Origin: an uncultured Gemmataceae bacterium | GTDB taxonomy: Bacteria; Planctomycetota; Planctomycetia; Gemmatales; Gemmataceae | NCBI GenBank assembly: GCA_963750165.1 | Contig: CAVVPN010000011.1 | Location: forward strand, 672,001 to 736,000 | Direction: 5' to 3' | Length of the DNA stretch: 64,000 nt | Shown here: in pieces, positions 1-64,000 of the stretch | Position numbering within the stretch: the first letter of the stretch is position 1 | How the letters are laid out: each line of letters starts with the position of its first letter | Notes under the pieces: model-generated | What the model was told of the DNA's origin: nothing | Seen by the model: the letters and a program-made list of their open reading frames with translations, nothing else | Database searches by the model: none | Made by a program: the position numbers and the translations under genes

Positions 1-671
1 GCCGCCACTGCGACCCGCCGGGCCGGCTGCTCGACCTGGGCTGCGGCACCGGCCGCGCCGCGATCCCGTTGGCCCGCGCCGGCCATCGGGTGGTCGGCGT
101 CGATTTGTCGGCGGAGATGCTGCGCGTCGCCGGCGAGCGGGCCGCGGCGGCCGGGGTCGCGCTGGACCGAGTGCAGGCCAACCTGGTCGAGCTGGGCGGC
201 CTCGACGACCAAACGTTCGATTACGCGGTCTGCCTGTTCAGCACGCTGGGCATGATCACCGGCGCGGCGAATCGGCTGCGGGCGCTGCGGCACGCGCAGC
301 GGCTGCTGCGGCCCGGTGGCAAACTGGTGCTGCACGTCCACAACCGTTGGTTCCCCTTCTGGGACCCGCAGGGCCGGGCCTGGCTGCTGGGCGACACGCT
401 GCGCGGCCTGATCGGTCGCGGCGAACCGGGCAACAAGGTCATGCCGGCGCACCAGGGCCAGCTGGGGCTGACGCTGCACGTCTTCACGCGCCGGGAGGTG
501 CTGCGGCTGGTGCGGTCGGCCGGCTTCGAGGTGCTGGAACTGCGGCCGCTGAGCCTGCGGCCCGACGGCCGGCTGGCGGCGCCGTGGTGGTTCGGCTGGC
601 TGCGGGCCTACGGCTACCTGCTGGCGGCACGGCGGCCCGAGGGGAGGAACGACAACCATGCTCACCGTTGA
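1..671 (+). CDS. Class I SAM-dependent methyltransferase (5' truncated by window edge)
   Basis: Frame open from position 3: LLDLGCGTG motif I, then VVGVDLSAEML and FDYAVC...LLRPGG. Confidence 0.9.
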   Translation, partial: RHCDPPGRLLDLGCGTGRAAIPLARAGHRVVGVDLSAEMLRVAGERAAAAGVALDRVQANLVELGGLDDQTFDYAVCLFSTLGMITGAANRLRALRHAQRLLRPGGKLVLHVHNRWFPFWDPQGRAWLLGDTLRGLIGRGEPGNKVMPAHQGQLGLTLHVFTRREVLRLVRSAGFEVLELRPLSLRPDGRLAAPWWFGWLRAYGYLLAARRPEGRNDNHAHR

Positions 672-1284
672 ACCGCACCCGCTGCTGGACCTGCGTGCCT
701 TCGTGACCGAGTTTCCGAAGCCGCTCGGCGAACTGCCGGCGCCGCCGGAGGTGCTGGCGCTGTTGCAGCCCGACGCCGCCGCGCCGCTGTCCAGCGACGA
801 CGCCGTGCGCGAGGCGGTGCGCGCCCTGCTGCGGCACGGCGGTTTCAAGCCGACCGGCCGCAGCAAGCCCGCGTCGGAATATCTCATCAAGGCGGTGCGT
901 GACGGCCTGCTGGCGCCGATCAACCTGGCGGTGGACGTGTGCAACGCGGTGTCGCTGCACAGCGGTCTGCCGGTGACGGTCATCGACCTCGACCGCGCCC
1001 GCGCACCGCTGAGAGTGGCCGTGGCGCCGGCCGGGGCGTCCTACGTTTTCAACGCCAGCGGCCAGAGCATCGACCTGGGCGGCCTGCTCTGCCTCGGCGA
1101 CGCCGACGGTCCCTGCGGCAATGCCGTCAAGGATGCCCAGCGCACGAAGACCACGGCAGACACGCGGCGGACGCTCACGGTCCTCTGGGGCACCGTGGCG
1201 CTGCCGGGCCGGGCCGAACAGGCGGAACGGTGGTATCGGTCGCTGCTGGAACAGCATGGCGCCACGACGCAGGCCGTGGACTGA
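658..1284 (+). CDS. B3/B4 (PheRS beta-like tRNA editing) domain protein
   Basis: FKPTGRSKPASEYL and INLAVDVCNAVSLHSGLPV..DLD motifs. Confidence 0.85.
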   Translation: MLTVEPHPLLDLRAFVTEFPKPLGELPAPPEVLALLQPDAAAPLSSDDAVREAVRALLRHGGFKPTGRSKPASEYLIKAVRDGLLAPINLAVDVCNAVSLHSGLPVTVIDLDRARAPLRVAVAPAGASYVFNASGQSIDLGGLLCLGDADGPCGNAVKDAQRTKTTADTRRTLTVLWGTVALPGRAEQAERWYRSLLEQHGATTQAVD

Positions 1285-1608
1285 TGGCGATGGCTCTTCC
1301 CCTCAGGGCCGTTCCCCGGAAGCGGGCTGGGTGGTTTAATAGAGATAGTGCCAGGGAGGGCTTTCGTCTCATATCATCTCACACACACCCTGTTTGCCCC
1401 AGGGGCAGGGCAGACTCCCCACCCGCAACCCAGGACGCCGCACCATCTGGGAAGCCCCACCAAACCAGTGGGAAACAGCGAACAATCCTGCTCCTCCCTT
1501 TTTTTCTTGACCCCCCCTTGCCTTCCGCAATAGGACATGCTAAATAGTTTGTTAGCCTGGCCTAAACACATTGTTCGTCCAAGCTACAAAGATTGCTAGG
1601 AGGCCCGA

Positions 1609-2430
1609 ATGGCGAAGCAGCATCCACGCCGAACCGCCTTCACGTTGATCGAGCTGCTGGTGGTGATCGCGATCATTGCTATCCTGATCGGCCTGCTCCT
1701 GCCCGCCGTCCAGAAGGTGCGCGAGGCGGTGTCGTGCATGCAGTGCAGCAACAACCTCAAGCAGATCGGGGTCGCCTGCCAAAACTTCCACACCACGTTC
1801 CGATACTTTCCGAGCGACAATTCCGCGACCGCCCCCCCGTATCCCTACCCGAACACCTGTTGGATTCTCCAATCGCTGCCTTACTTCGAACAGGGCAACG
1901 TGCAACAGATTGCCCAGGGCGGCAACGGGAATCAACAGGGAAATGGACAGCAGGGGAACGCGGGCGGCACCGCGTCACTCACCCCCGCGAACAACGGCAA
2001 TGTCCTGATCGAGGTCCTGCTCTGCCCCAGTCGCGGCATCCGGGGCAATGGACTCACCGATTACAACTATGTCCAGCAAAGCACCTCGGTTCTCTACGGT
2101 GCGCCGGTGGGGAATTCCCTGACGGTCATCTCCCGCGGCAACGGTTCCTCCAGTACGGTGATGGTGGCACACCTCGCCTGCAATCCCCAGGACTATGCCA
2201 GTGGCCCAACGCCTTGGTATGACTGCATCCAACCTCTGGTTGCGATCAGCGTGTCCGATAGCCAGGTTCAGCAGGGATTGTGGGACCAAACCCTCAGTTC
2301 GCCGCATGCGGGGGGGAACCAGGTGCTGTTTGCGGACGGCCATGTTCAACTGATCAGCAACGAGTGGCTCACTGCCAATCAGAACGTCTGGAACTGGCGA
2401 AACACAAACCCCTTGCAGTTCCCCAATTGA
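1609..2430 (+). CDS. DUF1559 prepilin-type N-terminal cleavage/methylation protein
   Basis: [40 protein letters not shown]-terminal H-X9-DG ([14 protein letters not shown]); AGGAGG RBS. Confidence 0.95.
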
Positions 2431-2463
2431 CGCCTGGGGTTGCGGAGAAGCTGAGGAGGTCCC

Positions 2464-3150
2464 ATGTTCAAGTTGGGTCCGATCTGCATGGCTTTGCTGC
2501 TGGCCCTGGCGGTGGGCGGCATCGGTCTGCTGGCACGGCTGGCGGTTCACAACAGGCCGCCTGCAGGCACTGGAAAGCAGACCGCCCGGGTGGCCGGGGA
2601 TGAGCAGGGCACGTCTCCGGCCGGTTCGCTCCGGGAGATGCTGGCGCAGCCCGAGATCATTCCGACGCATCACCACCCGTTGCTGGGCCGGCCGGCCCCC
2701 GACTTTGCGCTCGCCGACGCCGCAGGTCACGTCTGGAACCTTCGGAAGTTGCAGGCCAGCGGCCCGGTCGTGCTGATCTTTTTCTACGGCTACCACTGCA
2801 AGAATTGTGTTCGGCAACTCTTCGCCGCCAACGACCAGCTGCCGCTCTTCCGCGAAGTGGGTGCGCGGGTGCTGGCCATCAGCGCCGACCCACCGGAATG
2901 GACGCGGCAACGGTTTCAGCAGTACGGCTCCTTCGGCTTCCCGATCCTGTCGGACCCGGGGAACCAGGTGGCGCGCGCCTACCAGGTGTTCCGGGCGGAC
3001 CAGCTGCGCCACGGGACTTTTGTCATCGACCGGCAGGGGATGGTTCAGTGGGTCAACGTCGGCGACGCGCCGTTTCGTCGCCCGCCGGCCCTGCTCTACC
3101 AGCTGGCCAGGCTCGAAGGCCGTTTCCCGTTGATTCAGCCCGGCCAGTGA
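2464..3150 (+). CDS. Membrane-anchored/exported redoxin (AhpC/TSA-like)
   Basis: Hydrophobic N-terminus, APDFAL, CKNC motif, TFVIDRQG. Confidence 0.85.
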   Translation: MFKLGPICMALLLALAVGGIGLLARLAVHNRPPAGTGKQTARVAGDEQGTSPAGSLREMLAQPEIIPTHHHPLLGRPAPDFALADAAGHVWNLRKLQASGPVVLIFFYGYHCKNCVRQLFAANDQLPLFREVGARVLAISADPPEWTRQRFQQYGSFGFPILSDPGNQVARAYQVFRADQLRHGTFVIDRQGMVQWVNVGDAPFRRPPALLYQLARLEGRFPLIQPGQ

Positions 3151-3256
3151 GCCGACGGGAACATTGCCTGCAACCGGTTCCTGCGAAATCCATTTGCATA
3201 CTTCCCGGATCGCCCATACAATGCCGAAGCATTTTCCACTTTTTTTTCGTGCAGGC

Positions 3257-3284
3257 TGTCAACACCGGCGCTCCCTGGCAGGTA
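3257..3284 (+). promoter_or_regulatory. Putative ECF promoter TGTCAA-N14-GGCAGGTA upstream of the sigma gene
   Basis: Same motif with identical spacing at 6635-6662. Confidence 0.5.
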
Positions 3285-3303
3285 AGTCTCCAGGAGGAGT
3301 GAC

Positions 3304-3932
3304 ATGGACCAGGCAAAACCAAATTCCGGCGATACGGAGTGGCTGCTCCAGCAAGCCGAGGCGGGCGACAAGCAGGCCTTTGAGGAGCTGTTCGCGCGCC
3401 ACCGGGCGTACCTCCATCAGGTCGTCGCGCTACGCCTCGGTCGCGTGTCCGGCTGCGCCTCGACGCCTCCGACGTGGTTCAGGAAGCCCAGCTCGACGCC
3501 TTTCGACGCTTCGGCGATTTCCTGGAGCGTCGGCCGATGGCGTTCCGGTTGTGGCTGCGCAAGACGACGTACCAACGGCTGCTGCAGTTGCAGCGTTACC
3601 ATCAGGCGGCCCGGCGCAACGTGGACCGGGAAGTGGGGCTGCCGGACGGCTCCTCCTTCGCCCTGGTGCAGCGGCTCCTCGCGGGCGGTTCGACGCCGAG
3701 CCAGCAGTTTGAACAGGCGGAGAAGGCCCGCCGCATCCGGGAGGCGCTGGCGCACCTTTCGGACGCAGACCGCGAGGTTCTGCTCATGCGCACCCTGGAA
3801 GGGCTTACCAACCAGGAGGTGGCCGAGGTCCTGGAAATCGAACCGGTGGCCGCCAGCCAGCGCTATGGCCGTGCCCTGGTGCGCCTGCGCGCCGTCCTCG
3901 TCAAGACCGGCTTGCTGGAGGCCCAACCATGA
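3304..3932 (+). CDS. ECF sigma-70 factor, frameshifted near 3440
   Basis: AGDKQAFEELFARHR in one frame continues as LDASDVVQEAQL..FRLWLR..DREVLLMR..LTNQEVAEVL in another; ATGA overlap with the kinase. Confidence 0.85.
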
Positions 3933-6061
3933 ACATCACAACGCCGGACAACGCCTCGTTGGAGGAACTGGTGGGCCGGATCGCCGGCGAATTCACCGAA
4001 CGGGTCAACCGCGGCGAGCGGCCGTCCGTCGGGGACTACGTCGATCAACATGCCCGGGAACATCCGGAACATCCGGACCTGGCGGCGGAGCTGCGCAAGG
4101 CGCTGGAGGTGGCGGAGATGCTGAAACAGCCCGCCGTGGAGGCCGCCCTGGCCGACGGAGACCCCTACATGGCCGCGCCGCTGGGTGATTTCCTGCTGAT
4201 CCGCAAAATCGACAAGGGCGGCATGGGCATCGTCTACGAGGCCCGGCAACTCTCTCTGAAACGGACCGTGGCGGTCAAGGTGCTGCCGGCTGCGGCGACC
4301 CTGGACCCGCGATCACTCCAGCGCTTCAAGATCGAGGTCAAGGCGGCGGCGAGCCTGAACCACGAGCATATTGTGCCGGTCCACTGCATTGGCTGCGAGC
4401 GCGGCATCCATTTTTACGCCATGAAGTGCATTGAGGGCATGTCCCTCGCAGCATTCATCAAGGAGGTGCGGCGCCGGGCGGGCCTGGAGCCGAACGACCC
4501 CGAGCAGACCGCACCGCACCTGCACGCACCCGCGGGGCAGGACACCGCGCCGGCGGCGACACTGACGACCGAGGGCGCGAAGCGCTCCCCGGAGTATTTC
4601 CTCACCGTCGCCCGGCTCGGCCTGGAGGCGGCCCAGGGGCTGGCGCACGCCCACGCGATGGGCGTGCGCCACCGCGACATCAAGCCCGGCAACCTGCTCG
4701 TGGACAACAATGGGAAACTATGGATCACCGATTTTGGCCTGGCCCAGATGCGCAGTGACGCCGCGCAGACGCAGGGCGGCGACGACCCGCTGACGGAGAG
4801 AGGCCAGTTGATCGGCACCGTCCGCTACATGAGCCCCGAGCAGGCCGTGCGCGTCCCCGTGGACGAGCGCTCCGACATCTATTCGCTGGGCGCCACGCTG
4901 TACGAACTGCTAGCGCTGGAGCCGGTCTTCCAGGGCGACGACCGCGATGAGTTGCTACGGCAAATCGTCTCCGAGGACCCTCGGCCGCTGCGCAGCCACA
5001 ACCGCAGCATCCCGCGCGACCTGGAAACCATCGTCCACAAGGCGCTGGCCAAGGCGCCGGCCCGCCGCTACCCCTCGGCGGCGGAGCTGGCCATGGACCT
5101 GCAACGATTTTGGAACAACGAACCGATCAAGGCGCGGCCGGAAGGGCGGTTGCGGTGGCTCGGGCGCAAGGCGCGCCGGCACGCTAACGGCATTTTCCTG
5201 GGGTTGTCGGCCGTCATCACCACGGTGGTCCTGGTCCTCTTCGTGCTGCAAGTGAACCAACCCGCCCCGGAACCCCCAACTCCGCCGGAGGTTCTAGAGG
5301 AACGACGCCAGCAGGCGGCACTTGCGGCCCTCACGAAAGACCTGGACCAGGGAAAGAAGGTCACCTTGATTGGGGCAACAGGACGCCCTGGGTATTTCAA
5401 ATGGCGAACCGACAAGGCCGCCGGCAAGTTCATGTACGCGCCCGATGGGGAGTTCAAGGTGCGGTGTTGGGAACACGGCCTCATCGAACTCCTCCCGGAC
5501 CCGCGCCTCCCGCGCTACCGCTTCCGTGCCGAGGTGCGGCATGAACAACAAACCTTCCAGGAATCCAGGGTGGGCATCTACTTTGGGCACAGCGAGCAAC
5601 CCCACCTTGGGGCGGTTGCGCACTTCCACTGCAACGTCGCGTTCAACGACCTGTTCGATGTGATCATGGTCGATCCGAAGGAGGGCTACAAAGGCAATCT
5701 GGTGGGGCTGCAAGCCCACCGCCAATCCTGGGAGGGACGGGCCCACTACACAAGTCAGGTGTACAAGGCGGACCTGTTTTTCCGCCCGGCAATTCCTGTC
5801 GGTGCGCTGGGCCCCTGGCGCGAGATTGCAGTGGAACTGCGGCCGAACACCATCAAACTCTTTTGGGAAGGAGAGTGCTACGCCACCACGCCACGTGCTG
5901 TTTTGATGAGGGACGCACGTCCCCTGGTTGCGCGGCCAGACCAGGACCTGCCGGCCAATGCGCCCCAGTACCCCCCGCGCGGTGGCCTTGGGCTCTTTGT
6001 CAGCCTGGGAACTGCGTCGTTCCGTAACGTAACCGTCGAACCGATTAGCGAGGACAACTAA
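3929..6061 (+). CDS. Ser/Thr protein kinase with TM segment and C-terminal extracytoplasmic domain
   Basis: GGMGIVY, VAVK, HRDIKPGN, DFGLA, YMSPEQ, SDIYSLG; TM IFLGLSAVITTVVLVLFVL. Confidence 0.95.
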   Translation: MNITTPDNASLEELVGRIAGEFTERVNRGERPSVGDYVDQHAREHPEHPDLAAELRKALEVAEMLKQPAVEAALADGDPYMAAPLGDFLLIRKIDKGGMGIVYEARQLSLKRTVAVKVLPAAATLDPRSLQRFKIEVKAAASLNHEHIVPVHCIGCERGIHFYAMKCIEGMSLAAFIKEVRRRAGLEPNDPEQTAPHLHAPAGQDTAPAATLTTEGAKRSPEYFLTVARLGLEAAQGLAHAHAMGVRHRDIKPGNLLVDNNGKLWITDFGLAQMRSDAAQTQGGDDPLTERGQLIGTVRYMSPEQAVRVPVDERSDIYSLGATLYELLALEPVFQGDDRDELLRQIVSEDPRPLRSHNRSIPRDLETIVHKALAKAPARRYPSAAELAMDLQRFWNNEPIKARPEGRLRWLGRKARRHANGIFLGLSAVITTVVLVLFVLQVNQPAPEPPTPPEVLEERRQQAALAALTKDLDQGKKVTLIGATGRPGYFKWRTDKAAGKFMYAPDGEFKVRCWEHGLIELLPDPRLPRYRFRAEVRHEQQTFQESRVGIYFGHSEQPHLGAVAHFHCNVAFNDLFDVIMVDPKEGYKGNLVGLQAHRQSWEGRAHYTSQVYKADLFFRPAIPVGALGPWREIAVELRPNTIKLFWEGECYATTPRAVLMRDARPLVARPDQDLPANAPQYPPRGGLGLFVSLGTASFRNVTVEPISEDN

Positions 6062-6084
6062 CCCTTTCTTGGTGGACCACAACA

Positions 6085-6429
6085 ATGGTGAATGACGACC
6101 TTGAACAGAAACTCCAGCACTACAGCCACAGGTTCCAGCGCTTCGTTATCGCTGGGGCCCTCAACTTCCGGATGCTGAACGGGGTGCAAAACCTTACTTG
6201 TTCTTGCCAAGGCAAGGCCAATCCCGCCCCTATCGTTGCCTGCACTCTCTGGGCCATCGACAGTATGGGAGTTGGTACGGCCGTCGCTTCGCAGTTGGTG
6301 TTCGTGAACGAACAGAATTGGAATGTGTCGTTTAACGCTCCGGGTGACGTTCCTTTTCAAGGAACGTACCTCCTGGTTGTCGACGCGTTCGGCACGGAAG
6401 GGGCCGCCTTTTCTACTGGTACGGCGTAG
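6085..6429 (+). CDS. Hypothetical protein
   Basis: 114-aa ORF immediately after the kinase, GGTGGA upstream. Confidence 0.5.
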   Translation: MVNDDLEQKLQHYSHRFQRFVIAGALNFRMLNGVQNLTCSCQGKANPAPIVACTLWAIDSMGVGTAVASQLVFVNEQNWNVSFNAPGDVPFQGTYLLVVDAFGTEGAAFSTGTA

Positions 6430-6634
6430 GTGCAACCCGCCTATCCCGGCTCGTGATAAAAAACCAACGCCTGGATTAGATTTCCAGCCGAGGTAGGACA
6501 GGAAGTTCTGAACAAAGGCCGGGTCGGCGGCGCGGGCAACCGCTCCGCCGACCCGGCCGCATTTCTTTGATGGCCACCTGGTCTACCACTAAAAAAGCCC
6601 ATTTTGAATTCCAGCTCCCTGTTGATCCGCGAAC

Positions 6635-6662
6635 TGTCAATCTTCACACCTCCCGGCAGGTA
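6635..6662 (+). promoter_or_regulatory. Second copy of putative ECF promoter motif, upstream of STAS gene
   Basis: TGTCAA-N14-GGCAGGTA as at 3257-3284. Confidence 0.5.
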
Positions 6663-6779
6663 GGTATGCGGGTAAGAGTTCAAGGGCCACGCAATCTTCG
6701 CTCCCCGAGAATTCCTGGCCACCGGCCCCGACCGTTCCAGGGCCGAGCAGTCCCGCACACCTCAACCAGGAGAATTCCC

Positions 6780-7271
6780 ATGCGCATCAGCGCGACCGGC
6801 AACCTGATCGTGGAAACCGCGCTCCAGGACGTCCATGTGCTGCGTTTCCTGCGTCCCGATCTGCGGGAATACCTGTGGGACGACGCCGACGCTCCGATGA
6901 GCCCGCTATTCCGCGAGATCCAGGCAACCGCCCTGTCCGACCTGGTGGACGGCTCGGTGCTCATCGTCAACCTGGGCCTGGTCGATCTCATCACCGCGGC
7001 GTTCTACCGCTGCCTGCTCGGCATTCGCGCCGACGTACGTGCGCGCCACGGCCAGCTGGTGCTGTGCGGCCTGAGCCCCCTGCACCGGGAAATTTTCACC
7101 CTCCTGCGGGGGCCGGAGGTTTTCACCAGCGCCCGCACCGAAGTCGAGGCGCTCCGCGTGGCCCGCGCGTGGCTGATCAACCCGCAGACGCCGCGGCGGG
7201 TCAGGTTGAGTGACGCGGTGCCCGATCAACCGGTCCGCGTATCGAGGACAGCGAGGCACGCTTACACCTGA
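6780..7271 (+). CDS. STAS-domain (anti-anti-sigma-like) protein
   Basis: AGGAG RBS; LIVNLGLVDLITAA..LL....GQLVLCGLSP..REIF pattern. Confidence 0.75.
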   Translation: MRISATGNLIVETALQDVHVLRFLRPDLREYLWDDADAPMSPLFREIQATALSDLVDGSVLIVNLGLVDLITAAFYRCLLGIRADVRARHGQLVLCGLSPLHREIFTLLRGPEVFTSARTEVEALRVARAWLINPQTPRRVRLSDAVPDQPVRVSRTARHAYT

Positions 7272-7582
7272 GCCGGCAGCCGCGCTGAGCCTGATCCGCT
7301 CACCTGGGCTCGCCATATCCGCACAGGGCACGCGCCGGGGCAGGGGGCCGTGGAGCGCCCGACCGGCAGGGGTGGGCCGAATTCCCAGGCTATTTCCAGG
7401 GATTTCAGGCTTCCGCCAGCGCGGCCGGCTCCGGTACAGGGTTTGCTTCCGCCGGTAACCGAGGGAGTGCGAGGAAGGCGTGACCGCCAAATCGGCCGTC
7501 TCACGTCATTGGCCGGGGAGGCCAGGGATTGGGCCTTGTCCTTGACGGCCCTTCCGTAGCACGATCTTTGAGGAGGTGGATC

Positions 7583-7798
7583 ATGACCGAGAATCAATCG
7601 ATGGGCAAAGAACTGGCGAAGGGCGCGGGGCGTTTCCTGAGCCGCAGCGCCGCCGTCGTGGTGGGCGTGCTTCTGATGATCGTGGGGTTGGCAATGGGCG
7701 TCACGGTCGTGATGCTGCCCGTGGGCGTGCCCCTGGGTCTGGTGGGACTGCTCGCTTTCCTCTGGGGCATCTCCGGCTCAGAGACGAAGACGGAGTGA
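7583..7798 (+). CDS. Small two-TM membrane protein
   Basis: AGGAGG RBS, two hydrophobic helices. Confidence 0.75.
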   Translation: MTENQSMGKELAKGAGRFLSRSAAVVVGVLLMIVGLAMGVTVVMLPVGVPLGLVGLLAFLWGISGSETKTE

Positions 7799-7918
7799 GA
7801 CCGCGCCCAGGCCCGAACGGCGGCGCGGGGCGGGAACGTAGCGCGTTCACCGCCCCGCAAGCGTCCAGGGTCTGGTTCGCGCTGGACTGGCTACGGACGG
7901 GAACAGCGCTGGACTGAA

Positions 7919-8158
7919 TCAGAAGAGCGTTGGATCCCTGGCCGGTTCCCCGAACAGGGCGAAGTACAACACGAACAGGCCCAGCACGAGGAGAAAGACG
8001 CCAATCAGCCGCGTTTTGCGGAGCGCCTCGGGAGTCGGTGGCGGCGCGTCGGCGGGTGGTTTCTCCTCCATTTCCCAGGCCGTCCTCGGCCAGAAGATCA
8101 GGAAGAGGCCTCCGAGCAAAAACGCCGCTGCCCCAAAAAACGGAAAGGCATGGTCCAC
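7919..8158 (-). CDS. Small two-TM membrane protein (start uncertain)
   Basis: AAAFLLGGLFLIFW and LIGVFLLVLGLFVLYFALF. Confidence 0.55.
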   Translation of the reverse strand: MDHAFPFFGAAAFLLGGLFLIFWPRTAWEMEEKPPADAPPPTPEALRKTRLIGVFLLVLGLFVLYFALFGEPARDPTLF

Positions 8159-8238
8159 TCTCGCCTTTGTTGAGCAACCTGGTGCTCGACGAACTCGATC
8201 AGGAATTGACGCGACGGGGTCACCGCTTCCGCCGTTTT
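8152..8238 (+). pseudogene. Fragment of group II intron reverse transcriptase
   Basis: Translates GPLSPLLSNLVLDELDQELTRRGHRFRRF, the segment that normally precedes YADD. Confidence 0.8.
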
Positions 8239-8512
8239 CAAGAGCATTTGCCAAAAGCTCGTTTATTCGTTGACAGGTCGGCAACCACGGGCTCGCCCCT
8301 CACGCTACGCCATACCTTGAGTCCTGCAGCGTTGGCTCACATGCCGAAAATCAGGGGTTGCCCGAATCCGGGTGGCGGCCCGCCGTGTTGCTGGGGGCAC
8401 TTCCACCAGGGCACCTGGGTTCGCCTCATTCTACCATCGCCGGCGCAGTCAGACTGCAGAACGTGAACGGCACGCGGACAGCCGGCTGTTCCGGTTGTAA
8501 CTGGTGTGCGCT

Positions 8513-8799
8513 TGGAGCGGTTGCCAATGGCGTGGACCACGAACGGCAGCCTGGCGCTGGCAGGGCGCCGATTCTCGACGTATGAAAAAGTTGGCGTCCT
8601 TGGCGTTCTTGCTGTGGCAACCGTCGCCGTTGGTGGTCGCGCCGTGCCAGCCGCACGCGGCCAGGGCGCCAACTCTCGACGTGTGAAAAAGTTGGCCCCC
8701 TTGGCCCCCTTGGCCCCCTTGCTGTGGCAGAGCAGGCCGCTGGTGGTCAGCCCGTGCCAGCCACCCCATGCGTGGGCAAACCGTGTGTGAACCGCTCCA
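8513..8799. mobile_element. ~290-bp MITE-like repeat, copy 1
   Basis: Terminal IR TGGAGCGGTT/AACCGCTCCA; diverged inverted copy at 29089-29384. Confidence 0.8.
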
Positions 8800-9289
8800 G
8801 TTGACGCAGCGCCTCGTAGAGCACGATGCCGGCCGCGGTGGCAAGATTGATGCTACGCACCTTGCCGCTGGGCATGGGGATGCACAGGCAGCGCTCGGCG
8901 TGGCGGTGCAGCACGTTCGCCGGCAGACCACGCGACTCGCAGCCGAACAGCAGGCAATCGCCGGGCTGATACGCCACGGTGGTGTACGGGGTCGTGGCGT
9001 GCGCGCTGAGGCAAAAAATCCGTCCGCCCGGCAAGGTCGCCTCGAACTCCTCCAGATTCGCGTGCAACCGACAATCCACGACGGGCCAGAAGTCGCAGCC
9101 GGCGCGGCGCAGGTTGCGGTCGTCCAGGCGAAAGCCCAGACGGCCGATCAGGTGCAGCGGCACCCCGACCGCGGCGCACAGCCGGGCGATGTTGCCGGTG
9201 TTCGGCGGTATCTCCGGTTCAAGCAGCGCAATGTGAAGCAATTCGCTGGGTTTTTCAGGCACCGCCGCGGTTCCACGCTTGTGATCCAT
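8747..9289 (-). CDS. trmL: tRNA (cytidine(34)-2'-O)-methyltransferase, SpoU family
   Basis: EPEIPPNTGNIARLC, RRAG.D.W, FG.ESRGLP, IPM..VRSINLA..YEALRQ. Confidence 0.95.
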   Translation of the reverse strand: MDHKRGTAAVPEKPSELLHIALLEPEIPPNTGNIARLCAAVGVPLHLIGRLGFRLDDRNLRRAGCDFWPVVDCRLHANLEEFEATLPGGRIFCLSAHATTPYTTVAYQPGDCLLFGCESRGLPANVLHRHAERCLCIPMPSGKVRSINLATAAGIVLYEALRQLERFTHGLPTHGVAGTG

Positions 9290-9355
9290 CGCCGTCCAAC
9301 TCAAGATTAAAAGGAATGTCCGTCGCCCGCCCCCGTCGCCTGTGGAGTCCTGACC

Positions 9356-11632
9356 ATGACCAGCCGCCGCGGTTCGCAGTTCGATGTCTTCGCGCTCAGC
9401 CTGCTCGTGGCTGGCCTCTTCGTCGCGGGGTGCGTGTTCGGTTATGACCTGACTCCGGCCAGCGCCGCCACCTACCCGCCGCCCCAGACCGCAGCGCACG
9501 TGCTCGGGCCGGCCGGAGCGGACCTGGCAGATCAACTATATCAAACGCTCGGCAGCGCCGTGTACGTCCTGCTGGCGGCGTGGTTCGTCCTGGTGCTGGC
9601 GCTGCTGCGCCGCCGCGGTCGCTGGCACTGGCTGCTGCGCTTCAGTGGTTGGGCGCTACTCGTGCCCTGCGTGGCTGTCCTCGCCGACCTGGCCGGTCCC
9701 GGCGCGTTGCCTGGCCCACTGACCAGCAACGGCGGCACCCTCGGGGCCTGGCTCACGGGCTGGCTCGAAGACTCCTTCACGCCTGCCAGCTGCGTCCTGC
9801 TGATCGCGGGAACCTGCGTGCTGAGCGTGACGTTGACGGCGGGCTTCGTGGTGCGGCGTCTATTGCGGCTGGGTTGGTGCTGCACCCGCTGGCTGGGGCG
9901 GCGCGTGGTCCACTCCGTCCTGGACAATCTGCCTTCCCGGACGCCGAGGCCGCAAACGGTGGAGGAAATCCACCTGGCGGAACTGGACGAGGTGGAGGTG
10001 GTGCCCACGCCGCGGACCATCCCGATCAACCGGCCGCAAATGCCGAGTTTCGCCGGCAAACACGGCGTCGGCTTTCGCTCGCTGCTGCGCCTGGGCCGCG
10101 CCGCGCCTCCCATCGTCCGGCCGCAGCTCCACTCCCCTGCTGATTTTTCAGGCTTCCAGCTGCCGCCGCTGTCCCTGCTCGAAGAACCGAAGCCGTTCCC
10201 GTTCGAGGCGCACGACCGGCGCCTGCGCGAACAGGCGGCCCTGCTGGAAAAGACCTTCACCGACTTCAACCTGAACGTGCGCGTCGTCGGCATCAACACC
10301 GGCCCGGTCGTGTCGCAGTACGAACTGGCCCTGGAGACCGGCCTGCGCGTCAACAAGGTTACCTGCCTGGCCGACGACCTGGCGCTCAACCTGAAGGTGC
10401 CGAGTGTCCGCATCGTGGCCCCGATCCCGGGCAAGAACACCGTCGGCGTTGAGGTGCCCAACGAACACCGCGCCGAGGTGCGACTCAAGGAAGTCATGCT
10501 CACCGCGGGCGCGAAGGTGCAAAAGCTGCACATCCCGTTGTTCCTGGGCAAGGATACCGAGGGCCAGTCGCTGGTGTACGACCTGGCGGACATGCCGCAC
10601 CTGCTGATCGCCGGTCGCACTGGCACCGGCAAATCGGTATGTCTGAACGCCATCATCCTCAGCATCCTCATGACGCGCCGGCCCGATCAGGTCAAAATGG
10701 TCATGATCGATCCGAAAATGACGGAACTCATCGAGTACGGCAAGATTCCGCACCTGATGCACCCGGTGGTGCGCGACGCCAAGAAGGCCGAGGCGATCCT
10801 GGCCTGGGCGGTGGACAAGATGGAGGAGCGCTACGACCTGCTCAGCCGGGCGCGCGTCCGCAACATCGCTTCATACAACCAGCTGTCCCACGAGGAAATC
10901 CTGCGGCGCGTCAACCCGGACGAGGAGGAGCGCGAGCGCATCCCTGACAAAATGCCGTTCATCGTCATCATCGTGGACGAGATGGCCGACCTGATGATGA
11001 CCTCCAAGCGCGAGGTGGAAGGCCACGTTATTCGGCTGGCGCAGAAGTCACGGGCGGCGGGTATTCACCTCGTTGTGGCCACGCAGAAGCCGACCGTGGA
11101 CGTGATTACCGGCCTCATCAAGTCGAACCTGCCGGCACGCATCAGCTTCCAGGTGTCGAGCCGCACGGACAGCCGCGTCGTCCTCGACGAGATGGGCGCC
11201 GACAAGCTGCTGGGCAAGGGCGACATGCTGTTCCTGCAGCCCGGCACCAGCACGCTGCTCCGTGCTCAGGGCACCTTCGCCAGCGATCTGGAAATCACCC
11301 GCGTGGTCGAGCACCTGGAGTGCGAGCCGTGCTTCGATCAGGAGTTGATGGAGGTCAAGAGCACCAGCGAGGGCAGCGGGCTGGTGGAGCGACTGCGCAG
11401 CGACAGTCTGTACGAGCAGGCCATTGAAATCGTGGTGCGCGAGGGCCGCGGCAGTGTGTCGCTGTTGCAGCGGACGCTGGGCATCGGTTACGGACGGGCG
11501 GCCCGGCTCATCGACTTCATGGCAGAGGACGGCCTGGTCGGCACTTACAACGGCAGCAACGCCCGTGAGGTGCTGTGCTCGCCGGAGCGCTGGGAGCAGA
11601 TGAAGGAGGGTCGCCAGGTCGCCGCGTGGTGA
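9356..11632 (+). CDS. ftsK: DNA translocase FtsK
   Basis: N-terminal TMs, PHLLIAGRTGTGKS, IIVDEMADLMM, RAAGIHLVVATQ, gamma domain SVSLLQR.LGIGYGRAARLID. Confidence 0.97.
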   Translation: MTSRRGSQFDVFALSLLVAGLFVAGCVFGYDLTPASAATYPPPQTAAHVLGPAGADLADQLYQTLGSAVYVLLAAWFVLVLALLRRRGRWHWLLRFSGWALLVPCVAVLADLAGPGALPGPLTSNGGTLGAWLTGWLEDSFTPASCVLLIAGTCVLSVTLTAGFVVRRLLRLGWCCTRWLGRRVVHSVLDNLPSRTPRPQTVEEIHLAELDEVEVVPTPRTIPINRPQMPSFAGKHGVGFRSLLRLGRAAPPIVRPQLHSPADFSGFQLPPLSLLEEPKPFPFEAHDRRLREQAALLEKTFTDFNLNVRVVGINTGPVVSQYELALETGLRVNKVTCLADDLALNLKVPSVRIVAPIPGKNTVGVEVPNEHRAEVRLKEVMLTAGAKVQKLHIPLFLGKDTEGQSLVYDLADMPHLLIAGRTGTGKSVCLNAIILSILMTRRPDQVKMVMIDPKMTELIEYGKIPHLMHPVVRDAKKAEAILAWAVDKMEERYDLLSRARVRNIASYNQLSHEEILRRVNPDEEERERIPDKMPFIVIIVDEMADLMMTSKREVEGHVIRLAQKSRAAGIHLVVATQKPTVDVITGLIKSNLPARISFQVSSRTDSRVVLDEMGADKLLGKGDMLFLQPGTSTLLRAQGTFASDLEITRVVEHLECEPCFDQELMEVKSTSEGSGLVERLRSDSLYEQAIEIVVREGRGSVSLLQRTLGIGYGRAARLIDFMAEDGLVGTYNGSNAREVLCSPERWEQMKEGRQVAAW

Positions 11633-11642
11633 ACGCGGCGCT

Positions 11643-12380
11643 TCACGGGATGCGGAGGACGCGGCACGTCTCCTCATAGCTCGCTTCCAGTTCGAGCGGC
11701 ACGGCCAGGTTGTCGGCGAGCCAGAGCGGTAACGTCGGTAGCGGTTGGCCCAGCGGCAGCGGGTGCAACCAGGTTTCGAGCAGCCAGTCGTCGCCCGGTT
11801 TGGTGGTGCGGCAGGCCACGGTGTACAGCGGCGGCGGCTCCCTCCCGAGCGCCGGGTCCGTCAGCCCGATCAATTCCAGCAGTTCGCCGTACAGGTTAAA
11901 GTTACGCGTCGTGACCAGATCGATCACGATGACGGACACGCGCTCCTGGAGCAAGGCGGCGCATTTGGCGACGAAGGCGTGGCGGTGCTCAGGACGATCT
12001 TTGTTGGAGGGACTGACGATCTCGACCGCGGCCACGAGCCGCCGGCCGCGGGTGCTGTCGTAAACGCGCACTTCAAACTCGTCCGTTGCCGGGAGGTCTG
12101 TAGCGACAGTCAGCGTCGGTTGGGCCGGTGCCCAGACCGCTGGCGTTAGCCCGCCGTAACCGTTGCCCGGGTCCACGGGAGAACGCCCCTCGTCGTCCTT
12201 CTCGAACGTCGCCACGCCGATCTCCGCGGAAAAACCCAGGTGGCGGCGCAGTCCGGCAACGTAGCGACGCGGCAACTTGTTGAACAAGTGCTGGACAATC
12301 ACCATCGGCCAACCCGCATGAAAACTTTCCCAGGCGGTGAGGTCGTCCAGGGGGGGGCGAAAATGGTCGCGCAACGGCAT
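11643..12380 (-). CDS. DUF4058 family protein
   Basis: MPLRDHFRPP, WESFH..W, LVAAVEIVSPSNKDR, LPTLPLWL. Confidence 0.9.
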   Translation of the reverse strand: MPLRDHFRPPLDDLTAWESFHAGWPMVIVQHLFNKLPRRYVAGLRRHLGFSAEIGVATFEKDDEGRSPVDPGNGYGGLTPAVWAPAQPTLTVATDLPATDEFEVRVYDSTRGRRLVAAVEIVSPSNKDRPEHRHAFVAKCAALLQERVSVIVIDLVTTRNFNLYGELLELIGLTDPALGREPPPLYTVACRTTKPGDDWLLETWLHPLPLGQPLPTLPLWLADNLAVPLELEASYEETCRVLRIP

Positions 12381-12546
12381 GAGAGAATCCTCCTTGCCGC
12401 CATTATACTCTGAGCCAGTCGCCACACACGATGCCCAACCGTGCAACCGCGCAGGCGTCTGGCAAGGGGCTTTCGCTCCGTCCGTGGCGGGGGTACAATA
12501 CATCCTGCCTTGAACCATCTTCGCCCCACCCATCGGAACGCAACCC

Positions 12547-14125
<1,579 letters not shown>

Positions 14126-14135
14126 GAGGGTCGTC

Positions 14136-14294
14136 ATGGTCTTCGCCGTGCAGTGCCCCAATCTGAAGTGTCGCAAGTTCATGCTGGTCGAACCGCAGGA
14201 TCGCGGCCGTGTCGTGCAGTGCCTGATCTGCAAGACGGCCATCCGCGTCGGCGTGCCGCAGCCGCCGTCGCCCAAGACGCCGATGCCGCGCTAA
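14136..14294 (+). CDS. Small zinc-ribbon protein (52 aa, below ORF-track cutoff)
   Basis: AGGAGG RBS; MVFAVQCPNLKCRKFMLVEPQDRGRVVQCLICKTAIRV... Confidence 0.8.
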   Translation: MVFAVQCPNLKCRKFMLVEPQDRGRVVQCLICKTAIRVGVPQPPSPKTPMPR

Positions 14295-14303
14295 GCGACG
14301 CGT

Positions 14304-15938
14304 TCAAGGCGTGTGTTTGTATTTGCCTTTTTGATTCTGTTCCTCATGATTCTGTCTCCGTCGAATGGCCGCCCGGCGCAATTCCCGCCGCGTCAACCAC
14401 CGTCGCAGCCGGCCCTGCGTCGCCACCTGCTCGACCGTGAACACGTATCGCCCCAGCAGCTCCGGCGGCGCCAGTGGGATGTCGCGCACAGTCACGTCCA
14501 GTAAGCCGTTGTCCTGCTCCAGATCGACCAGTTCCGCGAACCAGCGCGGCCCGCCCTGTGTGGCGCCACGGCCCGCACACACGGCGACGCGGCCGAACAC
14601 CTGCGCCTGCAGCGCCCACGCCAGCAGGTCATTGGTGACGACGCGGTGCTGCTGGCCGAGAGCGTCGCACAGCCACAGGCTCGGGCCCGCCCAGCACAGC
14701 ACCTGTCGCCGGCCGCGCACGGCCACCACGTCCAGCGGGATGCCGCCCGGGTCGCGGTAGGCGCACGGCGTCACCGGGCCGCGGCGGTTGAACGGCACCG
14801 CCCACAACTCCTCGCCGCCCACCCCGGCCGCCGCAACGTACACCGTGCCGCACAGGTCGTCCGCACTCCCCGGATGGACTTCCTCGGCGGGCAGCAGTAC
14901 CACGCCCGGGATTTCGTGGACCTGCACCAGCAACTGGCGGTGCCGCAACAGATTCACGGCGGCCAGTGGGCCAGGCCGATCCGGCAGTTCCGCCGGCAAC
15001 GTCAGCAGCCAGACGCCCTGGGTTGTCGCGACGAGCAGGCCGTCGCGCTCGCCCAGCGGCACCGGTCGCAGCACCGCCCGGCCGTCCTCCGCCGTCAGCG
15101 GTCGGCCGCCGTCGTCAGGCGTGAACCTGCTGACCGTGCAGCGCTCGTCCAGGGCCGGGTGCAGCCTGGACGCACACAGCGTCAGCCCTGCGGCCGACTG
15201 CGCCAGCCAGACGGCGACGCGCTCCGGGCAGTGACGGCCGACCTGCAACAGCACCGGGTCGGTCAGCAGTTCCTCGCCGGCGGCGGGCTGCCACACGAAG
15301 AGCGGCCGATAGTCGTCGCGGCGCGGGTCGTCCAGCGCCAGCAGGTTCACGGCCTTGATGCCGTACTGCGAATACAGCACTAGCCACAGTCCGCCATGCC
15401 GCGCCCGCACCAGTTGCCGCGCGCCGCCCGGCCACAGCTGCTCGAACGCCAGCGGCCGGGCGCCGTTGATGTCGCTGAACGGATCGACCAGCAGCCAGCG
15501 GCCGCCCCCGGCCCCCAGCCACAGCCAACCGCCGGCTTCCAGCAGTGACACCGCTGTGTCACTCGTGTCGGGTGGCAGGTAATCGTCCAGGTACAGCACC
15601 CAGCGGGCGTCCCCTGGCTGGTCCAGCGGCGGCTTCAGGTTCAAACTCTCTTGCGGCACGGCGTCCAGGTCGCGCAGCCAGGCGGCGGACGCCCAGCCAT
15701 CGGGCAACTCGTATCGGCAATGGCGGCAGAAGCGGGCCAGGGGCCGGTTGAGGGCACGACAGCGGCCGTGCTTGCCGTGCCGCGGACAGCGCGCCGCCAC
15801 ACGCTGACAGACGCCGCAGACGCACAACTCGCCGGTCAGCTCCGCCTCGTGGAACAGGCCGACGCACTCGGGATACGGGCAGGGCAAACCGGTTTGGCCG
15901 ACGGCCACCTCGGCGATGGGTTCGGGATGGGAAGTCAT
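14304..15938 (-). CDS. Hypothetical protein with N-terminal Cys-rich zinc-ribbon region
   Basis: CPYPEC, CGVC, CP..C, ARFCRHC; 544-aa ORF with ATGA overlap to upstream ORF. Confidence 0.75.
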   Translation of the reverse strand: MTSHPEPIAEVAVGQTGLPCPYPECVGLFHEAELTGELCVCGVCQRVAARCPRHGKHGRCRALNRPLARFCRHCRYELPDGWASAAWLRDLDAVPQESLNLKPPLDQPGDARWVLYLDDYLPPDTSDTAVSLLEAGGWLWLGAGGGRWLLVDPFSDINGARPLAFEQLWPGGARQLVRARHGGLWLVLYSQYGIKAVNLLALDDPRRDDYRPLFVWQPAAGEELLTDPVLLQVGRHCPERVAVWLAQSAAGLTLCASRLHPALDERCTVSRFTPDDGGRPLTAEDGRAVLRPVPLGERDGLLVATTQGVWLLTLPAELPDRPGPLAAVNLLRHRQLLVQVHEIPGVVLLPAEEVHPGSADDLCGTVYVAAAGVGGEELWAVPFNRRGPVTPCAYRDPGGIPLDVVAVRGRRQVLCWAGPSLWLCDALGQQHRVVTNDLLAWALQAQVFGRVAVCAGRGATQGGPRWFAELVDLEQDNGLLDVTVRDIPLAPPELLGRYVFTVEQVATQGRLRRWLTRRELRRAAIRRRQNHEEQNQKGKYKHTP

Positions 15939-16674
15939 GGGGCGGGCTCCCGCGGCGGCCTACGGTAGCAGAACGACAGCAGCGGCGGCCAGCGTTCGGC
16001 CAGCGTCGCGGGCAGAGCGTCGCGCGGCCACAGCCGTTGATCGACACGGCCCACACAGACGGCCAGGTGCTCGGTCAGTTGTTGTTGCAAGACCGCCAGA
16101 CTGCCGCCCGCGGGACGGATGGGCCAGGCGGCCTCGTCGCGCCAGCCGGGCCAGGCGGTGAGGTGCCGTTCCAGGGCGGCGAAGTGCGCGGCTTCTTCGG
16201 GCTGCTGTAGCAGGAGCGCGAGGGCGCCGACGGCGGCGAGAGGGCCGGCATCCTCCGATGGCAACCACCGCAGCAACGCCGCGAACTCGTCAGTGTCCGC
16301 CGTCGGCCGTGCCAGGGCGTTGACGAGCAGGCACGCCGCCGCGTCGTCTTCCAGCAGCAGCCGGAGCCAGGCCGCGCCGCCGTCGGGCCGTGCGCCAGGT
16401 GTCGCGCCACGACGCCGACCAGGACAACCGCCCGGCAGTCCTCGACAGCGCGAACCGCCCGCGCGAACGACAACGCCGGATCGGTGCAACCCGGATCAAC
16501 CAGCGGCTCGTCCGTCAGGCCCAGTGCAAGCAGCCGTCGCGCCGCCACGACGCGCCAGTCCGCTGCGCCAGGTTCGCGCAACCGCGCCAGCAACTCGGCC
16601 AGCGTCGCGGGCGGCGCCGCGCCAACCGGCAAGCCGTCGAGCACCAGGGTCAGCACGGCGTCGGCAGCGAACAC
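15935..16674 (-). CDS. Hypothetical protein, probably frameshifted near 16385
   Basis: Protein-like sequence moves from ORF 16075-16674 to ORF 15935-16489. Confidence 0.5.
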
Positions 16675-16976
16675 GGTCCGATCCCTCGCGGTCTCATGAA
16701 TGCGAATTCCGGTTGCCCAACCGCTACCCTGGGCCGTCCGAGGTGTTTATAGGTTGTCAGTCATGGTGTCTGACTGCGCCTGGACTGGCCTCCTCTCATC
16801 GTAGGGCTTTTTTTCACGAAAAGAACCACGGCCAATCACCGGAGCGGTGAAGGGCCGAACCTATCCGTCCCGTCGCGGGTGCGGGACCCGTGGCGGCCCG
16901 GTCACGGACTGATGTCATCGTTACAGGAGAAGAAGCACCCGGGAATTTCCATCACCCCTGTGCGGAGGACGAACCC

Positions 16977-18155
16977 ATGACCAATGGTCTTCGCGGAGCG
17001 AAGTGCCCCGCCACGGTCCTGTCTGCTCTGATCCTGGCGCTGGCCGGCGGGCTGGCTGGCGGTCAGCAGGCGGCCCCACCTGCCCCCAACCCCACGCCCG
17101 TGCGAGCGCTGCGGCTGCCCGAGACGCCCTACCGATACGCCAACCTCGAACTGCCGGCCCACTTCAAGACGGCCGCCGCGCGGCGCTTCGACAACACGCC
17201 CCGCGACAACCCGGTGACCGACAACGGCGCCACCCTCGGCCGCGTCCTGTTCTACGACACGCGGCTGTCGGCCAACAACACCGTGGCCTGCGCCTCGTGC
17301 CACCAGCAGAAGAACGCCTTCGTCGATCCGAACCGCTTCAGCAAGGGCTTCGAGGGCAAGCTGACCGACCGCCACGCCATGGGGCTGAGCAACCTCCGCT
17401 ACTACCCGCGCGGCCGCTTCTTCTGGGATGAGCGCGCCCCGAGCCTGGAAGCCCAGGTGCTCATGCCGATCCAGAGCAAGGTCGAGATGGGCATGACCCT
17501 GGACCGGGTTCTGGACATCATCAGCAAGGATGCGCACTACCCGAAGCTGTACCGGGATGCGTTCGGCAGCGACGGCATCACGAAGGAGCGCACCGCCAGG
17601 GCTCTGGCGCAGTTTGTCCGCTCGCTGGTGTCGTACCGCTCGAAGTTCGACGAGGGCATGGCCAAGGCGGATTCGGTGCGCGACGACTTCTCGAACTTCA
17701 CGGCCCAGGAGAATCGAGGCAAGACAACGTTCTTGAACCGTTGCGCCACCTGCCACCTGCCCGGCGGCCAGCAGGCGCACTTCACGCTGAACCGGCCGAT
17801 GAACAACGGCCTGGACGCGGACCACAAGACATCGGACGGCGGCGTGGGCGGCATCACGCTGCGGCCGGGCCAGTTGGGCCTGTTCAAGTCGCCGTCGCTG
17901 CGTAACGTGGAATTCACAGCGCCCTACATGCACGACGGTCGCTTCAACACCCTGGAAAAGGTGATCGACCACTACGCCCGCGGCGTCAAGAACCACCCGA
18001 ACCTCGACGGTCGGGCGCGGCGTGGCAACATCAATCCGGGCCAGCGGGCCGCCCTGGTCGCGTTCCTGAAGACGCTGACCGACCGGCAGTTCCTGGCCGA
18101 CCCGAAGTTCTCCGACCCGTTCGTGACGATCACCGCAACCGCCGCCCCCAAGTAA
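16977..18155 (+). CDS. Di-heme cytochrome c peroxidase (CCP/MauG family)
   Basis: Signal peptide, LGRVLFYDTRLS, CASCH, CATCH, FKSPSLRNV..TAPYMHDGRF. Confidence 0.95.
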   Translation: MTNGLRGAKCPATVLSALILALAGGLAGGQQAAPPAPNPTPVRALRLPETPYRYANLELPAHFKTAAARRFDNTPRDNPVTDNGATLGRVLFYDTRLSANNTVACASCHQQKNAFVDPNRFSKGFEGKLTDRHAMGLSNLRYYPRGRFFWDERAPSLEAQVLMPIQSKVEMGMTLDRVLDIISKDAHYPKLYRDAFGSDGITKERTARALAQFVRSLVSYRSKFDEGMAKADSVRDDFSNFTAQENRGKTTFLNRCATCHLPGGQQAHFTLNRPMNNGLDADHKTSDGGVGGITLRPGQLGLFKSPSLRNVEFTAPYMHDGRFNTLEKVIDHYARGVKNHPNLDGRARRGNINPGQRAALVAFLKTLTDRQFLADPKFSDPFVTITATAAPK

Positions 18156-18166
18156 GGAGCACATCG

Positions 18167-18637
18167 ATGCGCATGATGACCGTGTGGCTGACGGCCGCCC
18201 TGTTGGCGGCGCTGACGTTCACCGGGGTGGGCGAGAGCCAGCCCCCGGGCCAGAAGAAAAAAGGGCCGCCGGACGGCTTCGGCAAGAAGGATGGGCCGGG
18301 CTTCAAGAAGGGCAAAAAGGGCAAGGGCAAGGGCGCCCCTCTGACGACAGACGGAGTGGCCGATTACCTGCTCGCCTTCGACAAGGCCAAGACCGGCAAG
18401 GTCACCCGCGACCAGCTTCCCGAACGTATGCAGCACCTGGTCGATCAGGGCGACACCAACGAGGACGGCGCCCTGGATCGCGAAGAAATCCTGGCGCTGG
18501 CGGCCAAACTGTCGCAGGACCGCAGCCTCGCAGGGTTCGGCCGCGGCCCCAAAGGTTTCGGGGGCAAGGGACCCAAGGGCGGCAAGGGCGGCAAGAAAGG
18601 CAAAGGCTTTCCGCCTAAATCCGACGCCCCGTCGTGA
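18167..18637 (+). CDS. Secreted EF-hand, Gly/Lys-rich protein
   Basis: Signal peptide, DTNEDGALDREE. Confidence 0.8.
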   Translation: MRMMTVWLTAALLAALTFTGVGESQPPGQKKKGPPDGFGKKDGPGFKKGKKGKGKGAPLTTDGVADYLLAFDKAKTGKVTRDQLPERMQHLVDQGDTNEDGALDREEILALAAKLSQDRSLAGFGRGPKGFGGKGPKGGKGGKKGKGFPPKSDAPS

Positions 18638-18691
18638 CCTTGGGCGGGACGGATAAGGGCTGTGAACAACCCTGGCTCCGTTTACGTTTCA

Positions 18692-18879
18692 CGGAGAATT
18701 CACCACAGAGAACGCGGAGAACGCAGAGAGAAGACCGAGGAATCGATCCACAGCTGACACAGATGAAACACCGATAAAGACCTATTCAAATGTCTTTATC
18801 GGTGTTTCATCTGTGTCCTCTGTGGATCCTCTGTTGTCTTTTCTCTGCGCTCTCCGCGTTCTCCGTGGTGAATCCTCCG
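18692..18879. repeat. Long nested palindromic element between convergent genes
   Basis: Perfect 26-bp inner stem 18756-18781/18792-18817 within imperfect outer arms. Confidence 0.9.
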
Positions 18880-18898
18880 GTTTAGGCTCGGGAGGCGA

Positions 18899-19708
18899 TC
18901 AACCCTGCGTGGCGGGCACGAGCCCTTTCTCGCGCAGCACCGTCTCGACCCATGCCTGTTGTTCGGGTGACAGCGCCGGCGGCGGCACGCGCTCCGCATA
19001 GCGCACGCGCTGGCGGTACGGGCCGGAGTCATAAGCGCTGTCCATCACAGCTTGCAGGTCCAGAGCCACGCTGCCATCGCCAGGCAATAGCGGCACGTCC
19101 AGCACGGGGAGGCGGTCGGGCAGCAACACCGGGTAAACCTGGAACTCCTCGCGCGCGTCGCAGGTATGAACGCAGACGTGGTAGTCGAACGGCCCGGCTT
19201 GCTCCACGGCCAGCGCCTGGGGAACGGCCGTGGCGTGCGCCCCCCCGCGCAGCAAGTCGATCTCGATCAGGTGCGCCTTGCCGTCGAGCAACTCGCGTTG
19301 CTTGCTCAGGTATTTGTCCCGACTCTCCCCCGACGACTTGTTCGACGGGCTGAGCACCTCGATTGCCGCCACGAGATGTTCTTCGTCCCGGCGGCAATAA
19401 ATATCGACGAACGTCTGCCTGCGCTCGTCGGACGGGGTACGAACAAGCACGGGCCGGGTGGTCGGCCGTGCCGCCACGAGGGCGCCGCCCGGATTGGGCC
19501 GCTCGTCGCGGAGGACGTTCACGTCTGGCCAGAGGTTGCGCCCCGAGACGTCGATCCAGACGCGGTCGTTGATGTCGGCGTAGTAGGGTGGACGCAGGGC
19601 GGCCAGGAGCGCACGACAGGACTCGGTGATCAGCCGCGCGTGGAAGCCGGCGAACAGGGCGGCCTCCTCAAGAAACGGGTCCATGCCCGGAAACGGCGAC
19701 GGCATCAC
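18899..19708 (-). CDS. DUF4058 family protein
   Basis: MPSPFPGMDPFLE, IEVLSPSNK, HLIEIDLLRGG. Confidence 0.92.
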   Translation of the reverse strand: MMPSPFPGMDPFLEEAALFAGFHARLITESCRALLAALRPPYYADINDRVWIDVSGRNLWPDVNVLRDERPNPGGALVAARPTTRPVLVRTPSDERRQTFVDIYCRRDEEHLVAAIEVLSPSNKSSGESRDKYLSKQRELLDGKAHLIEIDLLRGGAHATAVPQALAVEQAGPFDYHVCVHTCDAREEFQVYPVLLPDRLPVLDVPLLPGDGSVALDLQAVMDSAYDSGPYRQRVRYAERVPPPALSPEQQAWVETVLREKGLVPATQG

Positions 19709-20389
19709 GGCCTCCTTTCCTGCGCCAGTCAGCTGCGAGGAAAAGGGGTCAGGTTTCGCTCGAAAGGTCAGATAACTTGAGGCGAAAACCTAACCAGACC
19801 CCTCTTGCTTTTCCTTTTGCTTTTCGGCCTTGGCACAACTCATCCTGAAGTCAATCCAGCGCACTAACCGAGACCTAGGAAACTCCCGTCGAATCCTCGC
19901 CCGATAGCTCGTTCTCGCCAGCAGGAAGACAATACTCTCGTCCTCCACTTCTATGCTTCGCCGCTTCAGTTTATCACGAAATGCCGGTAAGGCACCGACA
20001 ATTTGCTGCATTCCTTCTGGCGAATTCCTCACCTGAATCGGCGTGTCGAACAGATCGACAAGGAACACACCCAGTTCTTTGAGCTGCAACAAGAACGCTG
20101 CGTACTCCTCTGTGCTTTCAGGCAACCTTAGAAAGTAGTGGTGAAAGATTGTTGCTGGCAGGCTGCGGTTGTCACGAATAGATGGCGTCTTGCGGAGCAC
20201 CATGGGCAAGTAGAAGTACGATGATCCGCTGGGAGGGGGCGCTTCTCCCACCAACAGTGTCTCTATCACAAATGGTCGGTAGGCTTCGGATAACGCCAGA
20301 TAGTCTAAGCTTGACTTTTGCAGCGATATTAATACTCGAGTAATGCAAATTTCCGCATACGCCTTTTGGCGGAAACGCCTGGACATTTA

Positions 20390-21274
20390 GTGACTGTCCC
20401 ATAAGGGGGGAGGAATGCGTATAATGTACCATGAGAACGCAATCCTATCCCAGCGACGTGACCGATGCCCAGTGGACCTTGATCGAGCCGCACCTCCCCG
20501 TCTATCCCGGCGGGCGGCCCCGCACCACCAACCTGCGCAACGTCGTCGATGCCATCTTCTACCTGCTGCGCACCGGCTGCCAGTGGCGCTACCTGCCCAA
20601 GGACTTCCCGCCCAAAAGCACCGTCTGGCGCTACTTCGACGAGTGGCGGCACAATGGCACCCTCGACGTTCTCCACGACCTGCTCCGCAAAAAAGTCCGC
20701 ACGCAGCAGAAGCCCTACCAGCCTCGGACCACGGCCAGCGTGGACAGCCAGTCGGTGGACACCACCTCCGGCGGCGAGCAGCGCGGCCGGGACAACGCCA
20801 AGAACGTCGATGGCCGTAAACGCCATATCGTGGTGGATAGCATGGGCTTGCTGCTGGCCGTGCTGGTGACCGCCGCCAGCGCCGATGACGGCGCGGTGGC
20901 GGCCCAGTTGTTCGCCCGGCTGCAGGGCCAGCCGGTGGGCAAGGTGCGGCGAATGTTCGCGGACAGCAAGTACCACAACTACGCCCTCTACGAGTGGGTC
21001 CAGGAGAACGCCCCCTGGGAGCTGGTGATCGTGCGGCGGCCGGCGGGGAAGCGCGGTTGGGAGAAACTGCCGCTGCGCTGGACGGTGGAGCGGACCTTCG
21101 CCTGGCTGGGGAAGTGCCGGCGGCTCTCCAAGGACCGGGAGAAGAGCGCGCTCTCGTCGGAGGCGTTCGTCAAGTTGGCCATGATCCACCTCATGCTCAA
21201 CAGGCTCCAGCCCAAGGACACGAAGGCCAAGTTCTACTATCGCCCAGCTGCTTGACCCCTTATGGGACAGTCAC
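20390..21274 (+). mobile_element. IS5 family (IS1031-like) insertion sequence
   Basis: 19-bp TIR GTGACTGTCCCATAAGGGG, TTA target duplication. Confidence 0.95.
20431..21255 (+). CDS. IS5 family transposase
   Basis: YPSDVTDAQW, RTGCQWRYLP, VDSQSV, GRKRH, RWTVERTFAWL. Confidence 0.97.
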   Translation: MRTQSYPSDVTDAQWTLIEPHLPVYPGGRPRTTNLRNVVDAIFYLLRTGCQWRYLPKDFPPKSTVWRYFDEWRHNGTLDVLHDLLRKKVRTQQKPYQPRTTASVDSQSVDTTSGGEQRGRDNAKNVDGRKRHIVVDSMGLLLAVLVTAASADDGAVAAQLFARLQGQPVGKVRRMFADSKYHNYALYEWVQENAPWELVIVRRPAGKRGWEKLPLRWTVERTFAWLGKCRRLSKDREKSALSSEAFVKLAMIHLMLNRLQPKDTKAKFYYRPAA

Positions 21275-21499
21275 TTAGCAAGAAAAGGGCGAGGTTGCTA
21301 GTTGGCGCGGCGCCGAAAAATCGGCGCACACCATGTTGTACACTAATAGTTTTTTCACACCCACCAGACTTTCAGGTGTTGAAAAACTCGGAAGGCTCGG
21401 GCCGGCTGCCATTTCTGGCAATCCTGCCTTGTCCTTGGGCAATCAACGACAATGGAGATCGCTGCAAAAGTCAAGCTAAGGCCATTGTCTGTCTCTGTG

Positions 21500-21582
21500 G
21501 CCGAACTACCCGGCTCAGTTGCCACGGCCGAACTGCGGGACCGCCGCAGGAAGACGGAGTCAGCTGCAGCCGATGGTCCGGC
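21500..21582 (-). other. attC-like recombination site
   Basis: Minus strand GCCGGAC-CATCG-GCTGCAGCTGAC...GCAACTGAGCC-GGGTA-GTTCGGC; next gene ATG 14 nt downstream. Confidence 0.7.
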
Positions 21583-21615
21583 GCGACCAGGCCTCTCAGC
21601 CAGTTGCCCCACAGT

Positions 21616-22107
21616 CTACAGGCTCGCCAGGAAGTGGTCCCGGACCATGCGGACTCGCTCCGCGTGGTGTGTGATCTCGATGAAGGTCCCCCGGAGTGGT
21701 GCTACCGGGCAGGGATTGCCCTCGTCCCACGCCAGCCACTGCACGGGGATTCGCCATTCCTCCTCGTTCTCGCCCTCGGTCGTAAACGGCCGGAGCCGGT
21801 CGGGATGATCGAGGCCTAGTATCTCCAATCGACTCTCCCTGGCCCGGCCGATGCCGATGATCCCGAGCCCGTTGGCGTACATGACAATCACGTCACCGCC
21901 CCGGACCCGCCGCATGTGGTCCTCGTGGATGAAAGGGAGCCATGCCGCGGCGAAACCCCTTGCGTGCATCCGCTGTTCGAGGGTGTTGCCGCCAGCACCC
22001 GCACCCCGATCCGTGTTGCACCAAAAGATGCTCGCCGCGCTGTCGAGTGCTTCGCGCAGAGGCAGCACGCTGTTAGGCGGACTCGGGTTGGTCACTTCAG
22101 CAGTCAT
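21616..22107 (-). CDS. Cassette gene, possible EVE/PUA-like domain
   Basis: MRRVRGGDVIVMY....GIIGIG..WRIPVQW pattern; lies between two attC-like sites. Confidence 0.7.
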   Translation of the reverse strand: MTAEVTNPSPPNSVLPLREALDSAASIFWCNTDRGAGAGGNTLEQRMHARGFAAAWLPFIHEDHMRRVRGGDVIVMYANGLGIIGIGRARESRLEILGLDHPDRLRPFTTEGENEEEWRIPVQWLAWDEGNPCPVAPLRGTFIEITHHAERVRMVRDHFLASL

Positions 22108-22119
22108 GCGCCCTCCCTC

Positions 22120-22208
22120 GCCGAACAACTCAGTTCACGTGCGGGCCACTCGACTGGGCGTGCCCGTGCAACCTCCATAGGCCCGTCACGTGCAACACCT
22201 GGTTCGGC
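22120..22208 (-). other. attC-like recombination site
   Basis: Minus strand GCCGAAC-CAGGTG-TTGCACGTGACGGGCC...GGCCCGCACGTGAAC-TGAGTT-GTTCGGC, followed by RBS and ATG. Confidence 0.78.
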
Positions 22209-22279
22209 TCGGCACCTTTTCCTTCCGACTCGAACCCTGCAATCCTTCAATCGCTTGGGCAGCACCAAACGGTAGAACT

Positions 22280-22876
22280 CTAGCATACTCGCAGCTGGCG
22301 CCGCGGTGGACACTTCTTGCGGGGCCGCATCGTCTCACACCTTTCCGTTTCCTGGTCGCACGCGGCGCACGGGTCACCGTGGATCCCGGCAGTGAAGTTC
22401 TCTTCCAACCACGCTACAAAATCGGCGATGAACTCTTTTTTGAACGAGGTGCTTCTGTGGCTTCGGCCGCGCTTTTCGATCGGGTAGGCGAGATGGCGTT
22501 TCTCGAACTCTGGAGCGTTCCTGCCGAAGTAGAAGAAGTGGTCGGAGATGAGAGCGTACCTGTCGGTGCTGCCCGCCAGGTGCAGTTCGTTTCCGGACCG
22601 GCGCTTGAACCGAAGATCGTGGAAATAGTCCTGGAGCGTCATCTTCTCAGTGACGAGCATCGCATAGACAAGCTTTCCATGGCCGGCGCTTAACTCGTTA
22701 TTCCCGCCAGTGCCGACGATCCAGTCGCCCACCTCGGCCATCTCCACGACATTGCGCCTGACCCCATCTTCGCTGAATTTGCAGAACGCGAGCGTGCAGA
22801 ATCCCCCGTTGGGGTTCGGAGAACGGCCGTAGTCATGCTCGACAACGTACGAGTACATCCCCTGAATCTCACGCAT
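22280..22876 (-). CDS. Nmad2-like nucleotide-modification-associated domain protein
   Basis: YSYVVEHDYG..PNP..GFCTLA.CK, VGDWIVGTGG, LVYAM.V, LISDHFFYFG. Confidence 0.8.
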   Translation of the reverse strand: MREIQGMYSYVVEHDYGRSPNPNGGFCTLAFCKFSEDGVRRNVVEMAEVGDWIVGTGGNNELSAGHGKLVYAMLVTEKMTLQDYFHDLRFKRRSGNELHLAGSTDRYALISDHFFYFGRNAPEFEKRHLAYPIEKRGRSHRSTSFKKEFIADFVAWLEENFTAGIHGDPCAACDQETERCETMRPRKKCPPRRQLRVC

Positions 22877-22982
22877 GAAACTCCTCCCGTGCTGAGCCGT
22901 GTTGCTTTGAAAAGTTGAAGTGTGATTAGGGCGCACCGCGCGCTCTAACAAGGTCAGGTTTTTCACTCTCGGCCAAAAAAAG

Positions 22983-23103
22983 CTAGGACGGCAATCCTGA
23001 CTGGAGTGGACAGAATTCCCTGTGTATTCAGACAGATGGACTAATGAGCACCGCCATTATTCCCTGGGGAACTCCACGGCTCCAGTCAGGATTGCCGTCT
23101 TAG
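22983..23103. repeat. Inverted repeat pair (REP-like)
   Basis: GACGGCAATCCTGACTGGAG ... CTCCAGTCAGGATTGCCGTC, perfect 20-bp core. Confidence 0.8.
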
Positions 23104-23178
23104 AAAAAAGGGGGACGCGGACAGTTCAAACACCCTCTCGGTCGAACGAACTATGTCCGCGTTCTCTTTTCCGCCTCT

Positions 23179-23400
23179 TCACACCTCAAATTCGCTTCGC
23201 GCCAACCCGGACTGGCGAACGATCGACCGCAGCGTTCCCATTCGCAATTCCTTGTGGTCGGGAACCGGAACCGTCGTGGTCCCCTCCGCCGTCACCCGCT
23301 GCATGACAATGTGACTGCCACGCTGGCGTACGCGGGTGAACCCGTGTCGCTCCAGGATCGCACACGCTTCCTGGCCCGACAGCACCCGCAGCTTACTCAC
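23179..23400 (-). CDS. hicA: HicA family toxin
   Basis: LERHGF.RVRQRGSH, VPVPDHKEL..GTLRSI. Confidence 0.93.
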   Translation of the reverse strand: MSKLRVLSGQEACAILERHGFTRVRQRGSHIVMQRVTAEGTTTVPVPDHKELRMGTLRSIVRQSGLARSEFEV

Positions 23401-23614
23401 AGGCCACCTCGACCTGCGTCACGAACACCTCATCGCCGAGGCGGTCCTGAATCTCGGCGGGAGACGCACATTCAAAGAACAGCTCGAGCGCCTCGCGAAG
23501 GTTGTCTCGGGCCGCCTCGATGGTGTCTCCTTGACTCGCGATATCCAATTCGAGGCAAAGGGCGACGAACCCATCCCCTTCGCGATGAATCACGGCCGTC
23601 AGTCGCTTGCTCAT
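23393..23614 (-). CDS. hicB: HicB family antitoxin (short form)
   Basis: VALCLELDIASQGDTIEAARDNLREALELF. Confidence 0.92.
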   Translation of the reverse strand: MSKRLTAVIHREGDGFVALCLELDIASQGDTIEAARDNLREALELFFECASPAEIQDRLGDEVFVTQVEVACE

Positions 23615-23933
23615 GTTCCCTCCGAAAAACCTCTGCTGCGCGGCTCCGATGTAGGGTTGGGCGCTACGCTACGGCCTCGATTGTGCGGTTCCGCAAGCAA
23701 CCGCCACATTGGCCTTCTTCTCGACCGCTTGTCATCCGCCACCGCTCCATCTTCCTACCTTGCCCCCCAGGCGTCAAGGTGATCGTCGGCAGAGCGCAGC
23801 GCCTGCCGCTGAGTGTACTCCCTCGGGAGCCGGGGCGCAAGTAGCACGAAAGAACCGGACCGGGAGCGCCACGTCGCCAGCGGCAGCGAAGGCAGTCGCT
23901 CAGCGCCTCGGCTCGGGCGGCGTCAGCGACCAG

Positions 23934-24293
23934 TCACGGTGCCCCGACGCACAAAGCAACCGCGACAGCCACGGCGTCGAGTTGTGCCGCAGGGACCACC
24001 CCCAGCGGGCGGATGAAGCGCGTCAGGGAGACCGACTTCGTCTGAAATGCATCGGCCCCGGAATCCTTGCTCAACCCGTTGCCGGCAGCGACGGAGATGA
24101 GTACGACCCAGGGGAAACCGGCGTACGGCGGCTTCCAATCCGTCAGCGGCACCACCATCCGCAGCGGGAGGCGGCCGATCGCGTCCACGCTGATGACCAG
24201 GGCCGCCCGCACCTTCTGAATCTCCGCACCCACCGACGGGTCGAAGTCCACCAGCCAGATTTCACCGCGGCTGGGTGTCGGAACTGTGGACAT
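23934..24293 (-). CDS. PemK/MazF family toxin
   Basis: RGEIWLVDFDPSVGAEIQKVR.ALVIS, VVPLT. Confidence 0.93.
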   Translation of the reverse strand: MSTVPTPSRGEIWLVDFDPSVGAEIQKVRAALVISVDAIGRLPLRMVVPLTDWKPPYAGFPWVVLISVAAGNGLSKDSGADAFQTKSVSLTRFIRPLGVVPAAQLDAVAVAVALCVGAP

Positions 24294-24465
24294 ACAGATC
24301 CCCCTCCCCGAACGCCTCGAACGCGGTCAGGGCCGGGTCGTTGCGATACTCCTCGGCCGCAACCGCCGCCGCAGCCGCGAGGATAGCGTCCCGCTGCTCT
24401 GCCGGCAGGCGGCGCAATTCAGCGGCAGTCCAGACTTTTTGAGCGGGAGGGGTTGGTGCCGTCAT
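24262..24465 (-). CDS. Putative antitoxin of the MazF-like toxin
   Basis: Small acidic-tailed ORF overlapping toxin start (AEEYRNDPALTAFEAF). Confidence 0.75.
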   Translation of the reverse strand: MTAPTPPAQKVWTAAELRRLPAEQRDAILAAAAAVAAEEYRNDPALTAFEAFGEGDLYVHSSDTQPR

Positions 24466-24602
24466 GCAGCGTCCTCCAGGAGTGCGAAGAAGCGGAAATG
24501 CGACTCCTCTGGATTGTAGTCCCTGCAAGATCGGGCCGCTAGCCCACCGTCCGAACTGTGATGAGAGCGCACCACGTCGCCAGCGGCAGCGAAGGCATCC
24601 TC

Positions 24603-25022
24603 TCAGCGCCCCGGTTCGGGCGGCTCACCCCCACGAACCAGCGCGAGTTCCTCGACCACCTTGGGCGGTACACTGGACCGGCGCAACGTGACGCGCACGC
24701 TTCCTGGTCGGTTCTCGAACTGGCCGAAAATCCACACCGTTCCCTGGGGGCCTGGACGCTGGAAGGAGAGGGGACCGCCGTACAGATTGGTAGGGGTTGC
24801 AGTCTCGGCAGCCGACTTGGCGGCGAGGCACGCGAGAAGGGGCCTGAGCAGGCGGCGTGTTTGGTGATCCGTGCTCGCGTCTGCGTCGAGGATGAACGCT
24901 TGCGCTTCGTCTGAGCGCTGGGCGGCGATGGCGCTGAGCACTTGCTCCGCGAGTCCCTCCACGGTCCAGGCGGGATCGAGCGGGGCACGCAGAAAGTCAC
25001 TGATGGGGTTATTGAGCGTCAC
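24603..25022 (-). CDS. Hypothetical protein
   Basis: GTGA overlap with upstream ORF; ends in the duplicated PPEPGR tail. Confidence 0.6.
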   Translation of the reverse strand: MTLNNPISDFLRAPLDPAWTVEGLAEQVLSAIAAQRSDEAQAFILDADASTDHQTRRLLRPLLACLAAKSAAETATPTNLYGGPLSFQRPGPQGTVWIFGQFENRPGSVRVTLRRSSVPPKVVEELALVRGGEPPEPGR

Positions 25023-25442
25023 AATGGGATTACCCGTTTCGTGAGATTGTGCCATTCGGCCCGCAGTTCATTCAGACCGCATTCAGGCTCGAACCGGATC
25101 TCGCCGCCACGTGCCAGGCCGGCGGCGATGGGGTCAGTGTAGAGGATCGCCATGATCCACGCGGGCACACTTACTTCAAGGATAGCCGGCCCTCCTTCGT
25201 TGGGGAAGAGCGCGTCCTTGTTCCGTGCGGCCATTTCCGGGGTGCCCGTACTGCAGGGGCGACCATCGCCGATGACGGTCGAAAAGCCTTCCGCCGGAGA
25301 GAGGCTCCCCGTACCCGGTTCCCGGTAGTTCGGGTCTGGCCCATTCGTCTCCATCGCGCGGGCTCGGTGGAGCGTCGTCCCGTGATGGAGAACGGTCGGT
25401 GGGAGATCGGGCGCGCAAGGGGACCACCTCGGTAGTAGGCAT
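25019..25442 (-). CDS. Hypothetical protein, possible ADP-ribosyltransferase-like fold; probable frameshift near 25420
   Basis: VLHHGTT..A...GP, GFST, AILEVSVP, EIRF; ATG at 25442 is out of frame by one base at a G run. Confidence 0.5.
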
Positions 25443-25458
25443 CCGTTAAGACTGTGGC

Positions 25459-27420
25459 TCAGCGCCCCGGCTCCGGCGGCGTCAGCCCCACCAGCGCCAG
25501 CGCCTGCCGCAGAAAATCGTCGCACAACCGCTGAAACTGCACGTCCACCTCCTGACAGGTGCGCTCCCAGTCCGCCGCGGTCGCGCCGCCCGCCTTCGGC
25601 GCCGAACAGACCTCGACATATGCTTTCGCCTTCGGCTCGGTGCCGCTCGGCCGCAGTGCCAGCCGGGCGATGTCGCCCAGGCGGAACACCAGGAAATTGC
25701 GGGCCGCCGCGTCGGTCGCGCCCTTCAGCGGCCCCAGCCAGTTGTTCTCGTTGCGCAGATCCTCGAAGCCGGTCACCGTCAGGCCGCCGATCGTGCGCGG
25801 CGGCTCCGCACGCAGGCGGTCCAGCATTTTCGCCATGTTCTGCTTGCCCTCGATGCCGGGCATCACCACCGTCAGCACGTCGTTGCGGAAGTAGCCGTAC
25901 TGCCGCGACAGCATCTCCACGTAGTCCCAGACCGTCTGCCCGCGCCGCCGCTGCTCCAGCGCCAGCTCCGCCAGCAGCAGCGCGGGTGCGCCGGCGTCCT
26001 TGTCGCGGATCTGCGGCGTCAGCAAGATGCCGTGGCTCTCCTCGCACGCCAGCACGAAATCGTCCGGCGTGCCGCGCACCTCCTCGTAGGCGCCGTACTT
26101 CTCCAGCTGCCAGAGCACGTCGGCGATGTACTTGAAGCCGACCAGCAACTTTTCGACCACCTGCGCCCCGAAGCCGCGGGCGATGCGCGTCACCTGCCCC
26201 GTGGTCACCAGTGTCTTGACGACGATGGGCGAACCGGGCATGCGGCCCTGCTCCGCCAGCTTGGCGAGCTTGAAGTGCGTCAGCAGTGCCGCGATGACGT
26301 TGCCGTTGAGGTAGCGCATCGGCCAGTCGCCGCCGGGGCCGGGGCTGGTGCGCACCGCCGTGAGGCCGCCGAGGCGGTCGGCGTCGGGGTCGGTCGCCAG
26401 CGCCAGGTCGGCGTGCGTTTCCTTTGCCACGCGCTCGGCGCGGTCGAGGCACTCGGGGATTTCCGGGTTGGGCGTCTTCGTGACGTTGGGGAACTGGCCG
26501 TCCGGCGTCATCTGCTCCTCGACCGGGATCGGCCGGAAGCCCTGCGCGACCAGCACCTCCAGCGCGGTTTGCGAGCCGACGCCGTGCAGCGGCGTGAACA
26601 CGACCTTGACCTCATCGAGCTTCGGCGGCGGCAGCAGGCTCTGGCGGCGGCAAAGCTCGATGTACTCGCGGTGCGGCGTCTCGTCGAGGAAGTGGACGCG
26701 GCCGGAGCGCACCGCCTCGGACCACGGCAGCGCCTTGATGACGCTGACCTGATCGACGAGATCGGCCATGATCTGGTCGTCCGGCGGGATGGGCTGGCCG
26801 CCGCGCTCGTCGTAGAACTTGCCGCCGTTGTCGTCCGGCGGGTTGTGCGACGCTGACATGTTCAGGCCGCCGTGCGCCCGCAGCCGGCGGATGGTGTAGG
26901 ACAACTCCGGCGTTGCCAGGTAGCGCGGGCTGTGCTCCGGCAGGATGTGGGCGTGGACGCCGTTGGCGGTATAGACGCCGGCGGCGAACTGTGCCAGGTC
27001 GCGCGACGACAGGTGCAGGACGGGGTTGGGCAGTTCCGGGTTGTACTGCCGGCGCCTGTCCTCGAAGCGGCGTACGTCGTAGGCCAGGACGACACGGAGC
27101 GGGTTGACCTCGGGGAAGCGCTCGCAGAGGTATTCGCAGTGGCCCTGCACGGAGGCTTCCAGGGTCCAGCGGTTCATGCGGTTGGGGCCGATGCCGACGG
27201 CGCCGCGGCGGCCACCGGTGCCGAACGGCAGGATTTGACAGAAGCGGTCGAGCAGACCGGGCCACTGTCGGGTGTGGATCAACCACTCGATCTGCGGCCG
27301 GTACGTGGCGAACTCGGGCCGGGTGAGCCATTGCTCAAGGAACGCGAGGGCCCGCTCCTTCAGGGCGGCCGCGGCGTCGATGGTGACAAAGCCGTTCTGG
27401 ACCTGAGTCAGCAACTCCAT
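25459..27420 (-). CDS. Phosphoglucomutase/phosphomannomutase family
   Basis: FGTGGRRG, SASHNP, DPDADR, EESHG, RPSGTEPK. Confidence 0.96.
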   Translation of the reverse strand: MELLTQVQNGFVTIDAAAALKERALAFLEQWLTRPEFATYRPQIEWLIHTRQWPGLLDRFCQILPFGTGGRRGAVGIGPNRMNRWTLEASVQGHCEYLCERFPEVNPLRVVLAYDVRRFEDRRRQYNPELPNPVLHLSSRDLAQFAAGVYTANGVHAHILPEHSPRYLATPELSYTIRRLRAHGGLNMSASHNPPDDNGGKFYDERGGQPIPPDDQIMADLVDQVSVIKALPWSEAVRSGRVHFLDETPHREYIELCRRQSLLPPPKLDEVKVVFTPLHGVGSQTALEVLVAQGFRPIPVEEQMTPDGQFPNVTKTPNPEIPECLDRAERVAKETHADLALATDPDADRLGGLTAVRTSPGPGGDWPMRYLNGNVIAALLTHFKLAKLAEQGRMPGSPIVVKTLVTTGQVTRIARGFGAQVVEKLLVGFKYIADVLWQLEKYGAYEEVRGTPDDFVLACEESHGILLTPQIRDKDAGAPALLLAELALEQRRRGQTVWDYVEMLSRQYGYFRNDVLTVVMPGIEGKQNMAKMLDRLRAEPPRTIGGLTVTGFEDLRNENNWLGPLKGATDAAARNFLVFRLGDIARLALRPSGTEPKAKAYVEVCSAPKAGGATAADWERTCQEVDVQFQRLCDDFLRQALALVGLTPPEPGR

Positions 27421-27544
27421 TTTGCGACCTCTCGGGGAAGGGCGGGTGCACGGACATGGAGTGAAAATACAGCGGCGGGGGAATTTGTGCCAGCGCAGTT
27501 TGACCGAACTGCTCCGCAAGTCAGCGACGGGCTAAAATGAGCGC

Positions 27545-28621
27545 ATGAACAAGCCGCCGCTGGAAACGCCAACACTGGAACACCTCGCCGCGCTCGCCGA
27601 CCGTGCCGACCGCGAACCGGACTGGCCCACCGCGTCCTGGCAGACGCTATGCACCGCAGGCGTGCCGGCGTGGGCCGTGCCGGTGGCGCTGGGCGGTCGT
27701 GGCCTGGACGCGCTGACGCTGCTGGCCGGTTACGAGCAACTCGCGGGCGCCTGCCTGACGACTGCGTTCATCCTGAGCCAGCGTGAGGCGGCGGTGCGGC
27801 GGCTGCTCACGGCCCCGCGGCCACTGCAGGAACGGTTGCTGCCCGACCTGGCCGCGGGCCGCACCTTCGCCAGCGTCGGCCTGTCGCAGTTGACCACGTC
27901 GCGCCAGCACCAGGCGCCGGCGCTCACGGTCACGCCCGACAGCGCCGCCGGCTTCGTGCTGGACGGCGTCATCCCCTGGGTGACCGGCGCCGATCAGGCC
28001 GACGTGCTGGTGGTCGGCGGCCCGCTGCCGGACGGCCGGCAAGTGCTGCTGGCGCTGCCGCGCCCGTGGCCGGGCGTGACCGTGGAGTCGCCGCAACCGT
28101 TGCTGGCGCTGCTGGGGTCACGCACCGCCCAGGTGCGCTGCGAGCGCGTGTACCTGGCGAGCGACTGGCTGGTGGCGGGGCCGGCCGAGAAGGTGATGGC
28201 GACGGGCCGCGGCGGTGTCGGCGGCGTGGAAACGTCGTGTCTGGCGCTGGGGCTGGCGGGGGCGGCGGTCGAATATCTGCGACAGGAGGCCACCCAGCGC
28301 CTCGACCTGGCCGAAGTGGTCGGGCGGTTGGAGGCGGCGCGGCGGACGGCGTGGGCGCGGCTGCTTGAGCTGGCCGTGGGTTCACCGCTGACGGAGGAGG
28401 TGCTGGCGTTGCGCGTGAGCTGCACGCGGTTGGTGTTGCAGGCGACGCAGGTGGCGCTGACGGCGGCGAAGGGGACGGGTTTTGTGGCGCCGCATCCGGT
28501 GCAGCGCTGGGTGCGGCAGGCGTTGTTCTTCCTGGTGTGGTCGTGTCCGCGGCCGGCAGCGGAGGGGGTGATTGCGACGTTGTTGCCCGACCTGCCTGGC
28601 GCAGGCGAGCGGGGGGCGTGA
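27545..28621 (+). CDS. Acyl-CoA dehydrogenase family protein
   Basis: VPVALGGRG, LDGVIPWVTGA, AKGTGFV..HPVQRWVRQALFF. Confidence 0.88.
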   Translation: MNKPPLETPTLEHLAALADRADREPDWPTASWQTLCTAGVPAWAVPVALGGRGLDALTLLAGYEQLAGACLTTAFILSQREAAVRRLLTAPRPLQERLLPDLAAGRTFASVGLSQLTTSRQHQAPALTVTPDSAAGFVLDGVIPWVTGADQADVLVVGGPLPDGRQVLLALPRPWPGVTVESPQPLLALLGSRTAQVRCERVYLASDWLVAGPAEKVMATGRGGVGGVETSCLALGLAGAAVEYLRQEATQRLDLAEVVGRLEAARRTAWARLLELAVGSPLTEEVLALRVSCTRLVLQATQVALTAAKGTGFVAPHPVQRWVRQALFFLVWSCPRPAAEGVIATLLPDLPGAGERGA

Positions 28622-28669
28622 GTCCCCTGTTGGATTGCACCAAACAGGGCTCACGCCCCCCGCTCGCCT
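28603..28669. repeat. Palindromic REP-like element supplying stop codons to both convergent genes
   Basis: AGGCGAGCGGGGGGCGTGAG...CTCACGCCCCCCGCTCGCCT. Confidence 0.88.
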
Positions 28670-28869
28670 TCCTGGTCGCGCCGCCGCGTGGCATCGTGGT
28701 CGATGCCGTTCAGGTCCGCGCTGCTGTGCCGGCCGTAGTCGAACTCGGCGTCGGCGGCCTCGTCCGGCTGCTCGGTCAGCTGCCGTTTGAGGTGCTGCCG
28801 CCGGCTCTTGTTGCCAGCGCGCTTCAGACTGCGTTTCAGTTGCCGGTGTCGGCGTTTTTCCTGGTCCAT
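28651..28869 (-). CDS. Small hypothetical protein
   Basis: MDQEKRRHRQLKRSLKRAGNK..., GC-typical codon use. Confidence 0.7.
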   Translation of the reverse strand: MDQEKRRHRQLKRSLKRAGNKSRRQHLKRQLTEQPDEAADAEFDYGRHSSADLNGIDHDATRRRDQEGERGA

Positions 28870-29088
28870 GTGGGTTGGGACACCGCCGCTCGCTGCGGGG
28901 TTCGTCCCCTCATTTTTTCTCCGCTGCTGGCGGCGTGTCGTGGCAGTGCCGGCCAGTAAAAGACCGCGCACCTCCGACCGCCCGGTCTGCTTCGTCCTGG
29001 TGTCCTCGATCATGAGGAAAAGTGAGGAAAAGAGAACCAGTTCGTAAATTAGCTACTTTCCTCGCAGAATAACGCCAGCGGTTCTGCC

Positions 29089-29384
29089 TGGAGCGGTTCG
29101 CACGCGGATCGCGCCCGGGGTGGGACGGTGGGCACAGCTTGACCACCAGCGGCCTGCATTGCCACAGCAAGGGGGCCAAGGAGGCCAAGGGGGCCAACTT
29201 TTTCATACGTCGAGATTTGGCGCCCTGGCTCCGTAGGGGTGGCACGGCGCGACAACCAACGGCGGCGGCTGCCACAGCACGGACGCCAAGGACGCCAAGG
29301 ACCCCAACGTTTTCATACATCGAGATGCGGCGCCCGGCAGCGCCATCCTGCCGTTTGTGGTCCACGCGACTACGAACCGCGCTA
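29089..29384. mobile_element. ~290-bp MITE-like repeat, copy 2 (inverted relative to copy 1)
   Basis: Reverse complement aligns by eye to 8513-8799; ends TGGAGCGGTT / AACCGCGCTA. Confidence 0.8.
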
Positions 29385-29750
29385 TGCTCCCCAAAGGACC
29401 GCAGGCTCAGCTCGCCGGCTTCCCGCTGCCGGGTCTTGGCGGTGAGGAAATGGTTACACAGGTCTTTGACGGTCAGACCTTTCGGCTTGACGCGGGGGCG
29501 TGCGGCCTGCCCGCAGGTCATCCACCTCGGCCTTGAACTTCGCCAGGGCGTCTTTCCAGGTTTCGCCGTCGAGCGGCAAGGTCGTGCCGTTGACCATCCG
29601 GCCCCAGCGTCCGAAATGGTGAATCGTCCCGCCAATCTTCTTCGACCAGTTGCCGAGCGGGTGGGCGTGGGGGGGAATTCGGCGTAGGGTTTTTTTGGCC
29701 GGGCGGCGGCTTTACGGGCGCGGGGTTTTCGGCTAGAATTATTGCGTGTG
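29385..29750 (-). pseudogene. N-terminal remnant of tyrosine integrase
   Basis: PKKPYAEFP..WSKKIGG..HHFG.W..LTVKDLCNHFLTAK across two frameshifts; truncated at the MITE. Confidence 0.7.
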
Positions 29751-29914
29751 GCGTCACCTCCATCTGCAAAGGGTTCAGGTGGCGTCGCCCTCGCTTGCTG
29801 CAATCCGGCGAGGGTAACTTAACTACCCAAATTGTAGCGGTAGTAAAAAGGTAGTAAAAGGCAGTAGCAACCGGGAGAAAGGATTTGACGCAATTCAAAT
29901 AGAATCAATCACTT

Positions 29915-30003
29915 GGAGAGGTGGCTGAGTGGCCGATAGCACCGCTTTGCTAAAGCGGCGTGGGTGTCAAAGCCCACCGCGGGTTCGAATCCCGCCCTCT
30001 CCG
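29915..30003 (+). tRNA. tRNA-Ser(GCT)
   Basis: GGAGAGG/CCTCTCC acceptor stem, GCT anticodon, long variable arm, GGTTCGAATCC T-arm, G discriminator; CCA not encoded. Confidence 0.96.
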
Positions 30004-30197
30004 CTCTAACAACGACTTGCGGCGATTACTAGACACCCAGCAACAACCTGATTCTGGCTGCGGTAGGGATAGCGGTAGGGAAGGAAAACCCGGTAGGGAA
30101 ACGGGCGGTTTCTGACGACGCAAAGGGGGCGCCTCTGGAGTATGGAGGCGCCCCCTTTGCTGTTTTACTTCTCCCCGGTGACAGGCCGGCGGCCACC

Positions 30198-31358
30198 TCA
30201 CGCGGGCTTCTGCCGCCGTTCCTGGCCGGCCTCCTGGGTCTGTTCAGGCGTCCTGGCGAGCAACGGCGGCAGCGTCCAGACCGTCTTGCCGATGTCCTCA
30301 AGCCCCAGGTCGTTGTACAGGTCGGCCGTCAGCTTGATGGTACTGTGCCGCATGAGCCGCTGCACCACTTCGATGGGGTGCCGCTTGCTCATCCACGTGC
30401 AGAAGGTGTACCGGAGTGAGTGGAAGTCCGCCCAGCGGCCGCGCTCGTCCTGGCGGACGATGCCGGCATTCTTGAGGTGCTCCTTGAACGTCTGGATGTG
30501 GGGGACGGTCAGGAGGGGGGCGGCCGGGGCCATAACCCGCCACCGCGGCAGCAGGGCTTGAGCGCAGTCGGGCAGCATGGGCAGCTCACCCCCCTGGCCG
30601 TTCTTCGTGATCTCCGGCCGCACGTGCCAGCGCGGCCGGTCGCCCTCCGGCGCCGCGTCTACCCGGGTCATCTGCTCCAGTTCCTTCCGGCGGAAGCCGC
30701 TGAACACCGCGACCTCGTAGCAGCGGCGGTGCTCGTCGCCGGCGGCCGCGCACAGGCGCTGGAACTCCTCCGGGGTCAGGGCGCGGCGGATGCGGCGCCG
30801 CCCTTTCTGGCCTACCTTGACCTGCTTGATGTTGGCGATCGGGTTGGACGCCAGCCACCCCTGCTGACAGCACCAGTTGAGGAACGCCTTGAGCTTTGCC
30901 TGGTGACCGTGCTGTGTCCGGGGCGCCTTGCCCGCCTCGGCCAGGTCCGCGAGGTAGCGGCTGAAGTGGTCGGCCCGGATGTCGGCCAGGCAGGTCCAGT
31001 TGCAGGCGGTGGCGATCTTGGTGAGGATGCGGCCTGCCTCGGCGACGTGCTTGCCGTCTGCGGGGCTGCCGCGGCGGACCAGTTCGCGCTGGTGCTCAAT
31101 AATCACCTCGGCAATCGGGCGGCGGGCCTCACCCTGGATCAGTCCCAGGTGTTCGCCAGTGACCTCGGCGTACAGTGGCTGCAGGCCAGCCTTCAGGCGG
31201 GCCACGTCCTCGACCAGCTTGCGGCCCAGGGTGCGGCTGGCGGCCCCGTCCTTGAAGGCGGGGATGGTTCGGGGGCGGTCGTGCTGGTCTACGAACTCGA
31301 TCCGGTATTTCTTGCGGCCGGTGGGCTTGAAGCAGCTGAACTTGTCGCCTTTCGCCAT
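30198..31358 (-). CDS. Tyrosine recombinase/integrase of the island
   Basis: SGFRRKEL, TKN, DFHSLRYTF, LMRHSTIKLTADLY; adjacent to att. Confidence 0.95.
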   Translation of the reverse strand: MAKGDKFSCFKPTGRKKYRIEFVDQHDRPRTIPAFKDGAASRTLGRKLVEDVARLKAGLQPLYAEVTGEHLGLIQGEARRPIAEVIIEHQRELVRRGSPADGKHVAEAGRILTKIATACNWTCLADIRADHFSRYLADLAEAGKAPRTQHGHQAKLKAFLNWCCQQGWLASNPIANIKQVKVGQKGRRRIRRALTPEEFQRLCAAAGDEHRRCYEVAVFSGFRRKELEQMTRVDAAPEGDRPRWHVRPEITKNGQGGELPMLPDCAQALLPRWRVMAPAAPLLTVPHIQTFKEHLKNAGIVRQDERGRWADFHSLRYTFCTWMSKRHPIEVVQRLMRHSTIKLTADLYNDLGLEDIGKTVWTLPPLLARTPEQTQEAGQERRQKPA

Positions 31359-31909
31359 GAATGAACCTCCTTCGCACGCCGCCGTCCGACGCGGAGTGAT
31401 GCGTCTCAAGGTGATATGCCCACTTTCCCCCTGGCGGGTTGGTCGGGCACGGTGTTCAACCCGTGGTTGTTTCGCTGATCGGCTGGATAACCGGCCCACG
31501 CTGCACAGCTTGCGCGGTCAACAAATCCAGACCTGAGTGTGGCGGGTTCCGATAGCCACGTCTTGGACCTTCCGCCAGAAGGTTAGGTAGTGGTTAGGGT
31601 TGGTTTGGTGGTCTCACCACCAAACCAACCCATTATCGGCCACCCGTGTGCGCGGGCAAGCTCAGTAGTTTTCGCCCGACGCCAGCGCAAATGACCGGGC
31701 GATCCTCGCCCTCCGCTGGCTGCAGATCGGCGTTCATGCGGAGCGATCGGTGGACACGCCCGCGACGGAGGACGAACGCCGGGCCGCCCATGTCGCGATG
31801 CACGACCCTGGCCTATTTCGACGCCCGCTGCATCCTTGAACCCACCGTGAAATCCGATACATCATCGGCATCCAGTGTGAACTTGCCACCTCCCGCCGAG
31901 GAGTAGCCC

Positions 31910-33724
31910 ATGTCCGAGCCGCGCACGTCCCGGCCCAAAAAAGCTCCGCACAACCCGCTGCTGCAATCGACCAGCCCGGCGCTGGCGGCGGACATCCTGG
32001 CGGAGGCGCAGTCGAGCCGGGTGGTGCTGCAGGAGTTCGTGCCGCTGGCCGAGAGCCTGGAGTGGGAGCTGGGCCAGGAGTACCTGCGCCAGCGCGGCAA
32101 CAAGGCGTTCATCGCCGACGCCAGCCCCGTCCCCTTCGTCATCAACAACGACGGCACCCTCTCGCGCCACGCCGCCGATGTCCTCTTCGCCTCCCTCGAA
32201 GCAGCTGAACAGCAGGGCGCGCTGGAGGACGAGATTTTCGTGCTGGAGCTGGGCATCGGCGTGGGGCTGTTCGCCCGCTACTTCCTCGACCACCTCCGCG
32301 ACCTGTGCGCCGAGCACGGCAAGGACTACTACGACCGGCTCTGCTACGTCGCGGCGGATCGCTCCGAGCGCATGCTTTTGGACGTGTGCCGCCACGGCGT
32401 GCTGGCCCAGCACCCCGGCCGCTACCGCCTCCGCCTCGTCGATGCAGTGGAGCCGGGCAAGCACCTGCCGCGCGACGTGTGTTTCCGCAAGGCGGGTAAA
32501 CAGCCGCTGCGGGCGGTGTTCCTGAACTACCTGCTGGACTGCCTGCCGGCGGCCGTGCTGGAGGTGCAGGGCGAGCAGGTCCGCCAGCTGCACGTGCGCA
32601 CCTGCCTGGCGCGGAACGTGCGGCTGGAGGACTACTCCGACCTCAAGGCCGACGCCCTGGTCAAGCGCCTGAAGGACAAGGACCCGACGGCCAAGCGCGA
32701 CCTGTTGGAGGTGTACGGGCTGTGCGCCTCGGAGTACGACTACCGGCCCGTGGACGTGAAGCAGCTGCCGCACGGGGAGTTCGCGCTGGCGTTCGGCCAG
32801 GGCAAGACCAACCGCATCCTGAACAGCTACGGGGCCATCCAGAGTTTGGAGCGACTCCTGGAGTTGGTGCGGGACGACGGCTTCATCCTGATGAACGACT
32901 ACGGGCAGACGCAGCTCTCCAAGGAGGACGAGTTCGAGCACCAGCGCTTCAGCCTGGCCACCTTCGTCGGCGTCAACTTCCCCCTGCTCGGCGCCTACTT
33001 CGGGGACAAGCCCGGCGTCACCTAGCTGGACCCGATGAACGAGGAGAGCAGCATCCACGCCCGGTTGCTGGGCCGCAAGGTGGCGCACGCGGCGCAGGAG
33101 CGCTTCGCCGAGCGCTTCGGCCAGAAGGCGCAGGAGAAGCTGCAGGAGCCGCTGCAGAAGGCGCGGGCCTGCGGGCGCGTGGGGCGGTTCGAGCTGGCCG
33201 CCGACTTCTACCGCCAGGCCCTCAAGCAGCAGCCGGCCAACTGGGTGCTGCTCAACGAAATCTCGATGTTTCTGACGTTCTCGCTGCGCGACCCGAAGGC
33301 GGGGGTGGACCTGGCCAAGGTGGCGCTGGCGCTGAACCCGACGCTGTCCGGCGAACTGTGGAACACGCTGGGCGACGGGCTGTTCGAGTGGGGCCGCACC
33401 GCCGAGGCCGCGTCGGCGTACCGGCAGGCGCTGCGGGTCAACGAGGCCGACGTGCGGGCGCGCTACAACCTGGCGTGGTGCCACCAGCGCGACCGCGACT
33501 TCCCGGCGGCGCTCGGGGTGCTGGCGGAGGCGCTGGGGCTGGACAAGACGGGGGAGTACCGCGAGCGGCTGCTGCACAAGCTGCAGGAGGTGCTGGGCCA
33601 GCAGGCGCAGCGGCATCAGCAGGAGTACCTGCGGTTGGTCAACCTGGTCAGCAAGTACGCCCCCAGCGACACCGACGAGCGGCCCCGGCCCGACCACGAC
33701 GGCGGCGGGCCGCGGCCGGACTGA
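31910..33724 (+). CDS. MidA/NDUFAF7-like SAM methyltransferase fused to TPRs, in-frame TAG at 33023-33025
   Basis: VLELGIGVGLFA..YVAADRS; both ORFs in same frame; TPR LWNTLGDGL..ARYNLA. Confidence 0.75.
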
Positions 33725-33766
33725 GCGGCGCGGCGGGGGCACTTCTTGCGTGGGGGAGGGACGGCG

Positions 33767-34600
33767 ATGAGCCTGGCGCAGATTTTGGGGCTGCAGCAGG
33801 GGGCGGGGGTGGCGGGGGCGGAGCCGCCCGGCGCGGAGGCGGACGTGTCGGTGCTGGCGCCGCCGGGGCTGGTCTCGGTGCTGGTGCCGTGCTGCGGTCA
33901 GCTGGAGTACACAAGGCTGTGCGTGCCGGCGCTCTTGCGGCACAGCCGCGCCCCCGTGGAGTTCGTCTTCCTGGACGTGGGCTCGCTGGACGGCACGGCG
34001 GAGTACCTGGCCGGGGTGCAGGCGGCGGCGGGTGCGCGCGTGGAGGTGGTGCGGACGGGGACCGACCGGGGGCTGGGCCAGGCGGTGGCCGAGGCGCTGG
34101 GGCGTTGCCGCGGCGAGTACGTGGTGCTGCTGAACAACGACACGGTGGTGCCGGAGGGCTGGCTGCAGCAGCTGACGGGGCTGGCGGCGCTGTCGCCGGC
34201 GCTGGGGCTGGTCGGCCCGATGTCGAACTACGCGGCGGCGCCGCAGCTGGTGGAGGCGGTGCCCTACCGGGTGGGGCCGCGGCGCGGGCCGCAGGCGGGC
34301 AGCTGGCTGGTGGATGCCGCGGAGGTGCAGGCGTTCGCGCGGAAGTGGCAGCAGGAGCACAAGGGCAAGTGGCACGAGGCGGAGCGCCTGGGCGGCTTCT
34401 GCCTGCTGGTCAAGCGGGCGGTGCTGGAGAAGGTCGGGCCGCTTGAGAGCGAGGCGGGGCTGGGGTTGTTCGACACCGACGTGCTGGGGGCGAAGGCGCG
34501 GCGGGCGGGGTACACGCTGGCGGTGTGCAAGGACCTGTTCGTCCACCACTTCGGCAGCCGCACCTTCGCCCACGGCGGGCCGGCGAGCGAGGCCCGCTGA
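33767..34600 (+). CDS. Glycosyltransferase family 2
   Basis: VSVLVP, DVGSLDGT, GEYVVLLNNDTVV, GFCLLV, FVHHFGS. Confidence 0.92.
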   Translation: MSLAQILGLQQGAGVAGAEPPGAEADVSVLAPPGLVSVLVPCCGQLEYTRLCVPALLRHSRAPVEFVFLDVGSLDGTAEYLAGVQAAAGARVEVVRTGTDRGLGQAVAEALGRCRGEYVVLLNNDTVVPEGWLQQLTGLAALSPALGLVGPMSNYAAAPQLVEAVPYRVGPRRGPQAGSWLVDAAEVQAFARKWQQEHKGKWHEAERLGGFCLLVKRAVLEKVGPLESEAGLGLFDTDVLGAKARRAGYTLAVCKDLFVHHFGSRTFAHGGPASEAR

Positions 34601-35060
34601 GCGCGGATGCGGCGGTGGTGGTTGAGCGTGTCCTGTGAAGTCTGCGGTTGTCAGGCGCTACCGTTGTGAAGCAAGTCGCCATGAACTATCGTTCACCCAG
34701 AGAGTATGAAAATGGGGTGTTGACGCCCATTGTCCTCCTTTTTTCAGAGTAGGGGTTCACCCTGCGCTGGAACCCCGGCATTGAGCGCCTGGACGGCCTG
34801 CGAGCAGGTGTCCAAGTCGTATTACGATTTTCAAAATCGTGTTATTGGGTCCTGACACCTTTTCTTTTCGCGAGATGCGCAGGGCATCGCAAACTTCCTT
34901 CTTGGTCAGCATGTGGTTCTCCTTCATGCGAAAAGAGGGGTTCGCTGTCGGGAGAACTGATAGAGCGCTCAAAAAGGCACTGCAAATGTTTCTGGACGTT
35001 TTTTGCCAAGAAGTTGGATGAAGACGGCGAGAACGAAGACGGCGGGATGATCGACGTGCT

Positions 35061-35218
35061 TTCGACGTTTGGACGTTCAGGCGTAACGGCGTAACGGCGT
35101 ATCGGCGTCGGGTGGGCTGGCGTGACCTTGGCGGCGTGGTCGCCGGAACGCCGAAAACGCCGGAACGTCGAAAGGTAGCGGTGGCTTCGGACGTTCAGGC
35201 GTAAGGGCGTAACGGTGT
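35061..35218. repeat. Arrays of 8-bp periodic (G/A)CGT-core repeats
   Basis: ttcgacgt ttggacgt tcaggcgt aacggcgt aacggcgt atcggcgt plus inverted units. Confidence 0.75.
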
Positions 35219-35744
35219 GGCAGGCGATCACGAGCGGCTAATAACCGGACCCGTGCAGGTGTACCACGCTTTGAACCGTTCCGGGGAGAAGTGCTTGCCG
35301 TGGTTGGCGTTGGCGGCGGTTGTTGTGGTGCTGTTCCAAGAAGCGAGCGGCAGGGCCAGGCAAACGCTTCTCTGGCGGGCGGGCTAATAACGCTGCGGGA
35401 GAGTGATCATGGCCGACGCCCTTGCTGGGCATCGGGGCCATCATGGTCGGCCTCGTAGTCCGTCTGCTGGTATTCATCTTGCTGGCCTGGCTGGTCTGGC
35501 GCTGGCTCTTCCAGGACCGTCAGAAGCCGGATGACGAAATCGGCGGCTTCCCGAATCTGCTGCTTCATCTGCTCGTTCATGGTGTGCCTCTCCCTTCTTC
35601 TGATCACGTCCGTTGTCGTCCATCTACTTCCATGACATCGAACTTAATCAGGCCGTTCGGTGTCGGACCAGTAAGGTACGGATTTCGCAGAAGGGTCAAA
35701 CCACGAAATAGAACATGCCTTTCAACCCCAGGAGAGCCACCGCC

Positions 35745-36470
35745 ATGACCGAAAACGCCGCCAACTTCGAGGCGCACAACGGAAGGGCGAAATCCGCCAT
35801 CGTCGCCCAGATCGTCCGCATCGTTCGGCGTGCTGGCCTCGACTACGCTGGCTGGCGCTATGTTGCCAAGCAGGTTCGCAAGGAATGCGACCTGCGCCCG
35901 GCGAAGAAGGGGCGCAAGCTCCCCCGCATTCTCCACACCGACGACTTCCGCAAGTTCTACAAAGCAGTGGATCAGGCTGAAGACGTGCAGCATAGCCTCA
36001 TGTTGCGGCTCATGTTCTTCACCGCCGTCCGGGTCAGCGAGCTATGCAACATCCTTGTGGCCGATGTGGACCTGGAAGCCTGCAAGATCAGGATCAACCA
36101 GGGCAAGGGCAGCAAGGACCGCTACGTCCTCTTCGGCAAGAGCTTCGCCACCGCCCTGCGGACGCACATCGCAGCGCATCCCAGCAACCGCTACCTGTTT
36201 CAGACCCGACGCAACACGAGATTCACGGCCCGCCGTGTTCAGCAGATCGTCCGGTACTACGCTGACCGTGCTGGTGTGAACGCCACGCCGCACACGTTCA
36301 GGCATCAGGCGATTTCGTGGCTGACGAAGCATTCGGGCCTGGCTGACGCCGAGTTGCAACTCATCACGGGCCATGCTCACCGTGAGACGCTGGCGATCTA
36401 CCAGCACGTTGCCCTGGATGGCGAGCTTGAGCAGCGCTACCAGGAAGCGATGAAGAAGGTGGACCTGTGA
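35745..36470 (+). CDS. Small XerD-like tyrosine recombinase (resolvase type)
   Basis: TAVRVSEL, GKGSKDRYV, TPHTFRH, GHA....IY. Confidence 0.93.
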   Translation: MTENAANFEAHNGRAKSAIVAQIVRIVRRAGLDYAGWRYVAKQVRKECDLRPAKKGRKLPRILHTDDFRKFYKAVDQAEDVQHSLMLRLMFFTAVRVSELCNILVADVDLEACKIRINQGKGSKDRYVLFGKSFATALRTHIAAHPSNRYLFQTRRNTRFTARRVQQIVRYYADRAGVNATPHTFRHQAISWLTKHSGLADAELQLITGHAHRETLAIYQHVALDGELEQRYQEAMKKVDL

Positions 36471-36475
36471 GCGGG

Positions 36476-36551
36476 GACGCCTGAACGCCGGAACGCCTAA
36501 ACGCCGGAAGTCACGAGCTTTGGACGTTCCGGCGTAAGGACGTAACGGCGT
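36476..36551. repeat. Second 8-bp periodic array
   Basis: acgcctga acgccgga acgcctaa acgccgga ... ttggacgt tccggcgt aaggacgt aacggcgt. Confidence 0.75.
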
Positions 36552-36719
36552 AGATGGTCCCAACGTTGCAAAGTTTCATCGACCGAACTCGGATGCGAGA
36601 GCTACCAGGCTGGTTCCATAGCCGGGCCTGGTGGAACGCAGACGCCCTCGTCTTCTTTCCAAAGTCGCCGCTACGCCGTTGAGCGAGGCCGAGCGGTAGG
36701 TCCATTTGGGTGGCGATTC

Positions 36720-37160
36720 TTACGGATTACAAGTCCATGTAACAACCAGGTCGGAAATCACTACGTCACCGCCTTGTTCAGTCACTGTGGCTCGCTTCCG
36801 GGAAATCAAATCCGGGCCTAGGCGTTCTCCAATAATGATCTTGTTGTTTTCCATATAAAACTTCACGACCGGATGAGGATCAAAGACGTTCACTTCCTGA
36901 TGGGCCTTGTCCGGCTTTTTCACAGTGCGCAATCCCCCGTCATCGATTACCCACCACCGCTTGATTATCCCGCCGATACTCGCAAACTCGATATCACCAT
37001 TCTCGGCTTCAGCAATGCAGATCTTTTCAAACGTAGGGTTTTCTGAAACTGACGCTTTGTATGTGACAAGCAAGTATTCCAGGAACTCAGGCGTTCGGTA
37101 GAAACGCCACAGCTCCGAGAGTTTCCTTGCTACCAGATCGGATAGAGTCGATTCATTCAT
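36720..37160 (-). CDS. Putative immunity protein
   Basis: Low-GC 146-aa ORF starting 1 nt after toxin stop. Confidence 0.75.
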   Translation of the reverse strand: MNESTLSDLVARKLSELWRFYRTPEFLEYLLVTYKASVSENPTFEKICIAEAENGDIEFASIGGIIKRWWVIDDGGLRTVKKPDKAHQEVNVFDPHPVVKFYMENNKIIIGERLGPDLISRKRATVTEQGGDVVISDLVVTWTCNP

Positions 37161-37161
37161 G

Positions 37162-40100
37162 TCAAAGCCCTGATGCCAAGGTCCTCTCAACAACCTCCAT
37201 GAAACGGCTATGCTGAGCCGGAGTGAATATCCCCGATTCAACTGCCCTTGTCAGACCAGCAGTCTCAAGAGCTTCGGCAGTCCATACGCCAGGTCGAACA
37301 TACTGCCCGGCCGCAAGATCAAAAACACGACCCTGGTATTGATAGGCAACGTGGTCAACGCCTCCACCAACACTAAAACCAAGTCGCTCTCCGCCTGGAA
37401 GCAGGCGTCTGAGTTCAGCGACAGATTGCTCACAGTCGATTACCCTGGCACCACTGCGATTAGTAGTGCGACCAACATTTCGAGCTTGTTGCATTGCGAG
37501 CCGCTCAGTTTGGCTCAACCCTGCAATTAGCTCTTGCGTTGTCTGGACATAGCGGTGCAGGACGGTGTGGGCATTTCCGGCGTATTGTGAGAAGCCAGGA
37601 ACGGTTCCTAATAACCGAGCGGCTTCGGCAGAGTTGCCGTTTCTGTATGCCAACGCAATTTGTTCAGAAATCTCAGCAAGAGATGCTCGACTTGGGATTG
37701 GTTGACCGGCTCGTTGTAGCGTTGTTCGGATGGTATTCATCACGTCACCGCCGCAAATCGTATTATGCGCCAGACCGAGAAGCCCCACTCCCGACTACCT
37801 ACAAAGTAAGTGTGATAGTCGCTAACCCGCAGGTTATAGACCGTGGCGACTTCGTTCAGGTCGGTGACGGCTTCGACGGTGACCCATTGGCCGTCATGTG
37901 AGGAGACCTGATCGCCTGTCTCAATCTCCTTCGCACTGATCCACCCCTTGCCGCGCACAAAAAACGGGTGTTCCCGCGTCGTGCGTATTTCGCGGCCACG
38001 CACGCGCAAGCTCATGATCAGCGCTTCGCGCACGAACGTCCGTTCGACAACTTTAACCTCAACCGGTCCATCGCAGTCTTCTTCCGTTCGCGACAGGATT
38101 TCGTCACCGACCTGGAACTCTTCGATAGGTTTCTCACCGTCAGGTGTTAGCAGCAGTGTCCCAGCAACGAAACAGGAGTTCAAGACCCGAAGCGCTTCGG
38201 CAATCTGCCCCCGCTGTGCTGCGATCCGGGTTAGTCGGAATACATTATTAGTTCCTTGCGCCTCTGCTGTCAATCTCGCTTCCGCCTGAAGCAAACGCCT
38301 CGCCGCTTCCTCGCGGGTGGCTGGGAAAGTAACGGTCTTTCCGGCGAACGGCGCGGCTAACTCAAGCCCAATCGCAAGCACTTCTGCGGTATTCGCAGCC
38401 TTATCACCGAATTCCTTTCGGATTTCCCGAATCGACCACCGCTCCTTGCCCGTAATATCACTGTGCAGTCCTTCCAACCCACGATAAACCAGGAACCACC
38501 CGAAGGGATTTCCTGTGAGTCCCGCCTTTGCTCCCCCAACGATGAGTGCCATGTTCCCGCCAGCGCTCAAAAACTTCGGCCCGTTTTCCTTCACATCAGC
38601 CCAAAGAGCAGACATCATCCCCGAAACGCTCCCGTACTGTTTATCTTTGTTGCTAGCATTGCCAGCGTGTGCGGCTTCTCGCTCGTCCAAGGCGGCTTTC
38701 TTGGCCGCTGCCGCTGCTTTTTGTGCCGCGATGTCATTCTCGTACTTTTGTTTCTGCGTCGGGCCTAACGGCTTCTCCTCTCTGACAGGAAGGGCATAGT
38801 TTATCCGCCCACCGTCTGCTTGGGTTGAGGCGAGAGGTTGTTTGGCCTGGCGGCTGGCGTTGTAATCCCCAGTGAAAACTCGTCCAAGGTGAGACTCGAA
38901 CAACTCCCGGAAAGCTACCACAGCCTCACCTGAGGATATGGAGGGGCTGATAATGGCAACCGGATATCGACCCTCCCACTCAGCGTGGCTATTGGAGAAA
39001 TAAGAACCACCAGATCGAATTACCCCCCCTCGTGCGGCAAACCATTTGTAGTAATCCCGAGTAGTCGAGTTATTCTCGAGGTAGAGACGGACACTCCCCT
39101 CGGTCCAATCTAATCCACTGGGGTCCGTTGCGTTCGTCGGGTCGTTGTTGGCGTATCTGTAGAGGTTGCTGTCGCCCGCGTCGAAGCCGAGCGGATCCTG
39201 GCTGATCCAGCGCCCGGTGGGCGCGTCGTAGTAGCGGCCGCGGTTGTACTGGAAGCCTGTCGCGGCGTCGAACTCGCGGCTGGTGTACTGGTAGCGGCCC
39301 GTCCAGGTGCTGTCCGTCTGGCTGACCACGTTGCCGTAACCGTCGTAGACGATCGTGTCCTTCAGCGCGCCCGTACCGTCGATCACGTCGCGCACCGACC
39401 CCTGCCGGTCCGTCAGCAGCCAGGCCACCGTCCCGGCCGCCGCCTCCCGCGCGAACACCTGGTCCACGCCGTCGCCGTCCAGGTACCTTGTTGTCAAAGA
39501 GCTGGAGCCGTTCAGGTCGGCCCACACCGCGAAGTTGGTGTTGTCGCTGGCGCTGCCCCGGGCCGGATCCCAGCCGTCCAGGGCGTAGCGCTGCACCGTA
39601 TCGACCACGCCGTCGCCGTTGCTGTCGATGTCCTGCTCGATGCGGTTGCCGTAGGCATCATACTTGAACGTCGTGCGGGAGAGAAGGGTGCCGCCGTCGG
39701 TGGCGCGGTCCTCGGCCCAGAGCAGTTCGTTCTTCTGGTCGTAGCCGTAAGTCCAGGTCTCGGCGCTGGAACCCTTGCTCTTCTTGGTCAGGTTGCCCTC
39801 GGCGTCGTAGGTGTACGTCCACGTCCCGTCCGTGGTCAGTTCGTTGCCCGTGCCCGTGCTGTAGCCCGTGTTGGTGCGGTTGCCCGTGCCGTCGTACGTG
39901 AAGCTGTTCGTGCCATCGGCGGTTAACTCGTTGTCGGCGTCGTAGGTGTAGCTGGTCGTGGTGCCGCCCTTGGTCTCGCTGGTGACGTTGCCGGCCGCGT
40001 CGTAGGTGTAGGTGTACTGCGCCACGGTGACGCCGCCGCCGTCCACGTCCAGCAGGCCCGTCACCTGCCCGGCCGCGTCGTAGCTGTAGAGCGAAGCGCT

Positions 40101-43100
40101 GACGCTGGTGGTGCCGGCCAGGTCGCTGTAGCGGACCTCGCTGTGCAGCCGGCCGGCGTCGTCGTAGGCCAGGTCGATGCGCATCGGGGTCACGCCGGTG
40201 CCGCCGAGTTGCTCGCTGACCAGGCGGTCGTCGGCGTCGTAGACGGAGGTGGTCACGCCCGCCTGGCTGTCCTCCACCAGGGTGCGGTTGCCGTCGGCGT
40301 CGTAGCTGAACGTCAGCGTCTGGCCGAACGGCTCCTGCACCCCCGTCACCCGGTTGTCGGCGTCGTAGCTCAGGGTGTAGGTGCCGTTGCCGTTGGCGGC
40401 GGTCAGCTGGTTGCCGGCGTCGTCGTAGGTGAAGGTCAGCACCTGGTCCACGGTCGTGCCGTCGGCGGCGATCCAGGTCTGCCCCGTCAGCCGGCCGTCG
40501 GCGTCGTAGCCGGACTGGATCTGGCGGCCGTCGCGGTCGGTGCTACCGGTCATGCGGCCGGCGGCGTCGTAGACGAAGGTCGCCGTGTGGCTGAGCGCGT
40601 CGGTCTGCGCCGTCAGGCGGTTGTCGGCGTCGTAGGCGAAGGCGGTGGTGTTGCCGTCGGCGTCGGTGGTGCTGGTGAGGTTGCCGGCGGCGTCGTAGAG
40701 GTTGGTGGTGACCTGGCTCAGCGCGTCGATGCTTTCGGTGAGGCGGCCGTCGCCGTCGTACAGGTCCTGGGTGAGGTGGCCGTCGGCGTCCTTCGTGCCG
40801 GTGACGTTGCCCGCCGGGTCGAAGTAGTTGTAGCTGGCGTGGCTGTCGGCGTCGATGGACTCGGTCAGGCGGCCGTCCGCGTCGAAGAGACTTTTCGTGA
40901 GGTCGCCGTCGGCGTCCTGCATGCCGGTGACGTTGCCGGCGTAATCGTAGTACGTGTAGCTGTCCTTGTTGAAGGCGTCGATGGTCTCCGTCAGCCGGTT
41001 GTCGGCGTCGAAGAGGCTCTTGGTCAGGTTGCCGTCCGCGTCCTTCACCCCCGTCACGTTGCCGGCCTTGTCGAAGTAGTTGTAGCTGGCGTTGTTGTTG
41101 GCATCGACGGTCTCGGTCAGGCGACCATCCGCGTCGAAGTAGCTCTTGGTGAGGTTGCCGTCCGCGTCCTTGACGCCGGTGACGTTGCCGGCGTAATCGT
41201 AATACGTGTAGCTGGCCTTGTTGTCGGCGTCAACCATCTCCGTGAGGCGGTTGTCCGCATCGAAATAGCTCTTGGTGAGGTTGCCGTCTTCGTCCTCGGT
41301 CCCCGTGACGTTGCCCACCTTGTCGTAGAAGGTGTAGCCGTCGTTGTTGAGCGCATCAACCGTCTCCGTGAGCCGGCCGTCGGCGTCGAAATAGCTCTTG
41401 GTGAGGTGGCCGTCCTCGTCTTTCATCCCCGTCACGTTGCCGGCGAAGTCGTAGTAGCGGTAACTCGTCTTGCTCAGCGGGTCGATGCTTTCGGTGAGGC
41501 GGTTGTCCGCGTCGTACAGGTCCTGGGTGAGGTGGCCGTCGGCGTCCTTTGTGCCGGTGACGTTACCAGCGTGGTCGAAGTAGTTGTAGCTGGCGTTGTT
41601 ATCCCCGTCGATGGACTCGGTGAGGCGGCCGTCCGCGTCGTAGAGCGATTTCGTGAGGTTGCCGTCGGCGTCCTTCACCCCCGTGACGTTGCCGGCGAAG
41701 TCGTAGTAGGTGTAACTCGCCTTGCCGTTGCCGTCGATGCTTTCGGTGAGGCGGTTGTCGGCGTCGAAGAGGCTCTTGGTCAGGTTACCGTCCTCGTCCT
41801 CGGTGCCGGTGACGTTGCCGGCGTGGTCGAAAAAGGTGTAGCTGGGGTTGTTGTTCGCGTCGATGCTTTCGGTGAGGCGGTTGTCGGCGTCGAAGTAGCT
41901 CTTGGTGAGGTTACCGTCCTCGTCCTTCATCCCCGTGACGTTGCCGGCGAAGTCGTAGTAGGTGTAACTCGCCTTGCCGTTGCCGTCGATGTTTTCGGTG
42001 AGGCGGTTATCCGCGTCGAACAGGGACCTGGTGAGGTTGCCGTCCTCGTCCTCGGTGCCGGTGACGTTGCCGGCGTGGTCGAAGAAGGTGTAGCTGGGGT
42101 TGGTGTCGCCGTCGATGCTTTCGGTGAGGCGGCCGTCGGCGTCAAAGAGGCTCTTGGTGAGGTTACCGTCCGCGTCCTCGGTCCCCGTAACGTTGCCGGC
42201 GTGGTCGTAGAAGGTGTAGCTGGACTTGCCGTTGCCGTCGATGGACTGCGTGAGCCGGTTGCCGGCGTCGTAGAGGTTCTGCGTCAGGTTGCCGTCCTCA
42301 TCCTCGGTGCCGGTGACGTTGCCGGCGTGGTCGAAGAAGGTGTAGCTGGGGTTGTTGTTCGCGTCGATGCTTTCGGTCAGGCGGTTGTCGGCGTCAAAGT
42401 AGCTCTTGGTCAGGTTGCCGTCCTCGTCTTTCGTGCCGGTCACGTTGCCGGCGTGGTCGTAGAAGGTGTAGCTGGACTTGCCGTTGCCGTCGATGGATTG
42501 TGTGAGCCGGTTGTCGGCGTCGTAGAGGTTCTGCGTCAGGTTGCCGTCCTCGTCCACCGTCCCCGTGACGTTGCCGGCGTGGTCGTAGTAGGTGTACGCG
42601 GGGTTGTTGTCGCCATCGACGGTCTCGGTGAGGCGGTTATCCGCATCGAACAGGGACTTGGTGAGGTTGCCGTCCTCGTCCTCCATCCCGGTGACGTTGC
42701 CGGCGAAGTCGAAGAACGTGTAGCTGGCGTGGTTGTCGGCGTCGATGCTTTCGGTGAGGCGGCCGTCCGCGTCGAAGAGGCTCTTGGTGAGGTTGCCGTC
42801 CTCGTCCTCCATCCCGGTGACGTTGCCGGCGTGGTCGAAGAAGGTGTAGCTGGGGTTGTTGTCGCCGTCGATACTTTCGGTCAGGCGGTTGTCGGCGTCA
42901 AAGTAGCTCTTGGTGAGGTTACCGTCCTCGTCCTTCATCCCCGTGACGTTGCCGGCGAAGTCGTAGTACGTGTAACTCGCCTTGCCGTTGCCGTCGATGT
43001 TTTCGGTGAGGCGGTTGTCCGCGTCGTACAGATCCTGCGTGAGGTTGCCGTCCTCGTCCTCGGTGCCGGTGACGTTGCCGGCATGGTCGAAGAAGGTGTA

Positions 43101-46100
43101 GCTGGGGTTGTTGTTCGCGTCGATGCTTTCGGTCAGGCGGTTGTCGGCGTCAAAGTAGCTCTTGGTCAGGTTGCCGTCCTCGTCTTTCGTGCCGGTCACG
43201 TTGCCGGCGTGGTCGTAGAAGGTGTAGCTGGACTTGCCGTTGCCGTCGATGGATTGTGTGAGCCGGTTGTCGGCGTCGTAGAGGTTCTGCGTCAGGTTGC
43301 CGTCCTCGTCCACCGTCCCCGTGACGTTGCCGGCGTGGTCGTAGTAGGTGTACGCGGGGTTGTTGTCGCCATCGACGGTCTCGGTGAGGCGGTTATCCGC
43401 ATCGAACAGGGACTTGGTGAGGTTGCCGTCCTCGTCCTCCATCCCGGTGACGTTGCCGGCGAAGTCGAAGAACGTGTAGCTGGCGTGGTTGTCGGCGTCG
43501 ATGCTTTCGGTGAGGCGGCCGTCCGCGTCGAAGAGGCTCTTGGTGAGGTTGCCGTCCTCGTCCTCCATCCCGGTGACGTTGCCGGCGTGGTCGAAGAAGG
43601 TGTAGCTGGGGTTGTTGTCGCCGTCGATACTTTCGGTCAGGCGGTTGTCGGCGTCAAAGTAGCTCTTGGTGAGGTTGCCGTCCTCGTCCTTCATCCCCGT
43701 CACGTTGCCGGCAAAGTCGTAGTACGTGTAGCTCGCCTTGCCGTTGCCATCGACCATCTCGGTCAGGCGGTTGTCGGCGTCGAAGTAGCTCTTGGTGAGG
43801 TTGCCGTCCTCGTCCTCCATCCCGGTGACGTTGCCGGCCAGGTCGAAGAACGTGTAGCTGGGGTTGTTGTCCCCATCAACGGTCTCGCTGACCCGGTTCA
43901 GGGCGTCGAACAGGCTTTTGGTGAGGTGGCCGTCCTCGTCCTTCATCCCCGTGACGTTGCCGTAGGCGTCCCAGAACGTGTAGCTGGCGTTGCCGTCGGC
44001 GTCGATGGTCTCCGTCAGCAGGTCGTCGTGGTTGTACAGGTACTGCGTCAGGTGGCCGTCCTCGTCCTCCGAGCCCGTCAGGTGGCCCGCCTGGTCGTAG
44101 TCGTCCTCGGTCGTGTAGCCGTCGGCGTCCTGCGTGCCCGTCAGGCGGTCGTCGCCGTCGTAGAAGCTCTTGCTGAGGTTGCCGTCCGCGTCCTTCGTGC
44201 CGGTGACGTTGCCGGCGTGGTCGTAGTAGGTGTAGCTGGACTTGCCGTTGCCGTCGATCACCTGCGCGAGCCGGTTGTCCGTGTCGTAGACGTACTGTGT
44301 CAGGTTGCCGTCCTCGTCCTCCGTGCCCGTGACGTTGCCGTCCTTGTCGTAGTAGGTGTAGCTGGGGTTGTTGTCGCCGTCGATGGTCTCGGTCAGCTGG
44401 CCGTCGTGGTCGTACAGGTCCTTGGTGAGGTGGCCGTCCTCGTCCTGCATGCCGCTGAGGCGACCGGCCAGGTCGAAGAAGCTGTAGCTCTGCTTGCCCA
44501 GCGCGTCCACCGACTCGGTGACCCGGCCCTCGGCGTCGAACAGGTCCGCCGTCAGGTTGCCGTCCGGGTCGGACGTGCCCGTCACCTCGCCGGCCGCGTC
44601 GCGGTACTCGGTGGTCGTCGCCGCTAGCGCCGTCCCCGCCGCCTCGGTGGTAGCCGTCAGCAGGCCGCTGTGGTCGTAGGCGTAATCCGTCTCGCGACCC
44701 AGTTCGTCGATGAGGCTCGTCTCGTCCCCGGCGGCGTCGTAGGCCAGCGTCTCGGTCAGCCCGCCCGGCCGCGTCACCGAGGTCTCGCGGCGCATGGCGT
44801 CGAAGGCGTAGGTGGTCGCGTCCCCCAGCGGGTCGGTCACCACCGTGGCGTTGCCGGCCGCGTCGTTGGTGTAGGTCGTCGTCCGGCTCAGGTCGTCGGT
44901 CTCACTGACCAGCTGCCGGGCGCTATTGTAAACGTACTCAGTGGTGTCGCCGTCGGGGTCGATCACCTCGGTCACCAGGCCGCCGGCGTACAGGTAGGTG
45001 GTCACGCCGCTGGTCGGGTCGGTGCTGGTCAGCAGGTCGCCGGTGGTCGGGTCGTAGGTGTTGTAGGTGGTGTCGCCGCGCTGGTCGGTCTGGGCCGTCA
45101 CCAGGTGGAAGGTGCCGTCGTAAGCGAACGTCTCGGTGTTGCCGTCGGCGTCGGTGACCTTCACCAGGTCGCCTTTGCCCGCGCCGTAGGCGTAGGCGTA
45201 GTCGGTGGCGTCGCCCAGCGGGTCCACGGCGCTCGTCACCTGGCCGGCGAAGTCGCGCAGCCACGACCACTCGGCGGCGTCGGGCGTCTCCAGGCCGGTG
45301 ATGCGGCCCTGCGTGTCCAGCGTGTAGGTGACGGCGTCGGCGCGGGCGTCGGTCAGCACGCCCACCACGTCCGCGGTGTTCACGGCCGGGGTGGTGGCCA
45401 GGGCGACGACGTTGGCCGGCGTCAGCGTCTGCTCACCCTCGGAGCCGGGCGTGGTCGCGGCGGCCGTGCCGGTGGTGGCGTCGTAGGCGTAGGTGCCGCT
45501 CAGCGGCCCCAGCGCCTCGGAGGTCAGGCGGCCGTCGGCGTCGTACCCGAACGTGTGGTTACCGCCGGCCGGGTCCTCCAGCAGCGTCAGGTCGCCGCCG
45601 CTGACCGTCGCCGACCACGTGCGGCTGCCGGGGGCCGCGATGGAGCTGAGCTTGTCGGAGCCGTCGTAGCTGAACGTGGCGCTGCTGCCGTCGGGGTCGT
45701 CGATGCCGGTGAGCAGGCCCGCGCCGTCGTACAGGAAGGTCCGCGTCAGGCCGTGCGGGTCGGTGATCGTGTCCAGCAGGCCGGTGCTGTCGAAGGCGTA
45801 CTCCAGCTGGCCCTTGGTCGTGTAGGTGTAGTCGCCGGTGGTGAGATCCTCGGTGAGGGTGCCGAAGTCGTTGGCCGGGTTCTGGAAGGTGCCGTCGCCG
45901 TTGGCGGCGAAGAAGCGGGCGCCGCCCGTGCCGTAGACGTAGAGCACGCCGCCCGTGACCGGCACCAGTTGGTCCAGCCCGGCCAGCGAGAAGCCGGCCC
46001 CGAACGGCGAGTTGTCCAGGGCCACCACCGCGGTGTTCCCGGAGACGGAGAAGTCGTCCACCGTGGAGCCGTAGGTCGCCTGGACCTCGAAGGTCCAGGC

Positions 46101-49100
46101 GTAGTAGCCGGTGGCGCTGACGGCGTAGGGCGCCTGCAGGGCCAGGGCGTAGGCGTCGTCGGCGCCGTGGCCGGTGGTGGCGAACGTGACCCAGCTGCCC
46201 GGCGTGCCGTCCCAGGTCAGCTGGGCCGCGAGGGAGTCGGGCACGCCCAGGGTCGGGTCGGGGGCGAAGTCCGCCTCGACGATCGGCTGCACGTCCACGG
46301 TCGAGCTGTGGTAGACCAGGGCCGGCTCGCCGCCCAGGGTCGGGTCGTCGGGGCTGCGGTCCAGGTCCAGCGGCACGGTCTGCTTGAGGTCACCGGTGGT
46401 GGGGGAGACCTGGGCCAGGCCGAAGGGCACCCACTCGGCCTGCTGCGGGTCGTCGGTGCGGACGGCGGCGGCCAGCGGCTGGACGTGGACCGTGACCGTG
46501 CCTGTGGCCGTGTACGTGCCGTCGCTGACCGTGTAGGTGAAGCTGTCGTCGTAAATCGCCGTCGGCACCGGCACGTAGGTGAACGAGCCGTCGGCGTTCA
46601 GCGTCAGGGTCGCCCCGGATGTCAGCGTGACGGCGACGCCCACGTCCGTGGCGCTGCCGTTCACCTTGGACACCGTGAGCGTGCCGCCCAGGCCGTCGTC
46701 ATTGTCGCCGGCCAGCACGCCGGTCCCCGGCCCCACCGCCAGCGTGGCGTCGCGCGTGATGCCGTAGCTGACGGCGTTGGCCACCGGCTGCGGGTGCTGC
46801 ACCTTCACCACGAAGGCGTCCGAGCCGCCCCCGCCGCTGGTCGTCTGGTACGCCCCCGACGTGACCGGGAAGTCGGTGGACGCCGTGGTGCCGACCACGT
46901 AGGCGTTGTCGGAGCCGTCCACGGCGATGCCCCAGCCGACGTCCTCGCCGCTGCCGCCGAGGTAGCTGGAGTAGCCGATCGTGTCCGTGGCGGCGTTGAC
47001 CCGCGTCACGTAGGCGTCCTCGTAGCCGCCCGGGCTGCCCTGGAAGGCGTAGGCCGTCGGGAAGCCGTATTGATCCGTGTAGCCGGTCACGTAGGCGTTG
47101 CCGTCGCCGTCCAGAGCCACGCCGTAGGCCGTGGTCGAGTAGGCGGTGCCGCCCAGGTAGCTGGAGAACAGCAGGGCGCTACCCGCGGCGTTGAACCGCG
47201 CCACGAAGGCGTTGGGGTTGTACGTGACGGTGCTCTGGAACGGGGACTGGGTGGGGAAGTCGGCGGAGAAGGTCCAGCCGACCACCCACGCCTGCCCGGA
47301 ACTATTCAGCGCGATGGCCGCGCCGAAGTCGTAGTACGAGCCGCCCAGGTAGGTGGAGTAGACCAGGGAGGAGCCGTCGGCGGACAGCTCGGTCACGAAG
47401 GCGTTGCTGTCCCCCGCCAGGCTCGTCTGGTACGCCCCAGAGGTGGTCGGGAAGTCGGTCGATTCCGTCACCCCCGTCACGAAGGCGTGGCCGCTGCCGT
47501 CCACGGCGATGCCGTAACCGACGTCGTAGTAACTGCCGCCCAGGTAGGTGGAGTAGTCGATGGCCGAGCCGGAGGCGCTGACCTTCATTACGAAGGCGTG
47601 GATGCCGCCCACCAGGCTCGTGTGGAACGCCCCGCTGGTGGTCGGGAAGAAGTTGGACGACGTGGAGCCGGTGAGGTAGGCGTTGCCGCTGGCGTCCAGG
47701 GCCAGGCCGCCGCCGGCCCCGACGTCTAGCACGTCGTAGCCGCTGCCCAGGTAAGTCGAGAACGCCAGCGCCGAGCCGCTGGCGTTCAGCTTGGTGAGAA
47801 AGATGTCCGAGCCGCCGACGAATGAGGACTGGAGCGCCCCGGAGGTGATCGGGAAGTCGGTCGAACTGGTCGTGCCCGCCAGGTAGACGTCGCCCGAGCC
47901 ATCGACGGCGAGGGCCGGGCCGATGTCCGCGGAGTCGTAGTTGCTGCCGCCCAGGTAGGTGGCGTACAGCAGGGTGCTGCCGGTGGGGTCGAACTTGGCC
48001 ACGTAGACATCGGTGTCGCCGGCGTTCGTGCTGTACAGGGGATCCTCGGTGGGCAGGTCGGTGGAGTAGGTGGAGCCCGCGACGTAGAGGTCGCCGCCGG
48101 GGCCGACGGCGATGCTGGAGCCGTAGTCGGCGCCGCTGCCGCCGAAGTAGCTGGCGAAGCTCAGGACGGGGTCGATGACCAGGGGCCGGCTGGCGTCGTA
48201 GGCGCCCAGGGCGACCGTCACCGTCCCGTCGGCCGCCAGGCTGTAGTGGGCCGCGACGGTCTGGCGTCCGTCGGGGCCGTCCTGGTAGGCGACCGGGGCG
48301 TGCTGCACGAGGTCGCCGCCGTTGGTGTGGACGACCAGGTCGCCCTGGCCGTCGAGGGCGAGGCCCTGCGCCCCCTGCAGGCCCACGTGGATGGCACCCG
48401 GGTCGGCGCCGGGGGAGACGACGAAGTCGTACTCCAACTGGTCTTGGGCGTTGCCGTAGTACAGCAGGTCGATGCCGGGGTAGACGTCGTCGTACCGCAC
48501 CTGGCCGTAGTTGACGACGTTGGTTTGCCAGCGGTCGGGGTCGTTGCCGAGGAAGTAGTTGGTCCGGGCCTGCAGCTCGTCCAGCCCCTCAGCCTGGGCG
48601 TCGGCGTTGGCGCCCTCCAGTTGCAGCCGCACCTCGGCGGTGTCGCGCGGGGCGGGGGCCGCTGGCCGCACCAGCCCCTGCGGCAACAGCGCGGCCGTGG
48701 GGGACTGCGCGACGGTGGTGGTGGTGAGGTCGGTCGTGGCCGGGCGGCTGAGGGCGATGACGGCCGCGTCCGCTTCGAGGTAGACGCCGGCGTCGGCGCC
48801 GCGGGCGACGAACTGGACCTGGGGGTCGGCCTGCCCCTGGTTGGCCTCGAAGCGCAGCGCCTGCGCGGCCAGGGCGGCGGCGGGCGGGGGCGTGAGGTTG
48901 GCCAGGACCAGGCGCCGCTCCAGTACGTCGAAGGCGGGACGGGTCTGGCGGAACAAGGGGCGGTCGGGGCGGCGCGGGCAGGCGCAGCCAGGCGGTCAGG
49001 CGGTCAGGCGGGCCAGTGCGGCGGCGGCCCGCTCCGACCAGTGGAAGAGCTGGTCGTAGAACCGGGTGCGGCGGAGCCAGACTCGGAGGTTGGTCGAGCG

Positions 49101-49103
49101 CAT
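37162..49103 (-). CDS. Giant RHS/YD-repeat polymorphic toxin: LEPR-XLL-like motif, SBBP propeller, Ig-like, RHS core, Hint domain, papain-like tip (TGA at 48996-48998, frameshift ~37771)
   Basis: VLERRLVLA; YSTYLGGS repeats; YD repeats; QDPLGF..YRYANNDPTNATDPSGL; CFVAGT..TREHPF..VYNLRV..AHN. Confidence 0.92.
40740..44500 (-). repeat. Tandem 126-bp coding repeats with 756-bp higher-order duplication
   Basis: 42-aa unit repeated about 30 times; sequence at 42361 recurs at 43117. Confidence 0.92.
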
Positions 49104-49299
49104 GGCGGTCCTTCACGGGGACGGCGCGGCCGCGTGGGTGGCGCCGGGCACGTACAGCCTGTTCCAGCGGAGCGTTGGCCGGCGTTGGGAAGGGAGGGCG
49201 GGGGCAGGCGCGTCGGAGGGTGCGGGCGCCTGTCCCGACCGGCTTACCGGGCGGCGAACGGTCCTGGTCCGAATTCACCGATTCACCAGACGAGGGGTG

Positions 49300-49329
49300 A
49301 AAGTAACCTGCCGGATTGCAGCTTGTCAA
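49300..49329 (-). promoter_or_regulatory. Putative sigma70 promoter for the RHS gene
   Basis: TTGACA-N18-TACTTT on minus strand in AT-rich divergent intergenic region. Confidence 0.45.
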
Positions 49330-49437
49330 ATGAAAAATCTCCGGAATTTAGAAAAAGGAGAAAATGTGCTCGCCGCCTGAAGTGGCGGGGCGGATAATGC
49401 CGGGGTCGCAAGTCCCGTCCGTGTCGAGAGCTCAAAC

Positions 49438-52400
49438 ATGCCCCGCCACCTGTACGGACCGGTTCGCCGGGCCTTCGCCGACGACCACCTGCGCGCCTTC
49501 CGCGCCCGCGGCGAGTGCCTGGCCTTCGGCCCCGAGCCGGGCCTGGATCTGACCGTGGGGCCGGCCGACTCCTGGGAAGAGATCCGGGCGCGGCTGCCCG
49601 CGGGCTGGGAGCCCGACTTCGTGGCGCTGCGCCCCGACGCCTACCTGCCGGTGCCGGCCGGGCTGTGGCCGGCACCGGTGCCGCTGGTGGCGCTGGCCGG
49701 CGACTGGCACCTGCTCTGGCACGCCCTGCGCCTGCAGCTGCCGCGCTGCGAACTGGTGCTGAGCGACGCCGCCGGGGCCGAGACCCTGGCGCGGCAGGGG
49801 CTGGGCCACGCCCGCCCGGCACTGCTCTACGGCTGCGGCGACTCCTGGGCCGATGCCGCCGCGCCGGACGGGCCGCGCGACCTGGACGTGGTCTTCGTGG
49901 GCAGCTGCCGGTCGGCCACCCAGGGCGGTCGGCTGCCCTGGCTGGCCCGCCTGGCGGCGCTGGCGGGCCGGCGGCGGGTGGTGATCGCCGCCGGCGTCTT
50001 CGGCGCCGACTACCGGGCGCTGCTGGGCCGCGCCAAAATCGTCTTCAACCACGCCGTCCGCGGCGAGTGCAACCAGCGCGTCTGGGAGGCCGTGGCCGCC
50101 GGGGCGCTGCTCTTCCAGGAGGCCGGCAACCGCGAGGTGCCCCGGCTGCTGGCCGACCGCCGCGAGTTCGTTGCCTACGACGACGCCAACCTGGAGGGGC
50201 TGCTCGACCACTACCTCGACCAGGAGGGCGAACGCCGCGCCGTCGCCGCCGCGGCCCGGTCCCGCCTGCCCGAGTTCACCTTCGCGCGCCTCTGGGGGCA
50301 ACAACTCGACCGGATCGACCGTGCCCTGCCCGGCCTGCGGGAGCGCGCCGGCCGGCGCCGGCAGGCCCCGGACGAGCTGCTGGCCCTGCGCCTGGGGCAG
50401 CTGCTGCACTGCCCGGCGGGGTCCGACCCCAACCTGGTGGCCGCGCTGCGCGTTGCCGCGGACGCCCGGCCGTCCGCGGCGGCGCTCAACGCCCTGGCCG
50501 TGGCCCTGGCCCACGGCGCCGGCGGGGCGGGGGCCGTGGGCGAGCCGCTGGGACTGCTGCGCCGCGCCGCGGCGGCCGACCCGGCGCACCCGGTCGTCGG
50601 CCTGAACCTGGCCGAGGCGCTGGCCGCCGCCGGTGACGTCGCCGCGGCGGCCCAACAGGCCCACCGCGTTGTGGGACTCCTGGACGGCCCCGGCGCCGAC
50701 GCGGCGGCCTGGGACGCGCCGCCGTGGCCGGCCGGGTTCGACCACCTGCGTGTCGCCTGGGAGCGGGCCGCCTGGCAGCACGCCGGCGATCCGGCCGCCG
50801 AGGCGCGGGCCAAGGCCGAGTTGGCACGCTGGCGGCTGCGCGCCCTGGTGGCCCGCCACAGCCGCCGGCCGGACGACTTCCGGGCGGCGGTGCGGGAGCG
50901 GCCGGACTTGCCGCCGACGCGGGCCGCCCTGGGGCTGGCCCTGGCCCACGCCGGCCGGCCGGCCGAGGCGTCGGCCGAGCTGCGGCTGGCGCTGGCCGCC
51001 GCCCCCTTCGACCGCCAGACCGCCCGCGCGCTGTACGCGGCGCTGGGGGCGGCCGCCGACTGGCCTGGGCAGCACCGGCTGGCCCACGACCGCCTGCGCC
51101 TGCACCGGGCGGCCCCCGGCCTGGTGCCGGCCGAGCCCTGGTTCCCCGACGGCCCCACGCCCGCCGCGGACGCCGCTACCCTTGCCGAGGGTCCGGTGGG
51201 GGTGGCATGGGAGGGGAACCTGTACGCGCTGTTCTCGATGGCCCTGGTCAACCGCGCCCTGGCCGCCCGCCTGTCGGGACACGGCATCGACCTGACGCTG
51301 TTGCCCACCGACCGGCCCGGCGCCGCGCCCCTGCCGCCGGAGCTGGCCGGGCGGTGCCACGACGCCCCGGCGGAGGGCGTGGAGGTCCACGTGCGGCACG
51401 GCTGGCCGCCGGACTGGTCGCCGCCGCCGTCGGGCCGCTGGGTGGTCTACCAGCATTGGGAGTACGGCAGCCTGCCCCGGGAGTGGCTGCGGCCCCTTGC
51501 CGAGCAGGCCGACGAGGTCTGGGTGATGAGCGCCTACGCCCGCCGCTGCTTCGTGCAGAGCGGCGTGCCCGCCGACCGCGTCTTCGTCGTCCCCGGCGGC
51601 GTGGACATCGCGGCGCTGACCCGGCCGCGGCCGCCCTTCCCGCTCCGAACTCAGAAGAGGTTCCGCTTCCTGTTCGTGGGCGGCACGCTGGCCCGCAAGG
51701 GCTTCGACGTGCTGCTGGCGGCCTACGCCCTCGCCTTCCGCCGGGCCGACGACGTTTGCCTGGTGGTCAAGGATCTGGGTGCCGCCTCCTTCTATCAGGG
51801 GCAGACGGCCGGGGAGGCGGTCGCCCGCCTTCAGGCGGACCCGGACGCCCCCGAGGTCGAGTACCTGGACCGCGACCTGGGCGAGGACGAACTGGCCAGC
51901 CTGTACCAGAGCTGCCACTGCCTGGCGTACCCGTACCGGGGCGAGGGGTTCGGGCTGCCGATCGCCGAGGCGATGGCCTGCGGCCTGGCAGTTATCGTCA
52001 CCGGCCACGGCGCCGCCCTCGACTTCTGCGACGAGCAGACCGCCTACCTGGTCCCCGCCCGGGAGCGGCGGTTCGCCCACAAGCGCGTGGGCGACCTGGA
52101 GACGGTGGATCACCCCTGGCTGGCTGAGCCTGACGCGGGCGTGCTGTGCCGCCTGCTCCGCCACGTCGTGGAACACCCCGAGGAGGCGCGGGCCAAGGGC
52201 CGGGCGGCCGCCGCGTACGCCGCCGCGCACCTCACCTGGGAACGGGCCGCCGACCGGGTGCTCGAGCGCCTGCGCCACCTGGGCCATCGGCCGACCCGCC
52301 GGCCGGGCCGGCCGGCGGCGGTCGCGCCCGCCCCCGCCGGACCCCGGCCGCGGGTGTCGCTGACGATGATCGTCAAGAACGAGGAGCAGAACTTGCCGGT

Positions 52401-55400
52401 CTGCCTGGCCTCGGTGGCCGACCTGGTGGACGAAATCGTCGTCACTGACACCGGCTCGACGGATCAGACCAAGGAGGTGGCCGCAAAGTTCGGGGCGAAG
52501 GTGGTGAACTTCGCCTGGCAGGACAGCTTCGCCGCCGCGCGCAACGCCGCGCTGGTGAACGCCACCGGCGACTGGGTGCTGTGGCTGGACGCCGACGAGC
52601 ACCTCGACGAGCAGAACCGCGGCCGGCTGCGCGCCCTGCTGGAGCGGCTGGGCCGGGAGAACGTCGGCTACCTAATGCGGCAGCACTCGCCGCTGGAGGG
52701 GCCGGGCCAGGCGGCCGTCGTGGACCAGGTGCGGCTCTTCCCGCGCCACCCGGGCCTGCGCTGGCGCCACCGCGTCCATGAGCAGATCCTGCCGGGGCTG
52801 CGCGAGCTGGGGGCCGACGTGCGGGCCAGCGGCGTGGTCGTCACGCACACCGGCTACACCGACCCGGCCCTGCAGGGACCCAAGGTTGAGCGCAACCTGC
52901 GGCTGCTGCTGCTCGACCACGCGGAGCACCCCGAGGAGCCGTTCACGCTGTACAACCTAGGGGCGGTGGCCCTGACGCGGAGGCGGCCCGCGGAGGCTCT
53001 GGACTGGCTGACGCGCAGCCTCCGGCACAGCCGGCCGCGCGACTCGCTGCTGCGCAAACTGCATGCGCTGCTGGCCCGCTGCCGCCACCAGCTGGGCCAG
53101 CCCGAGGAGGCGCTGGCGGCCTGCCGGGCGGGGCTGCGGCTCTACCCCGATGACGCCGAGTTGCTCTTCTGCGAGGCGGTGGTGCGCCGCGCCCGGCGGG
53201 ACCTGGAGGGGGCGGCGGCGTGCCTGCGGCGGCTGTTGCGGGCGCCGGCCCGAGTCAGCCTGTCCGGTGCCGACGCCCTGCTGCGCGGCCCCCGGGCGCA
53301 CCAGCAATTGGCCGAGGTGCTGCAGGAGCAGGGTCGGGCGGCCGAGGCGGAGGTACACTGGCGGGCGGCGCTGGCGGGCTGCCCGGCGCTGGCCGTCGCC
53401 CGGCTGGGGCTGGCGCGGCTGTACCTGGGGCAGGGCCGCTGGGACGAACTAGAGCGCGTCGTGGCAGGGCTGGGGGGCGAGCCGCGGCTGGCGGCGGAGG
53501 CGGCGCTGCTGCGCGGCGAGGGGCTGCTGGCCCGGCGGGAGTACGCGGCGGCCCGTGCGGCGCTGGCGGCGGCGGCCGCGGCCCGCCCGCGGGCAGTACG
53601 GCCGCGGCTGCTGCTGAGCCGCGCCTGGCTGCAGGAGGGCCGGGATCCGGAGGCCGCCGAGCGAGCGCTGCGCGACGTGCTGGAACTGGACCCCGGCCAG
53701 CCCGAGGCGCGGCACAACCTGGACGTGCTGCTGCGCGAACAGGGCAGGCCCGCGGGTGACGTCGCGGCGGGGGCGGTCGCGCGGCCGTGGGTCTCCGTTA
53801 CGATGATCGTCAAGGACGAGGAGGCAAACCTGCCCGACTGCCTGGAGTCGATCCGCGGCCTGGCGGACGAACTCATCGTCGTGGACACCGGCTCGTCCGA
53901 CCGCACGAAAGAAGTGGCGGCCCGCTACGGGGCGAAGGTGTACGACTTTCAGTGGCGGGACAGCTTCGCGGCGGCGCGCAACGAGGCGCTGCGGCACGCG
54001 ACGGGGGCGTGGGTCTTCTGGCTGGACGCGGACGACCGCCTCGACGAAGAAAACCGCGCGAAGCTCCGCGGCCTGTTCGCCACCTTGAAGGACGAGCCGG
54101 CGGCCTACCGGATGACGTGCCTGTGCCTGGCCGGGCCGGACGGCCGGGAGACCGAGGTAGACCACCTGCGGCTGTTCCGCAACCACCCGCAGCTGCGCTG
54201 GGACTACCGCGTCCACGAGCAGGTCCTGCCGGCGGTGCGCCGCCTGGGCCACGCGGTGCGCCGCGCGGGCGTGGTGGTCCGCCACGCCGGTTACCGGGAC
54301 CCGGCGGTGCTGGCTCGCAAGCGGGACCGCGACCTGCGCCTGCTGGAACTGGAGGCCCGGGAGCGGCCGGCCGACCCGTTCGTGCTGTTCAACCTGGGCC
54401 AGGCGCTGCACCACCGGGGGCGGACGGAACAGGCGCTGGCCTGCTTCCGCAAGAGCCTGGCGGGCTCGGCCCCCACGGACTCGATCGTGCGCAAACTGTA
54501 CGCACTGATCGCCCAGGGCCTGCTGCGGCTGGGCCGGACCCGCGAGGCGCTGGCGGCCTGCCGGGAGGGGCTGGGGCGCTGCCCGGACGACCTGGAGCTG
54601 CTGTTCGAGGAGGGGGCCCTGCTCCGCGGCCAGGGGGACGCGGCCGGGGCGGTGGCCTGCTGGGAGTGGTGCCTGCGGCTGCCGCCGGGGGAATACTTCG
54701 GCAGCGTCAACCCGGGGCTGCGCGGCCACGTCACTCGCCACCAACTGGCGCTGGCCTACCGCGACCTGGGGAGGCCGGCGGACGCCGAGGCGCAGTGGCG
54801 GGCGGCGCTGGCGGAGCGGCCCGACTACGAGCCGGCCTGGCGCGGCCTGGCCGAACTGCTCAACGCCCAGGAGCGCTGGGTCGAGGGGCGGGAACTGGCG
54901 CAGCAGGCGGCCGGTCCGATGGGGCTGCTGTTCGTGGCCTGCCTGCGCGGCCGCACCCAGCTGGCCCGCAAGAACTTCGCAGAGGCCCGCAGGCGCCTAT
55001 CCGACGCGGTGGAACGCTGGCCGCGGGCGGCCGAGCCGCGGGCGCTGCTCAGCCACGCGCTGCTGCAGGAGGGCCAGGACAGGCCGGCGGCCGAGCAGGC
55101 TCTGCGCGACCTGATTGGGGTGCACCCCGGCAACGACGAGGCGCGGAACAATCTCGCGGTACTGCTCCGCCGGCAGGGCCGCTTCGCGGACGGGGCGGTG
55201 CCGCCGGAGTTGACGCTGGCCGACCTGTACCGGAGGTTCTGCCGCGTGACGTCGGCATCGGGTGAGCAAATGTCGGCGCTGTACCTGCTGGCGCGGCAGT
55301 GCCGGCGCGTGGCCGTACTCGGCGCCGCGCGGGAAGGGGCCGTGACGGCGCTGCTGTTCGCCGGCCCCGCCGCCCTGACGTTGTGCGGCCTGACGCGCCC

Positions 55401-55767
55401 TCCGGAGGCAGACTTGGTGGCGCCGCTGGCGGGGCAGACGCGGTTCATCGTCCAAGAGGCGGACGCGCTGACGGCGGCGCCCGCAGAGACGGACCTGCTG
55501 GTCATGAGTGGCTGGCGCGCCTACGACCAACTCCAGGAAGGGCTGGGGCGGCACGCCGGCACGGTCGCTCAGTTTATCGTGCTGGACGGGGTGGCCGACT
55601 TCGGCGCGCCGCAGGGGGCCGGCGGCTACCGGGGGCCGTGGCCGGCGGTCGAGGAGTTCCTGGCCCGGGGTGACTTCCGCCTGCGTGAGCGGCTGGGCGG
55701 GGGCAGCGGCCTGACCGTGCTGGAGCGCGCTGCGCCGGTGACGGATCGTGGCCACCGCAGACAGTAG
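49438..55767 (+). CDS. 2109-aa multidomain glycosyltransferase: CgeB-like GT, TPR, GT4, two GT2-TPR modules, C-terminal methyltransferase-like domain
   Basis: RAKIVFN..NQRVWEA.AAGALL; RKGFDVLL..YRGEGFGLPIAEAMACG; twice VS.TMIVK.EE..DTGS.D..WLDAD..HEQ; ETDLL....W..YDQL..FIVLD. Confidence 0.93.
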   Translation: MPRHLYGPVRRAFADDHLRAFRARGECLAFGPEPGLDLTVGPADSWEEIRARLPAGWEPDFVALRPDAYLPVPAGLWPAPVPLVALAGDWHLLWHALRLQLPRCELVLSDAAGAETLARQGLGHARPALLYGCGDSWADAAAPDGPRDLDVVFVGSCRSATQGGRLPWLARLAALAGRRRVVIAAGVFGADYRALLGRAKIVFNHAVRGECNQRVWEAVAAGALLFQEAGNREVPRLLADRREFVAYDDANLEGLLDHYLDQEGERRAVAAAARSRLPEFTFARLWGQQLDRIDRALPGLRERAGRRRQAPDELLALRLGQLLHCPAGSDPNLVAALRVAADARPSAAALNALAVALAHGAGGAGAVGEPLGLLRRAAAADPAHPVVGLNLAEALAAAGDVAAAAQQAHRVVGLLDGPGADAAAWDAPPWPAGFDHLRVAWERAAWQHAGDPAAEARAKAELARWRLRALVARHSRRPDDFRAAVRERPDLPPTRAALGLALAHAGRPAEASAELRLALAAAPFDRQTARALYAALGAAADWPGQHRLAHDRLRLHRAAPGLVPAEPWFPDGPTPAADAATLAEGPVGVAWEGNLYALFSMALVNRALAARLSGHGIDLTLLPTDRPGAAPLPPELAGRCHDAPAEGVEVHVRHGWPPDWSPPPSGRWVVYQHWEYGSLPREWLRPLAEQADEVWVMSAYARRCFVQSGVPADRVFVVPGGVDIAALTRPRPPFPLRTQKRFRFLFVGGTLARKGFDVLLAAYALAFRRADDVCLVVKDLGAASFYQGQTAGEAVARLQADPDAPEVEYLDRDLGEDELASLYQSCHCLAYPYRGEGFGLPIAEAMACGLAVIVTGHGAALDFCDEQTAYLVPARERRFAHKRVGDLETVDHPWLAEPDAGVLCRLLRHVVEHPEEARAKGRAAAAYAAAHLTWERAADRVLERLRHLGHRPTRRPGRPAAVAPAPAGPRPRVSLTMIVKNEEQNLPVCLASVADLVDEIVVTDTGSTDQTKEVAAKFGAKVVNFAWQDSFAAARNAALVNATGDWVLWLDADEHLDEQNRGRLRALLERLGRENVGYLMRQHSPLEGPGQAAVVDQVRLFPRHPGLRWRHRVHEQILPGLRELGADVRASGVVVTHTGYTDPALQGPKVERNLRLLLLDHAEHPEEPFTLYNLGAVALTRRRPAEALDWLTRSLRHSRPRDSLLRKLHALLARCRHQLGQPEEALAACRAGLRLYPDDAELLFCEAVVRRARRDLEGAAACLRRLLRAPARVSLSGADALLRGPRAHQQLAEVLQEQGRAAEAEVHWRAALAGCPALAVARLGLARLYLGQGRWDELERVVAGLGGEPRLAAEAALLRGEGLLARREYAAARAALAAAAAARPRAVRPRLLLSRAWLQEGRDPEAAERALRDVLELDPGQPEARHNLDVLLREQGRPAGDVAAGAVARPWVSVTMIVKDEEANLPDCLESIRGLADELIVVDTGSSDRTKEVAARYGAKVYDFQWRDSFAAARNEALRHATGAWVFWLDADDRLDEENRAKLRGLFATLKDEPAAYRMTCLCLAGPDGRETEVDHLRLFRNHPQLRWDYRVHEQVLPAVRRLGHAVRRAGVVVRHAGYRDPAVLARKRDRDLRLLELEARERPADPFVLFNLGQALHHRGRTEQALACFRKSLAGSAPTDSIVRKLYALIAQGLLRLGRTREALAACREGLGRCPDDLELLFEEGALLRGQGDAAGAVACWEWCLRLPPGEYFGSVNPGLRGHVTRHQLALAYRDLGRPADAEAQWRAALAERPDYEPAWRGLAELLNAQERWVEGRELAQQAAGPMGLLFVACLRGRTQLARKNFAEARRRLSDAVERWPRAAEPRALLSHALLQEGQDRPAAEQALRDLIGVHPGNDEARNNLAVLLRRQGRFADGAVPPELTLADLYRRFCRVTSASGEQMSALYLLARQCRRVAVLGAAREGAVTALLFAGPAALTLCGLTRPPEADLVAPLAGQTRFIVQEADALTAAPAETDLLVMSGWRAYDQLQEGLGRHAGTVAQFIVLDGVADFGAPQGAGGYRGPWPAVEEFLARGDFRLRERLGGGSGLTVLERAAPVTDRGHRRQ

Positions 55768-56122
55768 CTCGGGCAGGTTGCAGCCCGGGAATAGGCGCGG
55801 AACCCGACGTGGGCGGACGTGGTCGAATCGATACCCGACCCCACCGACGAGTAACGCTAACCCGTACCCGCCTCGGAAGAGGCCAAGAACGGTGTCCCGC
55901 CTGTGGAGATTGGTGTCGCTTGTTGTCAGTCAACCTGAAAACCGGACGTGAGAAACGGACCTGCCGTAAGCCTCAAACGATATGCCGCTTATGCTTCCGG
56001 CTGCCTTTCGCCGAGAAAATCGTGGCTCATCCGGAACTCGGTCAGGGGTGACATTTTCTGCCCCGACCAGTCGGGAATGCCGGCGATGGGGTTTGAGCAA
56101 AGCGCTGAGAGTCGATACTTAC

Positions 56123-56219
56123 CGCGCTTTTCACGCTTTCCGCGCGGCAGTCGCCTAGCGTCCGCCAGCGGCGCTCTTTGAAGCCTACCAAGGGGTGCGC
56201 GGAAAGCGTGAAAAGCGCG
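56123..56219. repeat. Perfect 23-bp inverted repeat downstream of primase (candidate origin)
   Basis: CGCGCTTTTCACGCTTTCCGCGC 56123-56145 and its reverse complement 56197-56219. Confidence 0.8.
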
Positions 56220-56233
56220 ATAAGGGGGGCCGG

Positions 56234-58627
56234 TCAGCCTGCCTTCCTCACGTGCAGGGCAAACCACCGCTCCGCCGGCCGGCCGGCCGTCTCCTGCCGC
56301 TCAAACCGGGCCAGCCGGTGCTGCAACAGCAAGTTCATGGCGATGTCAAAGCGATCCGATTTCAGGTGACGCCCGAAGTGGTCTCGCAGTTCGTTCCGTG
56401 TAAGCCCGCCGGGACAAGTCGTCAGCAGCCGCAGCACCTCGTCGGCCACCGGGTCGCCCAGGCTGTTGCCGAAGATGTAGCAGACCGACCGCTCGACGTA
56501 CCGCCACAGCGCCAGCGCCGCCTGCAAGTGCTCGGCGCGGATGACCGCGGAGCGGTCGAGCAGCGCGTAGATCATCGCCAGCCGCATGACGTGCGCCTCG
56601 CCCCGCCCCAGCAGCGACCCGGCCAACCCCGGCCAGCCTTCGCTGAGGTCGGCGTACACTTCACACCAGAGCCGGCGGGCGACGTCATCCCGAGCCACCA
56701 CGCCGGCCGACTGTGCGAAGCGGACTGCCTCCACGAGTTCTCCGGCCAACTGCGACCAGGCGGTCGGGTCCACCTGGCCCCCTTCGGGGAGCAACTTTGA
56801 GCGGTCGGCGCAGAGCCACAGGTGGCGGTTGCCGAAGCCGTTGGCCGTCTCCGTCACGGTCAGGTAGCGGCGCAGCTCGTCGGTGGTGATGTGGCCGATC
56901 AGGCTAACGTGCGCGTCGGTGGACCTGGCGGGTGCGTTCTTCGTCAGCGTGGACAGGGCCTGTCCGTCCCACGCCTGCCGCAACGCCGCGGAGAGCGTGT
57001 TGCCCTGCCGCTCCGTCTGCTTGAGCACGTTGGCGAACTCCGGCTCGTAGACCAGCAGCCGCTTGTCCGTGGCGCCGGCGTCAGCCTCCGCATCCTCGCG
57101 TGCAATGTCCTCGTCGTCGGCCTTGCCGCGCTTCCGCTTGCCGTCCGGGTCGCGCACCGACCAGATGAGTCCCTCGCCGCTGGACAGCCCGGACTGGATG
57201 CGGTCGCTGAGCCACCCGGGGTCCACGTCGCGGAACAGCCCGCTCACGCGGCCCCAGCTGGTCCCCTTGCGCGCCTTGCTGCTGCGTCCGACCAGCACCG
57301 CGAATTCGTTGGCGAAGTGGCGGTCGGACTCGACGACGAAGTGCGCGCCCCGGCCGATGGCGTTGCCGAAGGCGACCAGCGTCTGCACGAGCAGGGCAGC
57401 CGGGTCGGCTTCGGAGGCGGGCTCGATGAGGCGGACGATTTTACCCGCCAGGCCGCAATACGCCGGCTCGTCCGGCGGCTGCGGCCAGTTCGTCAACACG
57501 AGGGGTGACACGTCCCGGCCCGAGCCCGCGGCGGCAACCAGGCGCTGCCCGCCGTAGCCCTGGTCGGCCAGGTCGCGGGCCGCGGCCGCGTAGTCCCCGC
57601 CGTGCTTCAGCGTGGCGTAGGCGGCGAACTTGCTGTAGGGCTTCCGAGGCTGGAACGGGCTGGCGTTGGTGGAGAAGACGTACAGCCGGTCGGTGCCGTC
57701 CAGGCCCTTGCAGTGCCCCGTGGTGGCGGACCAGTCGGTCCGCTTGCCCGGCCGCCTCCAGTAGCGGACCTCGCTGGTCTGGCGGACGCACTCCCACCCC
57801 TCCAGGAGGTCCGACCAGTCCGGCCCCCGCCGCCCGAAGTCATCGCCGGGCCGGTCACCCACGCTGCCGGCACCGTCCCCGGGGTATTCCAGGGAAGCCG
57901 GCGTGCGGTCCAGGGACCGGGCCAGGGCCAGCAGCATCTCGCGCTCTTCCGCAGTCACTGCGGGCAACTCGGTCAACCTGGGGCCATCGCTGTGTTGATA
58001 GAGGCCGCGCGTTTCGTGGCACTCCGGTGGACATCCGGGTGCAAGAGCCTGACCGCCCTGGCCCCGCGTCTCGATCAACGTTTGCAGCTTGGGGCTGCCG
58101 TTGTCCAGGAAGACCGGCTTACCCTCGCGGTCGATGACCTGGGTCTCGGCCAACGTGGTGTTGCCGCCGATCTTCACGCCGGGGCAGCGGTACCAGCAGT
58201 GGTAGCCGGCCGGCCGCCGGGGCGTCCTGACGACGCACAGCTTGTCGCGAAGGCCAGGCGCCTGGGCGTCCACCAGCTCGAACCACAGGCGGAGCTGGCT
58301 CTCGGCGTCGTGGTCAAAATCGATCACTTCCAGGCCGCCGGAAGGCGACCCGCACACCAGCCCGATGCCGCACTTGCCGTCTGCAAACCACTTCTCCAGT
58401 TCTTGTAGGGTCGGCATCCCGTGGCTCTGCCAGTTGCGGTACATCGGCCGCTTGCTGCCGTCCAGCCGGACCGGCGTCACGCACAGGCCGGCCGCGACAT
58501 AGGCGCGTGCAACGTCCAGCACGGACGAACGGCCTTTCCGGCTTGAGTCGTGCGTTCCGGGCTGCTCGTCGAGGGCCGGCGCGGTGTTGGTTTGGCTCAC
58601 CGCAGGAGTCTCTGAAGTAGTGCCCAT
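56234..58627 (-). CDS. Bifunctional primase-polymerase fused to DUF3987/YfjI-like domain
   Basis: IGLVCG..SGGLEVIDFD, GYHCWYR, IETRGQGG; VGRSSKARKG, SSGEGL, EPEF, GFGNR. Confidence 0.9.
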   Translation of the reverse strand: MGTTSETPAVSQTNTAPALDEQPGTHDSSRKGRSSVLDVARAYVAAGLCVTPVRLDGSKRPMYRNWQSHGMPTLQELEKWFADGKCGIGLVCGSPSGGLEVIDFDHDAESQLRLWFELVDAQAPGLRDKLCVVRTPRRPAGYHCWYRCPGVKIGGNTTLAETQVIDREGKPVFLDNGSPKLQTLIETRGQGGQALAPGCPPECHETRGLYQHSDGPRLTELPAVTAEEREMLLALARSLDRTPASLEYPGDGAGSVGDRPGDDFGRRGPDWSDLLEGWECVRQTSEVRYWRRPGKRTDWSATTGHCKGLDGTDRLYVFSTNASPFQPRKPYSKFAAYATLKHGGDYAAAARDLADQGYGGQRLVAAAGSGRDVSPLVLTNWPQPPDEPAYCGLAGKIVRLIEPASEADPAALLVQTLVAFGNAIGRGAHFVVESDRHFANEFAVLVGRSSKARKGTSWGRVSGLFRDVDPGWLSDRIQSGLSSGEGLIWSVRDPDGKRKRGKADDEDIAREDAEADAGATDKRLLVYEPEFANVLKQTERQGNTLSAALRQAWDGQALSTLTKNAPARSTDAHVSLIGHITTDELRRYLTVTETANGFGNRHLWLCADRSKLLPEGGQVDPTAWSQLAGELVEAVRFAQSAGVVARDDVARRLWCEVYADLSEGWPGLAGSLLGRGEAHVMRLAMIYALLDRSAVIRAEHLQAALALWRYVERSVCYIFGNSLGDPVADEVLRLLTTCPGGLTRNELRDHFGRHLKSDRFDIAMNLLLQHRLARFERQETAGRPAERWFALHVRKAG

Positions 58628-58938
58628 AATCCCTCCAACGTGCCGGCCGCGGCCGTACAGGCGTTCGGCTGGCGTAGGATTTGTTCCGGGTAGCGTTATC
58701 CTGAGCAGATCGGCGGTTACCGGCGGGCGCTGCGGAATGACCCGTCGGTAATTCGCGGCGCCCGACGATGACCACCTTGATTCACGGCTGAGAACTGCTC
58801 ACCAGTGCACGTGCGGCATAGTCCTTCAAGGATCGCCATGACAGACAGCAGGGTCTGCCGAACCTGGCGTTCGCGAAGTGGCCGGCCGTCATCTGGTAGC
58901 CCTTTTCCCGGGCGGGTTCAAAAACCTTGGGGTTCGTT

Positions 58939-59214
58939 TCACGGCGCGTCACATTGGTCGTCGGACTGCGGCGTGGCAGGCGCCACGCCGCTGCGCTTCT
59001 GATGGATGTGGTGTGCGGCATCCCGCTGTTGTCGGAGCTTGCCGAGGTAGCCGCTGACATCGTCTTCGAGCCAGCGCACCCACTTGCGGTTCCGCCGCAT
59101 CGGTTGCGGGAACTCGCCGGCGGACACCATCTTGAAGAGGGTCCGCTTCGAGACGTGGAGGCGGTTGGCGACCTCGGCTGGGGTCAACAGGGGGTCTTTC
59201 ATTGTTGCGTTCAT
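58939..59214 (-). CDS. AlpA/excisionase family HTH protein
   Basis: LLTPAEVANRLHVSKRTLFKMVSAGEFPQP....VRW...DV. Confidence 0.9.
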   Translation of the reverse strand: MNATMKDPLLTPAEVANRLHVSKRTLFKMVSAGEFPQPMRRNRKWVRWLEDDVSGYLGKLRQQRDAAHHIHQKRSGVAPATPQSDDQCDAP

Positions 59215-59763
59215 GGTCACCGTGGGGTTCAAGGGTGCCGCCTTTCCCTGACGAAATCGCGGGCTTCAACGTGAAGGCCCGCCTTCTTCCCCCACTTTGG
59301 ACATACCGCGCGAGTCGAACCAAGAGGACCTGTTCAGGAATTTTTAGACTCGTCGCGCAATGTGATGGAGGATTGAGCGGTTTCGGGCAGAGGGGTGGTA
59401 GAGCGTGTCGGCGGCGGAATTCGGCAGCACGTGCGCGAGTTGGCATTGAACGGTGATCAGCGGTCAGTCATAATTCCCGCCCCTTCGAGTCATGTCACGG
59501 TGGCCTTTTTTGGTGACATTTGACGACAGGGCCGGTTCTTCGCAAGGTTGCGCCCGGGCAGGTTCATCGTATTTGAGACATCGAGGGTGATTCTTTCAAC
59601 AATCGGTAGGGCTGGCGGTAGGGAACGGGCTTCGTTCAACGGCGTTTTTCGGCCCCTACGCGCACCCAATTGCACCGGCATTGTTGTCGTAAGCTATTTC
59701 CAAGTTGCCCCTTGCGCATCCATGATCTTTCATCGTCCAAAAACGGCGTCGTGCCGGGATTTA

Positions 59764-59822
59764 CTTTGCTAAAGCGGCGTGGGTGTCAAAGCCCACCGCG
59801 GGTTCGAATCCCGCCCTCTCCG
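59764..59822 (+). repeat. attR: duplicated 3' 59 nt of tRNA-Ser
   Basis: Identical to 29945-30003. Confidence 0.97.
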
Positions 59823-60091
59823 TTTCACGTCAGGACTTACGACGAATGCCTTCGTTGAGAAGGAACCATTCCCAACGAGAGTTGGTAGGGAAACCGCTAC
59901 GCGTTTCCCTTCTCGCTTTTCACGTCCCTGGAAAGGGAAAAGTGGCAGACCGCCCCCGTCTTGCGGGTTTTTCCACTCCCGTGCGCCTCCCCGCGTGTCG
60001 CAATCGTCCGGCCGACATACGGGCAGGTGGCGAAATCCCCGGATCGACGCAGGGTTGCTGGCGCTGTTCAAAACTGCATCAGTCAAGCAAC

Positions 60092-61447
60092 TCATTTCAA
60101 CACCCGATCCGCAGCCGCCAAATGCAACTCGCGAATGCGCGCTTGCACTGGACGGCCTTCGTCGGTTCGCCCCGCGTGGTCGAAGTAGCTGACCTCATTT
60201 TCCAGGCTCGTCAGCAACAACGCCAGTTGGTCCTCCTGTTGAAACCGTTGTTGCGCCGCACGCAAGTGGTACAGCCCTTCCGCTTCCTTCGCCACGGTCA
60301 GGTAGGCCAGGCCGAGGTCGGCTTCGGCCTCAGCCCGGTAAGGGAAATCCGCAGTGGATTTCTCGACGGCCTGTTGCAGAAACACCAGCGCTTGCTGCGT
60401 TTGCCCTTCGTGCAATTTCCCGGACCCCAGCAGCGCCAACGCCGGCAAACGCCAGCCCAGATCGTTGGGCCGATCCGCCACGGCCGTGAGCAAACTGACG
60501 GCGGCGGGGGCTTGCTCCAGGGCGAGCAACGCCCGGGCCTGATACAGGCTCAGGAAATCGTCCCAGGGCGGGAACAAGCCGTGGCTGTCGGCACGCTTGA
60601 ACGCCGACAGGGCCGCCGACGCTTCCGAGCGCTGCAGCCGCGCGTTGCCGACCGCGAACCAAACCAGGGCCTCGGGCGTGAACTTCGCGTCGGCCGGCAA
60701 CTCGCGGAGCCGGGCGGGCAAGAGCGCCGCGAGGGCAACGCCCGCCTCCGTCGGCCAGGGGGTGTTCACGGGACGCTGAGCGGCGAGCTGTTCCCACAGG
60801 GCCGGCGCCGGCCAGCGCGTCGCCCAGCGGGCCGCCAGGAGGGCGGTCTGTTGCCAGGTCCGGGCGGCGGCCGGCAGCTGACCGAGGCGGCGCTGGGCTT
60901 CCGCTAACAACAGATTCGCCTGGAGTGCGTGGAACGGATACGGCGTCAGGTGGGCCTGATTTCTCTGGAGAAGATTGCCGGCATCGGTCCATCTGCGGCT
61001 GTTCATTAACTCCTGAGCTTTGACCAGGGTGTCCTCGGCTTGCTGCAAACCGCCGCGGCCGTGTCCTTGCAAACGCGCCTGCCAACCGTCGTCGTTGGGA
61101 TGTTGCAAACGCCGGTCCACGGCGCACGCCAACGCCAACTCCGCCGGACTGGCTGGCTGCCGGACGTTGTGCCGGCGCAGCGTGTCGATGGCAATGTCCA
61201 GCCGGCGCTGCAGCATCAGGTCCAGGGATGCATAACGTTGAGCCGCCAATTGTTCCTCGACCTTGTGCAGCAAGGCCACCCCATCCCCGTTCGCGCGGGT
61301 TTTCAGCTCCAGGCAATCGCCGTCACATTTCACTTGATATTTGAGGCCCGTCGCATCCTTGACGAACTGGTCGGACGAGTGCTGGCAACCCGCGCACAGC
61401 GCCAGCACCGACACCAACAACCAACTTCGCTTGGGGACGAGCCGCAT
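60092..61447 (-). CDS. TPR-like helical lipoprotein
   Basis: Lipobox CAGC after signal peptide; helical Ala/Leu repeats. Confidence 0.75.
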   Translation of the reverse strand: MRLVPKRSWLLVSVLALCAGCQHSSDQFVKDATGLKYQVKCDGDCLELKTRANGDGVALLHKVEEQLAAQRYASLDLMLQRRLDIAIDTLRRHNVRQPASPAELALACAVDRRLQHPNDDGWQARLQGHGRGGLQQAEDTLVKAQELMNSRRWTDAGNLLQRNQAHLTPYPFHALQANLLLAEAQRRLGQLPAAARTWQQTALLAARWATRWPAPALWEQLAAQRPVNTPWPTEAGVALAALLPARLRELPADAKFTPEALVWFAVGNARLQRSEASAALSAFKRADSHGLFPPWDDFLSLYQARALLALEQAPAAVSLLTAVADRPNDLGWRLPALALLGSGKLHEGQTQQALVFLQQAVEKSTADFPYRAEAEADLGLAYLTVAKEAEGLYHLRAAQQRFQQEDQLALLLTSLENEVSYFDHAGRTDEGRPVQARIRELHLAAADRVLK

Positions 61448-61501
61448 GGCGTAGGTCCTGTGAACCCGATGGATCCTGAAGGGCGAATTACATGAGAGGC
61501 A

Positions 61502-63720
61502 TTAGTAGTCCTTGGGTAGAACCATGTGAACCTGGAACAGCCGCTGTGCCGGGGTCACCGGCGGATTGGGAACCAACACTTCATTCGGCAGAAAGGTGTT
61601 TTGATTGCCGAAATTGCCGGTCTGCACGGCCGGATGAATGCTCAGCGTTTCCACCAGGCCGCGGCTGGCGCAGGCTGCTTCGGTGGCCGTGTTCAGGACG
61701 TAAGGTCGAATGAGGATCACGAGTTCGCTGCGCGTGCGGATGGTTTCCTGCTTGCGAAAAAAAACGCCCAGGTAAGGAATGCGACCCAGGATCGGCACTT
61801 CCGACCGCGAATCAAGCACCCCTTCCTGAATCAGACCGCCCACCGCGATCATCAAACCGTCGTGGGCAATGAAGGTGCCGGTCAAGGTTTGACTCTGGAC
61901 GGTGTCCACGGGAACCTGGTTGATGACTGCGCCATCCGCGCTCGGCAGCGGGATGGTCGCCCCGTTGTGGGTAACCGTGGAGTTTTGTTGCTGGATACGC
62001 AGCGTGACGGAGCGGTCGGCGTTGATGCTGGGCGTGATCAGCAGGGTGGTGCCGATCTGTTGCAGGGTGGTGATCGGCGTCGGCACGACGGTGATCGCAT
62101 TGGTGGTCGTCGCGGTCGTTTGCGCCGGGTTGAAGCCGATGGTGATGGGGATTTGCGAGCCGGTAAAAATTTGGCTGACTTCGTTGTTCGCGGTCATGAG
62201 CAGCGGCGTCGCCAGTTGCGTGATGCGGCCCTTGTCTTCGAGCAGTTGCAGCGCGCGCGGAAGTTGGCGCTGACCAGCTGGAATAGAAAATTGGGGCTGG
62301 GCGGCGTGTTCAATGGACCCGGTGCAATGGTGGCGTAACGGCGCTGGCTGGCCGGGAGCTGGTCGGCGAACGGCGGCAGGATGTTGCCACTCGTGGCGGC
62401 GTTGGGGACGAAGCCAAGCGCCAGCAGGTGGCCGTCAGTGATCTGGAAATCGAAACTCGACGTGAAATCATCCAGGAGATTGATCGACAGGATTTTCACG
62501 TCAAGGAGTACTGCGGGCGTCGGGATGTCGAGCTTGCAAACGAGGTCGTCGATCTGCGCCAGGGCGGTGAGATCACTGGTGCGGATCACGAGTTGGTTGT
62601 TGGTTTTGATCACGGTGACGAAAATGGTGGCGGGTTGCCGGCCCAGTAAATCCAACAACAATTTGTTGCGTTCCGGTCCCTCCTTGCCCGACAGTGCGTT
62701 GTAAAGCTCCTGCATTTCCTCCGGGGTGAGGTTCTGGAGACGCTGTTCGGGTTTGAGCGCTTGTTGGTACAGGTTCTGGGCCTGGAACTGCTGGTTGACG
62801 CCCGTGGGCCCGAGCTGGGCACCAAAACCGCCGGAGAAGCCGCCCCCAAACATGCCGCCACCAAAACCGCCGCCGCCGCCAAAGCCGCCAAGCCCGCCCC
62901 CTCCCAAACCACCAAGTCCCCCTCCGAGTCCGCCCAGCCCGCCGCCCAGGCCGCCGAGTCCGCCGCCCAGTCCGCCAATGCCGGCAATGCCCACGCCCCC
63001 CCCCACCGAAACGCCCAGGCCCCTCGATTGGCTGTGCAACAAGTTATACCGCGAAAAGCTGCTTTGCAGATCGATGAACTGCAAGCTCGGCGGGACACCG
63101 TAACCGAGGCGCACGCGCGGGCCAAACAGGTCGCGGATGGCGGTGGCCACGTTGATCGCGTTGGGATAGAGCAGTGTATAGACGCGGGTCTGATCCTCGC
63201 GGAAGTCGGACAGGTTTTGTTGATTTTCCTTGGCGGTGAAGATGCGCAGGATGCCCGTAGTGGGATCGCGGCGATAAATCAAACCGTTGGCCCGGCAGAG
63301 CGCTTCCACCGCCACGAGGGGCGTCACCCGCTCCAAAAACAACGACACCTTGATTTTGCCTGCTTCCGCGGACGGTACGATGTTGAAGCCGGTTTGCTGG
63401 GACAGCGTGCGCATGGCGTCCTGCAGCGGCAGGTCGCGGAACTCCACGAGGGGGACCATAACCTCGGCCGGATCGACCGCCTTCCCCCCCGGCAGTGTTT
63501 TCGGCATCGGCAACGTATCGACTTTCTGAGCCAGCGCGACGGCGGCAGCCGGAACACCAGGTGCCGGGGTCGGCGACGGTGACGGATCCTGGTAGCCAAT
63601 CTTCACCCTGGGGGGTGAGGGTGGTGTGCCAGGGGCCGCCTTTGTCTGAGCGAAGGACGTTCCCGGCATCCAGGCAAGCCACACGATAACCAGGCCAATT
63701 CGGTTCGGAAGCCTGAACAT
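61502..63720 (-). CDS. Secretin (GspD/PilQ-like), frameshifted near 62251
   Basis: LQDAMRTLSQQTGFNIV, KLDIPTPAVLLDVKI, GTTLLITPSIN, VGGLI..VPILGRIPYLGVFFR..SELVILIRP. Confidence 0.9.
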
Positions 63721-64000
63721 GGGAATCCTTTCTCATGGGGGCGTGCGATCTTGCTGCCGAGGTCCTGTTACCTTTGCGCGAAGAGTAAATCCCCGATTGG
63801 GAATACTAAGGCAACGTTTCAAAATTAATCCGCAGTTCCCTTCTACAATAACCCTGGCCCAACCGGGGGCCTGGTTTGGAAGGGAGGCAGAGCCGTGGAC
63901 ATCCACCAATGCCAATGCCCTCACTGCCGACAAGGTGCGGACCACCCCGAACGCGCCCTCCATTACCGGCTCAACCTTCTCCTGAGCCGGTTGGATGAGC

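Follow-up and report, generated by a model that had tools for sequence, protein, structure and literature searches.

The window analysed here, a stretch of 64,000 nucleotides from an uncultured Gemmataceae bacterium, contains a 29.8-kb element whose limits are set by a 59-bp exact direct repeat detected in a repeat search (Table 1). With a tRNA-Ser gene at one end, an integrase gene adjacent to it and a repeat of the 3' part of the tRNA gene at the far end, this element is a tRNA-integrated genomic island. ORFs, Pfam and NCBIfam searches and codon-position GC placed the island genes at the coordinates given in the preliminary description, and all of the cargo that it had listed besides mobility genes is present: an RHS/PT-HINT toxin, an immunity candidate, a 2109-aa enzyme with glycosyltransferase and TPR domains, a small GT2 glycosyltransferase, a MidA-like methyltransferase and a TPR protein. 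Its claim that genes for a flippase, a polymerase and sugar synthesis are absent was also borne out, as Pfam and NCBIfam searches of the island revealed no flippase, polymerase or sugar-nucleotide gene; nor did they reveal any membrane-bound or lipid-carrier glycosyltransferase. Pfam gave no family for the four remaining small ORFs of the island, and no GT41, GT8 or heptosyltransferase domain in the window. The window copy looks partly decayed: a TAG separates methyltransferase and TPR, the frame changes ahead of the toxin domain, the enzyme tail is degenerate, and a recombinase nearby is truncated, matching the NCBIfam XerA profile at positions 71-257 of 263 only.

Table 1. Features of the tRNA-Ser-bound island, with positions counted from the first letter of the window
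Feature	Position	Strand	Evidence
tRNA-Ser(gct), integration site	29915..30004	+	ARAGORN
Left direct-repeat copy, 3' part of tRNA-Ser	29945-30003		repeat search
Island tyrosine integrase, 433 aa	30198..31499	-	Phage_integrase, 34.9 bits
MidA/COG1565-like methyltransferase (Methyltransf_28), 371 aa	31910..33025	+	PF02636, 25.3 bits against a cut-off of 23.3 (marginal pass)
TPR protein, 229 aa, same frame as methyltransferase	33035..33724	+	TPR families (Pfam)
Small GT2 glycosyltransferase, 284 aa	33746..34600	+	Glyco_tranf_2_3, 62 bits
Stretch of ~300 bp with further copies in the genome, some adjoining two other RHS copies	34376..34675	.	blastn
Xer-like tyrosine recombinase, truncated to its catalytic part	35715..36470	+	Phage_integrase, 105 bits
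Immunity candidate, low GC3	36720..37160	-	no family (Pfam)
C-terminal toxin domain, 202 aa, frame differs from RHS body	37165..37770	-	no Pfam family
RHS giant, 3738 aa	37740..48956	-	Pfam, NCBIfam
~32 tandem units of 126 nt (42 aa), nearly regular, within the RHS gene; includes a higher-order duplicate of 756 nt	40470..44500	-	
Soluble enzyme of 2109 aa, its gene oriented divergently to that of the RHS giant	49438..55767	+	Pfam, NCBIfam
PrimPol-DUF3987 replication gene of the island	56234..58627	-	Pfam
Right 59-bp direct-repeat copy, island end	59764..59822	+	repeat search; identical to 29945-30003

The RHS giant is composed, in order, of an N-terminal LE-x-R-type motif, DUF7948, six SBBP stretches, Big_9, more than 2000 aa of YD repeats (PF05593, 701 bits in 40 stretches; TIGR01643, 498 bits), an Rhs-associated core at aa 3204-3282 (TIGR03696 of NCBIfam, 67.7 bits against a cut-off of 32.5) and PT-HINT (72 bits, Pfam). 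Its ORF stops 17 residues past PT-HINT, the frame changing directly after the HINT motif. The giant RHS-Hint toxin described earlier is therefore present, but the single length of about 4000 aa ascribed to it has to be split into 3738 and 202 aa in two frames, because the toxin tail sits in another frame. The toxin domain received no Pfam assignment and Atlas scores of at most 0.88, and the ATG of the immunity candidate lies at 37160, one base past the toxin stop codon. The label LEPR-XLL was not upheld, since NCBIfam gave no such family for the RHS protein; the LEPR-XLL model had no match in the N-termini of eight partner giants either (NCBIfam, E ≤ 1), a scan whose filters short motif models may slip past. 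An LE-x-R-x-hydrophobic motif was found in the N-termini of partner giants by eye and by regular expression.

The ORFs of the methyltransferase, the TPR protein and the small GT2 have one common frame, and a single in-frame TAG at 33023-33025 parts the methyltransferase from the TPR protein. A fusion of the two had been claimed, and in relatives they do form one ORF of 560-780 aa, whereas the window copy is split. The AlphaFold2 model of the methyltransferase (pLDDT 76.7, pTM 0.77) has COG1565/MidA structures at Foldseek ranks 1-6 (4g67, 4f3n, 5zu0, two chains of 1zkd, and 5ztz; E = 2e-7 to 1.6e-5, probability 1.00, TM-scores only 0.30-0.48), while sequence searches of the PDB gave no match at E ≤ 0.1. 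The SAM-type motif G-x-G-x-G does not vary among the 12 aligned sequences. Taken together, Pfam and the predicted structure place the protein in the MidA/COG1565 fold, with arginine methylation as a putative activity.

In the 2109-aa enzyme, Pfam recognises three TPR blocks and four glycosyltransferase domains (Glyco_trans_1_2, GT4 and twice GT2). Residues 1-570 make up a CgeB-like glycosyltransferase with TPRs and about 650-945 a GT4 domain, followed by two copies of a GmaR/SunS-type GT2+TPR module (966-1437 and 1446-1920), both with an intact D-A-D motif. The four glycosyltransferase domains are retained across copies merely 40-60% identical, and none of the modifying enzymes of the island has a membrane-spanning segment. 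The methyltransferase-like tail of the preliminary description holds as a likeness in relatives, but not for the window copy, where residues 1920-2109 are Methyltransf_24-like yet degenerate and have no Pfam match. In relatives this tail scores 14.7-22.3 bits for Methyltransf_24, all under the cut-off of 26.3, and keeps the SAM-type motif E-L-G-T-R-x-G-V-S-T, which is degenerate in the window copy; membership of Methyltransf_24 (TylF/CmcI-like) was rejected on these scores and on the degenerate motif. Atlas feature matches of the tail (0.95-0.96) are to clusters that partly carry PF13578 or PF04989.

The check that had been proposed, whether GT-TPR and MidA-TPR homologs are repeatedly linked to giants of the RHS/LEPR type, gave a positive outcome in Gemmataceae. 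Close relatives of the big enzyme were defined by an N-domain score of at least 120 bits (n = 34 loci), and 42 loci of distant relatives served as control. RHS, DUF7948, Big or PT-HINT genes are found in 18/34 of the close-relative loci, and RHS-type genes in 1/42 of the distant ones, counts that overstate independence because the relatives are kin and the elements mobile. When loci with less than 2 kb of upstream DNA are set aside (hand count), RHS-type genes are present in 17 of 26; as a base rate from one genome only, about 2.4% of the present genome lies within 10 kb of an RHS-type gene. The enzyme and giant genes are divergent in 13 close-relative loci, and the gaps between them range from 47 to 3454 nt. 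Sixteen of the 34 close loci are without an RHS-type match; eight of these have less than 2 kb of upstream DNA, and others adjoin MoxR/bpX genes, cas genes, a GT41-TPR gene or a DegT/radical-SAM cluster. The GT41-TPR gene lies upstream of one big-enzyme homolog (L044). A family-wide search added 13 loci, eight of them with RHS, PT-HINT or Ser/Thr-rich giants (tblastn), two with other divergent giants and one with a 710-aa LE-x-R protein upstream.

The big enzyme occurs in 55 of 252 family genomes and the cassette of methyltransferase-TPR (MT28-TPR) and GT2 in 25 of 252, in some of them (G053, G060) in several copies. Cross-tabulated by hand, the big enzyme is present in 16/25 MT28-positive versus 39/227 MT28-negative genomes. 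RHS genes flank the cassette in 12 of 20 MT28-TPR loci, mostly on the same strand, and the small GT2 adjoins MT28-TPR in 18 of the 20. In the complete genome G088 both RHS loci adjoin both enzyme copies, one of them in the order enzyme (divergent), RHS, immunity gap, MT-TPR and GT2; the complete genome G090 has its one RHS locus beside the enzyme (1/1). Only one of about seven RHS regions is linked to the enzyme in G127, and enzyme and RHS genes are 39 kb apart in G003. Gene order and strand differ among genomes while the linkage is kept. In the enzyme tree the RHS-linked copies are scattered on long branches, and sister copies can have different kinds of giant (e.g. L165 and L166).

RHS proteins are not the specific partner, for Ser/Thr-rich giants of no family, an SdrD_B/PKD giant, Calx-beta/beta-propeller giants and an FG-GAP protein are found in the same position; the partner giants examined have in common only their size and the N-terminal LE-x-R-type motif. 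The sequon argument, which was based on a GNVT or GNLT in each repeat, failed as well: the density of N-x-S/T in linked RHS proteins of other genomes varies between 0.25 and 2.9 per 100 aa, several lying under compositional expectation, and no common acceptor motif was found. The present genome has a second locus, on contig C6, where the genes of enzyme homologs (45-52% identity) and of a 2547-aa giant rich in Ser+Thr (32%) are arranged divergently; the giant gene precedes a series of PT-HINT toxin cassettes. No such enzymes lie near four further giant RHS or DUF7948 loci of the same genome.

Among characterised enzymes, the closest to those of the island (GmaR, SunS and MidA) all have proteins or peptides as substrates, in keeping with the earlier interpretation. 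The GT2-TPR modules are akin to the GmaR/SunS protein and peptide glycosyltransferases and are predicted to transfer sugars. Their best solved match is GmaR (PDB 22ao; E = 2.4e-32 over about 190 aa), and SunS is matched at E = 2e-18. Membership of the curated SunS family (TIGR04195) was not reached (119.6 bits against a cut-off of 350). GmaR of Listeria monocytogenes is a flagellin O-GlcNAc transferase made of GT2 and TPR, with a second, non-catalytic job performed through its helical repeats (PMC9638930). GmaR and the window module are alike in being soluble and in having an N-terminal GT2 followed by TPRs, and the acceptor of GmaR is a protein. However, GmaR consists of one such module plus an anti-repressor domain and has flagellin as substrate, whereas the window enzyme has two modules together with a CgeB-like glycosyltransferase, a GT4 and a methyltransferase-like tail, and its gene adjoins an RHS toxin. 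The usual GmaR-type substrate was not found, because neither Flagellin_N, Flagellin_C nor FliF had a match in this 93%-complete genome. SunS and ThuS (PDB 7msp, 7msn and 7msk) resemble the window module in layout, a GT2 with a helical-repeat domain, and glycosylate a peptide encoded next door, but that neighbour is a small bacteriocin and not a protein of 3738 aa.

Some giant adhesins have dedicated cytoplasmic transferases encoded next to them, as in HMW1/HMW1C, serine-rich repeat proteins with GtfA/GtfB and AIDA-I/Aah. The window enzymes share with them the position of transferase genes beside a very large secreted protein, and the Ser/Thr-rich giants at C6, L168, L177 and L183 look like substrates of the serine-rich repeat type. 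Unlike these systems, the window has no GT41, GT8 or heptosyltransferase, its neighbour belongs to the polymorphic toxins of RHS type, and a methyltransferase of MidA type accompanies the glycosyltransferases. An adhesin glycosyltransferase of the HMW1C type (GT41) was rejected, as Pfam found no GT41 catalytic domain in the window. MidA and NDUFAF7 (PF02636, COG1565; PDB 5zu0, 4f3n) are protein arginine methyltransferases; the island methyltransferase is like them in its Pfam score and top six Foldseek matches, with the low TM-scores given above, and differs in being fused to TPRs in relatives, in lying beside RHS genes and in having no link to respiratory complex I. The S-layer protein of Kuenenia stuttgartiensis carries methylated O-glycans at many sites (PMC5088730), a case of a large surface protein in a planctomycete, but in another order and on another protein. 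By a term search, the word 'glycosyltransferase' is absent from the main text of that paper.

The explanation that we favour, and to which we give about an even chance, is that both sets of soluble enzymes with TPRs act on the neighbouring giant in the cytoplasm before its exit, likely glycosylating it and probably also methylating it. The giant itself is the likely target because pairing with giant secreted proteins recurs in dozens of related species. The TPR blocks would dock onto the giant, the LE-x-R-type motif being what the N-termini of the partner giants seen have in common; the GmaR/SunS-type module would add the first sugar, the glycan may then be lengthened by the CgeB-like, GT4 and small GT2 modules, and the methyltransferases may cap it or modify arginines. 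Decoration may serve stability, export, adhesion or self-marking.

A different target for the enzymes seems rather unlikely. They might modify an exported protein, the S-layer or a receptor, making the producer resistant to its own giant or recognisable by it, as in kin marking or receptor masking. The enzymes do travel with the toxin on mobile elements (integrase and PrimPol here, a TrwC relaxase in G013, integrases in L069 and L145), the linkage outlasts swaps of partner type, as would be expected of a producer-side function, and many giants of this genome manage without enzymes. However, every enzyme of the island is soluble and no lipid-carrier machinery accompanies them, toxin domains vary while the enzymes stay constant, and the enzyme genes lie close to the gene of the giant, divergently or as in an operon, which is the pattern of enzyme-substrate pairs like HMW1/HMW1C. 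We consider it quite improbable that the TPR-enzyme fusions act mainly as a chaperone or export adaptor, holding very long secreted proteins unfolded or handing them to export, with catalysis minor or unrelated. The three TPR blocks of the big enzyme and the one on the methyltransferase, the similarity of the giants in size and N-terminal motif alone, and the precedent of GmaR for a second job of helical repeats (PMC9638930) would fit this role, but not the retention of four glycosyltransferase domains at such low identity, the intact D-A-D motifs or the invariant G-x-G-x-G.

Hitch-hiking, in which the same mobile islands would often carry toxin genes as well as enzyme genes without a functional tie between them, is very improbable in our judgement: both are patchy in the family and multi-copy in some genomes, and integrases, primases or relaxases are often nearby, yet the two are immediately adjacent and remain so at 40-60% protein identity despite changing gene order, every RHS locus found in two complete 9-10 Mb genomes is enzyme-linked, and other island cargo is not conserved. 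That these are ordinary enzymes for flagellin or general protein glycosylation, located here by chance, hardly seems probable; GmaR is the best solved match, but this genome lacks the flagellar matches noted above and no flagellar gene appeared in any Pfam scan of the enzyme neighbourhoods.

Decoration of the giant could be part of a wider arrangement, which we propose tentatively and hold to be somewhat less probable than an even chance: a dedicated and mobile dressing system for giant exoproteins in Gemmataceae, in which the mega-enzymes and the MidA-type methyltransferase would glycosylate and methylate RHS toxins and Ser/Thr-rich giants in the cytoplasm. Our literature search found no paper describing decoration of a giant RHS exoprotein by such enzymes, and no accessory modification system for RHS toxins is described in the searchable literature, where these toxins are studied as self-contained protein capsules. 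If true, no earlier case of a modification system dedicated to an RHS toxin would be known; these would be the first glycosylated RHS toxins, and they would name the first natural substrates of this GmaR/SunS-related enzyme family in a lineage without flagellum genes found. It would likewise give GmaR/SunS-type and MidA-type enzymes substrates beyond flagella, bacteriocins and respiratory complexes, and make protein glycosylation in Planctomycetota accessible to genetics. Should the enzymes decorate the giant, post-translational glycosylation and methylation would form a new layer of interbacterial toxin biology.

The enzyme genes of the island recurrently adjoin genes for giant secreted proteins among related Gemmataceae, RHS toxins being the commonest class of partner, and this linkage is both genuine and old and has withstood rearrangement. 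In the window, the tRNA-Ser gene, an exact second copy of its last 59 bases at 59764-59822 (found by repeat search) and a tyrosine integrase gene together define an integrated island of 29.8 kb in a genome of 9.6 Mb. The cargo listed in the preliminary description was reproduced by ORF, Pfam and NCBIfam scans, including the absence of flippase, polymerase and sugar-synthesis genes; lipid-carrier transferase and sugar-nucleotide genes were likewise not found in the island, and the few small ORFs left over match no family. The G+C content is mosaic, with 55% at 36000-39000 (the toxin/immunity end) and 75-78% at 49000-55000 (the big enzyme), compared with 66% for the genome. The stretch at 34376-34675, covering the 3' end of the small GT2 gene and ~75 nt downstream, has six further genomic copies (80-91% identity), two of which adjoin other RHS copies on contig C11 (903-913k). 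These repeats may have been left behind by the same cassette or may mark a recombination boundary.

Features of the island and modules of the big enzyme (nucleotide positions refer to the window, aa positions to the enzyme)
Feature	Position	Remark
tRNA-Ser(gct)	29915-30004	island integration site
Tyrosine integrase	30198-31499	Pfam scan
Methyltransf_28 (MidA-like) gene	31910-33025	Pfam
TPR gene	33035-33724	Pfam
Small GT2, 284 aa	33746-34600	Pfam
Truncated Xer-like recombinase	35715-36470	island mobility set
RHS giant	37740-48956	minus strand
Big enzyme, 2109 aa	49438-55767	divergent from RHS gene; 482-bp spacer between
PrimPol-DUF3987 gene	56234-58627	island mobility set
CgeB-like Glyco_trans_1_2 + TPR half	aa 1-570	big enzyme
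GT4	aa about 650-945	big enzyme
Two GT2+TPR modules	aa 966-1437 and 1446-1920	big enzyme
Tail, 190 aa	after aa 1920	C-terminal end of big enzyme

The N-domain, comprising the CgeB-like domain of the big enzyme and its TPR half, has a homolog in 7 of 41 related genomes. Flanks were retrieved from six of these, and what adjoins the homolog there is an RHS/DUF7948/SBBP giant, a Calx-beta/beta-propeller giant or a PT-HINT gene. A wider scan with a 4-sequence alignment as query and one genome per species gave 76 loci, divided into close (>=120 bits; n = 34) and distant ones (GT-core match only; n = 42, mostly from other phyla). RHS, DUF7948, Big or PT-HINT matches accompany 18 of the 34 close loci, 13 of them in divergent orientation at a distance of 47-3454 nt, and an RHS-type match accompanies 1 of the 42 distant loci. 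Restricting the close loci to those whose upstream DNA spans at least 2 kb gives a proportion of 17 of 26 (hand count). Sixteen close loci have no RHS-type match; in eight of these the upstream sequence is shorter than 2 kb, and others adjoin MoxR/bpX genes, cas genes, a GT41-TPR gene or a DegT/radical-SAM cluster, the homolog at the last being a short stand-alone protein. At E <= 1e-30 the N-domain is present in 55 of 252 family genomes. Among 13 new loci with long flanks, eight gave tblastn matches to RHS, PT-HINT or the Ser/Thr-rich giant; the loci without a match comprise one with a divergent SdrD_B/PKD giant (>3889 aa), one with two family-less giants, one with a 710-aa LE-x-R protein upstream, one where no giant was seen and one whose flank is too short.

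Two homologs of the big enzyme have other genes upstream, namely a GT41-TPR (OGT-like) gene immediately before it at locus L044 (36-2471), and a T6SS TssK gene together with a 713-aa FG-GAP protein with an LE-x-R N-terminus at locus L050 (2-3597). The genome of the window itself encodes a pair of type VI secretion sheath genes elsewhere (TssC (VipB), two copies at C3:940-943k).

The MidA-like methyltransferase gene occurs in 25 of 252 family genomes. Where flanks were available (20 loci), the fused methyltransferase-TPR gene is followed by the small GT2 in 18, and RHS matches are found in 12; in most of these the RHS gene precedes the cassette and is read in the same direction. For instance, at locus L138 this cassette lies 1.3 kb past the end of the RHS ORF, a gap that leaves room for a putative immunity gene, while a single locus (L150) shares the convergent layout of the window. 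The N-domain is present in 16 of the 25 methyltransferase-positive genomes versus 39 of the 227 negative ones (hand cross-tabulation). The cassette can be multi-copy, with about 7 places in one genome (G053) and 9 matches in another (G060), several of them beside RHS genes. The recurrent linkage of both GT-TPR and MidA-TPR homologs to RHS-type genes, anticipated in the preliminary description, is therefore borne out, but the partner is not always RHS, as Ser/Thr-rich, SdrD_B/PKD and Calx-beta/beta-propeller giants take its place at some loci.

In the complete genome G088 (10.1 Mb) the only two RHS loci both lie beside the two N-domain copies, and one of these loci has the order enzyme, divergent RHS, gap, methyltransferase-TPR and GT2. 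An RHS match of this genome (C1:5674700-5675608) falls within an 8255-aa open frame adjoining a big-enzyme copy. Similarly, the single RHS locus of the complete genome G090 is beside its sole enzyme copy. Among further complete genomes, the linked locus is one of about seven RHS regions in G127, the enzyme and RHS genes are 39 kb apart in G003, and G089 has no RHS match, its enzyme adjoining an SdrD_B/PKD giant. RHS-linked copies are spread throughout the N-domain tree on long branches (43 sequences; of 52 source sequences, 9 without a 400-aa match were excluded), and sister copies such as L165 and L166 can differ in the kind of giant they accompany.

A second locus of this type is present in the genome of the window. 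On contig C6, a 2547-aa giant with 32% Ser+Thr, an LE-x-R-type N-terminus and no Pfam family lies divergent from genes related to the N-domain and to the GT2/GT2-TPR modules (45-52% identity). It is followed by at least seven orphan PT-HINT toxin cassettes, one of them with a WHH nuclease. Besides the giant, the cassettes and the paralogous glycosyltransferase pair, the 58-kb contig (L001-L003) carries IS elements, a DUF3987 primase and an incomplete type I-C cas set (Csd1 fragment, Cas7, Cas4 and Cas1). Four other giant RHS or DUF7948 loci of the genome have no glycosyltransferase or methyltransferase nearby. The base rate, taken from this one genome, is 2.4% of the sequence at a distance of no more than 10 kb from an RHS-type match.

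Each identifiable catalytic unit falls into a family whose characterised members either extend glycans or modify proteins or peptides. Among solved structures, the second GT2-TPR module best matches GmaR (E = 2.4e-32), SunS (2e-18), a ThuS-like enzyme (1e-13) and the TPRs of O-GlcNAc transferase, and a D-A-D motif is present in both GT2 modules. The 119.6 bits that the GT2-TPR module reaches against the SunS model are far under the cut-off of 350, and hence it is not a member of the SunS family. In GmaR, the N-terminal domain transfers GlcNAc to flagellin and the TPR domain is proposed to recognise it (PMC9638930). The N-domain found nothing among PDB sequences as a single sequence, and TPR matches only as a profile. 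None of the enzymes contains a membrane-like segment (highest 19-residue Kyte-Doolittle mean 1.75). The tail of the big enzyme, previously called methyltransferase-like, has zero Pfam matches; those of three relatives score 14.7-22.3 bits for Methyltransf_24 (cut-off 26.3), and in the protein Atlas the tail neighbours clusters partly carrying Methyltransf_24 or RMNT_CmcI (0.95-0.96). The label is thus fair, but the SAM-type motif kept in relatives is degenerate in the window copy, so that the tail is probably inactive here.

The methyltransferase and TPR ORFs of the window share one frame, as does the small GT2, with a lone apparent TAG at 33023-33025 between the first two. In relatives, methyltransferase and TPR form a single open frame of about 560-780 aa; the proposed fusion consequently holds for the family but not for the window copy, which the in-frame TAG interrupts. 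The AF2 model of the methyltransferase (pLDDT 76.7) has COG1565/MidA proteins as its six best Foldseek matches (E = 2e-7 to 1.6e-5), with TM-scores of only 0.30-0.48. Its G-x-G-x-G motif is unchanged in all 12 sequences that were aligned, and PDB sequence searches gave zero matches.

The RHS giant consists of a short N-terminus with an LE-x-R-type motif, DUF7948, six SBBP stretches, Big_9, more than 2000 residues of YD repeats, the Rhs core and PT-HINT. NCBIfam did not reproduce the label LEPR-XLL, returning no match to that model for this protein or for eight partner N-termini. By regex, 6 of 14 partner ORFs have an LE-x-R-x-hydrophobic motif preceded by a basic stretch; inspection by eye added 5 more, and LE-x-R-type motifs also occur in the C6 giant and at L177, L178 and L183. 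The toxin of ~4000 aa described earlier is split into a body and a tail in separate frames: the ORF of 3738 aa stops 17 residues past the PT-HINT domain, and the 202-aa C-terminal domain expected after the HINT motif is open in a different frame (37165-37770; apparent frame change ~37770), ending one base before the ATG (37160) of the low-GC3 immunity candidate. Both this frame change and the TAG in the methyltransferase-TPR frame are either real lesions or assembly errors. Toxin domain and immunity candidate have no family in Pfam or NCBIfam, Atlas scores <0.9 and no relatives among the fetched loci. At 40470-44500 the RHS gene contains ~32 near-regular tandem units of 126 nt and a 756-nt higher-order duplicate (42283-42708 versus 43039-43464, 99-100% identity), which implies that the gene expanded internally in recent times or that a misassembly risk exists here in a long-read genome.

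The GNVT/GNLT motifs of the repeats had been offered as an argument for glycosylation. The window RHS indeed has 74 N-x-S/T sequons (~36 expected from residue composition) and 54 GN[VL]T, and these motifs sit at fixed places within the YD repeat unit. However, the linked RHS proteins from other genomes range from 0.25 to 2.9 sequons per 100 aa, and several are below their compositional expectation (8 vs 22.8, 18 vs 23.5 and 3 vs 6.8). GNVT/GNLT is hence a property of the repeat unit of the window copy and not a conserved acceptor, and sequons were rejected as a general acceptor feature.

From the architecture, conserved linkage and kinship of the enzymes we infer a pathway in which TPR blocks would dock the substrate giant, the GmaR/SunS-type module would attach a first sugar, the remaining transferases would extend the glycan, and the methyltransferases would cap it or modify arginines. 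That the enzymes act in the cytoplasm on the giant encoded beside them seems to us the most likely mechanism, at about even odds. Less probably, they may modify another surface component for self-marking, or serve as chaperones or in export. Flagellin glycosylation is another, less likely function; Flagellin_N, Flagellin_C and FliF gave no family match in the 93%-complete assembly of this genome. Hitch-hiking on mobile elements would place the enzymes beside the giants by shared transfer, and the linkage counts are not independent because the relatives are kin and the elements mobile; coincidental co-location of the enzymes and the RHS gene is rejected by the neighbourhood data.

Modification of the neighbouring giant would have precedents. 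Giant adhesins with dedicated glycosylation include HMW1 with HMW1C and the serine-rich repeat proteins with GtfA/B, whose logic is the same as that of the enzyme-giant pairing in the window. TPR-guided flagellin glycosyltransferases follow this logic too. In the same phylum, the Kuenenia S-layer protein is described as a large surface protein bearing a methylated O-glycan on many sites (PMC5088730). The window differs from both the adhesin systems and the flagellin enzymes in its enzyme combination, the MidA-type partner and the RHS substrate class. Within the literature covered, outside subscription journals, a linkage of glycosyltransferases with RHS genes is not described, and a polymorphic-toxin survey has glycosyltransferases only as toxin domains (PMC3482391).
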